DNA from: Hormiphora californensis
Lineage: Eukaryota; Animalia; Ctenophora
Direction: 5' to 3'
DNA: 64,000 nucleotides
Assembly (NCBI GenBank): GCA_020137815.1
Contig: CM035356.1
Coordinates: forward strand, 1,364,001 to 1,428,000
In this document: piece by piece, positions 1-64,000 of the stretch
Layout of the letters: each line of letters starts with the position of its first letter
How positions within the stretch are numbered: position 1 is the stretch's first letter
Notes under the pieces: generated by a model
Told to the model about the DNA's origin: nothing
Database searches by the model: none
The model's input: the letters and a program-made list of their open reading frames with translations, nothing else
Made by a program: the position numbers and the translations under genes

Positions 1-771
1 CTGCACAGATCAATCGGTATATTAATATTATCAATTGATTTGGGCTCCGCGCACCATAGGCTCAAAATGAGAGGTCAAGACGGCCCTGTTTAAGTTCCCC
101 CCGCTAGCCAAGCGATGTATAGGATGTGCCGTTGTACCAGACGCCGGACCAAACTTTGTTTGCCTAAGTTGGGTATTCACTTTGTTGGTCACTCCTGGAT
201 ACCAGAATCCAGGTGTGACCAGGATGACCAGCGCCGGGCCGAGAAGGCACTGGGGGCAAACAAGGGGCATTGGGAGTTTCGTAGTTTCACAAAGGGCCCC
301 AACATAGCGCTAGCCTTCGGTGACACTAAGGACGCGGAGAGGTCGCGAGAAAAAAAAAAAAAAAAAAAGAATAGCTGAACTCATGAGGTGTGTACCAAAT
401 TCCGCTCTGTTGGATCACCTGTTGCTAGAGCGACGCGCGCGCCTATTTAGTCCAGAGTCATCGCGCCCTCCAAACAAGTCCCACACGCGCGACGGAGTGT
501 GTCACTGTGTCACAATTCTGCACAGTGCACAGTTCTGCAGCAGAAACCATAGGCTTTTAAAAAATATGCAAAAATAATAATGACTACTAGAAGTTGCTTG
601 TTGCATGGATTAGTAAATGAATGGCCTTTTGCAGGAAACCTGCATAATTAAAACCACAATTCACAAAACTACAACTCCCTAGATTTGACTTTTTAACTCT
701 CCAACAAGCAAGAATTTAAACACACTTTGACATATAACTCACAGAGCAGCACTAATACGATCCAGACTTAC

Positions 772-2690
772 GTGGAATTTTAGACATCGTTACAGCACGT
801 GGTAGTTCCCTGGCCAGATTAATGCCACTGTGTGGGACATGGATGGCAGTCTTGGGCTTCATTTGTCGAGTTACTTCAGTTTTAAAAACCATCGTGTCCA
901 CCATGGATTTGTTGTGGATGTTCTTAACTAGCTGGATGTCGTCTGTACCGTGTCCCCAGGCCTTGGGGTAACCTGGGGGAATATGAAATTACATAAATAC
1001 TGTACTAGAGAGGGTCTAGTACTGCTGTCTGCTGCAGCAGGGGAATCTTTCATGTGTCATTTCAATATTGAGGGCCCTCTAGAAATTGGAATTGTCTCAT
1101 TACAAGAATGTCTGTCCTATTTGCACCGAACCGTGAAGGATCAAGGACCTACCCTCGCAGTCCCAATATGTAGCAGCATCCTTGGCTGGGTATCCCAACA
1201 GCTCATTGTGGGCGAAGGGGCGGTGGGTCGCCTGGCTGGTTGTGGCATATGGGTCCAACCTCTTTAGCACTTGTCGATCAATGTTGTAGTAGACAGTTCC
1301 CGCGAATTTCTTGTTTTGGGACATCGGGATCATTTTCTGAGAGGGGGAGAGAGTGAGGGTCAGAGAAGTGTGTGCATGTCCTCTCAAATCAGTGTTCTCA
1401 TGCTGCGTGCAATTGAGTAATCTATAGATCTGAAGTGGTGGTGGCCTGCTGCAGCTGCTTTGACGTGCATGAAAAGTGTAGAGGGAGGATGAAAAATAGA
1501 CAGAGAAATGAAAAACAAATCCAACTCTTGAAGAATGAAGATTTTACATTGGACATCATTCATTACTACTACTACTTGAAGTACACGATAGAACAATATG
1601 ATTCTGTACGATAGTCCTTCTCTTTCTCTCTCAAGATTACTAGTTGAGTTACTAACCTTGCTAGGTCCATTTGTATCGTGATCACGAAGATGGAAAGATT
1701 GGGGATCAGCATTTGGTATTTCCATCTTGGGGAGCCCCCTGTACTGATCTTGTGCTTCAGAGAGTTGGTTTCTGAGAGAGGGATCTCAATTACACATGAT
1801 ACAATGGTACTGATTTGTAAAAACTAAACTAATCGGGGGAGAATACTGTCAGTATGAATTAGTTTTTATAGAATGCATGGTAACTTGGATAATCACCTAC
1901 CCCATAGTCAATGGAGCTCTCCATCTCCTCTCATCGAGTCTCTTAGTAAAGTCCTGAATGTAGGAAACCTTTTCCAAACCGGGTGCTCGTTTATAGTTGG
2001 GCAGTGCTCCTCTCTTCTCATCGTGGTAATGTGCAGTTGTGGTCTGGTAGTGCTCGCTGATTACCGGCCGCTGGGATTTAGCCAGCCCGTGCGGTAGGAG
2101 ACTATCAATAGTGTGCTGAGGAGAGAGGGAGAGAGGTCAAAAATTATCAGACTAAGCATCTCCCTGGATAGAAAACATACTAGATGAAGTTAGTGTTTTC
2201 TAAATCACTCCTTTTACCTTAAAATGTCGCGGTGGGAACTCGGGGGAACTACGGTAGATGAGCCCCTGCCCGGTTGTAGGGTAATGTCTGTCGTTATATG
2301 GCGGGTCACGGGGCCTTAGCTTTGAATGGTGACCAACTCCTGAAAGCAGCGAGTAATTGTTAGCATGATTATATAGTGCGATAATATAATAAAACTGAGA
2401 TTTATGAGATTCATGAACATTCTAGATCAAATTTACGTAGATCTACTTTATTCGATACCGTTATACTTTATCATATAATATTATATTCTGATTTCTGACG
2501 TAATTTTAATGCCTTTATTTTCCGATACTGGGGGAAATTTATCCTCCCGGTCAATCGAAATTTCGACTTTACCCATTAATGATGCTGTACCTGTTGACGT
2601 AAGGTGAAGGTCATTCCTTTTATCCTCGTTTCTTTTCCGAACCATGTGTGATTCTTGATGGGGCATTGGGTTTCGATGCATATTCGCCAT
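772..2690 (-). CDS. Multi-exon uncharacterised protein, possibly a ciliary microtubule-inner/SAXO-like protein; 3' end not resolved
   Basis: GT-AG exons at ~2590-2690, 2218-2340, 1902-2117, 1657-1771, 1152-1337 and 772-972 give consecutive peptide reads (MANMHRNP...YQTTTAHYHDEK...WRAPLTMGNQLSEAQDQY...LDPYATTSQATHRPF...ATYWDCEGYPKAWGHG). The YxTTxxxx[HY] motifs resemble Mn motifs (inference). Confidence 0.7.
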
Positions 2691-3068
2691 ATTCTAGGAC
2701 GGGAGAAATATAAGTTTTACTCAGATATGACACAATACAGTTTACTAAAAAGGGAAATAGTTGGTTCCCGTGATTTGTTTTATCCAAGTTGCTGATTGGC
2801 GCCCAGTTTATATGCACGCCAAGATTTGATTATAGCCGTGAATATATTATTCCAGCATATAATAATAATCCCGGATATATTTACCCTCGTCCAGGGATAA
2901 AACCTAAGAAAGAGTAAACGAGGGAAATAAGTAAAAAGTGAAGAGTCAAAGAGATATTATGCGGTGGATCGTAGGAGAGAGATAATAGGTAGGTAAGAGT
3001 AAAGGAAAGAGAGTAATGGAAGAACAGGAGATCCAAGCGCAGCTAAGATCTAAGGGTTTCTAGAAGAG

Positions 3069-3091
3069 GGAGGGAGGGAGGGAGACGGAGG

Positions 3092-3165
<74 letters not shown>

Positions 3166-3198
3166 GAGAGAGAGAGCGGAGAGAGAGAGAGAGAGGGA

Positions 3199-3246
<48 letters not shown>

Positions 3247-3262
3247 GAGAGAAGAGAGGATA
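3069..3262. repeat. (GA)n microsatellite
   Basis: Direct read. Similar GA tracts at ~36600-36710, 37320-37390, 41250-41345, 43155-43245, 50445-50517, 58155-58240 and 59440-59503. Confidence 0.97.
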
Positions 3263-3403
3263 GCTAGCTAGACCTCGAGATCCGATCTCGCGCTATATAG
3301 CGATGCTCATTGTCGAAGAGCCTAAGTTTTAGTGTATTTATTGATGGATGCGTGAGAGCTGTTGCAGGGAATCTTGCAGCGTTGCAAACATTACTTAGAT
3401 AAG

Positions 3404-5895
3404 ATGATCTTTGTTTTCTTTGTTGCCCTTCAACTGACCCAGGTATTGATTGACAAATAACTAAATGGAAATTAATGTATTTATTAATATTAGAGATTTT
3501 CATATGCCTCTTCTGGCCTAAATTTACCTTGAACAAAACATTCCTAAATCGTATCAGGATAATTAAACTAATAACATGACAGTGCCCATTCCCTTCGACA
3601 GGTTGCTGCCGAAACATCACCTGCGTGGTGGGTGACTGATGAACCCCAAACCCAACATGCCTTCCTAGAGGACGATGGTACAACTCGTCCAGTTTTAGAA
3701 ACAAATCCCCCGACACAGTATGATGGAGATGATGAGAAGAGCACACAGGCGATGGGTACAACATCTCCACCGCAACCTGACAACTTTGGAATCTATGACC
3801 CCAACCCAACCCCCATCATTCAGAAACACCCAGAAAAGACACTAGTCGTCCAGGTAAGTAGATAATTAATCCAACTATAATAAAAACGGTGTTGCATGCT
3901 GATTCGTAAAATCTGGGTCGCAGATTTCACCAGATTTCAGATTCTGGGATTTGCCATACCAAGTTACAAAAGAGCATTATATCTAATTACAGGAAGGGAG
4001 TCAGTTAGAACTCAGATGTTCTGCTACCGATATCGCGGACCATATTATTGGAGAGCACTCCCATGAACTCCGAGTAAGCGTACATTTTGAAGGAGATCTG
4101 AGGGCTCATCTTGACAAAGGTTAGCAAGATCAGGTCCATTTGTCTTGCCTTGTTCGACCCTCCTTCCCCGCGAGTTTGAACAAAACAACATTTGTCTGCG
4201 TCTGGAGGACGACCTGCTCGAAAGTATTAGCGGCCGTTCCGAGCACGCTTAAAAAGCGCCCAAAGTTCCATTTCAACTACATTATTTTCAACCAGGTGAG
4301 CGAGGTTTCCAGGGAGCAGAAAGTTCACAGAAGAAATTCACCAAGAACAAATACGGACGAATGGAGATAAATGAGATTTCCGAAATGTATCTTTATAAGT
4401 CAGAGGCAGAAAAGTCGGATCAGGGTTGGTAAGTGCATTTTGAAATTTCTTTTACATTTCGCTGTTAGTTTTTGTCTAGGCCCAAGGGTACATATGTATA
4501 TATTGGAGTGCCATGCCCTTGTACAATTACTCAACTTTATGTGCGACCCAGTACTAATTCACCCTCTGTTTTCAGGTACAGATGTAGGGCGTGTATCGAT
4601 GGGGAGAATATGTTTGGAGATGCCGTTCAAGTTTGCGACACCCAAGACATCAGATTCTGGGTGGAAGTTCAACCGTAAGTTGATATTATCACTCAATTCT
4701 CGCTCAATTAGTGAGCTACAAAAATAGGAAATTATGCATTGGTAAACTATAATTTCAGAACGAGCGACGGAGGACAATACGATCAACTAACGACCGCAAC
4801 AGCTACCCCTTATACAGATCCAGGGCAAACGGTTATACCTAAGAGAACTTGTCAGGTAGGGCATCAATAAGTTTTGTAGTACAAAATAGATTTAGAAGAT
4901 TTCATCAGCTAGTCTGGATTTCAGGTGACACTCTCTCTTATCAGGTGTTTGGAGACCCACACATCATGACATTTGATGGAAAGTATTTCAAGGGATCAAT
5001 GACCTCGTGCACCTACCTCCTCGCCTTAGATCGACACGACTTCACCTACTTTATCTATGGGACTTTTAGTGAGTGTGGAGACAAGTCACCCGGCACCTGT
5101 CTAAACACAGTCACTATATTCAGTGGTCAGGAAGTACTTGGCATGTATAGAGGGTGGATGGTGAGCAATAAGGGAAAGAAATATGAAATGCTCACCAATA
5201 TCATCATGAACCTGGATCCGTTTGAGGTTTCATTCGACGGTACACATCTAAGAGTTAACCTGAAGATCGCTGCCAACAAAGAAATCACTATTTCTTGGGA
5301 TGGATATGTTTCCGCCCATATCCAAGTGCCCAAGGGAGTAGCCTCGGAGGGTCTTTGTGGCAACAATGATGGAGATAGCTCCAATGATTTAGCGTTCTGG
5401 GGCGCCCCGAACGAGAGTATTATGGACTTCTGTAACTACATGAAAGTTGATAGGGAGGGAAAGTGTGGAGCCGGGGTAGAGCCAGTGAAGAGCCGGGATA
5501 TTTGCTCTAAGAAGGAGCTGAAGAAGGCAAAGAAGGCTTGTCAAAGTCTAATTTATGACCCGGCCTTTAGGTCCTGTACACACGAAAAGGAGAGCTTTAT
5601 GGAGGCGTGTGTGTACGACCAGTGCAAGGGTATCAAGGTCATCAACTATCTATACCGGGAGTTTATCATTGAAGACATTGATGAGAGGCTCACACCAGCG
5701 TGCATAGTGGCCGCTAACTACGCCTACAGATGCAGTCAACCATTTTGGCATGAGGACGGAAGTGTTGATGCTGAAATTCCCAACTTAACAAACTGGGAGA
5801 CGAAGGAATGTGCAGATAACGAGTTAAAACGGCTGATCATCCCCAAACTTGGGTGCCCTCAGGATGCTTCAGAGTATAAAGCGAAGCTAATCTAA
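3404..5895 (+). CDS. Secreted protein: signal peptide, Thr/Pro/Asp-rich linker, Ig-like region, von Willebrand factor type D (VWD) and C8 domains
   Basis: Exon 1 MIFVFFVALQLTQ (3404-3442), exon 2 3602-3852, Ig-like exons (EGSQLELRCSA; YRCRA). Last exon ~4945-5895 has FGDPHIMTFDGK..CTYLLA..GLCGNNDGDSSNDL (VWD) followed by C8-type Cys spacing. Confidence 0.85.
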
Positions 5896-6435
5896 TCAAA
5901 CCCGAACATTATGATAATATATATATATAATAGAGAATGTATCTTGTAGGTAATATAAAATCTAATGATTTATATACTACAGTAATGACCAACTATAACT
6001 TGAATGAAGAAGGATAGTAGATAATGATAGTAGAATCATAAACTAAGTGTACACGGAATAAAGCATTGTAATTATAAAGTAAATTTTCTTCAAAACTAAC
6101 CGACTCTGCAATGAATACACGTGATAAAGTATTACCCATAATACCGAAGGCCCAGTGCCGTCCCTGGTAAACACTGCAGTCCCCTACAATTATACCGGGA
6201 ATGTAGTAGCCCACAAGGGGTCTGGAATCTGAAGCGTATGCCAACACCAGTCAACGCTCAACGCGACGTTCTCAATGGCTAATTTTGGCTAATTAAAAGT
6301 TTATCTTGTAGGAAATTTCAAGTCCTAACTCCAGCCCGAATCCCAGCTCTAACCTTGCCAAGTTAGACTGCCATTCGCACGCCCCGCAGGCGAATTTATA
6401 AAATAAAATAAAAAGAATTTGAACAAAGCAACCCT

Positions 6436-6471
6436 AACTTTTCAACACTACTTTAAACAAATTAATTTGAG
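6436..6471 (+). other. Genomic copy of ctenophore spliced-leader exon (36 nt)
   Basis: AACTTTTCAACACTACTTTAAACAAATTAATTTGAG, identical to the copies at 16887-16922 and 58756-58791. Matches the Pleurobrachia SL as I recall it. Confidence 0.88.
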
Positions 6472-6492
6472 GTGCGGCATCCTCCACCTCAA

Positions 6493-7332
6493 ATGATTTC
6501 AGAAGATATGTCCTCTACAAATACAACTGAGGAACAACTGCGGATAATCTCGGAGCTGGTAGCTGAAGCGGATACCCCTGTCAAGGAGGTGCTCCAAGCC
6601 TATGATCCTGAGTTGACCTATGAGGAGATGCTACCGAAGATCGAAACACTCCCTGTAAGTGACCTAGAGGCTACTGCAGCTTTCCTCGGACAAGAGGTGA
6701 CATGTGTGACTGGAGCGAAAAAATACCACTCAGAGAGAACACTGTCAGACTGGATTATCATGAGGACTGAGGCTCTCTTTCCCCAAACATGTAGAGAGTG
6801 TAGTGAATCCTATACGGTGAAAAGGACTGATACACCCCCTGTTCGGTGTAACTATTGCGATGCTGGACTTCACAACTGTGCGGCTATCCGTGCTGAAGCT
6901 GGGAACACAACCAACACAAGGAGCCGAATATGGATGTGCAACGACTGTGTCTCAAAACATACTATTGAGAGGTTCAACAGTCACCTACCTGAGGGAGGTC
7001 CTCCAAACCCTACTCTTAATTCAACTCGACGCAGTTCAAATAGAGAGGTATTGGACAGAAGGACCAGTCAGCCTGCTGGCGGACGGAACGATCTTGCTGG
7101 CAGAAGGAATAATGGCCCACCTACCGGTGGAGATACAGGGTCGGACACGGAGGTTTGTAAATTCTACCTGCAGAGGAGATGCCGACACGGCAAAAACGGA
7201 ACCGCCAGGGTTGGAAACAGAACCTGCCCAAAAGCCCACCCCACCCTGTGTAAAAAGTTCTGTAACTATGGAACCATGAGGAGATTTGGATGTAATACTG
7301 AAAATTGCAACCTATTTCATCCTCCCCTTTAG
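6493..7332 (+). pseudogene. Non-LTR retrotransposon ORF1 (PHD finger + CCCH zinc fingers), 3'-truncated, SL-headed
   Basis: CNYCDAGLH..WMCNDC (PHD-like) and CKFYLQRRCRHG..CPKAHP..CKKF..GCNTENCNLFHP (CCCH), typical of CR1/L2-group ORF1. The frame ends abruptly at the junction with the host MITE. Confidence 0.75.
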
Positions 7333-9014
7333 CGGCTAAAGTAGGGTTAGGGTTAGGGGCTAGGGCTAAAGTTTAGCCCTAGCCCCTAACCCTAGAAACC
7401 GTTGCTTGGTGAATGGCGTGAATGGCAGTCTAACTTGGCAAAGAAACCGTGAGTGAATGTGTGTTGGCAAACGCTGCTGGCCATCGCTTGGGATAAGGCA
7501 GCGCTTTTCAAGACTGAGTGCTGACACTCAAAAAAGTAAAAACCCAGATTTGAACGTTTCCCAGTTGCAGCTGCAGTCTAGTGGTTATAAGGAACCATAA
7601 TAAAGTTCAAGAGCCTCCAAGAGCGCACCACAATCAAGAGAGACCAAAATCAAGAGCACACCACAATCAAGAGAGACCAAAATCAAGAGCACACCACAAT
7701 CAAGAGAGACCAAATCAAGAGCGCACCACAATCAAGAGAGACCAAATCAAGAGCGCACCTCATCCAAGAGAGCTCTCTATCCAGAAGATACCAGATGTGG
7801 TGCGCTCTTGAATTTGGTCTCTCTTGATTGTGGTGCGCTCTTGATTTGGTCTCTCTTGATTGTGGTGTGCTCTTGATTTTGGTCTCTCTTGATTGTGGTG
7901 TACGGTGGCTGATTCACGCCAACTTTTTTCTCGATGAAAAAATATCAAAGAAAAATTACGAAGAAAAATTTCAATGAAAAAAAACACACACAAACTTTTT
8001 TGGCGTGAATCAGCCACCAGCCATGGCTGATCTCCGCCAACGTTTCGCAAAAAAACATTGGCGTGAATCAGCCACCCCATGGCTGATCCACGCCAAGTGC
8101 GCGCGCGTGCGCACTGCTTACAACGCATGCTTTCATCATTACAATGTCCGCGCGCTCTTGTTACCCACGTGCTATACCGCCAAAAGTTCTACACTCACGT
8201 TTTTCCACCATACCAAACTCTGATATGAGATATCTGGGCCGGGTGTTGATATCTCATCTCAGTTGTACATTAGATATTAAAACAGTTAATTATTCGGCAG
8301 TTGAGGTAAATAAAATTTTTCCTATTACACTGAAAGAGTAAGACTGTACTGTCCAAATATTTGTCCAATCCTGGCACGGAACATCGAAGCATCATGGTGG
8401 CAGGTACTTGTCGATCAGGTTCAATGGGAATTGCCTCTCCGTCCTTTTCCTCGGTTTCGGTAAAAGAACCAAGGAACATATCGTGCATGATGTTCCACTG
8501 GACAGGAGCCACATATTTAGATGATCTCGCTGCCTGTAGGAGAGGGTGAGGGTTAGTTGATGTGTGTGGTGGTATCTATCAGATATAAAATCAAATATAA
8601 GATCTATGAGATATAAAATCATCAGCACCTAATATTTATATTAATTAGGCACCTAATATTTTCTTACCTGAGTCCTGATGATCAGCACTGGAATGAGTCA
8701 CAACTAGAATGTTCCGGGAGAGAGCGAAGCGAACTTGATAACATCCCTCTGAAAGGAATAGAATATTACTTATATACTTGTGTATAAAACCAGTTGTGAA
8801 TAGATCTGGATGGAGCCACGTACCTTGAGGGGATGGCCTGTGCTGGTGCTGTCACATGATCATAGTTTATCCAGAGGAATCCTGTTTCTGTTGCTATAGT
8901 CGGCTGTCTTGCCACTGTGGAGAGGGAAAGATTGATTGAAATAGTGATCAGAGAAAGATAAAAATAGAGTGGATTGTACAAAAAATGGGCAGGTAAGTAG
9001 ACCTTTGACCCTAA

Positions 9015-9461
9015 GGGCGCGATCACACAAGGATCTTCGAAACAATTGCTTCGAAGAACCAAGTTGAATCACACACAGATCTTTCCTTTAGTTGGTGCAA
9101 GTACGATCCTTATATGGAGCGAGCTCGCTCTCTCCAATGTTATCCCCTCTTTTGAGCTCTCTCTCCCACTCACTCTCTCTCTCTCGCGCGCAATTATCCC
9201 TTATATGGAGCGAGCTCGCTCTCTCCAATGTTATCCCCTCTTTCGAGCTCTCTCTCGCACTCACTCTCTCCCACGCAATTATCCCTTATATGGGGAGAAA
9301 AAGCGAGTGGGAGAGAGAGCTCGAAAGAGGGGATAACATTGGAGAGAGCGAGCTCGCTCCATATAAGGATCGTACTTGCACCAACTAAAGGAAAGATCTG
9401 TGTGTGATTCAACTTGGTTCTTCGAAGCAATTGTTTCGAAGATCTTGGTGTGATCACGCCC
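9015..9461. mobile_element. PIF/Harbinger-type foldback MITE
   Basis: GGGCGCGATCACAC...GTGTGATCACGCCC ends, TAA TSD (9012-14 and 9462-64), ~150-bp inverted arms. Confidence 0.88.
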
Positions 9462-9876
9462 TAATATAGGGCTGTTATATTCCCCCTAACTCATGACTGA
9501 TGATGTTAGCACGGTCACCATACTACTACTACTACGAGTGCCTGGGCTTGCCAACGGCAAGCCCACATAACAGGGGACTATAATCTCAAGTGATATCGCT
9601 GCAGCACTAGGAGAGCAGCCCCCCAATCCCCACGAAGAAACATGAAGTTACATCGGTGACCTGTCATCTGACACGAATCACTCGAAGGTGGCTCAAGGGT
9701 TGGAGGTGCGTCTCACCATTGCAACCAACTTACATCATTCAGCTGGGTATAAATCAGATCCACACTCTCCATATGGCTCACAAAGAGGAAGGTAGGTTCC
9801 TCCACCACACGCACGCTCAGGACAGGGATGGCCAGGATATCAGGATATGACTTCAGCAATTAGTAATATGTGTTAA

Positions 9877-11175
9877 GGGTACACCTCGGCGAAATTTTTG
9901 TCGAGTGCCCGCTTAGCTCACCATATGGGGTTGTAGGGCATACCCAGGGGACCTCAAATATGCAATTTTAGCCCTTAACTCGAATTCATATTTTTGCTAT
10001 AGCCCCTCAAAGTTGGAAAAAATAGGACCCTAAATCGCGGTTTTTAAGGTCCCTAAATTTTAATTTCAGGGCTAGAAGGCTGAAATTTTGGGGATTTGTA
10101 GAGGATACCAAGGTGTATCAGTCCAAGCGGTGATTTTTGAAATGGTGCTCAATTTTTTGTCTGAGACCATTTTACATTTTTTCGACTTTGAGGCCATATT
10201 TGGACATGTTCCTATGGACCGTTAAGGCTAAAAATCGGATATTTGGTGCTCCTAACAATTGTCAAAGTAGCCACAAATTTTCAGGAGGTCCGAATTTGAA
10301 ATGTGGCCTACAGGTTTCTTTTTGTAAAGCACATATTTTAGGAAAACTTAAAATGGCTATATCTCAAAAACGGTAGGTCCTAGCGATCTAATTTTGTGCT
10401 AAATCGATTCAGCGGATCCGATTTTGGGGGGGTTGTCTCATAGACATTTTGCTCTAAGTCTAACCGTTTTTTCAGAAATCGTATTTTAGATTTTTACACG
10501 TTTAGCAGAAATAGGTAAGATTAGCTCTAGCTAGAAGCATTTCTGCTAAACATGTACAAATCTTAAAATACGATTTCTGAAAAAACGGTTAGACTTAGAG
10601 CAAAATGTCTATGAGACAACCCCCCCAAAATCGGACCCGCTGAATCGATTAAGCACAAAATTAGATCGCTAAGACCTACCGTTTTTGAGATATAGCCATT
10701 TTAAGTTTTCCTAAAATATGTGCTTTACAAAAAGAAACCTGTAGGCCACATTTCAAATTCGGACCTCCTGAAAATTTGTGGCTACTTTGACAATTGTTAG
10801 GAGCACCAAATATCCGATTTTTAGCCTTAACGGTCCATAGGAACATGTCCAAATATGGCCTCAAAGTCGAAAAAATGTAAAATGGTCTCAGACAAAAAAT
10901 TGAGCACCATTTCAAAAATCACCGCTTGGGCTGATACACCTTGGTATCCTCTACAAATCCCCAAAATTTCAGCCTTCTAGCCCTGAAATTAAAATTTAGG
11001 GACCTTAAAAACCGCGATTTAGGGTCCTATTTTTTCCAACTTTGAGGGGCTATAGCAAAAATATGAATTCGAGTTAAGGGCTAAAATTTCATATTTGAGG
11101 TCCCCTGGGTATGCCCTACAACCCCATATGGTGAGCTAAGCGGGCACTCGACAAAAATTTCGCCGAGGTGTACCC
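9877..11175. mobile_element. 1.3-kb near-perfect foldback element, TTAA TSD, GG..CC ends (Kolobok-like)
   Basis: TTAA|GGGTACACC...GGTGTACCC|TTAA. Arms of ~636 bp with a ~26-bp spacer. Identical mirror ORFs at 10137(+) and 10915(-). Confidence 0.9.
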
Positions 11176-11533
11176 TTAATCTGTAATCAATGGACTCATG
11201 CCTGGAAAGGTAACCGAGTTTAGTGAATTCAAAATGGAATTGGTAAATTATGTAACAGTAGAAGTTGCTAAATGGACCTAATTTTCAATTCAACAGTGTA
11301 CTGCAGTCTTACAATGATAAGTACACAGATACAGTATTAATACACTGTACACTGTACACTGTAAACTGTACAGTGTACAGTGTCACATTGCAGCGAACAT
11401 TAGGCAAGTACTGCTACAGTATACTGGAATATTAGCATATGCTATTATGTATTATTACTCCTTGAGACCCACCTCAAAATATAATAGTAGTGGCATTTGA
11501 AGTCCGATAGCATTCACTTCATTTTCAGTTTAA

Positions 11534-12116
11534 GGCTATAAGCATACTGATCGTGATGATCATAATCAGGTCAGTGTGCGGACGTTTTGATGGTCACCAT
11601 CAAAGGAGCGCACACACTGATGGTTATCATCATGATGGAGGCTTGATGCATCATGATGTTCTCAAACCATAGTGTGTTCACGTTTGATCATCATAAACCA
11701 TAGTGTGCTCACGTTTGATCATCATAAACCATGCTCAACTTGCTGGAACTTGCCTTTTGATCATGATCATCATGACCAGTGTGCTCAGCATGATGATGCT
11801 ATCTCCCGGGAGCTCCCCCTTGCCTAGTCGCGCGCTCTGAGAGGCTGTTGCATATCACGTGACCTGTACAACAGCCTCTCGCGCGCGCGAAGTCGTACCA
11901 CGTGGTACATATCACATGACTACAGTGCAGCCCTCCATAAGAATAAGATCAGAACGTGCGCACACTAGGTGTTGATGATCATCATCCAACTTAAGAGACG
12001 TGATGATCATAATGTTCCGCACACTGCAGTTTTTTGCAGATGATGATGATCAAAACCATGAGCACACTTCATCTTTTTAACTGATCACGATCATCACGAT
12101 CAGTATGCTTATAGCC
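11534..12116. mobile_element. PIF/Harbinger-type MITE
   Basis: TAA|GGCTATAAGCATACTGATCGTGATGATC...GATCATCACGATCAGTATGCTTATAGCC|TAA. Confidence 0.88.
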
Positions 12117-13648
12117 TAACTCTAAGACAGGGTTATCAATGTATCTGTTGCAGTTTCTTTGTACACACTGAAATTGTATTTGAGTGTAACACGCATTATT
12201 AATACAGTCTGACCCCGATTTGGCAACCTCCTCGGGGGAAAGGTTTTTGTCTTTGAATCGGGGTGTGGCGAAATCGGGTTTTGCCTGTACAGACTTCCTA
12301 GGCTAAAGAGTGATGCTCTTGTATATATTACACACCGATGACAAAACAAGAAAGCGGTAATATACTTTTAGAAACAACAACCAGACACTGGGGGCTCAGA
12401 AAGTGTACATGCACCAGACGACCACCGCTGCGACTTGGGAACGCAACCGCGGGCCGTAAATGTAAATTTAAATATATCATTTATTATTCCCCTTTCTATT
12501 TAAAATCGGTCATTTGGACAGCCTACGCTTACCTACTCTAACTCTAAAGTGCTACATCCCTTGATCCCACCTCCTACCTTCGGGGCTGGGACAGTCACCA
12601 AGAAGAGGAAGAAGAACCTGCTACATGGAAAATGAGACGGTATCATCATAATGCCCCTATTTGTGACACAAATTTTGTGCCGGGTTGTAATTCTGCACAA
12701 TGAATTGATAAAAATCAGGTTTAACTGTCCTTGAGATTAAATTAAATTGATTAAAATACATGCGTCAGATTGTTTATCACATTGTGATCATGTCTGATGT
12801 CGAGATCCCAATTCCAGTCACGTGACCTTATAACGAGAGAGTGATTGAAGTAGAGAGCAGCATCTGTCTGGTATCCTACAGCTTGTTACCACTTCCAGAC
12901 ACCATGATCATGTCTGCTTGGTCAAGGTGAAAAAGGAGAGCGGTATCCTTGCAGTAACACGTGACGAATTCGTGTAAGAGGCCTCATTAGCCCACTAGAA
13001 TCAGCTGGACATGTGATCTTTGAGGGGTAAAATGACCTAAATTTGGCCTAATTAGAGCGTGTTACATCACTTTAAACAGTTCCTGTGAACAGACGGTAAA
13101 AGTTATCAACTCGTAAATCAGACAAAACATTCAAAATTGTCTTATCTGTCTCTCCTAAAAATCTGAACTCTCTATCTCATTAGACTCCAGAGATATGACT
13201 GTGTAAAGTTGGAGGAGGTTTTGTGGCAATAAGTTCATTCAGGAACACGGAAACTTTCTGAAAATCTGGGAGAATAAATGAGAAATTATGTTTTATCGTG
13301 TCCCAAAATTTGAAGTCGAAAGATGCCATAGTTTTTACACAATTTGAGATAGAGCAGTCTCAGTCATTTAAAATCACACAGTATATAAAAGATTAATATC
13401 ATTTCTGTCTGAAATAAGACGTGTTGTGTCGGAATCATAGAACTCGAACACCGTGGTCTCAGATAATAAACGCACACCACGATCGGTCACAGAGTGAACC
13501 TGCAAAGTGGGACAACACCGAAGTGTCGAGAGTACCCTCGTATCCATCACGGAACCCGGTATTGTCGGATTGCTATTTCAATAATCTCAATTCATTCACG
13601 CCATCACACGAATAAAAAATAAATATAAAATATCATAAAATTAAAAGT

Positions 13649-14648
13649 TCAGTCAACAAAATCGCACATGGAGATGGGAGGAGGGGCTGTGAAGTTTTTT
13701 CTGGTACCCCTCAGAGAAACCAGGGTACTTCTCAGCAGGCAGAACCTGATCCTGATCCTGATGAAGTTAATTGTCTCTGGATACTTGTCATGGTGTTTAC
13801 CAGAGATGCGAGTAGCCAGCTTTTTAATGAGTCTCTCAGCTTCTGGTCCGGCACCTCCTGAGGTGGACATAACAAACGGGGTGAATGCTCCTTTCTCTGC
13901 CTCTCTGATACGCTGTTGGTAATAGCGTTTCTTTCTGCTTTCGTGGAGTCTGTACAGAGCTCTGGGTTCTTTATCTCTGTAGCTCGGAGCTGTTGGGTGG
14001 AATACTGCCACGTCTATGTGGGCTCCCTGTAATCTTCTCCATAAGCTAATAGCATATCATCACTGCGAGCATCAGGTGCTGTATTGACACTCTTGGGGTA
14101 GTCACCTGGGTTAACCGGCTGTAACACTTTCTCGATTTCAACACCCTTGTATCCTGCATGGGTAATAATATCTGCAAGGGTATCTCTTATCTCGTTGTGT
14201 CGCAGAATGGTAAAGTCGGATTTTTTGAAACTGTCACCCCCCTTTTCACGCAAAATTTGTCATATCTCCGGTTCCTGATAAGATAGAGACTTATTTGGAA
14301 GAATTCGGAAGAACTTAGCATGATCTTCGTAACCTCCAAATTTAAAGTCTCTATCTTATCAGGAACCGGAGTTATGGTCATTTTAAGAAATTTGAAAACT
14401 CTAAAAAACGACAATTATTTAAAATCCGACTATATATCCTCCAGTGCTACAACTCAAGGTATGGTCTGCTCCGTTCTGTTTTCCACATACACATTCAGAG
14501 AACTGGCCGTTGATCTCAAAACCATATCTGAGGCACAAAGCGTCCGTGAACTCTGATTTGGACAGCTCTCTGTTGAATACTTCCAGGGGCCGGGCAGATA
14601 GCCAGGACGAGGCTCCCGTTTCCATGTTCAAAGAAAGTGTTCTCGCCC
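13649..14648 (-). pseudogene. CRE-clade non-LTR retrotransposon 3' fragment (zinc knuckle + restriction-like endonuclease)
   Basis: GASSWLSARPL..EFTDALCLRYG..CVCG..HTLSC..GGY/ILRHNEIRD..ARSD..FHPTAPSY..HESRKKRYY..FTPFVMSTSGG, the characteristic CRE C-terminus. Frameshifted and interrupted by a MITE. Confidence 0.85.
14214..14431. mobile_element. MITE inserted in the CRE fragment
   Basis: AGTCGGATTTT...AAAATCCGACT ends. Removing it restores GGY-TILRH. Related sequence at ~14740-14870. Confidence 0.7.
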
Positions 14649-16878
14649 ATTAATTTTATTTTGGCATACGTTGCAGGCCCCTTATAATATAATATAAGGG
14701 GCCTGGAGGGAATACCGCGCTGGGGGGGAATACATAAACAATCATATCTCCGGTTCCAGATAAGGTACAGAAATCGTTTTGGTAGCGTTGGAAAGAGGAA
14801 GATAACAGCTTTAAAATGCAACCGGTTTCAGGTCTCTATCTTATCAGGAACAGGAGATATGAACCAAACTCCGCAAAATCGAGTGCGGTAAAATAAAAAA
14901 ATTCGAGATTTTAATTCAAATTTGAAACAAAGTGTCCCTGCAGGGATCTGTGACGTCACTTTTTGAAAACAACCCATCTTTGAACGGTTATTGCTCAGCC
15001 TCCTGAAGTCCAATTTACTTCTCTCAAAAACAGCAAGGTAGATAATTGTCAGATCTAACAGCTAGTGAAAGAATCAAGTCAAACGGACTTCAGGGGCCAA
15101 AGTTATAAGCACCGCCGTTTTTTCGCTCGCAAAGTTATCTTCGACCCAGCCGGGCCCGTCCTGAGCTCAGGCCAAACGCGCGCGCGGCATTCCCTTCAGT
15201 CCCCTCGTTGCGGGGGTGCGCGCATGAGGGGGCTGCAGCGCATTCCAAAATTTTATTAGAACTCGAATCGGTTTCGCGTCCAAACTCGAAAGAAAAAAAT
15301 ATAGATCAAGAAAGAAAACTGAGTTTTGCAGCAAAACGCGCGCACCTGCAGCGCAAACATTATTATTGAGCGCGCGCGCACTTGGCGTGGATCTGCCATG
15401 GGGTGGCTGATTCACGCCAATGTTTTTTGTGAAACGTTGGCGGAGATCAGCCATGGCTGGTGGCTGATTCACGCCAAAAAAGTTTGTGTGTGTTTTTTTT
15501 CATTGAAATTTTTCTTCGTAATTTTTCTTTGATATTTTTTCATCGAGAAAAAAGTTGGCGTGAATCAGCCACCGTAGTGGTGTGCTCTTGATTTTGGTCT
15601 CTCTTGATTGTGGTGCGCTCTTGGAGGCTCTTGAACTTTATTATGGTTCCTATTGAAACCGGGTATGCATCTTTACGATGCTAAAGTCCGTTTCAAGCGA
15701 CTTGACCCGTAATTCTTGGAATTTGGCGCATTGCGCGTGTATTTACAAAGGGGAAATCCTGAATTTCCAGGAATCTCAGGTCAAGTCGTTTGAAACGCAC
15801 TTTAAACCACCCGCAAAATGGAACGCGTGAGCTGCTCCCGGCTAAAGCGCTGCCAAATTTAAGCCGCGCACAATTAATTTCGCCTCAGTAAAGTCCATTT
15901 TTATTCAACTGTTCACCCCTCAACTCGTGCGCGTGCGATATTTTAATTTACGCTGCGCGCGCTACACGTTAACATGTGATAAACGCGCAAAACAATTCCG
16001 CGCACGACTTTGGGGGGTGAACAGTTGAAAAAAATGGAGTATACAGCAAATGTTGAAAAAAGTTTTTTTTTTAAAAGGTGCCAAAGTTTGAAAAGCGCTG
16101 CCGGAAAACGTTAAAATCTGGGTGCCTTTCATTGCTAACAATTCATCGATTTTGGCGCGCGCGACGGGTTAGGGCTGTTGTTAGGGTCGGGTTAGGGTTT
16201 GGTTTGGGGTTATCGGTTAGGGCTATCGATTCTCTATCAGATACCGTTTAGTTTACTCAAATCGGCCATGTGGTTGCGCGGCTATAGCCGTTTGAAAAAA
16301 GTCGGTCTAAGTGGTTTTAGGTGTACTTTTTTGGCAGCGCGCACCTGTAAACTCGCTGCAAGGCACCCAGATTATAATCGCGCCCAGCGCTGCCTTATCG
16401 GGGGTAGTGGAAGCTCTTACGGTAATTCCCACGAGCGTGGGAAATTCTCACGCCGCGCGCATTTTTCCCACGCCGAAAGCATATACAGTGCTGACAAAAC
16501 AGCTGGGCTGCGCGTGGATTTCTCAAATTTATCGTTTCTTCGATTCAGTTTTTAGTTTTTACTCTTTAGACAAAGCTCCTTTGATTCGTTGTTTCCCTAC
16601 ATAAAAGACATTCAGATGGGGCTGCAGGCTGCAGCTGCTGATGCTCACCTCCAAACAGGTAACACAAGATAAAGAATTGCCCTTCTGTACTCTGTAGTAA
16701 TTGTAAATTGTGGTTGGAGCACCATTATTTTTGGTTTTTTCCATTTTTTCTTTTCTTTCTCCGTCTTTTTGGCCTGGGTGTCCGCGGACACCCGGACATC
16801 CACGAGTGCCGTCCCTGTGTCTCACGAGGGAGCACTAAGAATCTACAAAAATGTTAAGAAAAGATTCCTAACTGTGAA

Positions 16879-16922
16879 GAGTTTCAAACTTTTCAACACT
16901 ACTTTAAACAAATTAATTTGAG
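16879..16922 (+). other. Longest (44 nt) genomic spliced-leader copy
   Basis: GAGTTTCAAACTTTTCAACACTACTTTAAACAAATTAATTTGAG, ~57 nt upstream of the ORF1 ATG. Confidence 0.9.
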
Positions 16923-16978
16923 CAGGAAGATGAATCCGATGTAACAGCCCCAAAGGGCAGAAAAACGAAACGTTGATA

Positions 16979-17944
16979 ATGTCAGAAACGAAGTACGAGG
17001 GCGATAACCCTGCGATAAAACGATTGGAAGAGACAGTAAACGACTTTGTTTCTGAAGTTTACTGGTTGAACTCTGCTGATGATCCCAACACGACGAGTAT
17101 CACATCGGATCAGTTTATTCAATGTTATAAATCGATCCAAGCTGCACCCGACTCAATGTTAACCAACGACAGTGTAGCTTCCCCTTGCAATCACTGGGGT
17201 TCGTACTTCAGTCACTGTCTCAAGGACTTAACTGCGAATGAAATTATTGAGGCTACTTCGCGTATTTTTCTCTCCAGTATGAAACTTGCCAGAGCAACAA
17301 TGAACAATTTTGAAAATGTTATCAGCGCAGAAAAACTCAAGAAGCAACTACGTGAATGCAAAGAAGAACTTGATCGCCACCGTCTTAGCGTGATTGAGCT
17401 TCAGCAAACGGTTATTGAAGCCCAAAAGCAACAACTAAGTGCAGTGTCAACTTCGGTGCAGAAGGTGAAAGCCTACTCTTCTGTGCTTGCACAGAATTGT
17501 GCTGCAACCTCCCCTAAAGTGGTAAAACCACTAACGTCGCACCACCCTACTCCCGTCCAACAGCCCGGAAGAGAGAAGAACCTGATTGTGTTTGGTCTCC
17601 AAGAAACAACCGATAGAGTAGCTAAAACTACTTTAGACGAACTTTTTGAGGAACTGCAAGAGAAACCGAAAGTGACAACGATAAAACGCATCGGGGAAAG
17701 AAATGAGAAACGTCCTAGACCGCTCTTAGTATCCCTGGAGAGGAGAGCGACTCTCCTGGCGCTTCTCAAAAAAGCACGAAACCTCAAAGACTCCAAACAG
17801 TTTTCGGCTGTTTATCTATCTCCGGATCTAACGCCCTCTGAACTGAAGGAGCAAAAAGCTCTCAGGTCCACTTTGAAACGGATACGACTAGAAGATCCAG
17901 ACGGCTGCTATTTTATCCGTAACAATGTTATCCAAGTGGGATAG
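16979..17944 (+). CDS. LINE ORF1p-like protein (coiled coil + RRM + CTD), intact, with no ORF2 (HAL1-like)
   Basis: Coiled coil followed by REKNLIVFGLQE..RIG..RPRPLLVSL..KARNLK..VYLSPDLTPSE..FIRNNVI. No endonuclease/RT follows. Possible TSD AACTGTG at 16870-76 and 18042-48. Confidence 0.8.
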   Translation: MSETKYEGDNPAIKRLEETVNDFVSEVYWLNSADDPNTTSITSDQFIQCYKSIQAAPDSMLTNDSVASPCNHWGSYFSHCLKDLTANEIIEATSRIFLSSMKLARATMNNFENVISAEKLKKQLRECKEELDRHRLSVIELQQTVIEAQKQQLSAVSTSVQKVKAYSSVLAQNCAATSPKVVKPLTSHHPTPVQQPGREKNLIVFGLQETTDRVAKTTLDELFEELQEKPKVTTIKRIGERNEKRPRPLLVSLERRATLLALLKKARNLKDSKQFSAVYLSPDLTPSELKEQKALRSTLKRIRLEDPDGCYFIRNNVIQVG

Positions 17945-18286
17945 TTCCCGACTAATTCACCGTTATCAGAGAACCGTGCTAGGAGCAGGCAGTCTGCTGC
18001 AGTCCCTTTCAAATGAAGGAAAACGAGTTGTCTGTAATTAAAACTGTGTCAGTGCGGGATATAAACTGTCATTTTTATTATTATTATTTATTATAAGATA
18101 CGGCCCTACAGAGAGACTAGATCGAATGGTACGGTACCATTGGTACTATGTAACCTGATCACACACTAGATTATAGAATAGGTAGGTGCCCCGTTGGGGT
18201 TTTCCACTGGGCACCTATGACCTACATATTCTATCATCTAGTCAAGTCTATCATCTAGTCAAGTCACAAGAGGGAGATTGGCAATA

Positions 18287-18367
18287 CAGTCGGACCCCGA
18301 TTTAGTGGCCCCCGATTTAGTGGCAGGATTTTTTCCCCGAGGATGCCACTAAATCGGGGTCCGACTG
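18287..18367. mobile_element. Tc1/mariner-type mini-MITE (CAGTCGGACCCCGAT family)
   Basis: TA TSD and TIRs. Other family members at 12205-12287, ~31984-32013 and 42808-42979. Confidence 0.8.
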
Positions 18368-18492
18368 TATGTCTATGAAAAAGTTATTAACAGCTAGGCA
18401 CAATATTAACTCTCCCTATCATCCTCTAGGTTGAAGATCGTTTAGTAAAACCACTGTGTATCTACCCGACACCACGACCATCTCTGTACAAT

Positions 18493-19756
18493 ATGATGGA
18501 CAGATATTTGGATCGGCCCTTTGTGGTAGAGTTTGTGAGAGAAAATAATTCCAGGCTTGGTATGACGCTCTGTCTAAATGAACAGGAACATCTTGCTGTC
18601 AAGAATATCGTGTCAACAGGTTAGTGCACGCTGTATATAGTTTAGAGGGGGATTTTGGAACATAGAGTGCAAGTGTGAGCACTTGAACAAAGTATCAAAT
18701 TCACTTCCATTTCCCTATATGAATGTCAGCGGGTGAAAATTTGTCTGATATACCCCGCCCGCTATTAAAAGCAAGGATGTTTTTGCCGCTAAAACTTATA
18801 ATCAATAAATCCTTGCTTATATAAAGTATAAACCCCTCCCTTTGGTAGGGTTTTATACCATATACCACCCTCCCTGCTTCGCAGGTCGGGCAGTATATGG
18901 TGCAGCGAATCACCCTAGCGGGTGACCCGCTACATATAAACCCAGGTTTATTGATTACATATCCATCACCAGGTCCTGATCCTCTCTTCACCAGATCTAG
19001 TCTTGACTGACCTCACCTCTTCCCCCAGGTCTAATATACCAAGATGGCCGTCTCCGGTCGGGTGACGTTGTCCCTGCAATCAACGATGTCCCCGTTAGTG
19101 GCCTATCATTCGAACAGGCAGCCTACTACGACAATGCAAGAATAGGGTCCGACTAACTGTAATGAATGCCAATCTTGTCCAGTGCCCCCATCCGATGCAG
19201 AGCTGGAGATGCTCTTTAATATCGGGGATGGAGATAGCAGTGCACTTACCACTCATGAGTAAGTGTCAGATCACACGTTGCTACTTGCTATAATCTCTTA
19301 CCAGTTCCAGTATCGATCAAATCACACCCCCTGCCTTGCCTTGTTCGACCTTGTTGCACTGTAGGCTAAGTTACACTATAGTAGCTGAAAAGTTACTCCG
19401 CCGTGAGTAGGGAGGGAGAATTGTTAGAGATAGAGATAGAGATGGAGATAGAGATGGAGATAGAGATAGAGATAGAGATAGAGATGGAGATGGAGATGGA
19501 GATGGAGATGGAGATGGAGATGGAGATGGAGATGGAGATGGAGATGGAGAGATGGAGATGGGGAGATGGAGAGATGGAGAGATGGAGAGATGGAGAGATG
19601 GAGAGATGGAGAGATGGAGAGATGGAGAGATGGAGAGATGGAGAGATGGAGAGATGGAGAGATGGAGAGATGGAGAGATGGAGAGATGGAGAGATGGAGA
19701 GATGGAGAGATGGAGAGATGGAGAGATGGAGAGATGGAGAGATGGAGAGATGGAGA

Positions 19757-19802
<46 letters not shown>

Positions 19803-20368
19803 ATTTCATAGTCTTTCTTTTGAATGGGATTCTTGTTGTGTGTGTTTACACATTTTTAGGAGGGTCAGAACTCAGAACATAACAACCTGCTCACACTCCC
19901 CTGATACCGAGTGCAGATCTCTCTAAACCCTGTTCATCCTCTAGGTTTGACGATCAGTAAAACTCTACACTACGAACAAATAGTGACGGTGACAATAGTT
20001 CGGCAGGCTCTTGGCATCACCATTCTGCATTCTGATTCAGGGAGGTAGCGACACACTCCAGGGCTGTATCAGGGTGTTGAGTAGTCCTGCAGTGCCGACT
20101 GAGATTATACCTAAGGATACACTGCTCAGTGTAGCTGGTGAGTACTGAACCTGATTGTCTTGTTCCACCCTGCTTCACCACGCCGCGAACAAATGTAACA
20201 TAAGAACATTGTCGAGGGGAATTCAGGAGAGGGAATAAGAGGGAATTTTTACACAATCATACATACCTAGATATGTAATAACAGCTCTCCTTGCAGGTCC
20301 TGACTAACTGTACCCACGACCGAGCACTAGAGATAATGAGAGAGGCTCCCATTCAAACCACATTTTAG
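18493..20368 (+). pseudogene. Multi-PDZ-domain gene with frameshifts (pseudogene or assembly indels)
   Basis: RLGMTL..LAVKNIVSTG / LIYQDGRLRSGDVV..INDVPVSGLSFEQAA, frameshift, then LRQCKNRVRLTV. Second PDZ: IQGGSDT..KDTLLSVAG / VLTNCTHDRALEIMREAP. Confidence 0.65.
19427..19801. repeat. Compound microsatellite (GAGATR)n-(GGAGAGAT)n-(GA)n
   Basis: Direct read. Confidence 0.97.
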
Positions 20369-21565
20369 TTGCCCCGCCACTTCGGATCCCGGCCAGATGA
20401 GAGGTACAAAATTATTGATTCTTGTCATTTCTGATAGAGGCCCACCCCATGTGACACATTAAGATAAGGAATGAAGCGGAGAAGACTGAAATCATCCCTT
20501 CTCAGAAGAGATGATTTGTGTCTCTTTCTCAGCTAGACGGTTGTCTTTTTGAATAGTCGATAAACCAAATTATAAAAGGAGCATGGTACTGGACGCTCTT
20601 TTAACTAACATTCCCTCCCCCTCCCAGGATTATGCCGAGTACTGGTTACAACACCCTCTCTAGACGATTAATATCATCCCATCTACAAGATATGTGTATC
20701 TAAAATCGATGCCTTGAATCAGCCGTTAGACCCGTTTCCCATAATAATATAACGGAATTCGACTAACTACGGTACGGACATCGGACACGTCTACTAAAGT
20801 TAGACACGGAGCTGTCACTGTCCGCATTCCCTACAAGATGCTGCTGTAAATTGAGATTTATAGGACTATAATTATCGTTAGATTAGGATATCAGATCACG
20901 AACTCTTTTTACCATGTTCTAGGGTTTGAACAAAACTCTTTGAGAATATTATATACATACATATATTGTGATCGATAAGTAGTGTCCAGAAAGTTAACAA
21001 TTGTTTGTGATCTGTCTTCTTAGAACTTTGCGTTCAATTTGTTATAAATCCATCTAATCAAAGAATATTTATTTTGTACCCAATATATCGATTAGGAATG
21101 TTTCGGCGGAGGGTGAAACTTTCATACTTTATCGTTGTAATTAGACGACGCTGGGGCTGGTTACAGCCATGACAGCACTCTTGGACTGGTTTCCCTTCCA
21201 CCGAACTGTTCCTCATTGATGTTCCAACGTCAATGATGCAATCCATTGATGCAATGTGGCATGTGTGTGCAGTGTGATTGTAACGAAATTCTCAGTGACG
21301 TGCTGCTGCTGCAGTGCTCCGATGCTCGCGGCGCTACCCAAATTGGCCCAATGTTGTTAACAACTGCATCCTCAACATTTTAGTAGACGTCACGCGCGAT
21401 AATTTTTTGCGCGTCGAAAGCAAAGCGTGGGAAAAGAGGGCGCGGCGTGGGAAATGTTCCCACGGTGCGTGGGAATTACCGTAAGAGCTTCCACTAGGGC
21501 CAGCAACGTTTGCCAATGCCAAAGTTAACGTTAAAAGTTAAAACTTGAAAAGCGCTGCCCTATAA

Positions 21566-21945
21566 GGAACCATAATAAAGTTCAAGAGCGCACCCCATCC
21601 AAGAGCGCACCACCTCCAAAAGACACCACTTCAAGAGCGCACCACATCAAAGAGAGCTCCCCATCCAGAAGATACCGCGCGCAGGGGACACCACGCGCAG
21701 AAGAGACCGCACGCGCAAATACAACGCCGCGCTGGTCTCTTCTGCGCGTGGTGTCCCCTGCGCGTGGTATCTTCTGGATGGGGAGCTCTCTTTGATGTGG
21801 TGCGCTCTTGAAGTGGTGTCTTCTGGAGGTGGTGCGCTCTTGGATGTGGTCTCTTTTGGGTGTGGTACGCTCTCAGGTGTGGTCTCTCTTCGATCGGGTG
21901 TGCTCTTGGGTGCTCTTGGAGGCTCTTGAACTTTATTATGGTTCC
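21566..21945. mobile_element. Intact MITE of the GGAACCATAATAAAG family
   Basis: TIRs at both ends and a palindromic core at ~21640-21820. Confidence 0.85.
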
Positions 21946-22685
21946 TTATCGGGGGCCAGCAGCGTTTACCAACGTTAAAACTTTAAATCTGGGTATTTTG
22001 TCTTGAGTGCTGTCAGCTGTGTCAGGCTGACTGTCAGCACTCACGGTTTCAGGGTTAGGGCTAAATTAGGGTAAGGGTTTGGGCCGTGGTTGAGATTGGG
22101 GTTAGGGCTTGCGATTTCACATCAGAAGCTTTTTCAAATGATAAATTTCTCCTTCGAATGGCCTGGGCCAATACAAGTCTGTGATCCCAAGCGACTCGAA
22201 GTAGGCTCCACCGCTTTAGAGACCCGTTAGTTTACCTGTATGGGTTTAAGCATTTGTAATTACTACTCTACAAAGTCGAACAACAAATATTTTATGATTA
22301 ATTTTCGTGGGCATTGATTTTTGCGGTTTAATCAAAATGGATTATTTTCGCATAATTAATTTCCGCGGATCCCACTATCCCCATTTCAAGATTGCACAGT
22401 AATCATCGCCATGAGACACCTAACCTGCTTTATGCTGCATGCTGATGGAGTCCTAAGAATTCCGATCATGGACCAATTATTGTCACGAAATTAATGTTAG
22501 CGGGTTTCTCAGTCCAGGAAATATCGCGAAAATTAATTCCCCGCGAAAATTAATTCCCTGCGAAAATTATTTCCTTTACAGTACATACATGATTGTATAT
22601 TTTACAAATAAGTTCTTACCCCTTGCCAAGTTAGACTGTTATAAAAGAGTTTGAACAAAACAATTTACCCCAATGTGCAGCAGTG

Positions 22686-23119
22686 ATGTCAGTTCTTGAT
22701 GAAGTTTTAAAAGTAAAAAGAGTCCTTGAGGACCTTAACGACAGAATAGAAAAAACAACCGAACAAGTAGAGAACAAGGAAGCTTTTTCAGAACCTCTGG
22801 AAACCTCTATTGCTACTGAGAAGATATCAAAATGTACGGATATGATTATTCAATATAGTTAGTGTTAGTTAACTGCTATGCTCTCAGTTTCTTTCAGTGG
22901 CAGCATCTGTAAAACTCTGCTGTCCCTGTAGAATATGGGCAGGATATAAGTATGAGTATTATTATTATCATATGATTAATGACACACCAAATTCCATGAG
23001 ACTAATTACGTCACGTTCTAGGTGTAGAAGAGATCCAGAGTCTGATGGTAGAAGATGCATCACTCCAAGTGGAAATTGAGCGGTTACAGGGGGAACTGTT
23101 ACGAGAATTAGAGAGTTGA
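22686..23119 (+). CDS. Possible small coiled-coil protein (exon phases not fully resolved)
   Basis: MSVLDEVLKVKRVLEDLNDRIEK... and VEEIQSLMVEDASLQVEIERLQGELLRELES* flanked by splice signals. The middle exon's frame is ambiguous. Confidence 0.35.
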
Positions 23120-23318
23120 TAAATTTTTACCAGTTTTAATATGCATTGTATATTTCAGTATGTAGTTGAAATTAAAAAAATTTATTCAAACTCCTCATTT
23201 CATTTTTTTTGAGCATCTCCCCGCACGATCAACCTGTTTTAACATCACTATACTGTTTGCTAGGAAACTATGAATTAGGGGACGATTGGGGAAGGTAACA
23301 CCGCCCATAACCTCCGCC

Positions 23319-26300
23319 ATGGCCGACCAACAACACCATCAAAATCAACAACAACTGCTACAACAACAACAACTGCAACAACAACAACAACTGCTACAAC
23401 AACAACAACAACAACAACAACTGCAACAACAACAACTACAACAACAGCAGCAGCAGAGGGCGAAATTCAACTTTAAAAGCAGGAACGTTGCTAAGAACAT
23501 TACAACAGACTACCTATCCTCCCAGTTGGAATCTTTTGGTAGCACCTCTAAGTTGGCCTCTCTACCTAAACCTGCTCCCCAGCAACAGCAACCGGGTCAG
23601 ATTGGGTTCCAAGGAATGATGATGCCCCAGCCTGGTGGGTTCGGGATGAATGCAAACATGCAAATGGGACAAGGGTATGGAGGTTTTGGGCAACAAGGTT
23701 TCCCTCAAATGCAGTCTGGATTTGGCCAGGCACAGGGCGGTTTTGGCCAGGCTCAGAGTGGATTTGGACAGGCTCAAGGCGGTTTTGGGCAACCACAGGG
23801 CGGTTTTGGCCAGGCTCAGAGTGGATTTGGGCAGGCTCAAGGCGGTTTTAGCCAGACTCCGGGCAGTTTTGGGCAGGCTCAAGGCGGTTTTGGGCAGTCT
23901 TCTGGATTTGGTGGTCAACAAGCTTTCAGTCAGCCTGGATTCGGTCAACCTACCACCAATCAATCTCAGACATCTGGGTTTAGTCGACGACAATCGCAGC
24001 CAGGGTTCAATCAGCCCAATTTAGGTCAACAACAACCTCTGTCAGGTTTCAGTCAGGCACCTTTCACCCCATCGTCATCATCAACAGGATTTGGAGGTCA
24101 ATCAGGAATGTTTTCTGCTACCCCTTCCTCTGGAAACTCAACTCCTCAACCTAGCACTGTCGGGCTTTCTTTTGGGTTCAACTCTCTTTCCATGCAGGAA
24201 AGTAACAAGCCTGCCCCTGCAGCTAGTGATCAGTTTTCACACTTGGATACTTTATTTAGGAGTAAACCTACAACACCAGCTGCACCTGCGGATCCTTTCC
24301 TGAACCTCCGACCAAACGATGGGCTTGGTGGTGGTGATTTCAATCCCTTTCCTGATGCCAAGCCTGCAGCTGCTCCATCAGCTACTACATCAGCTGCTGT
24401 ACCCTCTGCTGATCCGTTTCAAGGCGGGGCATTTGGATCTGCTGCTAGTGATCCCTTTGGAACTGGTACATTCTCTGGAACTGCTGCTGAAACACAGCAG
24501 GACCTATTTGCTCAGGTTCCCACTAAAAGTAAAGAGGTTGACTTGTTCGCTGCTCCTCCTCCTCCTGCTGCTGCTGCCCCTAAAACGGAGCAAGTTAGCC
24601 TCCTGCCCAAACCACCAACCAAGAAGACAGTTCGCAGCGTCAATCGTTAAACCCCGACCCACAGCTGGTCACAAAGGTATTCCACCTCCATCAGGGGCTA
24701 AACCACCACAGCCACCTCGGCCAGCCGCTAGCAACCAACCCCAGCCACCGCGACCAGCTGCCAGCCAACCATCACAAGCCCCGAGTTTACCGGCTCGACC
24801 TACTCCACCTCCATCACTGCCAGCTAGACCCACACCGCCTCCATCGCTTCCCGCCCGGCCTACTCCCCCGCCCCCGAGTTTACCAGCCCGACCTACTCCA
24901 CCTCCTGCCAGCCAGCCCACTCGACCAACTCCACCTCTTGCCAGCCAGCCCACTCGACCAACTCCACCTCCTGCCAGCCAGCCCACTCGACCAACTCCAC
25001 CTCTTCCCACCACGACTCTGGCGGATAAGTACAGTGTGATAAGCGAGTTCAGTAACATGGAGGATAAAGGAAGTATATTCGGTGAGCAATCCAGTGAGCA
25101 ATTTGGGGTATTTGGAGCACAAAACAGCAGTAATGCCTTCACAACTGTAGACCCAACACAGAAAGATGTGTTTGGGATGAGCAAGTCTACCGACTTGTTT
25201 TCTCCTCCTCAGCCTGATTTGTTTGCAGCACAACAAACTTCCCAACCAACTCAGGATCTATTCGCTAAACAGCAGCCTGACATGTTTACAAGCCAATCAT
25301 CTAAACCAGACCTGTTTGCCCAAACAACTGCTCCGTCACCCAAACTGGACCTATTCGCAAGCCTCCCATCCACAAATGCAGGGCCATCGTCTGATCCTTA
25401 TAGTGCGTTTGCTGCTTTAGAACCTCCCAAAGAGGAGAACGTGTTTGGAAATCAGGGTGGTGGTGATATTTTCTCTGCAGGAGGCAATGTGTTTGCTGCA
25501 CCAGAACCAGTACAGAGCACCATTTCCCAGCCCACACAGCCGAACCAGGGTGACCTATTCGCAGCACAACCACCTGTCCAACAGCCCGGAGATTTTTCCA
25601 ATTTTGACAGCATGTTTACATCTCAAGATCTATTTGCAGCGGACAATAAACCCAATCTGCCTCCTCCCTCGACTACAGGAGGAGATCTGTTCGGAGGGGC
25701 CAAAATAGAGCCCTCAAATCCGTTCTTCACCTCCCGGGAATCACCCAACCCGTTCACCACAACAGAAGACCCATTTGGTGCAGCTGCAGGTAGTGATCCG
25801 TTCGGAGAGGGAGCATTTAGTGGGGACCCATTTGTACCCAGTAACAGGGCAGCCAGTGGAAGTTCATCCAGTGATCCTTTCAAGCTGACAGAGGATCCTT
25901 TCTCGGGAATCAAACGAGAACGACCCCGTGGGGTGAGTTACATCTAATTAGTAAATCTTACTAAAATAACTAGTTAGTTTTTGGAATGTTTAGATTTCGT
26001 GGGTGATTATTGAACTAATTGTTTCAGATACCAACAAGTAAACCGGCAGTCCCATCCAAACCTAAAACACTGGGTGGAGCCCCTACAGTTCCCAGGAAAC
26101 CAACTGTACCCTCTAAACCGGTGTTGCCTCCAAAACCAGGAACTGTTGAGGTAGATGGCGCGGGGAGACCTACAACTCGGGTTAGTAATACTGGGGAAAC
26201 ATGTTGGGAATTAGTTGTTAAATGTTACCCCCCCCCCCCCAATTTCTACTTTCCCTTTCTAACCCCTTCAGGATATAATGACGTCACGACATAAAAAGAA

Positions 26301-29300
26301 AGCCCCGCCACCGCCCCCTAAACTAGTGGACATTGCACCGCTCCTAATTCTACCCAAGACTGGTGCCCCAGCCCGACCTGCTGCCCCTGGTGGAGGAACG
26401 AAACCCTCTGGTCCCCCACCCCCAGTACCACCCCGACCGGCTCCAAGTCACATCCTCTATCATTATATGATGAAGGCAGGACCTCACGCTATTGCTCTAT
26501 ACGAGTTCGAGGCTGAAAATGAAGACGAGTTGACATTCAAGGTAATTGGGGTTAGCGTTGATTTGTCAATAATTATACCTAGATAAACATATTATAATGA
26601 TTATTCTTCAAATTGTTCTCAGGTCGGTGATGTTATAGCATTAGAGTGTGATGTCAGTGATGAATGGTACTCAGGATCTGTTGGACTAAAGAGAGGGATA
26701 TTCCCTAAAAACTTGGTGGACGTCAAAATACAACTTCTACCTAAGTAAGAACCCATTGAAACCTATGTTAGGGCCCAGGGAATGGGTACCTTTTATTGCC
26801 CCACACGCTAGGAGTATCTACTCGAAACTACAAGTTACACACACGAGGTCAGAGGTGCATGCATGCACTTAAATAACTTATACTGATAAATGTTGTACAA
26901 ATTTAGAAATTTAAATCTCTTCAGGAAATCAGTCGCAGAAGCCCCAGAGCCAGATATACCCCAACAGCAATATATTCCAGTGGTCTCCACAACAATTCCT
27001 GCTGTTCCTGCAACAACAACTCAATCTGCTGCAGATCCATTCAATGCGTGGGGTGACGATAGGACTCCATCCCCTCCCCCATCACCCCCTGCCATGTCAT
27101 TACCTCCCACTGTAATATCACCACCATCACCCATACAATCTGTGCTCCGCTCTACGTCACCCATTCAATCTGTATTCCCTCCCCGCTCTATGTCACCGGT
27201 CCAGTCCGTCTTCCCTCCCCTCTCACCATCACCCTCCTACCCACCACCATCACCCTCGACCTCTGCTTCACCCGTCAAAGAGGACAGGATATCCATGGAG
27301 AATCCTTTCTTCCGGGCAGAAAATCCATTTATGGCAGATCTCCCTCGTGCTATTAGCGCTGAGACTCTTGGTAAGAATTACTATCCGTCACCTCGATTTA
27401 TCTTTATCCCTCTCAGAATTCAGCAATGATTCTCCCTCTTTCTCTCTTTCTCTCTCCTTCTCTCGTTTTTGTGATCTCATTATCCATCGCTCTATTTAAG
27501 TAGCTCCGCTCCTGCTAGAGACAAACCAATTGCATAATTTTTACAGAAGTGTGTACCGCCTTGTATACATTTGAGGCTGAAGAGGAGGATGAACTGTGTT
27601 TGACGAAGGGAGATGTCGTCCAAATCTTGGGTAAGCGAATTTGGGGATAAGTGGAGCGCGCGGGGACTTGATCTTGAGAAAATGTTACAGTGTGCGCTTA
27701 GCATTGCTGCGCGCGACCACAACCAGAATAGGACATGAACCGGCCACTGGGGCGTGTACGGAAACCCAGTTTGGTAACTGTAAGCTAACTGCTTCCTGGC
27801 TCCTGGCTCCTGCTCTATTCCTAACCAGGGAACTTGGAAACTTGCCACTCAATTATTATTTTCAGAATATGTTGATGATGATTGGTTGAGAGGTAGAGTC
27901 GGTGGAAAGGAAGGACTCTTCCCTCGATCATTTGCCGGCTTTGGTAGCGAGGTTTGTACAACTTATTTCCCATCCCCTGAATTTATATTCTCCCTACCAT
28001 CCCCTGAATTTATATTCTCCCTACCCTCTCTCTTCTCCCAGGTTGGTGACGAGGAGGTGACACCAGTGGTGGACCCCGACACTCACTCTGTATCTGTGTT
28101 GTATGAGTTTGTAGCTGAACTAGAGGACGAACTGACCATCCATCCTGGTTTGTGATAATAAAGAACTGTTTCTAATTGATTTTAGTTATCCTTGGTTTAG
28201 TTTTAAATATAAAAAACTGAGAATGAATTTACTCTTTAGCAAGTAAAGTGTAAAGACTGGAAACTTTTTTTCTAATTCCATTGTATTTGTCTGCAGGCGA
28301 AATGGTACGGATTATAGAGATATTAGGGGAGGGTACATGGTACAGGGGCATGTGTAATGGTAAAGAGGGGATATTTCCTGCTGAGTATGTACCTGATATC
28401 CCATCTAGTTGGAATATTCCAATCGCCGCACCCGAGACACTAACAGGTACCCACTTGCTCTTTAAAAACTGAATTACAGGGTGTTACTGACACCCCTCCC
28501 AAACCACTCATTCCAGACTCTTTTTCGCTTAGTATTAAATTAATACTAAGCGAAACAGAGTCTGGGATCAATACTATTAATTAATAATTAGTAAATCACG
28601 AATATAACCTGTAGGTACAGTGGGGGATTCCAGTACTGATAGTGATGATGATGATGATAGTGCTCTTCGCAGTGCTCAGTTTCCTGGTGAACATGGACCC
28701 GCTGAGGTATGGGTGGTTAATAAGTGTCAGCACTTTTGGGGTATTTAGCAGTATTGGTAACGGTGTTAGAAATGGTAGAGATGTTAGTTGAACCTTAACA
28801 ATTTCCCCACTTTGTTAGGTTTTAGCAGATTTTAAAGCGGAGAATGATTTTGAGTTGTCTGTTAACAAGGGCGATATGATAGAGGTGTCAGCGAGACTCA
28901 ATGAGACCTGGTTTGAGGCATCTCACAATGGAAAATCAGGTGTCGTTCCTACCAACTTTGTACGATTACTTGATTCTCGTGATGATAGTAGCCCTTCTCC
29001 AGAAGGTATTTGATTAATTGAGCATGTGCTGAGCTGTGTAAAATGTTGATCGGTTATATTTTCTGTCTAGTTTCATCTTTTGATACGATATTCAGCCAAC
29101 TGTATAAACGGTTGAAATTGTTCGTTCGTCTGTGAAGCTACTACACTGTACACTACCAGATCATTTGCCTGTACAGACGAATATACACTTACAGCATCCC
29201 TACCTCCCGAAATTGAAACCGTTCTTTATCTCTCTCTCCATCCGCTCCATCCTACTCTTCACCTCTCTCATAACTGACACAACCCCCCCCCCCTCTCTGA

Positions 29301-29879
29301 CACACTCACTCCCTCCCTCTAACACACATCTCCCTCCATCATACACCTCCCCTCTCTCACAACTGACACACTGTCTCCCTCACCCCCTCTCTCCCTCCCT
29401 CCTTCACCTCCTCTCTCTGACACTCCCTCCCCCAGGTGGTATGACACTACCTGATGATGACACACCTGCACGTGTTGAATTGGATCAACCCCCTGCTATA
29501 AAGGTCGGGGATATTCTCAGGGCCATTTATGCCTTCCAAGCAGAGACAGAAGATGAGCTTAGTTTTGAAGAGGGAGATGTTATCAAGGTATTGAATTGAA
29601 ATATTAATGTTGGGTATGGGTACTTCATACCCTTTTTTACCGACAGCCATGTGTGTATAAAGACAAAGAAGACAATCGGGAGGGGGATGGTATACCACAG
29701 CTGCTGCTGTCTGTCAATATGCGAGATTCAAAGTTAACACAAATCTTTCTCACCAGGTGACTGAATACATCAACGAGGAATGGTTGAAAGGATCAGTGAG
29801 TGGTGGCCCTGAGGGTCTCTTCCCCTCTAGTTATGGGATCCCAGCCGTCCTGGCAGGGGAGGAGGGTGGCCTTCCTTGA
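23319..29879 (+). CDS. SH3D19: SH3D19/Eve-1-like adaptor: polyQ, GFGQ repeats, Pro-rich region, DPF/NPF motifs, five SH3 domains
   Basis: Five SH3 domains (ALYEFEAENEDELTF; ALYTFEAEEEDEL; VLYEFVAELEDEL; VLADFKAENDFEL; AIYAFQAETEDEL) across GT-AG exons at 26272-29879. One apparent frameshift near 24630-24650. Confidence 0.75.
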
Positions 29880-30654
29880 TCTAAGGGGGGGGGGTGTAAA
29901 TATATATTGTGTGTGAAGAAGGGGAACTCTGACGTGCTGGTACACTGAGAGAGGAGGGAACTACTGTAGAAATATAGAGGGATATTATTTTTGGTATTTT
30001 GATGAAGTTGTTTGAGTGTTTAACACCAACTATAGATCTTTGAGACAGGCGCTACTTTTTTAGTCACGCTACATAGAAATATAATGTTGTTAAGCGAGGC
30101 AAATATGGACTCAATATTATATCTGATTGATACCTAAAAATGATTTTCAATCTCGTAATATTATGATCATGTTTTGGGCGAATTGTTTTAGAGCACGACA
30201 TCATTATCTGTAATAAGTGTACATGTGAGGTGAGATAGTCTGTGTGTATGTGTGTGTGTATGACAAAGCTTTGATTCACTTTTTAAAGATATGTGATGAT
30301 GACAATTTCATTTATTTCTGGTAAAAAATTCAGAGTTTATTACAACTTCCTCGTGACCCTTTTCACCTACTCCTATTATAGGAGTAGGTGAAAAGGGTCT
30401 AATCGATACATAATCCATACTCCACAATTACAGATTAATCCCCTCCATTACGGAGTCCATAACTTTACTCACTGAGTATTACTCAGCTCCAAACAAAGGA
30501 AAGAGAAGGAGCTATTTTTCAGGGGCGCAGTGTGCAAGACAAGTACGACCGTACAGTGTGATTCTCTCTTTTGGAGCTGCTACGATTTGTTTCTATCTCT
30601 CTGAGCTAGATATTTCTATAACAATCAATCTCCCTGACCTGCATACCCTCCAAA

Positions 30655-33244
30655 ATGCACCTCAACGACTTATCAACTGTTGAGGGTGAGTGATAATATA
30701 CTGGTGCTGTGTTGTTTTTGATTATGTCTCTTCTTCTCAACATTTTTTTGATGAACCAGCTTGCACAGTGCACACCCCTCTTTTCCCTACAACCCTGTAA
30801 CTATGATTCACCTCACTTTAATGACTAATCCCTTGTTTGATTAACCTATTACTAACTCTAATCTCCCTTGTTCTCCAGAGGTAGACGAGGTAACAAGTTG
30901 TAGTTATTTGGGGTACCTCGCAGCCAGGATCAAGATAGAGAAGAGACTCAGTACAGAGAAGAAGATACGAGCTATGAAGAAGGTGGCTATCTTCTTCAAC
31001 CTCATCTTTGTTGTAAGTTGAAATACGACTGATTATGTTTGTTGAGTACCCCCTCACAACAATGCAATAAGGATGGGTCGATGTAGTTATCGACTCTACT
31101 AAAGATTATTGTGCATTGCTGGTAAATGATAAAACTAAACCTTTTGCTAGTTAGGTTTTTTGGTGTGTTCGGTTTCATGAGATTTCAATAAACAGTATTG
31201 TACTATCCTTACTCAGCAAGTTTTATCAGTTTATGTCTCTTTCAGCTCCTATCTTTCATGGTTATGGCGCTATCTTTCATACTATTCACCGAGGGAAAAC
31301 TTTACGTTCGGAAACTTGAGGTATGGTGTTGATAAAGGATAGTATGAACAGTTAGTATGAACAGACCTCTGGGCTCTGTAATTTGAATATTTTCAACCTT
31401 AGTCTTGGAACGGCGCGATGCCGCCATACCCCATTTGATTTTGACATTGCGCTCAGATGGGTCACGGCGCCAGACAGAACGATGTCGATATGCTCCGTAC
31501 TTTGTTACTGTTGCCCCCCCCCCCTCACCCCCATTCTGCACAGGACTATCTGATTCAGCTGACAGCAACCCTCTTCTTTTCTGGATCTATCCTTCTCACC
31601 ATCGCCTCCCTGGGCCTCTACTCCACCCTAAAACCTGGCCTGGCCATCCTTGTCGCGGTATGTTGGGGTAATGAGGTGTATGATTATAAATTAGGCAAGG
31701 GCCAGGGTGGAACAAAGTGGTATCAGTCATCTGTCAACAACAGTTAATCGAAGAATAAGATGATATAAGTTGGGAGAATCATTCCCCGTAACGTCCCGGC
31801 CCGTCACACCCTGTTATGTTTCTTCTTCTGTTTTCAGTTCGTCCTGATTACAATACCACTACTCGGTGGGGAGATTCTAACTGTCGTACTAGCTATCGTG
31901 GATCTAGGTAACTACACGTTCTTCGTGGTTGTGATTTCAAGGGTTTTCCCAGAAACTTCTCTGCTGTTCCCATGTACTATGTTCAGTCGGACACGGTAAA
32001 CCTGGGTCCGACTGTACCTATTATTGTTATGACTATGAGGTATCCTCACAATATTATCCTCACATGACTCCCCTCCCTCCAGATATTATAGAGAGTTTTA
32101 TAGCCAGTGTAATGCTAACCCTGTATGAAAGTTATGGGAACAGAGCCACCGATGTAGGGTTCACAGCGACACTAGCTGTAGATGGGGTCCAGTATAGCAT
32201 GAGGTGATTAGATAGCGTCCTATCAGTGGTGCTCCGTCATATTGGCCACACGCATAGCGCCCACCCATGCGTTGTTCTGAGCGTTCAAAACTAACAATTT
32301 ATGCTTTTTGAGCGTTTTGGACGCTGGGAACCACGCTGGGAAAGACGCACGGGGGCGTGTGTGTGGCCAATATGATGGGTCCAATATATATGACGGAGCA
32401 CCAATGTATGATGTATCTGGGACATAACCAACCCCACCATTTCCCCCTTTCTATCAATCTCTCTCTCTCTCTCCCTCTCTCCCAGTTGTTGTGGACACAC
32501 CTCACGTGACGACTGGAGGAATGCAGGGGTTGCGGAGTGGTGGGCTACCAATGTGAAGCTCTACCCTGATAGCTGCTGTAACACTACCACCCTAACATCC
32601 CGTGGCAGTGAGAGATACGAATGTGGCTCTGCTGCTGTTCAAGACTTCGTACCCTACTACTTTTATCAGAAGGTACATGATTTAACAACTTCCCAGATAA
32701 TAGGGCACAGATCTCAAGCCTTTGACCCATCCCAGTCCCTCACTCCCTCACACTTGATCATGATTTCACCTACAGGGGATTTCTCACCATGGCAAACCTC
32801 TCCATCCCACATCTAGGGTCCATTGTCCAATGTTACCATGGCAACCCCCTTCCATCACAGGGTTGTTACGAGAGTTTGGTGGCTCTCCTCAGACAGTACC
32901 TCCACTACCTGATACCCAGCCTTATTGTGGCGGTGGTAGCCCAGCTTTACATATGTTTCAATAACCTCATCGCCCTACTCTTTTACAAGGGGAACACACG
33001 TCGGGTAAGTGGTGAGAGGGAGGTTTAACGGCCTTTTGTGATGTCATCACGTTCTAGTAGGGACAGTTCTAAACCGTTTTTCACACAAACAAACTAAGTG
33101 AAAAACAAAAAACAAACTGACTGAACTATTCCCGGGGCACAGGTGAAACGTGTTAAAAGAAAGGTACAAAGTGGAATAAACAAGGTTAAGATCCCTGTGA
33201 AGGGGAAACGTAATAAATATGATAACACAGATGACAAAGTGTGA
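30655..33244 (+). CDS. Tetraspanin
   Basis: Nine exons, four hydrophobic helices, CCG (CCGHTSRDDW), PDSCC and GCYE motifs in the large loop. Confidence 0.88.
32224..32406. mobile_element. Small Tc1-like MITE in a tetraspanin intron
   Basis: CAGTGGTGCTCCGTCATA...TATGACGGAGCACCAATG inverted ends. Confidence 0.65.
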
Positions 33245-33619
33245 TAATCTCTCTCACCATCTGGCTGTTATCAGTGACAGACTCAGCTGACAAACTGTTG
33301 TCATGACAACAAAAAAACATGCGACAAACTGTCTCTCTAAAATGTTTCATGTTAAAATATCTTGAACTGTTGTCAATGGTACAGCTCTCGACAATCTCAA
33401 CTTCGAACGTGTCAGAAGCACGGTTCATTGACAATATAAACTGTACAAAAACTAGGTGTATAAAATATAGAGTTTTCGGTAAATTGTTTTTAACTATTTG
33501 ATTTGATAGTTTTCATTTTCTCTTCCTCTCACTCTCTCTCTCAATCACCTAGCCAGTCTTTTTTCGGGCGCAATTCCTAAACAAGTCTTTATGGCAAATC
33601 ATATAACATGTGTCATATA

Positions 33620-34247
33620 CAGGGTGTTCATTTTGGATCTTTACAAGCATTGGGCTTCACCCAGAAAAAAGTTGACAAGATTAGGTCATGAAACTTCATA
33701 CTTGGACTATTCTATACCCTCATTCAAGGTTCCTGGGGGTTTTGGAGCTCTAGCACCCCGGCAAGTGTGTTTTTGGCATCAAAACTACCAGAAGGAATTT
33801 TTTGCTGGTGCTGAGACTTTGTTAAAATGTTTTTTGGGTATTTTCTATGTCAATCCTAAAGTTTGATGGAGATTGGATGTGTTTTTCGGACTCAAAATTT
33901 CGTAAAAAGACTCCATTTTTGCCGTTTTTGAGCTGTTTTCGAGCCTTTCCAGCCACTTTTTACGAAATTTTGAGTCCGAAAAACACATCCAATCTCCATG
34001 AAACTTTAGGATTGACATAGAAAATACCCAAAAAACATTTTAACAAAGTCTCAGCACCAGCACAAAATTCCTTCTGGTAGTTTTGATGCCAAAAACACAC
34101 TTGCCGGGGTGCTAGAGCTCCGAAAACACCAGGAACCTTGAATGAGGGTATACAATAGTCCAAGTATGGAGTTTCACAACCTAATCTTGTCAATTTTTTT
34201 TTCTGGGTGAAGCCCAACGCTTGTAAAGATCCAAAATGAACACCGTG
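33620..34247. mobile_element. Tc1/mariner-type foldback MITE
   Basis: TA|CAGGGTGTTCATTTTGGATC...GATCCAAAATGAACACCGTG|TA, with ~285-bp arms. Confidence 0.9.
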
Positions 34248-34366
34248 TATCATGTGTCATATATGGATTATGATAGGAGTCTATTTGCCATGATCTTGAT
34301 GGCTGAACTATAGTCACATCCAACAGTTAGTTCTTAGATGAGGCTGGGACACTTATCTCCCTTTCC

Positions 34367-36615
34367 TCAGTTTCTTCCACCACCTCCATGATGATGACAG
34401 CTGTCTCGGAGTGTTGGGAATCTCTTGTTAGGTCGTATCACCATCGACTGAACCTGAAGATTAGAGGAACCTTAATTAAGGACAGCCTGGTTGAGGCAAG
34501 CCCGGGTAGAGCTTGTTGAGTAAGGGGTCAACAAGGTAGAGCAGGGTCATCTAGATCGAGAATTACGAGAGTGGGATGATACTAAACAGCTAGTTGACTT
34601 TCCGCTGTCTAAGACAAAGCGGGGAATAAAAAGCTGGTTGACTAACCGCTGCCCATGGGTTGATATACCCCTCCTCAGGGACGAACACCACACTTCCATT
34701 TCCCTCCCAGGTGTAGTCAAGGTACTGCCCTATCACCAGGTACCTACAGGAGGGGGATTAGGACAATTAGGGTCAGGGAGATTAGGACTCTTGGGTTTGT
34801 GAAGACATGGCTCTCGTGGAGAGTTTTGTGTTAGATACAATATGTACCCAGCAAGATATAACTAAATGGCGGGTGACTAGTAGTATATCAGGCTGGCACT
34901 TACTTCTGTCCAATTCTGCTGAGAGAGTGGACACAGGAACATTTCTTGCCTCCCTTCACTAGGATTGTCACATTTCCAACGGTCAGGGCTGATGGTTTCT
35001 TCTGTTGGTATACCATTTCTACCTCAGCTTCATACCAGTCACACGGTCCTGGAGGTATTGTTGAGTTAGAGTTGGAGAACAACAACTGGGGGTATTGTTG
35101 AGTTAGAGGTGGGGGAACAATAACTGGGGGTTAGGGAATCGGTCTCTCAGAAATGTTTACACAGAGGAGGTTATCTGGTTTGTTCAACCTTACTGTTCTG
35201 TTTTATCAGATAAAAGTTTGTCCTTCTAAAATCCATCATTTAGTACTCACCCGACAGTGCGTAGTGCCATGTGTCAGTATTCTTCAGCCCTACCAGCCGT
35301 ATCTTGGCAACTGAAAAAATAATCAGTTCAGTACACGTGATAGGCTAACTCTCAGATATATTCCCTCCCTGCACTTCTCCCCCTCTATCACCCCCCCCTC
35401 TCGGTGTATTTTTACCATCATGTTTATGTTGTTGCCCCAAGATTTTGGCCTGTCCAAATTATCTAGCCCGGCACACAATAATCTGGAGCTGGTCTGGCCG
35501 GATGGGTTTAGTTTGATGGCTAATTCAGCCATTCTGGCGCTGAACAGCCCTGTACTAGAGGACTTGACAACACGACAGAAGCATACAACTATTGACATGG
35601 GTAATACTGATTAGTAGCGGCGTTGACCCGACTTGAATTATGAGGCTGCATTGGCCCGACCTGACTATGGGGCTGCATTTTGTGATTGAAGATTCAATAA
35701 TACTAATTGTAACACTAATTATAACACTAATTGTAACAGGTTCATTCAGATGTCGGTTGGAGGGCGGGGAGCCAGCCCGACACTTTATTGAGGCCCTCTA
35801 TTCTGGGAAAGTGAACCTCACGGCAGCGAACTTTACACAAATTGCAATGTTAGCTGTCACCTTGAAGGTATGTGTGTTTAGTTTACAGGCATTGTTTGTT
35901 GATTATGGGAGTCACCATGACACCCCCACCCTAGAATTGTCTTTCAACCACCAAATCTCGTGATCTGACCTTGAGAGATCTCAGATTTCAATGTGTTTCA
36001 TATATTTCCAGGTATCATGGGTTGACTACAAGTGCCAGAAGTACTTTGAAAAGCTGATAACCACTACTGCTGATTACCCCTCACTCCGCTACAGTGTGGA
36101 CACAGCTATCGCCCTAAAGGACACCACTGACACCTATATAGAACTAGTGGTACCATCCCTACAACACATGGAGACAGAGTGTTTGTTTGATTTTCTACGC
36201 AGCTTTCTGAGTGAACCAGAGCTGAACAAGGGCCATCTGAACTTTATCCTACGATTAACACGACACCACACTGCTATTTCATTGGTTCTTAGGATCCTGA
36301 AGGATGGACTAGAGAGTACTGGAGAGTTTAGTGACAATGCTAGTTATGTCTTCCAGAATCTAAATGTCGCTAGTTGTCTCAAATATGATGGAAAGGTCTA
36401 TAATGAACTCCTGGATTTGCTATTTGATGCGGGGCTGCAACAGAATTATTGTTACACCAAGAGTAGTAATAAAGTCTACCAGGTGCTGGACTTTATACTG
36501 AAACCGTGTCAGAAATGGCAATAATGAGGAGTAGTAATGATGAGTGTTCTCTTTTAACCTGTTGATCAGGCTGAAAATATTGTAGAAAAAAGATAAGGAA
36601 AGAGAGAGAGTGAGA

Positions 36616-36689
<74 letters not shown>

Positions 36690-37337
36690 GTGAGTGTGAG
36701 GGAGAGAGAGATATTTTGTAGTACCCCGGGCCGAGAGTGTACCCAAGTGTAATGGGTCAAGTTTCAACAGATGTTTGTCCCCCACCCCTCTCCCTAGTGT
36801 GTAACTGAACATGTTATAATACCAGTACTTACCAAAGTTATTTGCACAGTAAGATTCTTGTATTGATAGTTGTCGACATCCCGCACAACCTGGGGGAGGG
36901 AGAGGGTGAAATATAAGTTAAAAGAAAGGAAGAGGGTAAAAGGTTAGCTTCTTTAAAAAGGGAGAGGGTAAAAGGTTAGTTGCTTCAAAAAGGGAGAGGT
37001 TAAGAGGTTAGTTGCCTCAAAGCACGTCTTCTGAGTTTTGTGCTTGGGACGGAAATGGGTAAGACCCTCTAATCGGTGTGGACGGATGTACTCGGAAAGT
37101 ACATTGTACACGCGTCCGGCCCAGTCCCTTGGCCCCAATTCAAAGTGTACATTGAGCCGCGCACACCGCGCCAGTCACATCACCCAAAGTGTTCGGCGCG
37201 TTACAAAAACAGCCGAATAGGAATTAACACAATTCGTTATGGTAACTGGGCCTGTGTGGAGTCCCCCACACACTCATAAAGTTAACCACCCTTCTAGGAG
37301 GCATGGGTGGGGGAGGGAGAGAGAGAGGTAGGGAGCT

Positions 37338-37391
<54 letters not shown>

Positions 37392-40300
37392 AAATGTAAA
37401 TAGATCATTAGCAGCATATTATATGAGACAGATATCAGTTGTCAAGAAATAGGAGCAGGAAGACAAATTATTATTTGTATTATTAGGTTTTAATTATTGC
37501 TCCATATTATTATTAGAAATAATTGCAGAATCATCGACTGCATAATAATCTTTATGCTGTCTCAATATAATGAATTAGATTGAGACATTTACTATAGTTC
37601 TCATGATAATTTCAATCCCTCTCAGCTCTCTGCCTCTCTGCTTACCTACCCAGTCTTCTAATCTTCGTTCGAATACTGGACAAGCAATTAGCGTACAGTA
37701 CTCTCTCTATCTCTCTATCTCTCTCTCTCCCCTCTCTCTTCCGACATATAGCGGTAGACCGCAGGAGTGGGCGAAAACTCTGTACACAGGTAGAACAAAG
37801 GAAGAATAAGGAAAAGGAGTATAATAATGGCTCCTGCTACAGAATCACCAATATTATACTGTAATATTGTAATGCATACAGTAGATTCTTAAGTTGGGGT
37901 GACGGCCACCTTGCCCATGCCACCGCAGTTATTTCACTAGAATTTCTATTTCACACTAGAATTCATCTTACCTTCCTTGGAGAGAAGGCACCGATGGGTA
38001 AAGGGGCAGATAGCTTCGTTACACTTGGTCCTTTCTCTCCTGCAAACTTTGTTTCCTGCACACGTCATATACTGGGAGGGGAGGGTGGGGTTAACGTTAG
38101 AAGTGAGAGATGGAGAGAGACAGTAATGGACAATTCCAGCGGTTTTTTTGGTGTAAGGGGGATTTCAGAATTCAGTTTTGCGGTAATTGTCAGATATTTA
38201 GGTTCAGTACCTGGCAGGGGTTGTAATCATTATCAACGACACATGATGGCACTCTCGGACAGGGTAGGACGGGACAACTTCCAACGCTGGGTAAACACTT
38301 GTACCCTTTGGAGCAGCTGAACCCCTGAAATATAGTTGTTAGATCATCACCAGAACAGTCTACCGGATTTATCTTGAGTTCTATCAACTATTTTCATGGA
38401 ACCTCAACTACGCTGTTTAGTGTTTCTAGAACGTTCCAAGAGTTGGGTAATTCTGGAAATAGCGACTGGAAATATCTGTTTCTGCACGGTCGAATGAGTT
38501 TATGATTTAATCTTAACGGTATAAATATCTCCAGGCGGAGAAAGCTAGATGCTGCAGGAGGTAATTATATTAGTAACTTAAGTAAGGGTTAACTTAACCC
38601 TTAAGTTACGGGAGGTTCCTGACCGTTCTTTTGAAAATAAACTCAAAAACTGTGTAATAATGGAAAGATGCAATGGTAATCAGATTTTTTATCCTGCAGG
38701 TGGTACCTTTTTAAATCAGATTTAAACCTTGCAAAGGTTCAGCTATCTTACCTTCCTGTAGGTATACCTTATTAGATTTACCTAACAAGGGCTCTTCCTT
38801 GACTAGCAGGTAGAACCTGCCAGGTGGTACCTTATTGAATTATCCTTTGAGAAAGGTTCTTCCTGTCCTAACAGGTATCTTATTAGATTAATCTAGTGAA
38901 GGCTCTTCCTGTTCTAGAACCTACCTAACCTTGTGCACTATAAATCATGTAGTACCTTGCATGTGTTAGGTTTAATAACCTCCAAACACGAGTCAGCTGG
39001 AACAAATATGTTGGTGGGGGGCAAGCAGCCATCATCTCCTACTATGCAGCACCTATTCTCTGAAAATAAAGGCTTGGTTAGGTCAGGTGGGTAGTAGAGA
39101 GGGACCATGATGCACGTGATGGACACTATTGCGTGAGGGATTAAGAATTGCAAGTAGAACACTATTAGGTGTTCCTACATGACTGGGTAGAAGGAATGAC
39201 CGGTCACCCCCGGTCACTAAATAAAGGGTGATAACGAGGCTGTCTCGTGACCCACATGGCCTTCACCACGTGACAGGCTGCATTGTTTAACTCCCTTGAA
39301 ACCCCCCTCTCTCTCTCTTGTTCTTTAACTTCTTCTAGGACCTACTACATGAAACTCCCCCCTCTCTCTTGTTCTCTTCTAGGACCTACTACATGACTGG
39401 CGAAAGAGGTGCCTTTTGATAACAAAAAAGGACCGGTGTTCTGATTGACATCAAAGTATGAGATGTTAGACGTTAGTGCAAAGATAAGATGTCTTTTCTT
39501 GAGAACAAAAAAGCTAGTCCTCCTTTTTCTGTCCATATATCTTTCTCTCGGCCTCCCAACCTCTCCCTACACAAGTACAATTTTCATCCGGGACACGTGC
39601 CTACCGAATCTGACCAGCATGAGACCCAATAAGATAACCTGGCAAACAGCTTGTCAAGTATTTTTAGAAGATTTGACGCTAAAAGGAGGGGAGTTCAAAT
39701 TTCAGTAAATTTGTACCAAAAAAATGACACCTTTTCTGCCGAATAGCAATTCGTTAGCAGCTGATAAAGGTTACTGAGTATAACAGCTGACAGTTACATA
39801 TTGCAGAAGGAATGTGGTGGTATATGTTCCTTCCCAACCACGTCACAAGGGGTATAATTCATACTTAGAGATAATAGAAAACAAACCTAAATGCAAATCC
39901 TAAATTTAGGGCGTGTGACATGCAAAATGGGCACCAGATAAGCAGTAACACGGTGACCGTCGTATAGACCAGAAGATTCCTCTCTACTGTGCAAATAACG
40001 TAAGAAATATCTTTATGAAAAAGCCAAACGTCACGCCCCCGCTAAAGATATCTTTATGAAGGAGCAAGGAGATATAACCCCCGCTAAAGATATCTTTATG
40101 AAGGAGCAAGGCGTATACTGTGTAGGCTTGCTAAAGCGACCTACTTACCACAAGAGCCGTCGCAGTACTTTGTTCCAGCTAGTTCCGTGTTGCAGATCTT
40201 CTGATGTTGTGCCGCTATACAAGTTGGGAAACCGACCGTGCTAACATCCGGACCTGGCAGGAGAGAGAGAAAATATTAACTAAACGGGAGAGTTGTCGAA

Positions 40301-40766
40301 GTGGAAACTGATAGAAAAGATGCTTGAAAATGATTTCTTACCAGTTTTAAAGAGTTCCTCCAAACAAGAATTCAGATCAGGGAAGGGGTAGATGTTGAAG
40401 CAGTTTTCAGTTGGTGATTTCGGACAGACGCACCTCCCTCCTACCATAGTGCACCCCTCCATTCGGCCGTTACACACAGTCCTCTGTTCTGTGGAGAGAA
40501 ATGGGTACAGATCGTGTTGTGTAGTCATTGCGGTGCTGAATGAGGTTTCTGTTTATGTTTCGGTGCGTTCCTGTGTGTTTATCTGGCTGGTGAGATGAAT
40601 AAATTGAAACAATGTATTGAGTGTTAGATGGTCAGTTGAGTGCAGCTGTTGTGTCGTCTATATGCCCAGTAAACCATAATGACAGGGGTGGAAAAATAAA
40701 ACTCTTGGACTTACTGAAAGCACTTGAAGGTGCGAAAAACAAAAGTAATACCGCCACAAGAACCAT
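34367..40766 (-). CDS. Secreted Cys-rich protein: CRIM1-like module, follistatin-N-like repeats, C-terminal NTR/C345C domain
   Basis: Signal peptide MVLVAVLLLFFAPSSA. Exons: CNGRMEGCTMVGGRCVC..CFNIYPFPDLNSCL; CSKGYKC..CPVLPCPRVPSC; CAGNKVC..CNEAICPFTHRC; CAGCRQLSIQESYCANNFVAKI..KCSC..YLVIG..YINPW (NTR). The second exon is uncertain. Confidence 0.7.
35420..36524 (+). CDS. BTB/POZ-domain protein nested antisense in an intron of the NTR gene
   Basis: ANSAILALNSPVLEDL..IDM / FIEALYSGKVNLTAANFTQIAMLAVTLK / VSWVDYKCQKYF over three GT-AG exons. Start codon uncertain. Confidence 0.75.
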
Positions 40767-41254
40767 GCTACATGTGTGGAAATATACTAAATCATGCACA
40801 AGCACTACAAACACAGTACTACTTGTGCTTTAATAAATTTGTACAAAATCAACAAAAATACGAACAATATTGTAAAACAGAAATGAAGACGATACTATAG
40901 AAAAAGCGGGCTGCTCTAAATACTGAAGACACGGGCGACTCTAATGGAAGAGGTCCTGCATACAAGCAGGTAAATATAACAGAAGTTGGAGACGCGGATA
41001 TATTATGATGATCTCAATCATATCACTTTTATAGAGGGACAGGGCGGGGGAGGAGGAGGAGAGAGAGCATCTAGTTTGAATGGAGGAATTAAAAAGTCTG
41101 CCTTGCTTGTCTAGTAGTAGGTAAGACAATGGAGAGAGAGGGGGAGAAAAATGCACTTAGCATCACTACCCCCACACAACTCGATAGGTATAAGACAACC
41201 TGTAGGTGTGCCGTGCCGTTGGCAAAACACGCAGTATGAGCGTGAGGGGGAGGG

Positions 41255-41324
<70 letters not shown>

Positions 41325-41784
41325 GAGAGAGGTATAGAGAGATAGATAGATACGAAGATCAGATAGAGACGTAATCTCTCGCTATCTCTCTGTCATCGCA
41401 TCCGTAGCCTCTCTCTATCTTCTCGCAGTATCTCGTACAGATGACTCGTCTCATTTTACTACGTTAGAGCACTTGTCGAGAGTCACCTCCGAGAGTGAGA
41501 AGAAGAGAAGAAAGAGGAGAGGAGCTAAAACATATAAAGTCGAGAAGGATTGGGAGGGAGGAGGCGGGGGAATAGGAGGAAAATAGCAACGGGCGAATGT
41601 GAGAGTGACTAAGATAGGAGAAGAGTAAAAGGAGATAAAAGAAAATAAGAGAGCGAGAGAGGAGGAGAGCGAAGGAACAAAGAACAGGAGAGTAGGCCCA
41701 GGCACCCAAAAACAGTGAGCTTGGATAAAATTAAATCACCCCTGGCCCGCTGGCACGAGTCCAGGATAAAGAAGGAAACACTTT

Positions 41785-43137
41785 CTACATGGTCCCACGT
41801 GCATTAGCAGTCAACTTCAGTCCATGACAGATGCCACTTAGAATTGGGTAGGGTAACTCGTTGCCGGGGGATTCTGTTATCACACAAAAATCAGGAAGTC
41901 GGGATGATTTCAATCGTCGTAGCTGTGGAAAGAGGACCGTTAGATTTGTTTTCTAAAAACCAATGGAAAGTGCATGACCCTCCACTACTGCACTGGATAT
42001 AGTATCTCGTCCGTAACTAAACTAAAGTTCTCGTACCTCGTTTGTATCAATGTTAAGGGTGCTCCAGAATACTCCAGGTATCGGTTGAATGGCAATAATT
42101 TGACAGAGAAACTCTTGTAGCGCTGCCCTCCGACTTTCAATAAACCTCTTGTCTTGGTTGTTTGCTACTATTCTCCGCATTGGAAATGAAACGTTCTTAT
42201 GCTAGATGAGGGGAAGGAGATGTTAGCAGTGGGTTATGAAGAGAACAAAACAGCTTTTCACTAATTTAGCTTTAATCTGCAACTGTCTAGCTATTCTAAA
42301 TTTAGTATTATTACAGTCACGCCCTCGGGGGAAGGGGATTTGCACGGTAAAACGAGGTTCCGTTAAATCGAGGTTTTGCTGTATTAAGTTTTCCAGGGAA
42401 TAAAATATGTCTTAAGATAAAATATCATGGGCTGACCATCTCTCTCATTCTTCTCTCTCTTGCTTAATTTTCAGGGCCTTATTTTTCAGTGGCCTAATTA
42501 CTATCCTATTATTCTAAGTTTTCTGGGGAACAAATTATGTGACTGGCTATCTCTCTGTCTGTCTCTCTGTCCCTCTTTTTATCCCCTGCACCCTACCTTG
42601 GCGGAAACTTTCTTGTGGAGTTCTCGGAATTCGGTATACCGTAGTTTCCGGGTAAATGCATGGTCCCCAACCTGCAAGAAATGGCCCAATGTTATTTCTG
42701 TAGAATGCAGTATGGAGACTACAGTGTCCAGGAAACACGACTGCAGTAGTACCCCCCCCCCGCTACCCACAACATTATTGCACTCCTACCAACTGTGTTC
42801 CCTTATACAGTCGGACCCCGATCTACCGGGATGCTCGGGGGAAAGGGTTTTACCCGGTAAATCGGGGTGCCCGGTATATCGGGGTCAAATACCGTTAATT
42901 TCCTATCTCGGGGGAGTTTCATCCTCCCGGTAAATCGGGGTTCCGGTGAATCGGGGCCCGGTAAATCGGGGTCGGACTGTAGTATGACGTCATAATTTCA
43001 CGTGACGTCATAATGTCATGTGTATGTCATGTGACGTGTGACGTCATTACCTGAATGACCACCTCGTACTGTGTAAAGGGCTTCTCTTTAGGTGGTGTCC
43101 GCGTATACCAACAAGGAATTTCAGCAGTTACTTTCAT
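41785..43137 (-). CDS. SNX24: PX-domain-only sorting nexin (SNX22/24-like)
   Basis: Four exons: MKVTAEIPCW..FTQYEVVIQ / VGDHAFTRKLRYTEFRELHKKV / FPMRRI..FIESRRAALQEFL / ..LPYPILSGICHGL. Confidence 0.7.
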
Positions 43138-43151
43138 AGTGGCATTATTCT

Positions 43152-43212
<61 letters not shown>

Positions 43213-43669
43213 GAAAAAGAGAAAGAGGAAGAGAGGAAGAGAAAAAGCTGGAATAGAGACGATTCTGTGGTACAGATTCTATACTATAGAAACGGTCTCA
43301 GAGAGACCCGAAAGTTTCATTTATCCCACATAATATTCAACTGTCTGATACCCTCAGACTGACATTAGGTTTATAGTGTTCTGAAGAAGAATAATAATGT
43401 TTATTTTGTTAAATAGAAGGTTCTAGAGAAACGGTGACCGGGAAAATCGAGTTTAGGAAATTTAGGATAAATGATTAGGATTAGTAAGAATTACATCGTA
43501 AAAACTAAATAATGAGTTTAGTTTTTTATTTAGAAAATATAAAGTAATCTGGGGCTGTAGTTGATAGAAACAAGAAAGTTTGTTGATAAAAAGCAATAAA
43601 TAAACCGATAAAACAGAGTTCCCCAGATCAGATAAAACAGACTCGTCATCACTATTACACAGTTAAATA

Positions 43670-44890
43670 CTAGGAAACTAGAAAGTTAGCAGCAGGTCCC
43701 AGTTTAACTTTCTTAAATTTCCCGCCCCTCCGTACTACAGTCTCCTCCTGGTCTGGTGGCGGTGAGGGAGGGAGGGAGGGTAGAGATTTTAGAGATACAA
43801 CTTTGATCCGACACTTTTCTTCCTCCATTCCGTCAGAGTCCTCATCAGGTGGCTGGGGTGTTGCCTCCACACTTCTCAACTCTGCTGCTTCTCGAAGAGA
43901 CTCTGAGAGAGAGATGTGTCAGGGAAACTAACATTGAAATGTGATGTGTCAACTAACATTGAAATTATGTATACATAACCGGCTTGCAGTCTTCTTCTTC
44001 TTCTACTAGTACGGAGCACTAGTAGAGACAGTAAGGGGCGGGTGCAATGAAGCTCCCTTTCAGTTTTCACGTTCTGGGTGGTGTGATGTGATACCGCCCT
44101 TTATGGGGTGGTTTTGGTGGGGTGGAGTGATGCCATCGCCTTCTTATAGAACGATATCGTTTTTATAAGACGTTGATGGTGTCTTATTTCGAACTGAGGC
44201 CCAGTCTGTCGAAAGATTCCTGTGAGTAGGGGCATGACCGTCATATTGTTCCAAAATCCTCACAACTTACCAAATTCTGAAACTTTGCCAAGAAGGCTAG
44301 CAGGTAGGAGCCGTCGCTTTTTCCCAACGAGGATTGAACTCCTGGAAAAGAAATAGTTAGAAACAAACAATAGTGTGCCAACCTCACTGAGATTTTAGTG
44401 ATATATTGATAACAACATATAATTGGTATAACAGGACACATACTGGTATGTAACTACATTAGTATGTTTGCACTCACTTGATAGCACTGCTATCTAACTG
44501 GTGTTTCTCTTTAGATGTAGCAAAGGAAACCTCTTCCGGGGCTGCATCATCGTCATCATCTTCTTCTCCATCATCTTCTTCATTATCTTTATCGTTATCT
44601 GATTCGATCTCCTCACTCTCTCCTTCTTCTTCTTCTACTTTTGTCTCCTCTTCTTCCTCCTCCTCCTCCTCCTCCTCTTCTTTTTCTTCTACTTTTGCCT
44701 CTTCTACTTTTGCCTCTTCTACTTCCTCCATCTCTTCATCAGGGGCTGTTTGTTCAGTGACAGGTTCCAGAACATCCTCAACCTGCTCTGTAGCCTCTTC
44801 CTCAACCTGCTCTGTGGCTCTAGTGGAGCTGGTCACTTCAGGGACCTGTACCCGCTGCTGCAGTCGTGATGATCGTCTTGTGGCGACCAT
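43670..44890 (-). CDS. Acidic nucleolar-type protein (NOL7/Bud21-like)
   Basis: MVATRRSSR N-terminus, E/D-rich tract, DDAAPEEVSFATSKE motif followed by basic RRRR and SLFEKQQ. Middle exons not resolved. Confidence 0.45.
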
Positions 44891-45572
44891 CTGTTCTAGA
44901 TCCTATATAGGGAGAGAGAAGTATGTCGTATGAACTAGTAAAGATGCCAGCTATACTATATATGTATAATATATCCCTTGGCCGTATCGAACGGTGAGCG
45001 TGGATCTAACCTGTGATTGAGTGTGTGCTAATTGCGTGACCGGTTCAATAGTTTCCTGGTAGGGTAGGAGTGGGACCATGTGTGTGTGTGTTCTAGATGA
45101 TAGATCCTAGAGTGGGAGAGAGAAGCATGAAGTTAAGAAGTTGCTGAAAGATCGGACTATGTTTGTTGCAGGGGTGACTGAAAGATCGAACCATGTTTGT
45201 TACAGGGGGTGACTGAAAGATGGAACTATGTTTGTTGCAGGGTGGTGACTGAAGAATGGAACTGGGTAGGTTTGTTACAGGGGGTGGGGAAGGGGGTGAC
45301 TGAAAGATGATACATGTGCGTGTGTATGAGTGCTTATAGAGTTACATGGTTTATGATTGTGTGTGAGTGGTCTTCAGTTGTGAAAGGTCTCAGGTGGCGC
45401 AATGAAGCTAATCTCCTTACAGAGTGGGTTTGACATATATAACACAACGCAGTGAGTTTATATATATTAAGTTATGTTATTAAGTTATACATGATACACA
45501 ATACATAAAACTATACATTACTATAAATCCTGTACATAATAATTATTGGCACACATGTACACACAGAGATAG

Positions 45573-46544
45573 TTACCGGGTACCAAGACTAGTGCTACTA
45601 GAGGATTGTTTCTGTCGGTGGTGACCGTTTGGTATATGGAATGACAACTGTTTCTCCAGCCGCCGTACCATTTCTGCTAAAGCGTCATTTTCATGTTTCA
45701 TGGCTAACACCTCTGTTTCCCGTTGTTTCAGCCGTTCTGTCAGCTCCGTTACCTGTGTGTCGTATTGATCTCGTAGGGAGGCCTCCTGGGATAGCGACTG
45801 GTGAAGGTTATAGAACAGTCGGAGGGATTGGACCTCCTCTTCCAGCTTTCCAACTTGCCCCGTCAGTGTCTCCTTTGTCGATTTGAGGGCTGTGACCTGG
45901 TTATCAAGTTTAATGCATCGCTTTAGCGCATTGTCACGCTCATATTGGAGACGGGTTTGCTGGGGTACATTTGCAGCCGTGAGGCTCTTTATTTGGTTGA
46001 TAATTTCCTCTGCTCGCTCACCCACCCCTATTTCCATCTTATCCGGTGCTACCAGCGCACTTGTTCTTTCTTCTTCCAACTTTTGAATGCGACCCATGTA
46101 CGACTTCTCCCTTTTGTCTCCTATGATGTGTGCCCGCTCAACGGCTTCAGAAAACTTGGCATTAAAATCCGATCTCATGGTCTTTCTAGTGGCATCTAGA
46201 GCGTGTAACTCTTGACGAAGATCTACGATGTTTTGGTGAAGGTTCCTGTTCTGAGTGACTATCTCGTCCACCTTGTTGTAAAACCTGTCATCCCCCGCAT
46301 TGTCCACCTGTGTATCTGTCTGACAGTAAGCATGGATCGTAGCAGTTGTCCTACATTGTGTAGACCGGGTCTGATTGCTAACAGGTGATGTCTGATGGAT
46401 CTCTAGCAACTGCTGCTCTAGTTCATTTTGGCGTTTTAACGTCTCGTCGTACTGCTGCCGCAGCTGCCTCAAGGCGTCATCTGACTGTTTTAGAGTTAAC
46501 TCAGTGATAGCAGTATCATCGTCACTCTCTTCAGAGGTTGTCAT
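45573..46544 (-). CDS. MIPOL1: MIPOL1-like coiled-coil protein
   Basis: ERDNALKRC..LEEEVQSLRLFYNLHQSLSQEASLRDQY matches the conserved MIPOL1 C-terminal motif. Single ORF of 323 aa. Confidence 0.72.
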   Translation of the reverse strand: MTTSEESDDDTAITELTLKQSDDALRQLRQQYDETLKRQNELEQQLLEIHQTSPVSNQTRSTQCRTTATIHAYCQTDTQVDNAGDDRFYNKVDEIVTQNRNLHQNIVDLRQELHALDATRKTMRSDFNAKFSEAVERAHIIGDKREKSYMGRIQKLEEERTSALVAPDKMEIGVGERAEEIINQIKSLTAANVPQQTRLQYERDNALKRCIKLDNQVTALKSTKETLTGQVGKLEEEVQSLRLFYNLHQSLSQEASLRDQYDTQVTELTERLKQRETEVLAMKHENDALAEMVRRLEKQLSFHIPNGHHRQKQSSSSTSLGTR

Positions 46545-47127
46545 CTACCTAGAAATATGGAAAGTTAGAAATTTGGAGGAGCATACGTAGAAGAGAACTA
46601 AGGGGGCAGGGACCAAGAGTCTAAAAACGAACAAACTACCCCAATACAGATTGGTATCACTTTCAAGGAGGGATTGTTGAGGAGAAAAGGGCTACTGAAG
46701 AGTCCAAAAGAGGTTCTAAAGATGGGGTTCAGTGGCATACGCTGCAGGCCCCTCTATTTTCTAACGATGTGCACTCGTGAGGGGTTTGCAGACTGCACCG
46801 CATTCCAAAGGCCAAAGCGGTCTGCGGTGCAAAACTTTAGAAAAAAAGTTCGTTAAAAAAACAGTGCAGCTCGAATTGGATTTCTTGGAGCATATTTATG
46901 CGAGGTATTTTATGTAACACGCGAATTATTTGACAATAACGATGCAACTTTAACGCCGCGCAGTTTAAAATGAAAATTCACGATTCGGTTGGCAAAAAAA
47001 GTTAGCGAAAAAAGTTCCAAACCAAACTTGAAAACCGCTCAAAACGCTTTTGTTCTTTTATCTTTAGTTGTAATACTCGTCTGGCTGCATCTTTATCAAT
47101 GGTTACAATTATTCGTGGAGTTCGTTA

Positions 47128-48171
47128 ATGGAGTTTTTGCGTGTGGATCCTCAGCAGAATGTGAGCGATTATCAGTCAGCCCCCCAGCCCTCCAAAAATC
47201 GGGCGAAGGATAATCGTCAACGTTTCCGAAGTCTGATATCTGAGATCAGTGAAGTTATTGCAGAACCTCGTCTGTCAACGAACAACATACTTGCAAAAGC
47301 GATCACGCTCATTGCATTGGATAAATTCAGTTCAAAGTATGTCAGTCGACCATCTAAGAAAGAGGCTCAATCCCCTCCTCCGAAAAAAACCTTCTCACCT
47401 CGTTTTAAAACATCTCAGCTCCTTGAAATGAGGGGGAGTGTTGCGTTTGGTGTCACATCAGCCGGTAAAATCGTCTACATGTCCTCGAAAAATCACATTG
47501 GAACGAAATCAGTGGTCCTTGGCAATGATTTGGATAGTATTCTCACAACGCCAGTTGACTTTCTGTATCAAGTGTTTCACAACAGACATTCCAAAATAAT
47601 CGTTTCTCTCAACACATCAACGAAAACGACCGCCAAATTCCTACTCGAGGGTAACATATACACGGATGACGATGGAAATGAGCTTTATTTGACATTGGCA
47701 ACGAAAATAGAACCCCTCTACAATGCTCCCAACGGACTATTTAGCACTCAGGAGATTCTTGTAGACGAGGGGTTTTCCTACATGAATGATGGAAATCAGT
47801 TTATTGACCAGCTCCTCGGATTTGACACCTACCATAACAACCTCCTGGACTATGTTATAGAGGAGGACCTTTTCGGTTTCTTTCAAAATTTGAAGAGTGA
47901 TCTGGGTCGTTATGGGCACAAGGATGCAATGGTTCGTTATCACTGTTTTGATGGATGTCTTCTTTATGTACGAACTCAAATGTATCCCTATCGAAGTTTG
48001 GACGGTACGGCACTTATTTTGCTCCTTTCAACCCCCCTTGCCTTCGGTATTGCTCACCCCGAGCCCGATGTAGTGAGTGAAGGGTTGAGGATCCTGAACA
48101 AGTCAGATATGCTGCTTGCTCTGCTGCCGCCTTTTAGTACGCTGCCGCAACCCAAATCTATGGGTTATTAA
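47128..48171 (+). CDS. Divergent intronless bHLH-PAS transcription factor
   Basis: SKNRAKDNRQRFRSLISEISEVI..LSTNNILAKAITLI (bHLH); AFGVTSAGKIVYMS..VLGNDL..IL (PAS-A); second PAS (QLLGF..NLLDYVIEEDL..VRYHCFDG..VRTQ). Confidence 0.72.
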   Translation: MEFLRVDPQQNVSDYQSAPQPSKNRAKDNRQRFRSLISEISEVIAEPRLSTNNILAKAITLIALDKFSSKYVSRPSKKEAQSPPPKKTFSPRFKTSQLLEMRGSVAFGVTSAGKIVYMSSKNHIGTKSVVLGNDLDSILTTPVDFLYQVFHNRHSKIIVSLNTSTKTTAKFLLEGNIYTDDDGNELYLTLATKIEPLYNAPNGLFSTQEILVDEGFSYMNDGNQFIDQLLGFDTYHNNLLDYVIEEDLFGFFQNLKSDLGRYGHKDAMVRYHCFDGCLLYVRTQMYPYRSLDGTALILLLSTPLAFGIAHPEPDVVSEGLRILNKSDMLLALLPPFSTLPQPKSMGY

Positions 48172-49377
48172 CTCCGATTTTATCATATTATGTATATAAT
48201 TAGTGAACCAGATTTGGATTTACATCAGCTTTATGCGGATTTCGGGAAACAATTTCGATACGTATATTACGCTTGGTGATAATACTTCATCCTTCCTGAA
48301 ATTGTATTTTGCCACGAGCAAATTAATGCCTCCAAAATACTTCCATGCAATCAGTTTACCTTCTAAGAACACTCACTATTAGCTATACGTATCAATTTCC
48401 AACCGTACTTGAAATTCTTTCTCGAACACTGTGTCTCTGCAAAATTTCCCAGTAAAATATAAACAGAAATTTGAGCTATTATATCAAGATGTACATACAC
48501 TCTATATAAGGACACGTACACCCACTCATCGATTTCATACGTCATTTGTTTGAAGTAAATGAATGGTGTATAGTCTCGCATCAACCGGACAAGAAATCCG
48601 AGAACCGTGTGATTTGGTTTCTTTTATCATTCCTCAACTTATTAGAAAAGAGGTTTCTTTACTTTTTTAAATTATAAAAACGAGTTTGTATTAACTTTTG
48701 AAAGTCTCTCGAAAAACTGTAATATTTTTCCTAGAGGTAGGTTTCGTTAGACCCACTATTACTACTGTGCTTCAACCCGTTTTTAAGGGTTAAGTACAGG
48801 ATTGTATAGGACTTGTACAGCTCGGCTGTATTTATGCTATGGTAATCCTACCAAAAATAGTTTGTTAAAAGTGCTATGTCTAGTACTCTCTACAACATAT
48901 TTTTAGCAGGGACCTGGTTTGTGTAGAGCTGTCTATCCGAGTCCTTAACAATTTAACAAATGCTGTCAGTATTTTTCAAAAGCAATTGGTAGCAAGAGGC
49001 ATAATTAATTTCAGAGATTACTTGTATATTGTATGTTTAAACTTTTTCAGTCGGTATATTTTAAATTGAACAGCTCTACCATGGCGTTTAGAGGTCTTAG
49101 GCCTTTCTACGAGAGGTGTACACTTTATATACTTCTGGGAATAAGGCCCCAGTTACAAATTTGGAAACTGGCGTCAGCTTCCAACCTAATGTCAGTTTCC
49201 AATTTGTAACTGGAGCGTAAGTGACCCTGTGTGTAATAATGTGTTTTCTGTGTATGATTTTTTAATGTCTCTAGAACAGCGAGGAACAGCTTGTCTATCG
49301 AAGGTCAAACTCCAAATGAAATTGGAGGATTAGAGTGTTAGACGGGTTGCAGTCAGTGCAGTGATTGCATGCACCTG

Positions 49378-49480
49378 GAACCGACCGAATCAGGAAATAC
49401 TGGTCCTTGATTGGCTGATAACCAGTCACGTGATCTAAATATCGAGTTCTGATTGGTTGTTAACTTGTTTCGGTCGGTTC
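49378..49480. repeat. ~100-bp short inverted-end repeat, recalled as abundant in Pleurobrachia
   Basis: GAACCGACCGAA...TTCGGTCGGTTC ends with internal GATTGG/CACGTG motifs. Confidence 0.7.
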
Positions 49481-50068
49481 ACTATAATGTGCACAGAAGA
49501 GAAAAGAAGGCACTATGTTGCAGTGTAAATGTGCTGTTAGAACGTGCATATCTAGATCTGGTGAACTCGGGAAGCAGGATAAGGTGATAGTAGCAGTTTA
49601 GTATCCCTAATTCCTGATTCATTTGAGCCCTCATCTCGTTAGATCTGCAAATTCTGGCAACACCCATCTCTAGTTTGTTGTGTTTTTGTGTGTAAGTTTG
49701 TTAGCAAGGAAAGAACACACACTGATTTTTCTTTTATCATGATGTGATATTACCAACGAGGATGCAGAATTAAAATTGTATTTTTCAGAAAAATGATTTC
49801 CTGCTGTTTTTATCTTCCCCCTAAGTTATAAAATTACTTTGTTTTATTGTCTCTCCCCTGATTCCCTTCATTATAATTAATATGTATTCTACTTAGTAGA
49901 ATATAGTAGTTATGTAGATACATTGTATCTACTACTTCCTCACTTCCTCAGCCCCCATTATACAATATTACACCTCACCATCCTCCGTTCCATACCCCTC
50001 CCTCTCTTATTCCATACCTCTCCATACCTCACTCTTTACCTCTATCTCTATCTCTCTCTCTAGACATC

Positions 50069-50443
50069 ATGCCTCTGACAAGTAGTGCCATCGCGAACAA
50101 CCTAATTCGGGATGTGTGGCGAGATAATCTTGAGGAGGAGTTTGAAAAGATCAGGCAACTTATCCAGACTTACAACTACGTATCCATTGGTAAACATCAG
50201 TAGTTGGAAAACTGTGAAACTAGGACAGTCACGTGACTGGCCTCGTTTCATGGTCACGTGACTGGCCTCGTTTCACAGTCACGTGATTCATGACGTCACA
50301 TGATTGCGTTCAACTGCAGATTACGTGATTATGATGTAAGCACGATGTAATCAAATTAATTCATGCAATTATGATAATTAATTTTCATAATTTATGACAT
50401 CACTGTGCTCAACCGCATGTCACTTATGACGTCACGTGACTGT

Positions 50444-50520
<77 letters not shown>

Positions 50521-53500
50521 ATGACTGCTCATGGAAGTCAACCGGAGAAAGCGCGTGTCGTTGCCGTTTTCATACAGCCAACCGTACCTATTACCCCATA
50601 TAGTCAGAGTGTAAACAATCTGTTTAAGGGGTAATTTAAATAAAACACATTACTCATCATCACTTTCACTCTCACATTCTTCTGCTTCAAAAGGATAGAA
50701 TTTCTAAGTTGAGCTGGGAAACGGGTCCATTTTTTCGGGACCTAAATCTATTTTTAGTAACACCCGTTGGTCGAGTGATGCATACCCGCCTTTCACTCTC
50801 AAGGTCCGTGGTTCGAATCCTGCGCTTGCCAACTTTTCGAAACACGGATTTAAATATTAGTTCACAAGTTCATCACAACCAAAAAGAACAGCACCACAGC
50901 CAAAAGGTACCATACATGATTAATTATGTCAAAACAGTTGGCACTGACAAGGGACAAGGATCACTATAGAGAAAACATGTTTGATCCTGACAGCCAAGCG
51001 TACTTACGTTTGGCTGTCAGGGTACATAACACAGCCAAAAGTTGAGCACCACAGACAAAAGTTGAGCACCACAACCAAAAAGTACAACACCACAGACAAA
51101 AGTTGAGCACCATAGGCAAAAAAGTACAGCACCACAGCTAAAAGTTGAGAACGACAGTCAAAAATTGAGCACCATAGAAAAAAGTACAGCACCACAGCCA
51201 AAAAGTACAGCGCCACAGAACAATGTTGAGCACCACAGATGCCAGAGAAAAGGCTAATAAGCCATGTACCTATAAAAGGGTGAGCATTTTCAATCATTTC
51301 AATCATAATAATCATACTATTATTAAAGCAAATAGGGAAATCCTGTGTGACGTTTTTTACCTTATATGGCATTTAGCACGTGCAGGTTTAGAGGTCGACT
51401 GTGGAGTACTATTGGAGTGGGGCCAGGGGTCGGAGCCGTTGCCAATGGCATGGTTGCTACTATACTGCACGTGCACGTGCATTTGATCTTGCTTTAGTTT
51501 GTGTCACCAGCTAATATAAATGCTCTCTTCAACAACTGTTGATATACGACAGCGACAATTGGAGTTATTCACGCAAGATCTCACCGCCATTCTCTACTTT
51601 TCCATACACTGGAAAGTTCTTTTATAACTTTGATCGCCTGATCATCATCTGACGTTCTGAAACCAGAAACTCGCAGCGATCCCGCCTGAGCTCCTTCTAC
51701 GGTACCGTAACTTAAGACGGGATAGTGCATGTCATTAGTTAGACTGATGATGTCAGTGTTCCCTAATCCAGCTACCAATACCATTTCCCCGAAATTCGCC
51801 CGTAGGGCGAACGGGTTTACTAGTAATAATAATATTAAGTTTTGTATACCGCCACAGACACGACAGGGCCAGATAAGTAAAACTGTACCTGACACTGACG
51901 AGCTTCAGAGCGGTATACCTAACGCAAAAAAGATCCTTATATTCTTACACACTTTGGAAAAACTCACTCCTAATTGTAGATATACTAAAAAGATAACTGG
52001 TCACATAACTTTCAAAAAACTGATGAGATGGAAAAAATACAGACTTTATTAAATAAAGGGAACAAAGCCAACAACCCACACTTATCAGCAGCTCAACAAT
52101 ACTGATAAAAAGCCCTAAGTGAAAGTGGTGAGCACACCTAAAGACCGCCTACTGACAGATGGGGAGTCCGGTGATCAACTCAGACGCCACCACCGGGAAG
52201 TCTTCAGGGGTAGGAGCTGGGAACGCTTCAAGGAAAAGTCTGGTTTTCAACTTAGATTTGAACAACTCAATGGGGTGTACAGATCTCAGGTCCAAAGGCA
52301 AGGAGTTCCAAACTGTCGGTAGACACCGAACCCTCCTCCTCCTCAGTTTAGAGTTTGCATTAACGCTCGAGAGTTTAGGATATTTCAGTTTGTAGAAGTC
52401 AATTACTGAATTCGCCCTCGTTGGTCTCATACCCAGAATATCATCATCCCTAGGGACCAGTTCCTGTAAATACTCCGGAGCTGTTCCACTACAATTTTGT
52501 ACGCTAACAGGCAGGCCTTGAAGGTTAGTCTCTGCTTGATTGGGAGGATATGAGCTTCCTTGAAATACTCATCATAGCTATCCTGATGTCCTCGTAAGTT
52601 ATGATGAACCGTACACAGGAGTTCAGAACCTTCTGAAGGTTGTTCAGAATCCGTTTAGGGAGTCCAAAGTACAGGAATTACAGTAGTCTATCTTTGATAT
52701 GACTAATTGCTTCACAAGAAGAATCCGTGTGCTATTATCTAAACACTTATTGAGTTGCCATGGTTCTTGAGTTGCAATCCACATTGTTTCTTAACATTGT
52801 TCACCTGCCTCTCCAGGGTGAGATGCTCATCCAGAAGTATTCCTAGAGTCTTCCCTGTGCTACCTTTGCATTCCATCGGCTGCAGCACTGTACCTCCAAA
52901 CCTGATTTCCGGATCGAATACCAGCTTCTCAAGAGAGCTTGATTTTCCAAGAAGAACAAACTCAGTCTTACTCTCATTACATTTGAGCCAATGTTGCACC
53001 ATCCAAACCAATTAAGAAGTGATAAAAGGTGGGGCCCTGTATCTTGAGAACGAGAGGGAGTAGAGAGTTCGCACTTCGACTCATCGTATTTTTATCTCCC
53101 AACCAGTTACCACACCCAGGATCGTTGAAAAAGTCAAAATTTTTTGAATATGTCAGTATCCCTTTAATGGAAGCGAGGCACTCCTCGATACTATTCTCGT
53201 ACCTTTCCACCCTTCACTATCCGTTGGACAAGTCCAACGTACAATTGGGAATCATCTGCATACAGCTTTATCATCAACCATACGGTCTAGCAATATCCTG
53301 TACTCCTCTATGTACAACAGAAACAGTACAGACCAACAAAGATCCCTGTGGTACTCCACATATGAGAGCGATGACCTCCGAGAGTTCACCATGAACATTC
53401 ACTCTGTAACTCCTGGAACTCAAATAACTCTTAAACCACCCAAGTGCACTTCCCTTCACTCCACCTCACCTCCAGCACCTCCATCAGCTTCATGATCTAC

Positions 53501-56500
53501 AGTATCGAAAGCTGCGCTCATGTCCAAGAGCATGAGTGCCGCACTTTCCCAGAATCAGTTCTCTCAGCAAGTCTCAAACATTCCAGCCAGGAGAGTCTCG
53601 CAGCTGTGACCAGTACGGTAGCCCGACTGATTGGCATTCAGTAAGTCATTTTTCTGTAGATAGTCATTCATTTGATTCAATACCACCTTTTCCAAGACTT
53701 TTGAAACAAAGCAATGTTGACACAGGGCGATAGTTGGCAAGAAATCTCTATCTCCTCGATTCTTTGTTATCGTTGGCATGACAACTGCCTCTGCAGGGGC
53801 TCAGGTACTGAAGCTCTGCACAGTGACTTGTTAATGATAGTCGTTAACGCAGGCGCCAACTCCTCTAGACAATCCTTCACCAGCCACGTTGGAACTGGAT
53901 CTAGATCACACGACTTAGATGACATCTGCTTCACAATGTGAACAAGATCTTTCTGCGAGATCTCCTCAAACTGAGTCAGCTCACAATCAGGCCTTGATGA
54001 ACCACCACTTCCAGTTCCTCTTACATCTTCACCACTCACACCTCCTCTTCTAGTTCCTCTTACATCTTCACCACTCACCCCACTTCCTGTTCCACTTACA
54101 TCTTCACTACTCCCACTTCCAGTTCCACTTACACCTTCACCACTCACACTGCCACTTCCAGTTCCAATCATGAATACTGACACTTTGAATAAAGTATTGT
54201 TTAACAACCCTACTACAAGAAAGTACTTTATTGGAACTTTTCCGGCTTGTGCCCCTATTCGTTCTCGTAAAAAGACTTATGGATTTATTACAAACACTGA
54301 CCGCCATGATAGACCAGGGCAACATTGGTGTGCTTGGTGGATTCAAGATGGAAAAGCCTTGTTCTTCGACTCATTTGGACGGCCACCCACCCACGATTCC
54401 TTCCCTAGGGATTTTTATAAGTTATCACGTAATTATAACAGCTGTAAGTATATTCCTCGGGCTGTGCAATTGGTGGGTACTACAAGTTTGGACATTTTTG
54501 TGCACATTTTATGTATGAAATGAGTTCCAAGAAAAGAGTGGATCGCTTCTTATCGTGGTATAAAGATTTGAAAACAATGATGAGATTGTTCGTGCCAAGT
54601 TTAAACGCTTTAAACACGGGTTTTACTGTTAGAGAAAAAAAAAACTAATCACAACACACCGTCTTCAAAAACTCAATGTTTTTCCCACTGTTCTAAAATA
54701 GCAACAAAGTCTTTTGTATAGTCCATAAAGAGTACCTTGATATCCGCAACCGATTTTCGGTTTACCAGCTGTATTATCTTGCGTTGAGTTGAACTTAGTC
54801 GAGAATTTTGAAAACCCACTGGAAACGATACCATAGTGTATGCCAATAAACAGTTTTTTGATCGCTTTAAGGTATTGGTGTTTTGAACCTTTCCAACTGT
54901 TTGCCATAAGGAGTCGATGAACCTCGAGAAAGTCAGCTATTTTGTTTGGATAATATTGACTCGGAAAACTCTTTGCTCGGTGTGTCCCTTTCTTTAACCT
55001 GCTTTTCGAAAATTGATATCCGCTCCAATGATCTCGACATTCGCTTGCTTTTTGCCGATAATCGTTTCAAATCTATGGATCTGAAAATCCTTCATTTTGA
55101 AATCTTTACAAATTCCTCTTTGTCAACATCTGTGTAGGGAACATCTGTGTGGTCCAACAAAACTCGAGTATGAGAGCGGTGATAGAATTTCGACAGAAAA
55201 CGAGATATCATGATGATGGAAATGGCAACAACACGAAGACTCTGCTTTTATGCTATTTTACGATCACACTATCCTTCTTATATCCTCTTCGTTGGATATT
55301 ACATTGTGCATCAGGTGTTTTCTCATGATGATACACTTTTGAACTTACTGGACGCTTTATTGGCACTTTCTGTTAGAAATACATCTCCCACATAAAGTCT
55401 GCTTCCAATAGCCGCGCTGAATTAGCAATACCGCAAAATTGATGGACTCGCAGATTTCAAACATCAGCCTCAAGCAAGTGCATCATACGTGTGTCGCAAT
55501 AGATCATAAATAGAGGATAGAGAATCACACATTGATCCATCATCTGAATCAGAAATATCAACTTGACGAGACTCTGCCATGATTGGAAATGGAGAGCAAA
55601 TGTATTCTACTCTTATATACCCATCTTCATGTCAACCATTTTTCCGAATTATTCTAAAGTTTAGCCAAGCGAAACTTTCTCCTTTGACGTTTTCTTTTCG
55701 GTCTTGCATATCTTGTTATAGCTGCATTGGGTCTATATGTCTGAATCATGTTTTCTGCTCCAGCCCTAGCTGCTGTTGCCACCCCTTTGATGGCTGAACT
55801 TAGGATCGGAAGAGCACCACGAAATATAGAAGCGAGGAAACCACCTATTCCTTCTCCATTCTGTGTATACACATAATATCCATCACTATTATAACCAGAT
55901 CCGTGTTGGTTAATTATGCGAGAGTATGCAGCAACGTTTTTGTAGTCAACTTCTTCCATTTTGAGAATCACTAGTTTGCCAGCTATTTATAGTGGGCTGT
56001 GGTGCTCAACTTTTTGTCTATGATGTTCGATATTGTTCTGTGGTGCTCAACTTTTTGTCTATGGTGCTCGATATTGTTCTGTGGTGCTCAACTTTTTGTC
56101 TATGGTGCTCGATATTGTTCTGTGGTGGTCAACTTTTTGTCTATGGTGCTCGATATTGTTCTGTGGTGCTGTAGTTTTTGACTGTGGTGCTCAATTTTGT
56201 CGGTGGTGCTGTACTTTTTGGATGTGGTGCTGTACTACGTTTGCCAGCTATTTATTTGTACTTTTTGACTGTGACGTTGTTCTTTTGTCTATGGTGCTGT
56301 ACGTTGTATTGGGGCTATGTCGCTCTACTTTTTTTTTATGCGAGAGTATGCAGCAACGTTTTTGTAGTCAACTTCTTCCATTTTGAGAATCACTAGTTTG
56401 CCAGCTATTTATAGTGGGCTGTGGTGCTCAACCTTTTTGTCTATGATGTTCGATATTGTTCTGTGGTGCTCAACTTTTTATCTATGGTGCTCGATATTGT

Positions 56501-58177
56501 TCTGTGGTGCTCAACTTTTTGTCTATGGTGCTCGATATTGTTCTGTGGTGCTCAACTTTTTGTCTATGGTGCTCGATATTGTTCTGTGGTGCTCAACTTT
56601 TTGTCTATGGTGCTCGATATTGTTCTGTGGTGCTGTACTTTTTGGATGTGGTGCTGTACTACGTTTGCCAGCTATTTATTTGTACTTTTTGACTGTGACG
56701 TTGTTCTTTTGTCTATGGTGATGTACGTTGTATTGGGGCTATGTCGCTCTACTTTTTGGGTTGTGTTGCTCAACTCTCCTCTAGAGTTTATTTACTTGTA
56801 TTAATTGGTTTCCTTTTTATAACACTCCCACCACTATTTATAGCAAGCTATAGTGAATGGAAAAAATATGGACGAATTTCTGCAAACGTACCCGAATATC
56901 TCCATGATCTGTACCGTGAAAACGGTTCACGATTCGGAAGATTTGTAAGTAGCAAGCTAAGGATGTCTACCATTTTCCAGTTTTACCGAGTGATAAAATT
57001 GCTCACAAAGTGGACGAAGTCTTAAACAATATATAAAATGATATCAAAATAAATGTTAGATTCGGTTCTGCTTGATCCAAGAAATACTGGTGAGATCAAG
57101 TTTTCTCGTCCTTCAAACAACCCTAATGTATTTGACACCGCGAAGCTAGTATCTCAATGTGACCCAAAGGACGTTCAGAGAATTAAGGAAAACATTGGGT
57201 GGGATGATTTGATAGAAATAGCGCATAATTCAAGAGATTCACCAGCTTGGAGAGTAGAGGCAATCGTCTGTATTGAATTTGATGTAACAAAAATATACTT
57301 AACAAATGTACTATAATTATGTTGCAATATCAATAGACATTGGAAAACTAGCTGTACGTTGTTGGTAGCTGTATTATTATTAAACGTTAACTAAAAAATG
57401 TGTTTGATTTGTATGGGTAGGGAATGGTTTTCTCTGGCATCTGTGGTGGTCAACTTTTTGACTATGGTGCTCAAATTTTATCTATGGTGTTGTACTTTTT
57501 GGCTGTGGTGCTGTACTTTTTGTCTATGGTGCTCAACTTTTGTCTTTCGTTCTGTACTTTTTGGCTGTGGTGCTGTACTTTTTGCCTATGGTGCTCAACG
57601 TTGTCTGTGGTGTTGTACTTTTTGGTTGTGGTGCTCAACTTTTGTCTGTGGTGCTCAACTTTGGCTGTGTTATGTACCCTGACAGCCAAACGTAAGTACG
57701 CTTGGCTGTCAGGATCAAACATGTTTTCTCTATAGTGATCCTTATCCCTTGTCTGCCAACTGTTTTGACATAATTAATCATGTATGGTACTTTTGGCTGT
57801 GGTGCTGTTCTTTTTTGTTGTGATGAACTTGTGAACTAATATTTAAATCCGTGTTTCGAAAAGTTGGCAAGCGCAGGATTCGAACCACGGACTTGGAGAG
57901 TGAAAGCGGTTATGCATCACTCACCAACTTTACTAAAATATTTAGTCCCAAAAATAACCCGTTTCCCCCAGCTCAACTTAGAAATTCTATCCTTTTGAAG
58001 CAAAGAATGTGAGAGTGAAAGTGATGATGAGTATGTTTTTTATTTAATTACCCCTTACCCCTTTTTTTACTCTTTATTCGGTTTACTTTTGGCTGTATGA
58101 AAACGGCAACGACACGCGCTTTCTCCGGTTGACTTCCATGAGCATAATAATATTCTCTCTCTCTCTCTCTCTCTTCT

Positions 58178-58231
<54 letters not shown>

Positions 58232-59435
58232 GTCTCTCTCTCGATCCTCACCGCACGTACGTCATAAGTGACATGCGGTTGAGCACAGTGATGTCATAAA
58301 TTATGAAAATTAATTATCATAATTGCATGAATTAATTTGATTACATCGTGCTTACATCATAATCACGTAATCTGCAGTTGAACGCAATCATGTGACGTCA
58401 TGAATCACGTGACTGTGAAACGAGGCCAGTCACGTGACCATGAAACGAGGCCAGTCACGTGACTGTCCTAGTTTCACAGTTTTCCAACTACTAACATCAT
58501 TTTAATTGATAGGTGATATTTCCCTCATTCGGAAAGCTACAGTTAAATTTATAGCAGCTAATAAATTAGTTGCATTATGAAATATGATATTATATATCTT
58601 TGCAGTCCTGAGATTAAATCCCTCTCCGTGTGTAGATACTGAGTTTCCTGGTGTAGTGGCGCGACCTTGTGGGGAGTTCCGATCTCAGAATGACTACACC
58701 TACCAGCTACTGAAAGTGAACGTTGACATGCTCAAGATTATACAGCTAGGTATAAAACTTTTCAACACTACTTTAAACAAATTAATTTGAGCACTGATGA
58801 GCGGAATGTTACATTCTGTGAAACATATGTTTGCACTTTGCGTAAATCTCCGTGTTTCATTTCTACTAGGTATAACAATGATTGTTATAATTTGCGTTAC
58901 CTGCACTTCTTAAGGAATCATGCCATACAAGGCCTTGTGAGCAGAATCTAAATATTTAACCGGCGGAGAGTGGAGAGAATGATCGAGAGAGAGAGTGGAG
59001 AGATAAAGAGAGAGAGATAGATAGTGGTGAGAGATAGAGAGTTGATAGTTAGTGAGTGAGCGAAAGAGGGAGAGAATTGAGAGTTGCGAGATAGTGAATC
59101 AGCGAGAAAGAGTTGAGAGGGAGTAAACGGTTGGTTAGAATTTGCTCGCTAAACAAATCGCAGGAGCTTAATACGTTGCATTGTGGACGACCTTAAATGT
59201 CAAAATGATTCTCGAATAGAAACTTCCTCCCTGGAATTGAAATTACCCATTAAAATGGGGGGGGGGGGGGTAAATACCGTCATTCTCTCGCTGATTATAA
59301 TAATCGCGAGAATGATTTATGTATTATGCCAAAAACTAACAGAAATTAGTTGGCTGGAAAGGTGACCACTTTTGTTGTCAAACTGACACCTTTGCCCTCT
59401 CCGGGTTTCATCATTATCTTTCCCTCTCTGATTTA

Positions 59436-59507
<72 letters not shown>

Positions 59508-62500
59508 AAAACTCCCTGATTAACCCCCTGATTTACCCCATCGATGATATCCGTAACCCGGGCCGGGCAAAGGTGTCAGTTTGACAACAAAAGTGGTCAC
59601 CTTTCCAGCCAACTAATTTCTGTTAGTTTTTGGCATAATTGGGGTATATTTTTGGTATTTTCTGATGTGAAACACAATGTAAGACATGTCTGGACGTAGC
59701 AGAACGTGTAAAGACCGTCAGAAATCGCTAAAATACGAAAATTTCAATTTTGACGTCATTGTGACGTCATAGCGTGACGTCACGACGTTATAACGTCATG
59801 ATAGGGAAGTCTTATTATCAGGCTCATCTAGATAAAGAGGCTGACCAAGTTTGAGATCGATTGGACAAGATTTGAGGTCGCTATGGCGAAAAACGCATTA
59901 TCGTCATATCTATTTTCATACAGTCTTAACACTTCAGACGCGATTTGAGACCCTTAAAAATAGAGTTTCACAAATTCGCAATATAGTTTCTGAAAGTTTG
60001 GACGATTATCTTTCATAAGTGTGGTCTCCGTTTTTCAATCAGAAACCGTCTTCAGGGTGTAAATTGAGCTCAAAGAAGTTTGGTTAGTTCGAAAAATGTC
60101 TTATCTTTATGACAGTTTGTTAAGACGTTCTGGTTGGATCTAGAACATGAAAACTATTCGTCTACACAATTCAAACGATTATCTTTCGAATGAAACAAAC
60201 GAGAAGTGTCTATCTTATGTCGTTTTCTCTTAAAAACGATTATAAATTTGGTAAAATAGCGTCTATCCATACATAGATAGATAGATACATAGATAGATAG
60301 ATACATAGACCCGGGACACTTATTGCTTTTTTCACGATGCCATATCTCTAAAACTAAAAGAGATAGAGACTTGCCCTTTTAAACTACAGTAGATCTAGAC
60401 TATATGACAATGTATACCAAATTTCAGGCTGATTGGTACAGTGGGGGCCTCGCTACGGGCGTCGAAAAATGCCATTTTTGGCTAAAAACTGAAAAAAGTT
60501 ATTACTGCATTCTGGCACGCGCGGCTGGGGGGAGGGGATGGTCACCTTTGCGCTTGCCAGCGCAGTGATAATCCCCCACAGGAATTACGCTAGCGGATGA
60601 GCAAGGGAAGCACCCCAAGGGTCCCTGTACCTGGCAGTTCAACTTCAAGTTTAGTCTCCAAGATGATATGTTCGCCCAGGACTCGATAGACCTGCTTAAC
60701 CGATCGGGTATCCAGTTCAAACGGCACGAAGATGAGGGTATTGATGTCCAGGACTTTGCTGAACTGCTCATTCCTTCCGGTCTTATCTTGGTTGATGCCC
60801 ATTTTGTCAGTTTCCATTCTCTTTACGATTTCGGTTATCTTCTGAAGATATTAACTAACAGGCCAATGCCAAATGAAGAAGAGGTATTTACTAAAACACT
60901 AGCGATATTTGTGTACATAATCTTAAATCAGCAATTAACAATTTTATACAATCGAATTTTGGTTAAATTTCCATAATTTGAATTGGATGTAACCTCAACG
61001 AGAGTGATAACTTAATTAAACCTTGGGGGGGGGGGGCTGCCTCAAAAATCTCATTAAAGGGCCTAAAAACCCAAATTTTATTTATTTATTTTGAACACTC
61101 CATCGTAACAGGCATGCTATTGGAGTCCCAAAAAACATAGGTACACGCCACACGGGCCCCAGGTGAGCCCCTCAAGTTGGGGCCCATTTGGGGTCCCCTT
61201 GTAAACGCGCTTGTACTCCTTGAAATGCTAACAATATGATCCTCTCTCAAATATAAAATTTAGGATAGAAACTATCCTTGTGTTTTAGTAGATTTCATAA
61301 TCTTTCTCATCAATTATTATTTAAGCCTATCAAAACTAGGAGAAAAATTACCAGAATACAGAGACAAGAAAGATTATGTACTCACCTGAAACACAAGGCT
61401 AAATTTTACGCAAAAGTTAAAATTTCAGAGAGGATCATATTGTTAGCATTTCAAGGAATACAAGCGCGTTTACAAGGGGACCCCAACTGACCCCAACTTG
61501 AGGGGCTCCCCCTGGGCTCACATTGGGCGGGTGGAGCGTGTACCTATGTTTTTTGGGACTCCAATAGCATGCTTGTTACGATGTAGTGTTCAAAATAAAT
61601 AAATAAAATTTGGGTTTTTAGGCCCTTTAATCTCACGCTTTTTGGCCTAAACTCGAAAATCTCAAAACTCTCAGCTACCTTGAAAATCGCCAATGAGGCA
61701 TGAGATTCTTGCGGCAGCCCCCCCCCCCCCAAACCTTTCACAACACCTACAAATACATTTCTGCAGGAGTTTTTCGACCTTCTCACCATGTACTTCCCCA
61801 CTGTATACGACATTAAGTATCTCATGAAGAGCTGTAAAACACTCAAGGGCGGACTCCAGGTATAAAGCACTTAACTGTATAGTGGGGGTTTTGATTTAAT
61901 CAAAGTTTGATAGGATTTTGCGACTTGCGTCACAGTTTAAATTCAACTTTATGCTTGAGATTATTTTGAGTTTTGACAAATCGAATGCATGGTTGTTAAA
62001 TTATTCTTGGAGGAGAGGGCCAGAGGGAGGTGCTGCAGCAATTAACCTGCCAACTGCCATGTTCTGCAATTTTAGCAGACACTCTTCTTCAAAGAAGTAG
62101 AAGCGGTGCTTTCACACGTCCCAAATATTGCACAACGTCTTAAAATGTTCCATATTTGGTAATCTTTACATAAACGTTTATTTTGTTTCCTCCTTTAAAA
62201 GTTCCATTTCTCTAGGAGACGGCAGACAGTTTGGAGATAGAGAGGATAGGATCTCAACATCAAGCTGGATCAGACAGTCTCCTAACATCTTCTACATTTT
62301 TCAAGGTATGTTATTACTTATTTCCCCTTTCACTTCTCCGTCACCATTTCTTGAATACTTTACCCTACTGATAAGAATTCTGCAACAACGTGCACAATAC
62401 ACACCTAACACCCCCGCATCTAACGACGGCTCTCTCTTCCACCCCAGATGCGCCACATGTACTTTGAGGACTGCATTGACAATGAAAAGTACAGCGGACG

Positions 62501-62606
62501 ATTGTACGGTCTGGGAGGGTGTCTGATGCCCCACAGTCAACTGGAGAACAGGCATCACGGTCAAATGGTCAACCATAACGATCCAGAGACTACAATTTGT
62601 GCTTAG
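50069..62606 (+). CDS. CNOT7: CCR4-NOT deadenylase CAF1 (CNOT7/8)
   Basis: Exons 50069-50189, 58636-58749, 60582-60883, 61767-61859, 62216-62305, 62448-62606: [71 protein letters not shown] catalytic residues intact. Confidence 0.96.
50760..50837 (+). ncRNA. tRNA-Glu-like Pol III cassette inside the left Polinton TIR (mirror copy ~57859-57930, - strand)
   Basis: A-box-like TGGTCGAGTGA (50768), CTTTCAC anticodon-loop-like motif, B-box GGTTCGAATCC (50810), TTTT at 50834. Stems are imperfect, so not a canonical tRNA. Confidence 0.5.
52045..54167 (-). mobile_element. 5'-truncated L2/CR1-group LINE (RT pseudogene) inserted in the Polinton
   Basis: [50 protein letters not shown] and FKSKLKT motifs with frameshifts. 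It carries a TTAA-flanked ~150-bp insertion at ~53015-53163. The 3' boundary is approximate. Confidence 0.9.
54170..54631 (+). pseudogene. Polinton adenovirus-type cysteine protease (adenain), frameshifted
   Basis: [22 protein letters not shown]. The CGHFC motif is disrupted by a frameshift at ~54485 (GHFCAHFMY continues in another frame). Confidence 0.88.
55654..55959 (-). CDS. Polinton small virion-type protein (QxGxG sites, amphipathic helix, basic tail; adenovirus pVI/pX-like)
   Basis: [46 protein letters not shown]. Confidence 0.65.
   Translation of the reverse strand: MEEVDYKNVAAYSRIINQHGSGYNSDGYYVYTQNGEGIGGFLASIFRGALPILSSAIKGVATAARAGAENMIQTYRPNAAITRYARPKRKRQRRKFRLAKL
55916..56757. 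repeat. 422-bp tandem duplication containing 41-bp minisatellite arrays
   Basis: The block starting ATGCGAGAGTATGCAGC occurs at 55916 and 56338. The unit TGTGGTGCTCAACTTTTTGTCTATGGTGCTCGATATTGTTC is related to the ~20-bp repeats in the TIRs. Confidence 0.9.
56857..57316 (+). pseudogene. Remnant resembling the N-terminal region of Polinton protein-primed PolB
   Basis: [48 protein letters not shown] resembles a conserved motif I recall upstream of the Polinton PolB core. No polymerase motifs follow. Confidence 0.45.
58756..58865 (+). mobile_element. 110-bp SL + hammerhead-ribozyme-like insertion with a 10-bp TSD
   Basis: TSD CTAGGTATAA at 58746-55 and 58866-75; SL 58756-91; CTGATGA 58794-800; stem II GCGGAATG/CATTCTGT; GAAAC-ATAT-GTT. 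Confidence 0.8.
59323..59639. mobile_element. MITE with ~70-bp perfect TIRs around a (CT)n core
   Basis: ATTATGCCAAAAACTAACAGAAATTAG...CTAATTTCTGTTAGTTTTTGGCATAAT. Confidence 0.8.
61025..61730. mobile_element. Foldback MITE with poly-G/poly-C ends and a 7-bp TSD in CAF1 intron 3
   Basis: AAACCTT|G12CTGCC...GGCAGC13|AAACCTT, with long imperfect inverted arms. Confidence 0.8.
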
Positions 62607-63130
62607 GGGGATAGGGGATTTAGGAGGGGATAAGGTGGGTTTAGGGGGTGGATTAGGTGCTTTTCAAGGTAGGGTCGCGTGAACTGGAAGATATTTTATG
62701 ATATACTAGCCACTATGCGTTATTTGAGGACCGGAAACAAGGAACGTACATTATACATACATGATATAGGTACAACCTTGGAGATGTTGTGAGGAGAGAA
62801 GCTTTTGACCGATCGGACGCAGGCGTTTGAACTTCAAGGGTGTCTAGAAATATCTATAGGAGTAAGATAAGATTGGGAAACATGGTCAAAGAATAGAAGT
62901 GGTTTAATAACAGGCCTATTTTTATTTACTAATTTGAAAATTGTTAATCTCACGAAATTATATGTTTACAAGAAAACCCATACCAATGTTTTACTTTCAG
63001 ATTTATATCCTTCCTACCGTTACTTCCTCCAAATTCTATCCTTCCGCGATAACTTACCGTTTCTATAAAACTCTGAAGTTGCTCGGTCGCATAAAGACCT
63101 GTCTCTTTATATTTCTCTCTACTTCAGGTG

Positions 63131-64000
63131 ATGACGATTAAAGATGGGGAGGTGTTCGAATTGTTCCAGATTCTCATTAAAACAACCGATACTTCTGATA
63201 TCACAGAGACAATTACATCAAACACAGCCACTTATCTCTCCGCTCGACCACCAACAACGTTATCTCAAGAACACACCGACTTTGTTGGATGTTGTCTCGA
63301 TTCCCTATCCCTTTTACGCCTCCCAACAGAGCCTGATTACGCGATATCAGTTTCCGAACAATCGACAATGACCCAACTATTGGAGTTGATAGCAGGGTTT
63401 GGTGTTTCAGAGTGGTGCGACAAGGGTGTTGCTCCTTTATCAAATAATAACCACTGCCGGGAAGTATCGAGACTAATGAGTTCTGCAGAGAAGAATGACA
63501 GGTTGGTTCATTTTATAAGCACCCTGATGCCTTTAGCAAGAAACAATTTCTTCAGCTACATAGTGCTTCCTTCCTCTCTCGGTTTTCTAATCGCTGCTTG
63601 TATTCAAGTCCTTTACGGTCCCCATAATCCTACTCGTCTGCAACGAATCTCCAAAGATGCGTCAGAAATAGCAAAATCCGAGTCAATCGATTTAGAAACG
63701 TTGAAGGCCACCCTCGATGAACTTCTATACCGATGCCCCAAGGCGGTGCCTGCGTTAGTTAACCTCCAGCTACCCAAAGGGAAGGACCCGCCACCACGGT
63801 GGTTGTTGGCGGTTACGAATGATCTGATGAGGCTACAGGTGACCAGACCGAATGGAGTTGTAAATGTCACACGAGCACTGTTCGAGCACTTTGGAAGTGT
63901 TCTTGCCCATGAGGATCAGGGATTTTGTGACAAAGTGTCCAGTGTTATCCTCAGTCCACCACGCAAGGACCCAGATGTTTTCATTGCCAATATAGCTGAT
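63131..64000 (+). CDS. TANGO6: TANGO6/Rtp1-like HEAT-repeat protein, 5' part (runs off window)
   Basis: Open frame MTIKDGEV..ISVSEQSTMTQLLELIAGFGV..GVAPL..LIAACIQVLYGP..PPRWL..LMRLQVTRPNGVVNVTRALFE..CDKVSSVI. Confidence 0.75.
   Translation, partial: MTIKDGEVFELFQILIKTTDTSDITETITSNTATYLSARPPTTLSQEHTDFVGCCLDSLSLLRLPTEPDYAISVSEQSTMTQLLELIAGFGVSEWCDKGVAPLSNNNHCREVSRLMSSAEKNDRLVHFISTLMPLARNNFFSYIVLPSSLGFLIAACIQVLYGPHNPTRLQRISKDASEIAKSESIDLETLKATLDELLYRCPKAVPALVNLQLPKGKDPPPRWLLAVTNDLMRLQVTRPNGVVNVTRALFEHFGSVLAHEDQGFCDKVSSVILSPPRKDPDVFIANIAD

Follow-up and report, generated by a model that had tools for sequence, protein, structure and literature searches.

Why does one short sequence stand at the head of three different insertions in a single stretch of the Hormiphora californensis genome? 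Within the 64,000 nt analyzed here (the window), an identical 36-nt sequence occurs at 6436-6471, 16887-16922 and 58756-58791, always on the + strand, with 0 matches in 100 shuffles and no further 12-mer in common with it anywhere else in the window. An earlier note on this DNA took the sequence for the spliced leader (SL) and described it as heading three different passengers, all on the + strand, and both statements are borne out. The letters at 16879-16922 equal the published 44-nt leader of H. californensis at 44 of 44 positions (PMC8527503). Of 15 metagenome loci carrying the sequence, 5 are host mRNA contigs that begin with it (three can be named: cathepsin, CCT and PSMD13), and in RNA run X7 it stands before loose ends of 255 nt; another locus, L011, is an SL-RNA gene with a GT donor that alternates with 5S rRNA in a 778-bp unit. 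The repeat is thus the ctenophore spliced leader, as the published leader, the diverse mRNA 5' ends and the SL-RNA gene together demonstrate. The window copies are not themselves SL-RNA genes: the SL intron and gene flanks are absent around the exon, the flank and intron of L011 match neither the window nor any other locus sequence, and beyond the SL copy 1 has just the GT in common with that gene. The passengers are mutually unrelated, comprising a PHD/CCCH-type ORF1, an ORF1 with a LINE-1 ORF1p fold and a hammerhead-shaped unit. The SL matches in copies 1, 2 and 3 cover 36, 44 and 37 of 44 nt, and only copy 2 is 5'-complete, which contradicts the earlier description of all three as 5'-intact.

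Copy 2 is a unit of 1,218 bp on the + strand between 4-bp target-site duplications, the left of which (AAGA, 16877-16880) overlaps the first two letters of the SL (16879-16922, 42-44 nt), while the right lies at 18095-18098. The empty-site joint falls at 16876-18095, with four letters that fit both sides, and the empty site is present in DNA runs X1 and X5; among the matches listed, no contig bridges the copy-2 junctions. The 5' UTR (16923-16978) has a CAG straight after the SL and then a GTAAC-GCCC-loop-GGGC motif that is common to the metagenome loci L009, L014 and L013 and partly to L010. An intact ORF1 follows (16979-17944), with a coiled coil, an RRM and a C-terminal domain in a modeled LINE-1 ORF1p-like fold, for which the top ten structure matches are all human L1 ORF1p (E 3e-5 to 4e-4). 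The 3' region (17945-18094) contains no ORF2 and closes with an ATT-type repeat tail. We therefore agree with the earlier identification of an RRM ORF1-only element: the mobile unit consists of a 5' end, ORF1 and tail, as expected for an ORF1-only non-autonomous LINE, and L014 is alike. Five of the six members of its ORF1 cluster lie on contigs of 1.29-1.33 kb, and a 10%-diverged relative in run X5 (record 16) is likewise joined to the SL. Poly(A) tails were rejected for the insertions, and the earlier statement that they lack poly(A) stands with the correction that copy 2 ends in its ATT-type tail. A cap-derived G at 16879 was also rejected; the first two letters coincide with the target duplication, so no such G can be claimed. 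No SL-capped element transcript was seen, and the X7 contigs among the matches listed miss the 5' part of copy 2, which is not evidence of silence. The host is an intron (16659-18429, +; RNA joint 16660-18455 in X7) of a frameshifted gene fragment whose PDZ-like assignment is weak (E 0.007). Because this fragment is frameshifted, is bounded by 72-bp inverted repeats and has ∼11-15x the depth of CAF1 in run X1 (contig depths of 375 and 25-33, respectively), it is likely a multi-copy captured fragment.

Copy 1 begins with the last 36 of the 44 SL letters (6436-6471, +) and continues into a LINE-type ORF1 (6493-7332, +; 279 aa) whose PHD-like and CCCH zinc fingers were identified by eye, with weak Pfam support; Pfam gave nothing above cut-off for the ORF1 of either copy 1 or copy 2. 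It is 33% identical to the ORF1 of L010 (E 1e-44) and truncated at its 3' end relative to the 397-442 aa of 6 of 9 relatives. The window holds no ORF2 for it, tblastn found no remainder of the element, and a search for a target-site duplication around copy 1 found none. Members of its ORF1 cluster lie on 4.7-4.8 kb contigs in 3 of 6 cases, and an atlas search with this ORF1 gave just sub-0.9 leads, which carry CCCH fingers. The copy is placed after the poly(A) signal (AATAAA at 6057) of an upstream VWD-domain gene, whose last coding exon spans 4843-5895 on the + strand, and ahead of exon-like segments on the minus strand.

Copy 3 is a 110-bp Penelope-type hammerhead unit on the + strand, flanked by a 10-bp target-site duplication (58746-58755 and 58866-58875) in an intact CAF1/CNOT7 gene, also on the + strand. 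The left duplication spans the end of a CAF1 exon and its GT donor at 58750, the right one holds a second copy of the splice donor, and the SL (58756-58791, 36-37 nt) lies in sense, 42 nt past the CAF1 donor. Behind it comes a type I hammerhead-like motif (58792-58831) with core 58794-58800, an 8-bp helix II, GAAA at 58820 and a palindromic helix III (58823-58830), with cleavage predicted after 58831; the 3' strand of helix I and a short tail occupy 58832-58865, and most family copies are without 7 nt at ∼58830-58836. This pattern is unique to copy 3 on both window strands, and the catalytic core, long helix II and palindromic helix III agree with the Penelope type. The G10.1-C11.1 pair is G.U in the window copy, with no common variant among those listed; the hammerhead is not the minimum-energy fold, and folding z-scores of the region are unremarkable (+0.3 to -1.5). 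Rfam returned no hammerhead match for copy 3, just an irrelevant weak snoRNA, and the earlier term "hammerhead-like mini-element" is upheld by the type I core and the two helices. The CAF1 intron is empty at this site in organism B; no empty site appears among the matches listed for runs X1 and X5, and the contigs across its junctions contain 28 and 27 letters of the element, below the 31-letter bar. The hammerhead family may have a native AG in front of it. Separately, the loose-end consensus rows behind the SL have an agreement of 0.44-0.83 among the 24 of 75 listed, where rows mix contigs; this gives a weak hint of further SL-plus-hammerhead families.

That all three insertions lie in sense with a gene had been offered as weak evidence. 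All three do lie on the + strand, as do the hosts or neighbors (VWD, PDZ-like and CAF1/CNOT7). Copy 1, though, is uninformative, since it sits between convergent genes, where either orientation would count as in sense with the upstream gene; the test is thus 2/2, not 3/3, and one of the two remaining hosts is the likely multi-copy PDZ fragment. With the informative test nearly empty, we rejected orientation as evidence.

The 15 metagenome loci were found by exact SL match, and 10 of them come from data sets without an mRNA-type match. These 10 DNA-type loci comprise 9 LINE-type ORF1s of four classes and 1 SL gene, with 0 host retrocopies, so the idea that genomic SLs mostly head host retrocopies finds no support, in a count that is biased toward repeats. 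Indeed, 9/10 overstates the TE share, because an exact-match scan favors perfect SLs and leaves SL-less source elements invisible, and because low-coverage metagenomes assemble repeats preferentially; DNA or RNA origin was read from contig content, with just 1-17 nt upstream of the SL in 4 of the 9. Across the 9 loci the SL match runs to 38-43 nt, past the 36 searched (41-43 nt in 7). Six of them contain a short start of an endonuclease-like frame that we take to be ORF2, on the basis of a known motif and a single weak Pfam match (Exo_endo_phos, E 0.029), with no meaningful PDB or phage match to this start; no reverse transcriptase was seen in the relatives' contigs, and none of the window copies contains ORF2. 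L013 was judged ORF1-like by eye alone. Five CCHC-type LINE families, with ORF1s 43-61% identical, have the same SL at the same junction position, a U-rich UTR of 145-188 nt with an acceptor-like motif after the SL (5/5), that motif standing 1-6 nt before the ATG. Scanning viral contigs for the SL, and prokaryote genomes for the SL plus hammerhead core, gave no match.

What joined the leader to such different passengers? In 12 of 12 element copies the passenger begins exactly where the SL exon ends, and these SL heads are scattered among unrelated flanking sequences; target duplications mark copies 2 and 3 as precise insertions. The earlier proposal of trans-splicing before integration accounts well for these observations: the three unrelated insertions probably carry the SL from leader-spliced RNA that was copied before integration, and trans-splicing very probably made the join. 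It is also probable, if with less assurance, that several ctenophore retroelements are SL-headed in this way, their RNA being trans-spliced and reverse-transcribed up to or near the cap. For the LINEs we lean slightly toward a cycle in which the SL-headed form itself replicates and its leader is renewed at an unchanged junction, the leader's own AG serving as a weak acceptor, while a stronger YAG downstream would give the ORF1 mRNA. Copy 3 would instead derive by processing from the terminal repeat of a Penelope-type element, with the splice falling at a native acceptor by helix I.

The earlier suggestion that the genomic SL, ending in AG, could act as an acceptor is unproven. Five families with an identical SL at a homologous junction, and tandem SL relics in 0 of 12 element copies, speak for it. 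Against it, the SL terminates in GAG and has 6 of 12 pyrimidines, whereas hand-located host acceptors are YAG in 11/11 with 7-11 of 12; 8 of 11 LINE-type copies carry acceptor-like YAG motifs past the SL; and both the native-AG hint and the SL inside an intact CAF1 point elsewhere. Leader refreshing is compatible with an element's own promoter; a strictly promoterless cycle we think unlikely. The fullest version is equally doubtful: ctenophore LINEs of several classes would have lost a 5' promoter, and in every cycle trans-splicing at the SL they inherit would remake their exact capped 5' end; in a Penelope-type family the SL would also contribute the 5' side of hammerhead helix I, with trans-splicing thereby assembling the ribozyme. 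In the majority hammerhead form, pairing involves 6 of the final 7 SL letters, and 2.7% of window 7-mers would pair equally well. On such a reading the SL would do the job of the 5' self-cleaving ribozymes in other read-through elements.

Other histories could place an SL in front of a retroelement. Template switching or ligation to SL RNA, insertion into SL genes in the style of NeSL/SLACS, or cDNA contamination and misassembly might be invoked, since SL RNA is abundant and the authors of a Schistosoma study raised chimeric assembly for their own six loci (PMC5832876). We regard this group as very improbable. The junction always lies at the SL exon end, without SL intron or SL-gene flank, on which ground template switching was rejected, and SL-gene targeting was rejected because the flanks are unrelated to the SL-RNA gene. 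SL-plus-passenger contigs come from three DNA runs of two organisms, and the target duplications and empty sites already contradict these explanations for copies 2 and 3, including the artifact at the junctions that the earlier note had allowed for.

It is also possible, though we think it unlikely overall, that source elements retain a promoter, an outron and an AG acceptor of their own, and that the SL-headed copies are processed, mostly dead daughters, as with retrocopies of trans-spliced mRNA. A 1,386-nt contig (X1 record 5) matches the hammerhead from the AG at 58790 onward and has ∼980 nt before it that are not SL, the 5' intron of Penelope comes with an internal promoter (PMC8557442), and Caenorhabditis elegans Cer1 RNA occurs both SL1-spliced and unspliced (PMC3315495); for copy 3 this is our preferred reading. 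It fits the CCHC LINEs less well: four CCHC contigs of 3.6-5.3 kb begin ≤38 nt from the SL, and the U-rich UTR and acceptor-like motif behind the SL in all five families would demand two successive outrons. Somewhat less probable still is a single capture of the SL per lineage, inherited as DNA, with an internal promoter in the SL or UTR motif that starts at SL +1 and no trans-splicing there. GAG is a poor acceptor, unused YAG motifs persist directly behind the SL in L009, L010 and L014, the conserved UTR motif recurs in two or three ORF1 classes, the CAF1 gene that carries copy 3 in sense is intact and has no empty site among the X1 and X5 matches listed, and for dinoflagellates a promoter inside the SL has been put forward (PMC12014239). 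Yet the SL is letter-perfect against ∼65% column identity (SL part included) in adjacent UTRs, although perfect SLs are scan-selected, and SLs vary among ctenophores (PMC8527503).

Dispersed genomic SL copies of 35-48 bp number 718 in Hormiphora and 491 in Mnemiopsis (PMC8527503), and the copying of leader-spliced RNA into elements would explain these hundreds of stray SLs. The dispersed copies, noted but left unexplained in studies of ctenophore genomes, would thereby gain a testable identity, and it would become understandable that gene models place false shared first exons on them. It further suggests that unrelated retroelements of one animal lineage converged on host trans-splicing for 5'-end definition, which bears on how LINEs restore a complete 5' end, and SL-headed insertions would amount to a dated archive, within the genome, of changes in the SL sequence.

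Non-LTR elements tied to SL sequences are known: NeSL-1, SLACS, CZAR and CRE insert into SL-RNA genes, unlike the insertions here, whose flanks in the window are unrelated to the SL gene. We found no literature report of SL-headed LINE or hammerhead insertions in ctenophores, although prior mention in repeat databases or supplements is possible; the available text of PMC9911081 and PMC11067881 does not mention such elements, and that of PMC8527503, whose dispersed Hormiphora copies are the same leader, draws no link to retroelements. In Hydra ∼30% of TE Iso-Seq reads bear an SL, an observation at the RNA level, with nothing in the available text on SL in integrated copies (PMC12220107). Schistosoma mansoni has a genomic SL exon fused to TEs at six loci, for which trans-splicing and retro-transcription were suggested; the main text leaves the six unclassified and chimerism open (PMC5832876), whereas the present set shows target duplications and empty sites, with passengers from a hammerhead family and at least four ORF1 classes. 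As in dinoflagellate retrogenes, an SL in DNA marks reverse-transcribed trans-spliced RNA, but there the passengers are host genes with tandem stacked relics, against 0/12 host genes and 0/12 relics here (PMC12014239, PMC3942190). Copy 2 resembles HAL1, HeT-A and Ag-Sponge in having ORF1 only and being mobilized as a unit, and differs from them in its SL head (PMC5786205). Copy 3 shares with Penelope hammerheads the type I core, long helix II, palindromic helix III, short tail and helix-I splice junction (PMC4209133, PMC8557442), the intron acceptor of Drosophila Penelope mapping to the helix I 5' end (PMC4209133); it departs from them in its G.U at 10.1-11.1, in having no linked reverse transcriptase seen and in its splice partner, which is the SL in trans.

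The exact 36-nt repeat occurs three times in the window, always on the + strand (6436-6471, 16887-16922 and 58756-58791), where chance predicts none, and no degenerate copies sharing a common 12-mer were found elsewhere in the window. The stretch at 16879-16922 is identical at every letter to the 44-nt Hormiphora californensis leader in the accessible part of PMC8527503, and the repeat is the ctenophore spliced leader (SL). These matches bear out the earlier note's claim that one SL heads three different passengers on this strand. Its description of all copies as 5'-intact fails, as the leader's 5' end is present in copy 2 alone, with copy 1 matching 36 nt and copy 3 matching 37 nt. The same part of PMC8527503 counts 718 genomic leader copies in this species with no stated link to elements; at that density three copies per 64 kb have P ~ 0.009, in a window picked for the cluster.

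Metagenome contigs, whose species and DNA origin we infer, were scanned with the SL 36-mer and yielded 15 loci. In 5 of the 15 the SL heads an ordinary coding sequence, and three of these five could be named: a cathepsin, a chaperonin subunit and a proteasome lid subunit. The 10 loci from data sets without an mRNA-type match comprise nine LINE-type ORF1s of four unrelated classes and an SL gene, with no host retrocopy among them. The proposal that genomic SLs head transposable elements rather than host retrocopies thus stands for 9 of these 10 loci, in a count biased toward perfect SLs and repeats, since only perfect 36-mers were scanned for and repeats assemble preferentially. At the SL gene locus, L011, a 778-bp unit is repeated in tandem, so that the leader, with a GT donor behind it, alternates with 5S rRNA (263-381, 700-735, 1041-1159, 1478-1513), and the locus is by its sequence an SL-RNA gene array; a C precedes the leader's first A there, versus G in the published cDNA consensus. 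Neither the flank nor the intron of L011 has a match in the window or among the remaining loci, so the window SL copies are bare exons.

The ORF1 of copy 1, which has PHD-like and CCCH fingers, stops at 279 aa, versus 397-442 aa in most relatives. An SL-headed relative (L010) continues into the start of an endonuclease-like ORF2, and contigs of 4.7-4.8 kb hold three cluster members; copy 1 is thus most probably what is left of the 5' part of a LINE. The putative ORF2 start of the LINE-type loci is identified by a sequence motif and a weak Pfam match. No target duplication was found in the copy-1 flanks; a 22-bp inverted repeat (6355-6376, 7420-7441) flanks the copy, and its truncation point coincides with the start of telomere-like repeats. 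A GTAAC-GCCC-loop-GGGC hairpin in the UTR of copy 2 (16940-16960), also present in L009, L010, L013 and L014, lies 12-20 nt behind the SL and is common to elements of unrelated ORF1 classes, making it a candidate promoter or RNA element.

Copy 2 is an ORF1-only non-autonomous unit of 1,218 bp: the SL is followed by a UTR of 56 nt, an intact ORF of 321 aa and a tail of ATT type. In a structural comparison of the predicted protein (mean pLDDT 68.5), the ten best matches were all human LINE-1 ORF1p. Contigs of 1.29-1.33 kb hold 5/6 cluster members, and L014, which ends in an AAT tail, is laid out alike. Contigs from two DNA samples connect the flanks over exactly the 1,218-bp span, and four letters at the joint are compatible with either flank. 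Copy 2 is hosted by a frameshifted PDZ fragment that lies between inverted repeats. Contig depth of this fragment is >10x that of CAF1, and the empty site may therefore represent a paralogue and not an allele. The bracketing 72-bp inverted repeats (16405-21496) enclose this spliced, high-depth gene fragment, likely a DNA element with a captured gene piece.

Other features share the window. A fragment at 13649-14660 (-), presumably akin to the restriction-like endonuclease region at the C terminus of a CRE-type non-LTR element, had no PDB match and belongs to an 8-kb unit that has inverted repeats at its two ends (7590-8107, 15371-15651). Inverted repeats of 1 kb and 90% identity (50199-51238, 57462-58492) surround ~6 kb in which tandem units of 20-41 bp abound. 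Palindromic elements include a near-perfect, MITE-like one of 616 bp (9873-11179) and a high-copy one of 86 bp (18284-18370). Long low-complexity ORFs in two overlapping frames at 23274-25947 (+), rich in Q, GFGQ, DPF and NPF motifs, resemble a putative endocytic adaptor tail with a frameshift, and an SH3 exon lies at 29108-29599.

Copy 3 is 110 bp long and lies between 10-bp duplicates that each include the CAF1 splice donor, so that this donor is present twice (58746-58875); a related organism has the CAF1 intron without it, and contigs joining the SL to the hammerhead unit occur in 3/3 DNA runs. The hammerhead pattern, the only one in the window, starts two letters past the SL and has an 8-bp helix II, a palindromic helix III and a G.U at the conserved 10.1-11.1 pair. 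Six of the last seven SL letters pair into helix I in the family's majority form, a score equalled by 2.7% of window 7-mers, so that an SL contribution to this helix is suggestive only.

The SL-headed insertions in the window are real, and the earlier note's view that element RNAs are trans-spliced before integration is very probably right, because the join falls exactly at the SL exon end and the SL intron is absent. Its further idea, that the genomic SL's AG serves as an acceptor, is less secure. In LINEs the leader would be renewed each cycle at its own AG, acting as a weak acceptor, a reading we lean toward slightly; a perfect SL and conserved junction amid drifting UTRs favour it. Five CCHC-type families (43-61% ORF1 identity) have the SL at a homologous point and retain a motif resembling an acceptor immediately ahead of the ATG. 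Against a strong SL acceptor, the SL ends in GAG with a weak pyrimidine tract, versus YAG in 11/11 host acceptors, a better acceptor motif is kept downstream in 8/11 LINE-type copies, and CAF1 is intact even though an SL in sense orientation follows its donor by 42 nt. No tandem SL relic was seen in 12 element copies. In L013, GATG directly follows the SL and the shared motif is 6 nt nearer than in L009, which looks like one case of splicing at a downstream acceptor. For the hammerhead family we favour splicing of the SL at a native acceptor over use of the SL's AG: in one long contig the match to the unit begins at the AG and is preceded by sequence other than the SL, the pattern expected of a native acceptor. 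A strictly promoterless cycle is unlikely. Orientation informs little, as the genes on either side of copy 1 appear to be convergent, reducing the three of three sense insertions to 2/2.

A literature search, with supplements outside its reach, found no description of SL-headed elements in ctenophores or of an SL-headed hammerhead unit. In the accessible parts of the sources, SL-TE loci were noted in Schistosoma with speculation on their origin (PMC5832876), SLs occur on Hydra TE transcripts (PMC12220107), some Cer1 RNA is spliced to SL1 (PMC3315495), and dinoflagellate retrogenes carry SL relics (PMC12014239, PMC3942190). Copy 2 can be likened to Ag-Sponge and HAL1, also ORF1-only non-autonomous units in the portion available of PMC5786205. 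The predicted copy-3 hammerhead has the architecture of Penelope-type terminal-repeat ribozymes as described in excerpts of PMC4209133 and PMC8557442, the former placing the helix I 5' end of Drosophila Penelope at an intron acceptor position.

Follow-up and report, generated by a model that had tools for sequence, protein, structure and literature searches.

A spliced leader joined to a minimal hammerhead motif in a dispersed family of short insertions in the ctenophore Hormiphora californensis

The insertion and its parts

The window considered here is a stretch of 64,000 nucleotides from the ctenophore Hormiphora californensis (assembly GCA_020137815.1, contig CM035356.1, positions 1,364,001 to 1,428,000), in which an insertion of 110 nt, devoid of poly(A), lies between two copies of the 10-bp direct repeat CTAGGTATAA (58746-58755 and 58866-58875). 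A first-pass annotation had placed a spliced leader (SL), two further nucleotides, a hammerhead-type core and a flanking repeat at 58746..58875, and we verified these coordinates. The parts of the locus are the following:

58746..58755, + strand: left 10-bp direct repeat, a putative target-site duplication (TSD); its final base is common to the SL
58755..58791, + strand: ctenophore SL exon, 5′-truncated by 7 nt; all 37 of 37 nt match the 3′ portion of the full copy
58783..58793, + strand: 5′ strand of helix I (predicted pairing), made of the SL 3′ end plus CA
58794..58800, + strand: hammerhead core box CUGAUGA, with no substitution among those listed in the aligned contigs
58801..58819, + strand: helix II, 8 pairs with a 3-nt loop; varies among copies, with pairing mostly retained
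58820..58831, + strand: GAAA box, palindromic mini helix III CAUAUG, U16.1 and H17; H17 is U here and C in some copies
after 58831, + strand: predicted ribozyme cut site
58832..58838, + strand: 7-nt near-tandem duplication, private to the window allele; its exact placement within 58830-58838 is ambiguous
58839..58847, + strand: helix I, 3′ strand, as it pairs (by prediction) in the family's common form
58848..58869, + strand: pyrimidine-rich, acceptor-like 3′ tail ending in YAG; copies end at 58863-58869, without poly(A)
58866..58875, + strand: right 10-bp direct repeat; its initial 1-4 nt are also found at the ends of other copies

As a random expectation, a 10-nt left flank recurs within 2 kb for 4.35% of 20,000 positions, or for 0.37% if a fixed narrow window is taken. 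The annotation had spoken of a perfect 10-bp TSD around an element without poly(A); both the repeat and the absence of poly(A) are as described, but the right-hand copy is probably not target sequence throughout. In the aligned public contigs, other copies share sequence with the window through 58868-58869. For instance, run X6 contains unbranched pieces identical through 58868 and 58869, at depths of 875 and 490 versus 360 for the locus-specific flank, and one copy in run X1 diverges only past 58868. Thus, 1-4 nt of the right-hand repeat probably belong to the element too, as microhomology, and the start that this repeat has in common with other copies would reflect either pairing of the RNA end with the target or a site preference of the enzyme. 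As no contig or joint for an empty site was seen in any run aligned to the locus, the TSD is read from the repeat itself.

An element of about 8.3 kb (50199-58492) ends 253 nt to the left of the insertion. It has terminal inverted repeats of about 1 kb with 90% identity as well as internal 41-bp and 21-bp tandem repeats, and no transposase match came from the frames scanned. Elsewhere in the window, there are long, near-perfect inverted repeats of a MITE- or foldback-like kind at 9873-11179 (616-nt arms), 33665-34200 (245) and 9014-9462 (168).

The spliced leader

A 44-nt trans-spliced leader has been printed for H. californensis (PMC8527503), and positions 58755-58791 are its last 37 nt, as well as those of a full 44-nt copy at 16879-16922; a third copy in the window lies at 6436-6471. 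In the insertion, the leader ends in AG and is followed by CA, with no GT donor or intron, so that it represents a spliced product in DNA. Identity as an SL RNA gene, in which a GT donor and an intron would follow the leader exon, was accordingly ruled out. The terminal bases of the leader are GAG, not YAG.

Besides the hammerhead insertion, the window holds two further SL-headed insertions. In one of them (16879-~18041), the full 44-nt leader is followed by an intact ORF, whose 322 aa were searched without a match in Pfam or PDB. There are 24 homologues, with identities of 40-100%, and most of them lie on contigs 1.0-2.0 kb long. By eye, the product resembles a LINE ORF1 protein. The unit is about 1.16 kb long, has a 7-bp candidate TSD and possibly represents an SL-headed, ORF1-only mobile family. 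In the other (6436-7332), a 5′-truncated leader (36 nt) precedes GT and a frame of 288 codons, whose Cys/His clusters by eye resemble PHD and CCCH fingers; this insertion has no clear TSD, and a telomere-like TTAGGG hairpin lies just downstream.

The leader at 58755-58791 is covered in each DNA run by hundreds of contigs with unrelated sequence on both sides (643 in X1 and 483 in X5), and SL-headed insertions may, judging from these contigs, be a major repeat class of the genome. A total of 718 genomic leader copies has been reported for a ctenophore (PMC8527503), many of which may be retro-insertions rather than SL genes. Searches for the leader in viral and prokaryote contig collections gave 0 and 0 matches. 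Run X13, presumed to be RNA, covers the SL part alone, which has no bearing on expression.

The hammerhead motif

After the leader, the order is CA, CTGATGA (58794-58800), stem II, GAAA, CATATG, TT (with H17 at 58831) and TGC, in which stem II is formed by 58801-58808 and 58812-58819, with 8 pairs, including two G.U, and a 3-nt loop. The core therefore has the CUGANGA ... GAAA ... NUH arrangement of the minimal type I hammerheads of Penelope-like elements (PLEs), and the palindromic mini helix III, with a predicted self-duplex of -11.4 kcal/mol, would permit dimers. The architecture that the first-pass annotation had described (CUGAUGA, an 8-bp stem II, GAAA, palindromic CAUAUG and then GUU) is thus a real minimal-hammerhead architecture. 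The motif is unique in the window, with both strands searched, and the same descriptor gave 0 matches in 5,000,000 nt of first-order Markov sequence.

The G10.1-C11.1 pair is a G.U in the H. californensis copies and a G-C in one X9 contig and in the X12 contig, both from a second organism. There is no unpaired base between positions 9 and 10.1, as G58801 pairs with 58819, and this extra base before helix II is also missing in two rows of the published table of PLE hammerheads (PMC4209133). In 20 of the 44 visible rows of that table, H17 is U; by this analogy, GUU is normal for the class. The suggestion that GUU marks an inactive copy is thus not supported: copies with GUC exist in the family, and the likely lesion is the 7-nt duplication.

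An Rfam scan, which the annotation had proposed, gave no hammerhead match of weight in the element and none above the gathering threshold; the best entry was RAGATH-1, misaligned, with 13.8 bits (E 5.3) against a threshold of 56.3. Scanning 3.5 kb around the locus gave nothing at the insertion, and the window copy alone folds no better than its shuffles (z = -0.40). An ATG inside the core starts a frame of 12-13 codons (58797-58845), and three reconstructed forms share the TAA that closes it; in the window copy, this frame is left open by the 7-nt duplication.

A dispersed family of copies

Copies were read as differences in public contigs aligned to the locus, in 7 of 13 listed runs. These come from two samples of H. 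californensis, the second of which (runs X5 and X6) belongs to another study, and from a second comb-jelly species (X9 and X12). A metatranscriptome run, X7, was excluded, having one contig on the left flank only, at a depth of 2.2. In X1, the flanks are covered by single contigs, with depths of 257 and 307, and many contigs pile on 58790-58869. By count, H. californensis has 8 different 3′ continuations, the window included, some of which are possibly alleles, and the second species has 5 aligned contigs in X9 and 1 in X12. The second sample has a right junction identical to that of the window (58839-58975, 0 differences). The copies are dispersed monomers and few in number, which confirms a low-copy, dispersed family in both samples of H. 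californensis and in a second comb jelly. The search for family members that the annotation had called for has thus yielded a multi-copy, non-coding retro-element with copies in two organisms, rather than a single-copy sequence.

In metagenome collections, the exact hammerhead stretch gave 0 matches, and a degenerate pattern of the element gave 0 and 0 in two collection scans. A loose pattern of SL end plus core matched 25 loci that we attribute to chance, as only 4-14 of 31 upstream bases match the leader and stem II has at most 5 pairs (at most 2 in 24 of the 25).

The 5′ ends of the copies are scattered (58755/6, 58780, 58783, 58790 in two contigs, 58797 and 58839). In further contigs, the leader continues beyond the aligned stretch. 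The 3′ ends mostly fall within 7 nt (58863-58869), and one copy stops just past 58834. Scattered 5′ ends with clustered 3′ ends are what target-primed reverse transcription leaves behind. The listed loose ends show neither poly(A) nor a shared continuation past 58869; one X9 copy has a TA-repeat flank. Dispersed copies and 5′ truncation are thus seen in the family, and a TSD is seen for the window copy alone. For two contigs in X1, the match begins precisely with the AG at 58790, and the sequences upstream are non-SL and mutually unrelated; none of the X6 contigs listed starts there. The head of the element is an SL exon, with no Rfam match to a tRNA, 7SL or 5S head, and for this reason a classical SINE with such a head and an internal Pol III promoter was rejected.

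One X6 contig starts at 58839, where the common form is predicted to be cut; this single case, at the 31-nt detection limit, gives a weak hint of cleavage in vivo. In two sub-types, the tail closes with a pyrimidine run and TAG or CAG, and several copies terminate at the AG of the tail or immediately ahead of it, as would be expected if both ends were made by the spliceosome, that is, if an RNA capped with the leader at a first acceptor were released at a second one and the resulting capped, tail-less RNA of about 115 nt were reverse-transcribed. However, AU-rich sequence past the hammerhead is the published PLE consensus (PMC4209133), so the resemblance of the tail to a second acceptor may, by analogy, be only that usual flank, and the ends scatter over 58863-58869, with the copy stopping past 58834 in addition. 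We consider this origin, which could be combined with either of the two main readings given below, improbable.

The annotation had also considered a retrozyme, and a type I hammerhead, the lack of an ORF and an acceptor-like tail would agree with a non-LTR retrozyme, tandem or circular, in which the acceptor comes from the array junction. Nevertheless, only dispersed monomers are seen: none of the joints listed in the 7 aligned runs is head-to-tail, and the element is single-copy in the window. The unit would be about 70 nt, versus 170-400 nt published (PMC7229834). A helix I formed across a tandem array was likewise rejected, since the 3′ strand finds a poorer partner in the 3′ end of the element itself (predicted -2.3 versus -5.2 kcal/mol). 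All of this makes a tandem retrozyme very improbable.

Constraint and covariation

The list of substitutions is partial, with changes near contig ends hidden, and the counts given here refer to those listed. Of the 38 positions between 58794 and 58831, nine are substituted, and all 11 fixed positions of the core are spared (p = 0.029). In helix II, one contig type found in X1 and X6 combines G58808A with C58812T, a compensatory change from G-C to A-U; the same type has C at H17 and therefore GUC. An explanation of this double change as an inversion of the loop was rejected on inspection. G58803A, C58816T and T58819C retain pairing and T58817A breaks a pair, so that 5 of the 6 listed changes in stem II keep it. 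The listed indels upstream of the cut are confined to the tip of helix II (58808-58811). The check for covariance among copies that the annotation had envisaged thus gave a positive outcome for helix II.

These observations weigh on the idea that the motif is a chance look-alike within an ordinary SL retrocopy, with which the lack of Rfam support and the unremarkable fold of the window copy would agree. As the descriptor found nothing in 5 Mb of simulated sequence, and the core is unchanged and the stems kept in two organisms, this idea is already largely refuted and deserves hardly any credence.

They also bear on whether the insertions derive from a host gene or ncRNA with a domesticated hammerhead, whose trans-spliced 5′ end would have been retrocopied by a LINE or other enzyme, as for the other SL-headed insertions of the window. 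Conservation in two organisms at low copy number would suit such an origin, as would the unrelated SL-headed insertions in the window and their abundance in contigs. In contrast, the narrow 3′ end without poly(A), the several sub-types and the compensatory change fit a mobile family better, and we find a host RNA source improbable.

The 7-nt duplication and the pairing of the leader in helix I

Most of the contigs read past H17 lack the extra 7 nt of the window, and we call this the common form; it accounts for 5587 of 9261 depth units in X1, 2047 of 2047 in X5 and 1009 of 1057 in X6. One 61-nt contig in X1 matches the window exactly at a depth of 281, and since it carries the extra 7 nt, these bases are real. 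As the second sample has the same right junction and no contig with the 7 nt, the duplication most likely arose after the insertion.

The annotation had given stem I only 3 bp. For the common form, the predicted helix I consists of 3 pairs, then an A.G mismatch and a further 5 pairs, each of these with the leader, so that it reaches into the SL with 8 of 9 positions paired, 6 of them by SL bases. None of 863 controls, which are acceptor-like upstream stretches from the window, equals this pairing ungapped (0/863); by energy, 47 of the 863 (5.4%) do as well as the SL. In other types, the match is less consistent. A type represented by a 1339-nt contig in X1 has 7 contiguous pairs with the leader, which ranks 57 of 863 (6.6%) by energy, and the contig itself is without an SL; for the X12 type, the leader is ordinary by energy (330 of 863). 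In folds of the whole element, the probability of the extended helix I is 0.27 for the common form, 0.6 for the GUC form and 0 for the window form, and it is about 0 in partial reconstructions of the X1 1339-nt and X12 types, which counts against a uniformly SL-stabilised fold. Thus, modelling suggests that the leader participates in helix I in the main type, and this falls short of being established for the family.

The 7-nt duplication is predicted to remove the extension of helix I. The window copy is atypical and probably damaged, and in these models the duplication is the likely lesion.

Origin of the copies

The explanation that we favour, to which we give about an even chance, is that the window holds a damaged member of a dispersed SL-plus-hammerhead family, whose copies arose when the 5′ end of a trans-spliced Penelope-like RNA was written into new sites by a PLE-type reverse transcriptase. 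PLEs are present in ctenophores (PMC8557442, supplement). In Drosophila virilis, an intron in the 5′-UTR of Penelope extends up to the 5′ end of helix I, and the ribozyme thus exists in both a spliced and an unspliced version (PMC4209133). A PLE enzyme has been found in vitro to start reverse transcription inside its own RNA, downstream of the hammerhead and on mostly uncut RNA, and the PLE ribozyme needs the protein (PMC11167929). A ctenophore PLE that took the leader at such an acceptor would leave short copies consisting of leader, hammerhead and tail.

Under this explanation, the splice acceptor of a source locus would lie 2 nt ahead of the hammerhead core, much like that of the D. virilis intron, and in a ctenophore it would receive the SL, which would supply the predicted outer part of helix I. 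The ribozyme would be slow as a monomer owing to the 6-nt palindrome of helix III, and mostly uncut RNA would then serve as the template. Nicked target DNA, sharing 1-4 nt with the RNA, would prime reverse transcription about 25-31 nt beyond the cut, and synthesis would run toward the cap, often stopping inside the SL. The window allele would later have gained the 7 nt seen in it, with the predicted break of the helix I extension. The pair of X1 contigs whose match begins at 58790 could be such unspliced sources, as their non-SL upstream sequence would suggest; alternatively, they could be plain truncations, their upstream sequences being unrelated.

Several points speak against a PLE source of this kind. 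No parent was found: 20 + 96 window frames (189 frames of at least 75 aa passed the filter) gave no RT or GIY-YIG Pfam match, with none in the insertion either, and the 14-nt core motif is absent from the accessible supplement of PMC8557442. PLEs usually keep introns on transposition (PMC8557442), whereas the hammerhead copies are spliced. The PLE enzyme of the anole also begins farther from its hammerhead, and with no target homology (PMC11167929). Furthermore, nearly all of the common-form depth in X6 is joined to the leader (983 versus 1009, depth not being copy number), which, together with the lack of a listed start at 58790 in that run, would fit self-propagation as well or better.

Such self-propagation would make the family a self-renewing, SL-headed SINE, in which genomic copies act as sources, read-through RNA is remade with the AG of the genomic leader as the acceptor or simply keeps its SL, a PLE enzyme copies the product and the leader is a built-in arm of the ribozyme. 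The depth in the second sample is in its favour (in X5, 867 in one contig, with the same caution on depth), and so are the several sub-types with an SL end in two organisms, the 8 of 9 helix I pairs that no ungapped control equals, the 7 contiguous pairs of the X1 1339-nt type and the repeated SL-tagged retroposition known in dinoflagellates (PMC6050394). Nevertheless, dozens of controls match the leader by energy in these two types, and in the X12 type the leader is undistinguished; the 7-pair type was seen in a contig without an SL; the leader ends in GAG, not YAG; and the copy number is low. In addition, the UAA that pairs with the leader is also the stop of the 12-13 codon frame in three reconstructed forms, another possible cause of its conservation. 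We regard this origin as a serious alternative that is, on balance, unlikely.

In a bolder form of it, a promoter-less element of about 115 nt would be a ribozyme parasite armed by splicing: the trans-spliceosome would generate its 5′ end, possibly its 3′ end as well, the leader would complete helix I, and each genomic copy could remake the RNA at the AG of the leader. We hold this to be doubtful; if it were true, host trans-splicing would both renew the element and switch its ribozyme on.

The leader marks the 5′ end of an RNA in DNA, and the copies would record the form of the template, which appears to have been spliced RNA that was for the most part uncut, although a minority may have been cleaved at the ribozyme site. 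The role of the hammerhead in PLEs has been described as unclear (PMC8557442), and since the copies record the form of their template, it could be approached by counting junctions in ctenophore assemblies. If the leader does complete helix I, we would be looking at a natural ribozyme assembled by trans-splicing.

Comparison with known systems

The closest known counterparts of the motif are the minimal type I hammerheads of PLEs described by Cervera and de la Pena (2014, PMC4209133), with which it shares the core boxes, the long helix II, the palindromic mini helix III, the short helix I, the AU-rich flanks and the mostly solo, dispersed copies. The D. virilis variant reported there also has a splice junction a few bases before the core. 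In contrast to these hammerheads, here the junction is to a trans-spliced leader and the spliced form sits in the genome, there is no unpaired base before helix II, and no linked RT/EN ORF was found. The words Mnemiopsis, Pleurobrachia and ctenophor are absent from two supplementary files of that paper. PAc, a Poseidon PLE from Anolis (Frangieh et al. 2024, PMC11167929), likewise has its 3′ end at a fixed place downstream of the hammerhead, lacks poly(A) and uses an uncut template; however, PAc starts 111-118 nt into the ORF without target homology, whereas in the family described here the end lies 25-31 nt past the cut, with an apparent overlap of 1-4 nt.

Metazoan non-LTR retrozymes (PMC7229834, bioRxiv 10.64898/2026.07.22.740005) are similar in being non-coding, in having a type I hammerhead, in their proposed PLE dependence and in the occurrence of solo monomers, but they form tandem units of 170-400 nt that are expressed as circles, and no tandem joint is seen here. 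The terms "spliced leader" and "ctenophor" are absent from the accessible text of both reports. The schistosome SINE-like elements Sm-alpha and Sj-alpha (PMC2770079) are also short hammerhead-bearing repeats of a trans-splicing animal, although they reach tens of thousands of copies, unlike the low-copy family found here, and the accessible text mentions no SL head. The SL-tagged retrogenes of dinoflagellates (PMC6050394) and the snRNA-headed SINEU (PMC4494074) share a head derived from a spliceosomal small RNA without a known internal promoter; their bodies are genes or LINE tails without a ribozyme, whereas here the head is predicted to pair into one.

The first-pass annotation knew of no description of a union of a leader with a hammerhead, and we found no such fusion in the literature, in which Repbase, subscription papers or supplements could hold an annotation of this kind. 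Each part is known on its own, namely, the minimal hammerheads of PLEs, splice junctions at helix I and SL-tagged retrocopies (PMC6050394), and it is their combination in a single short element that appears to be new.
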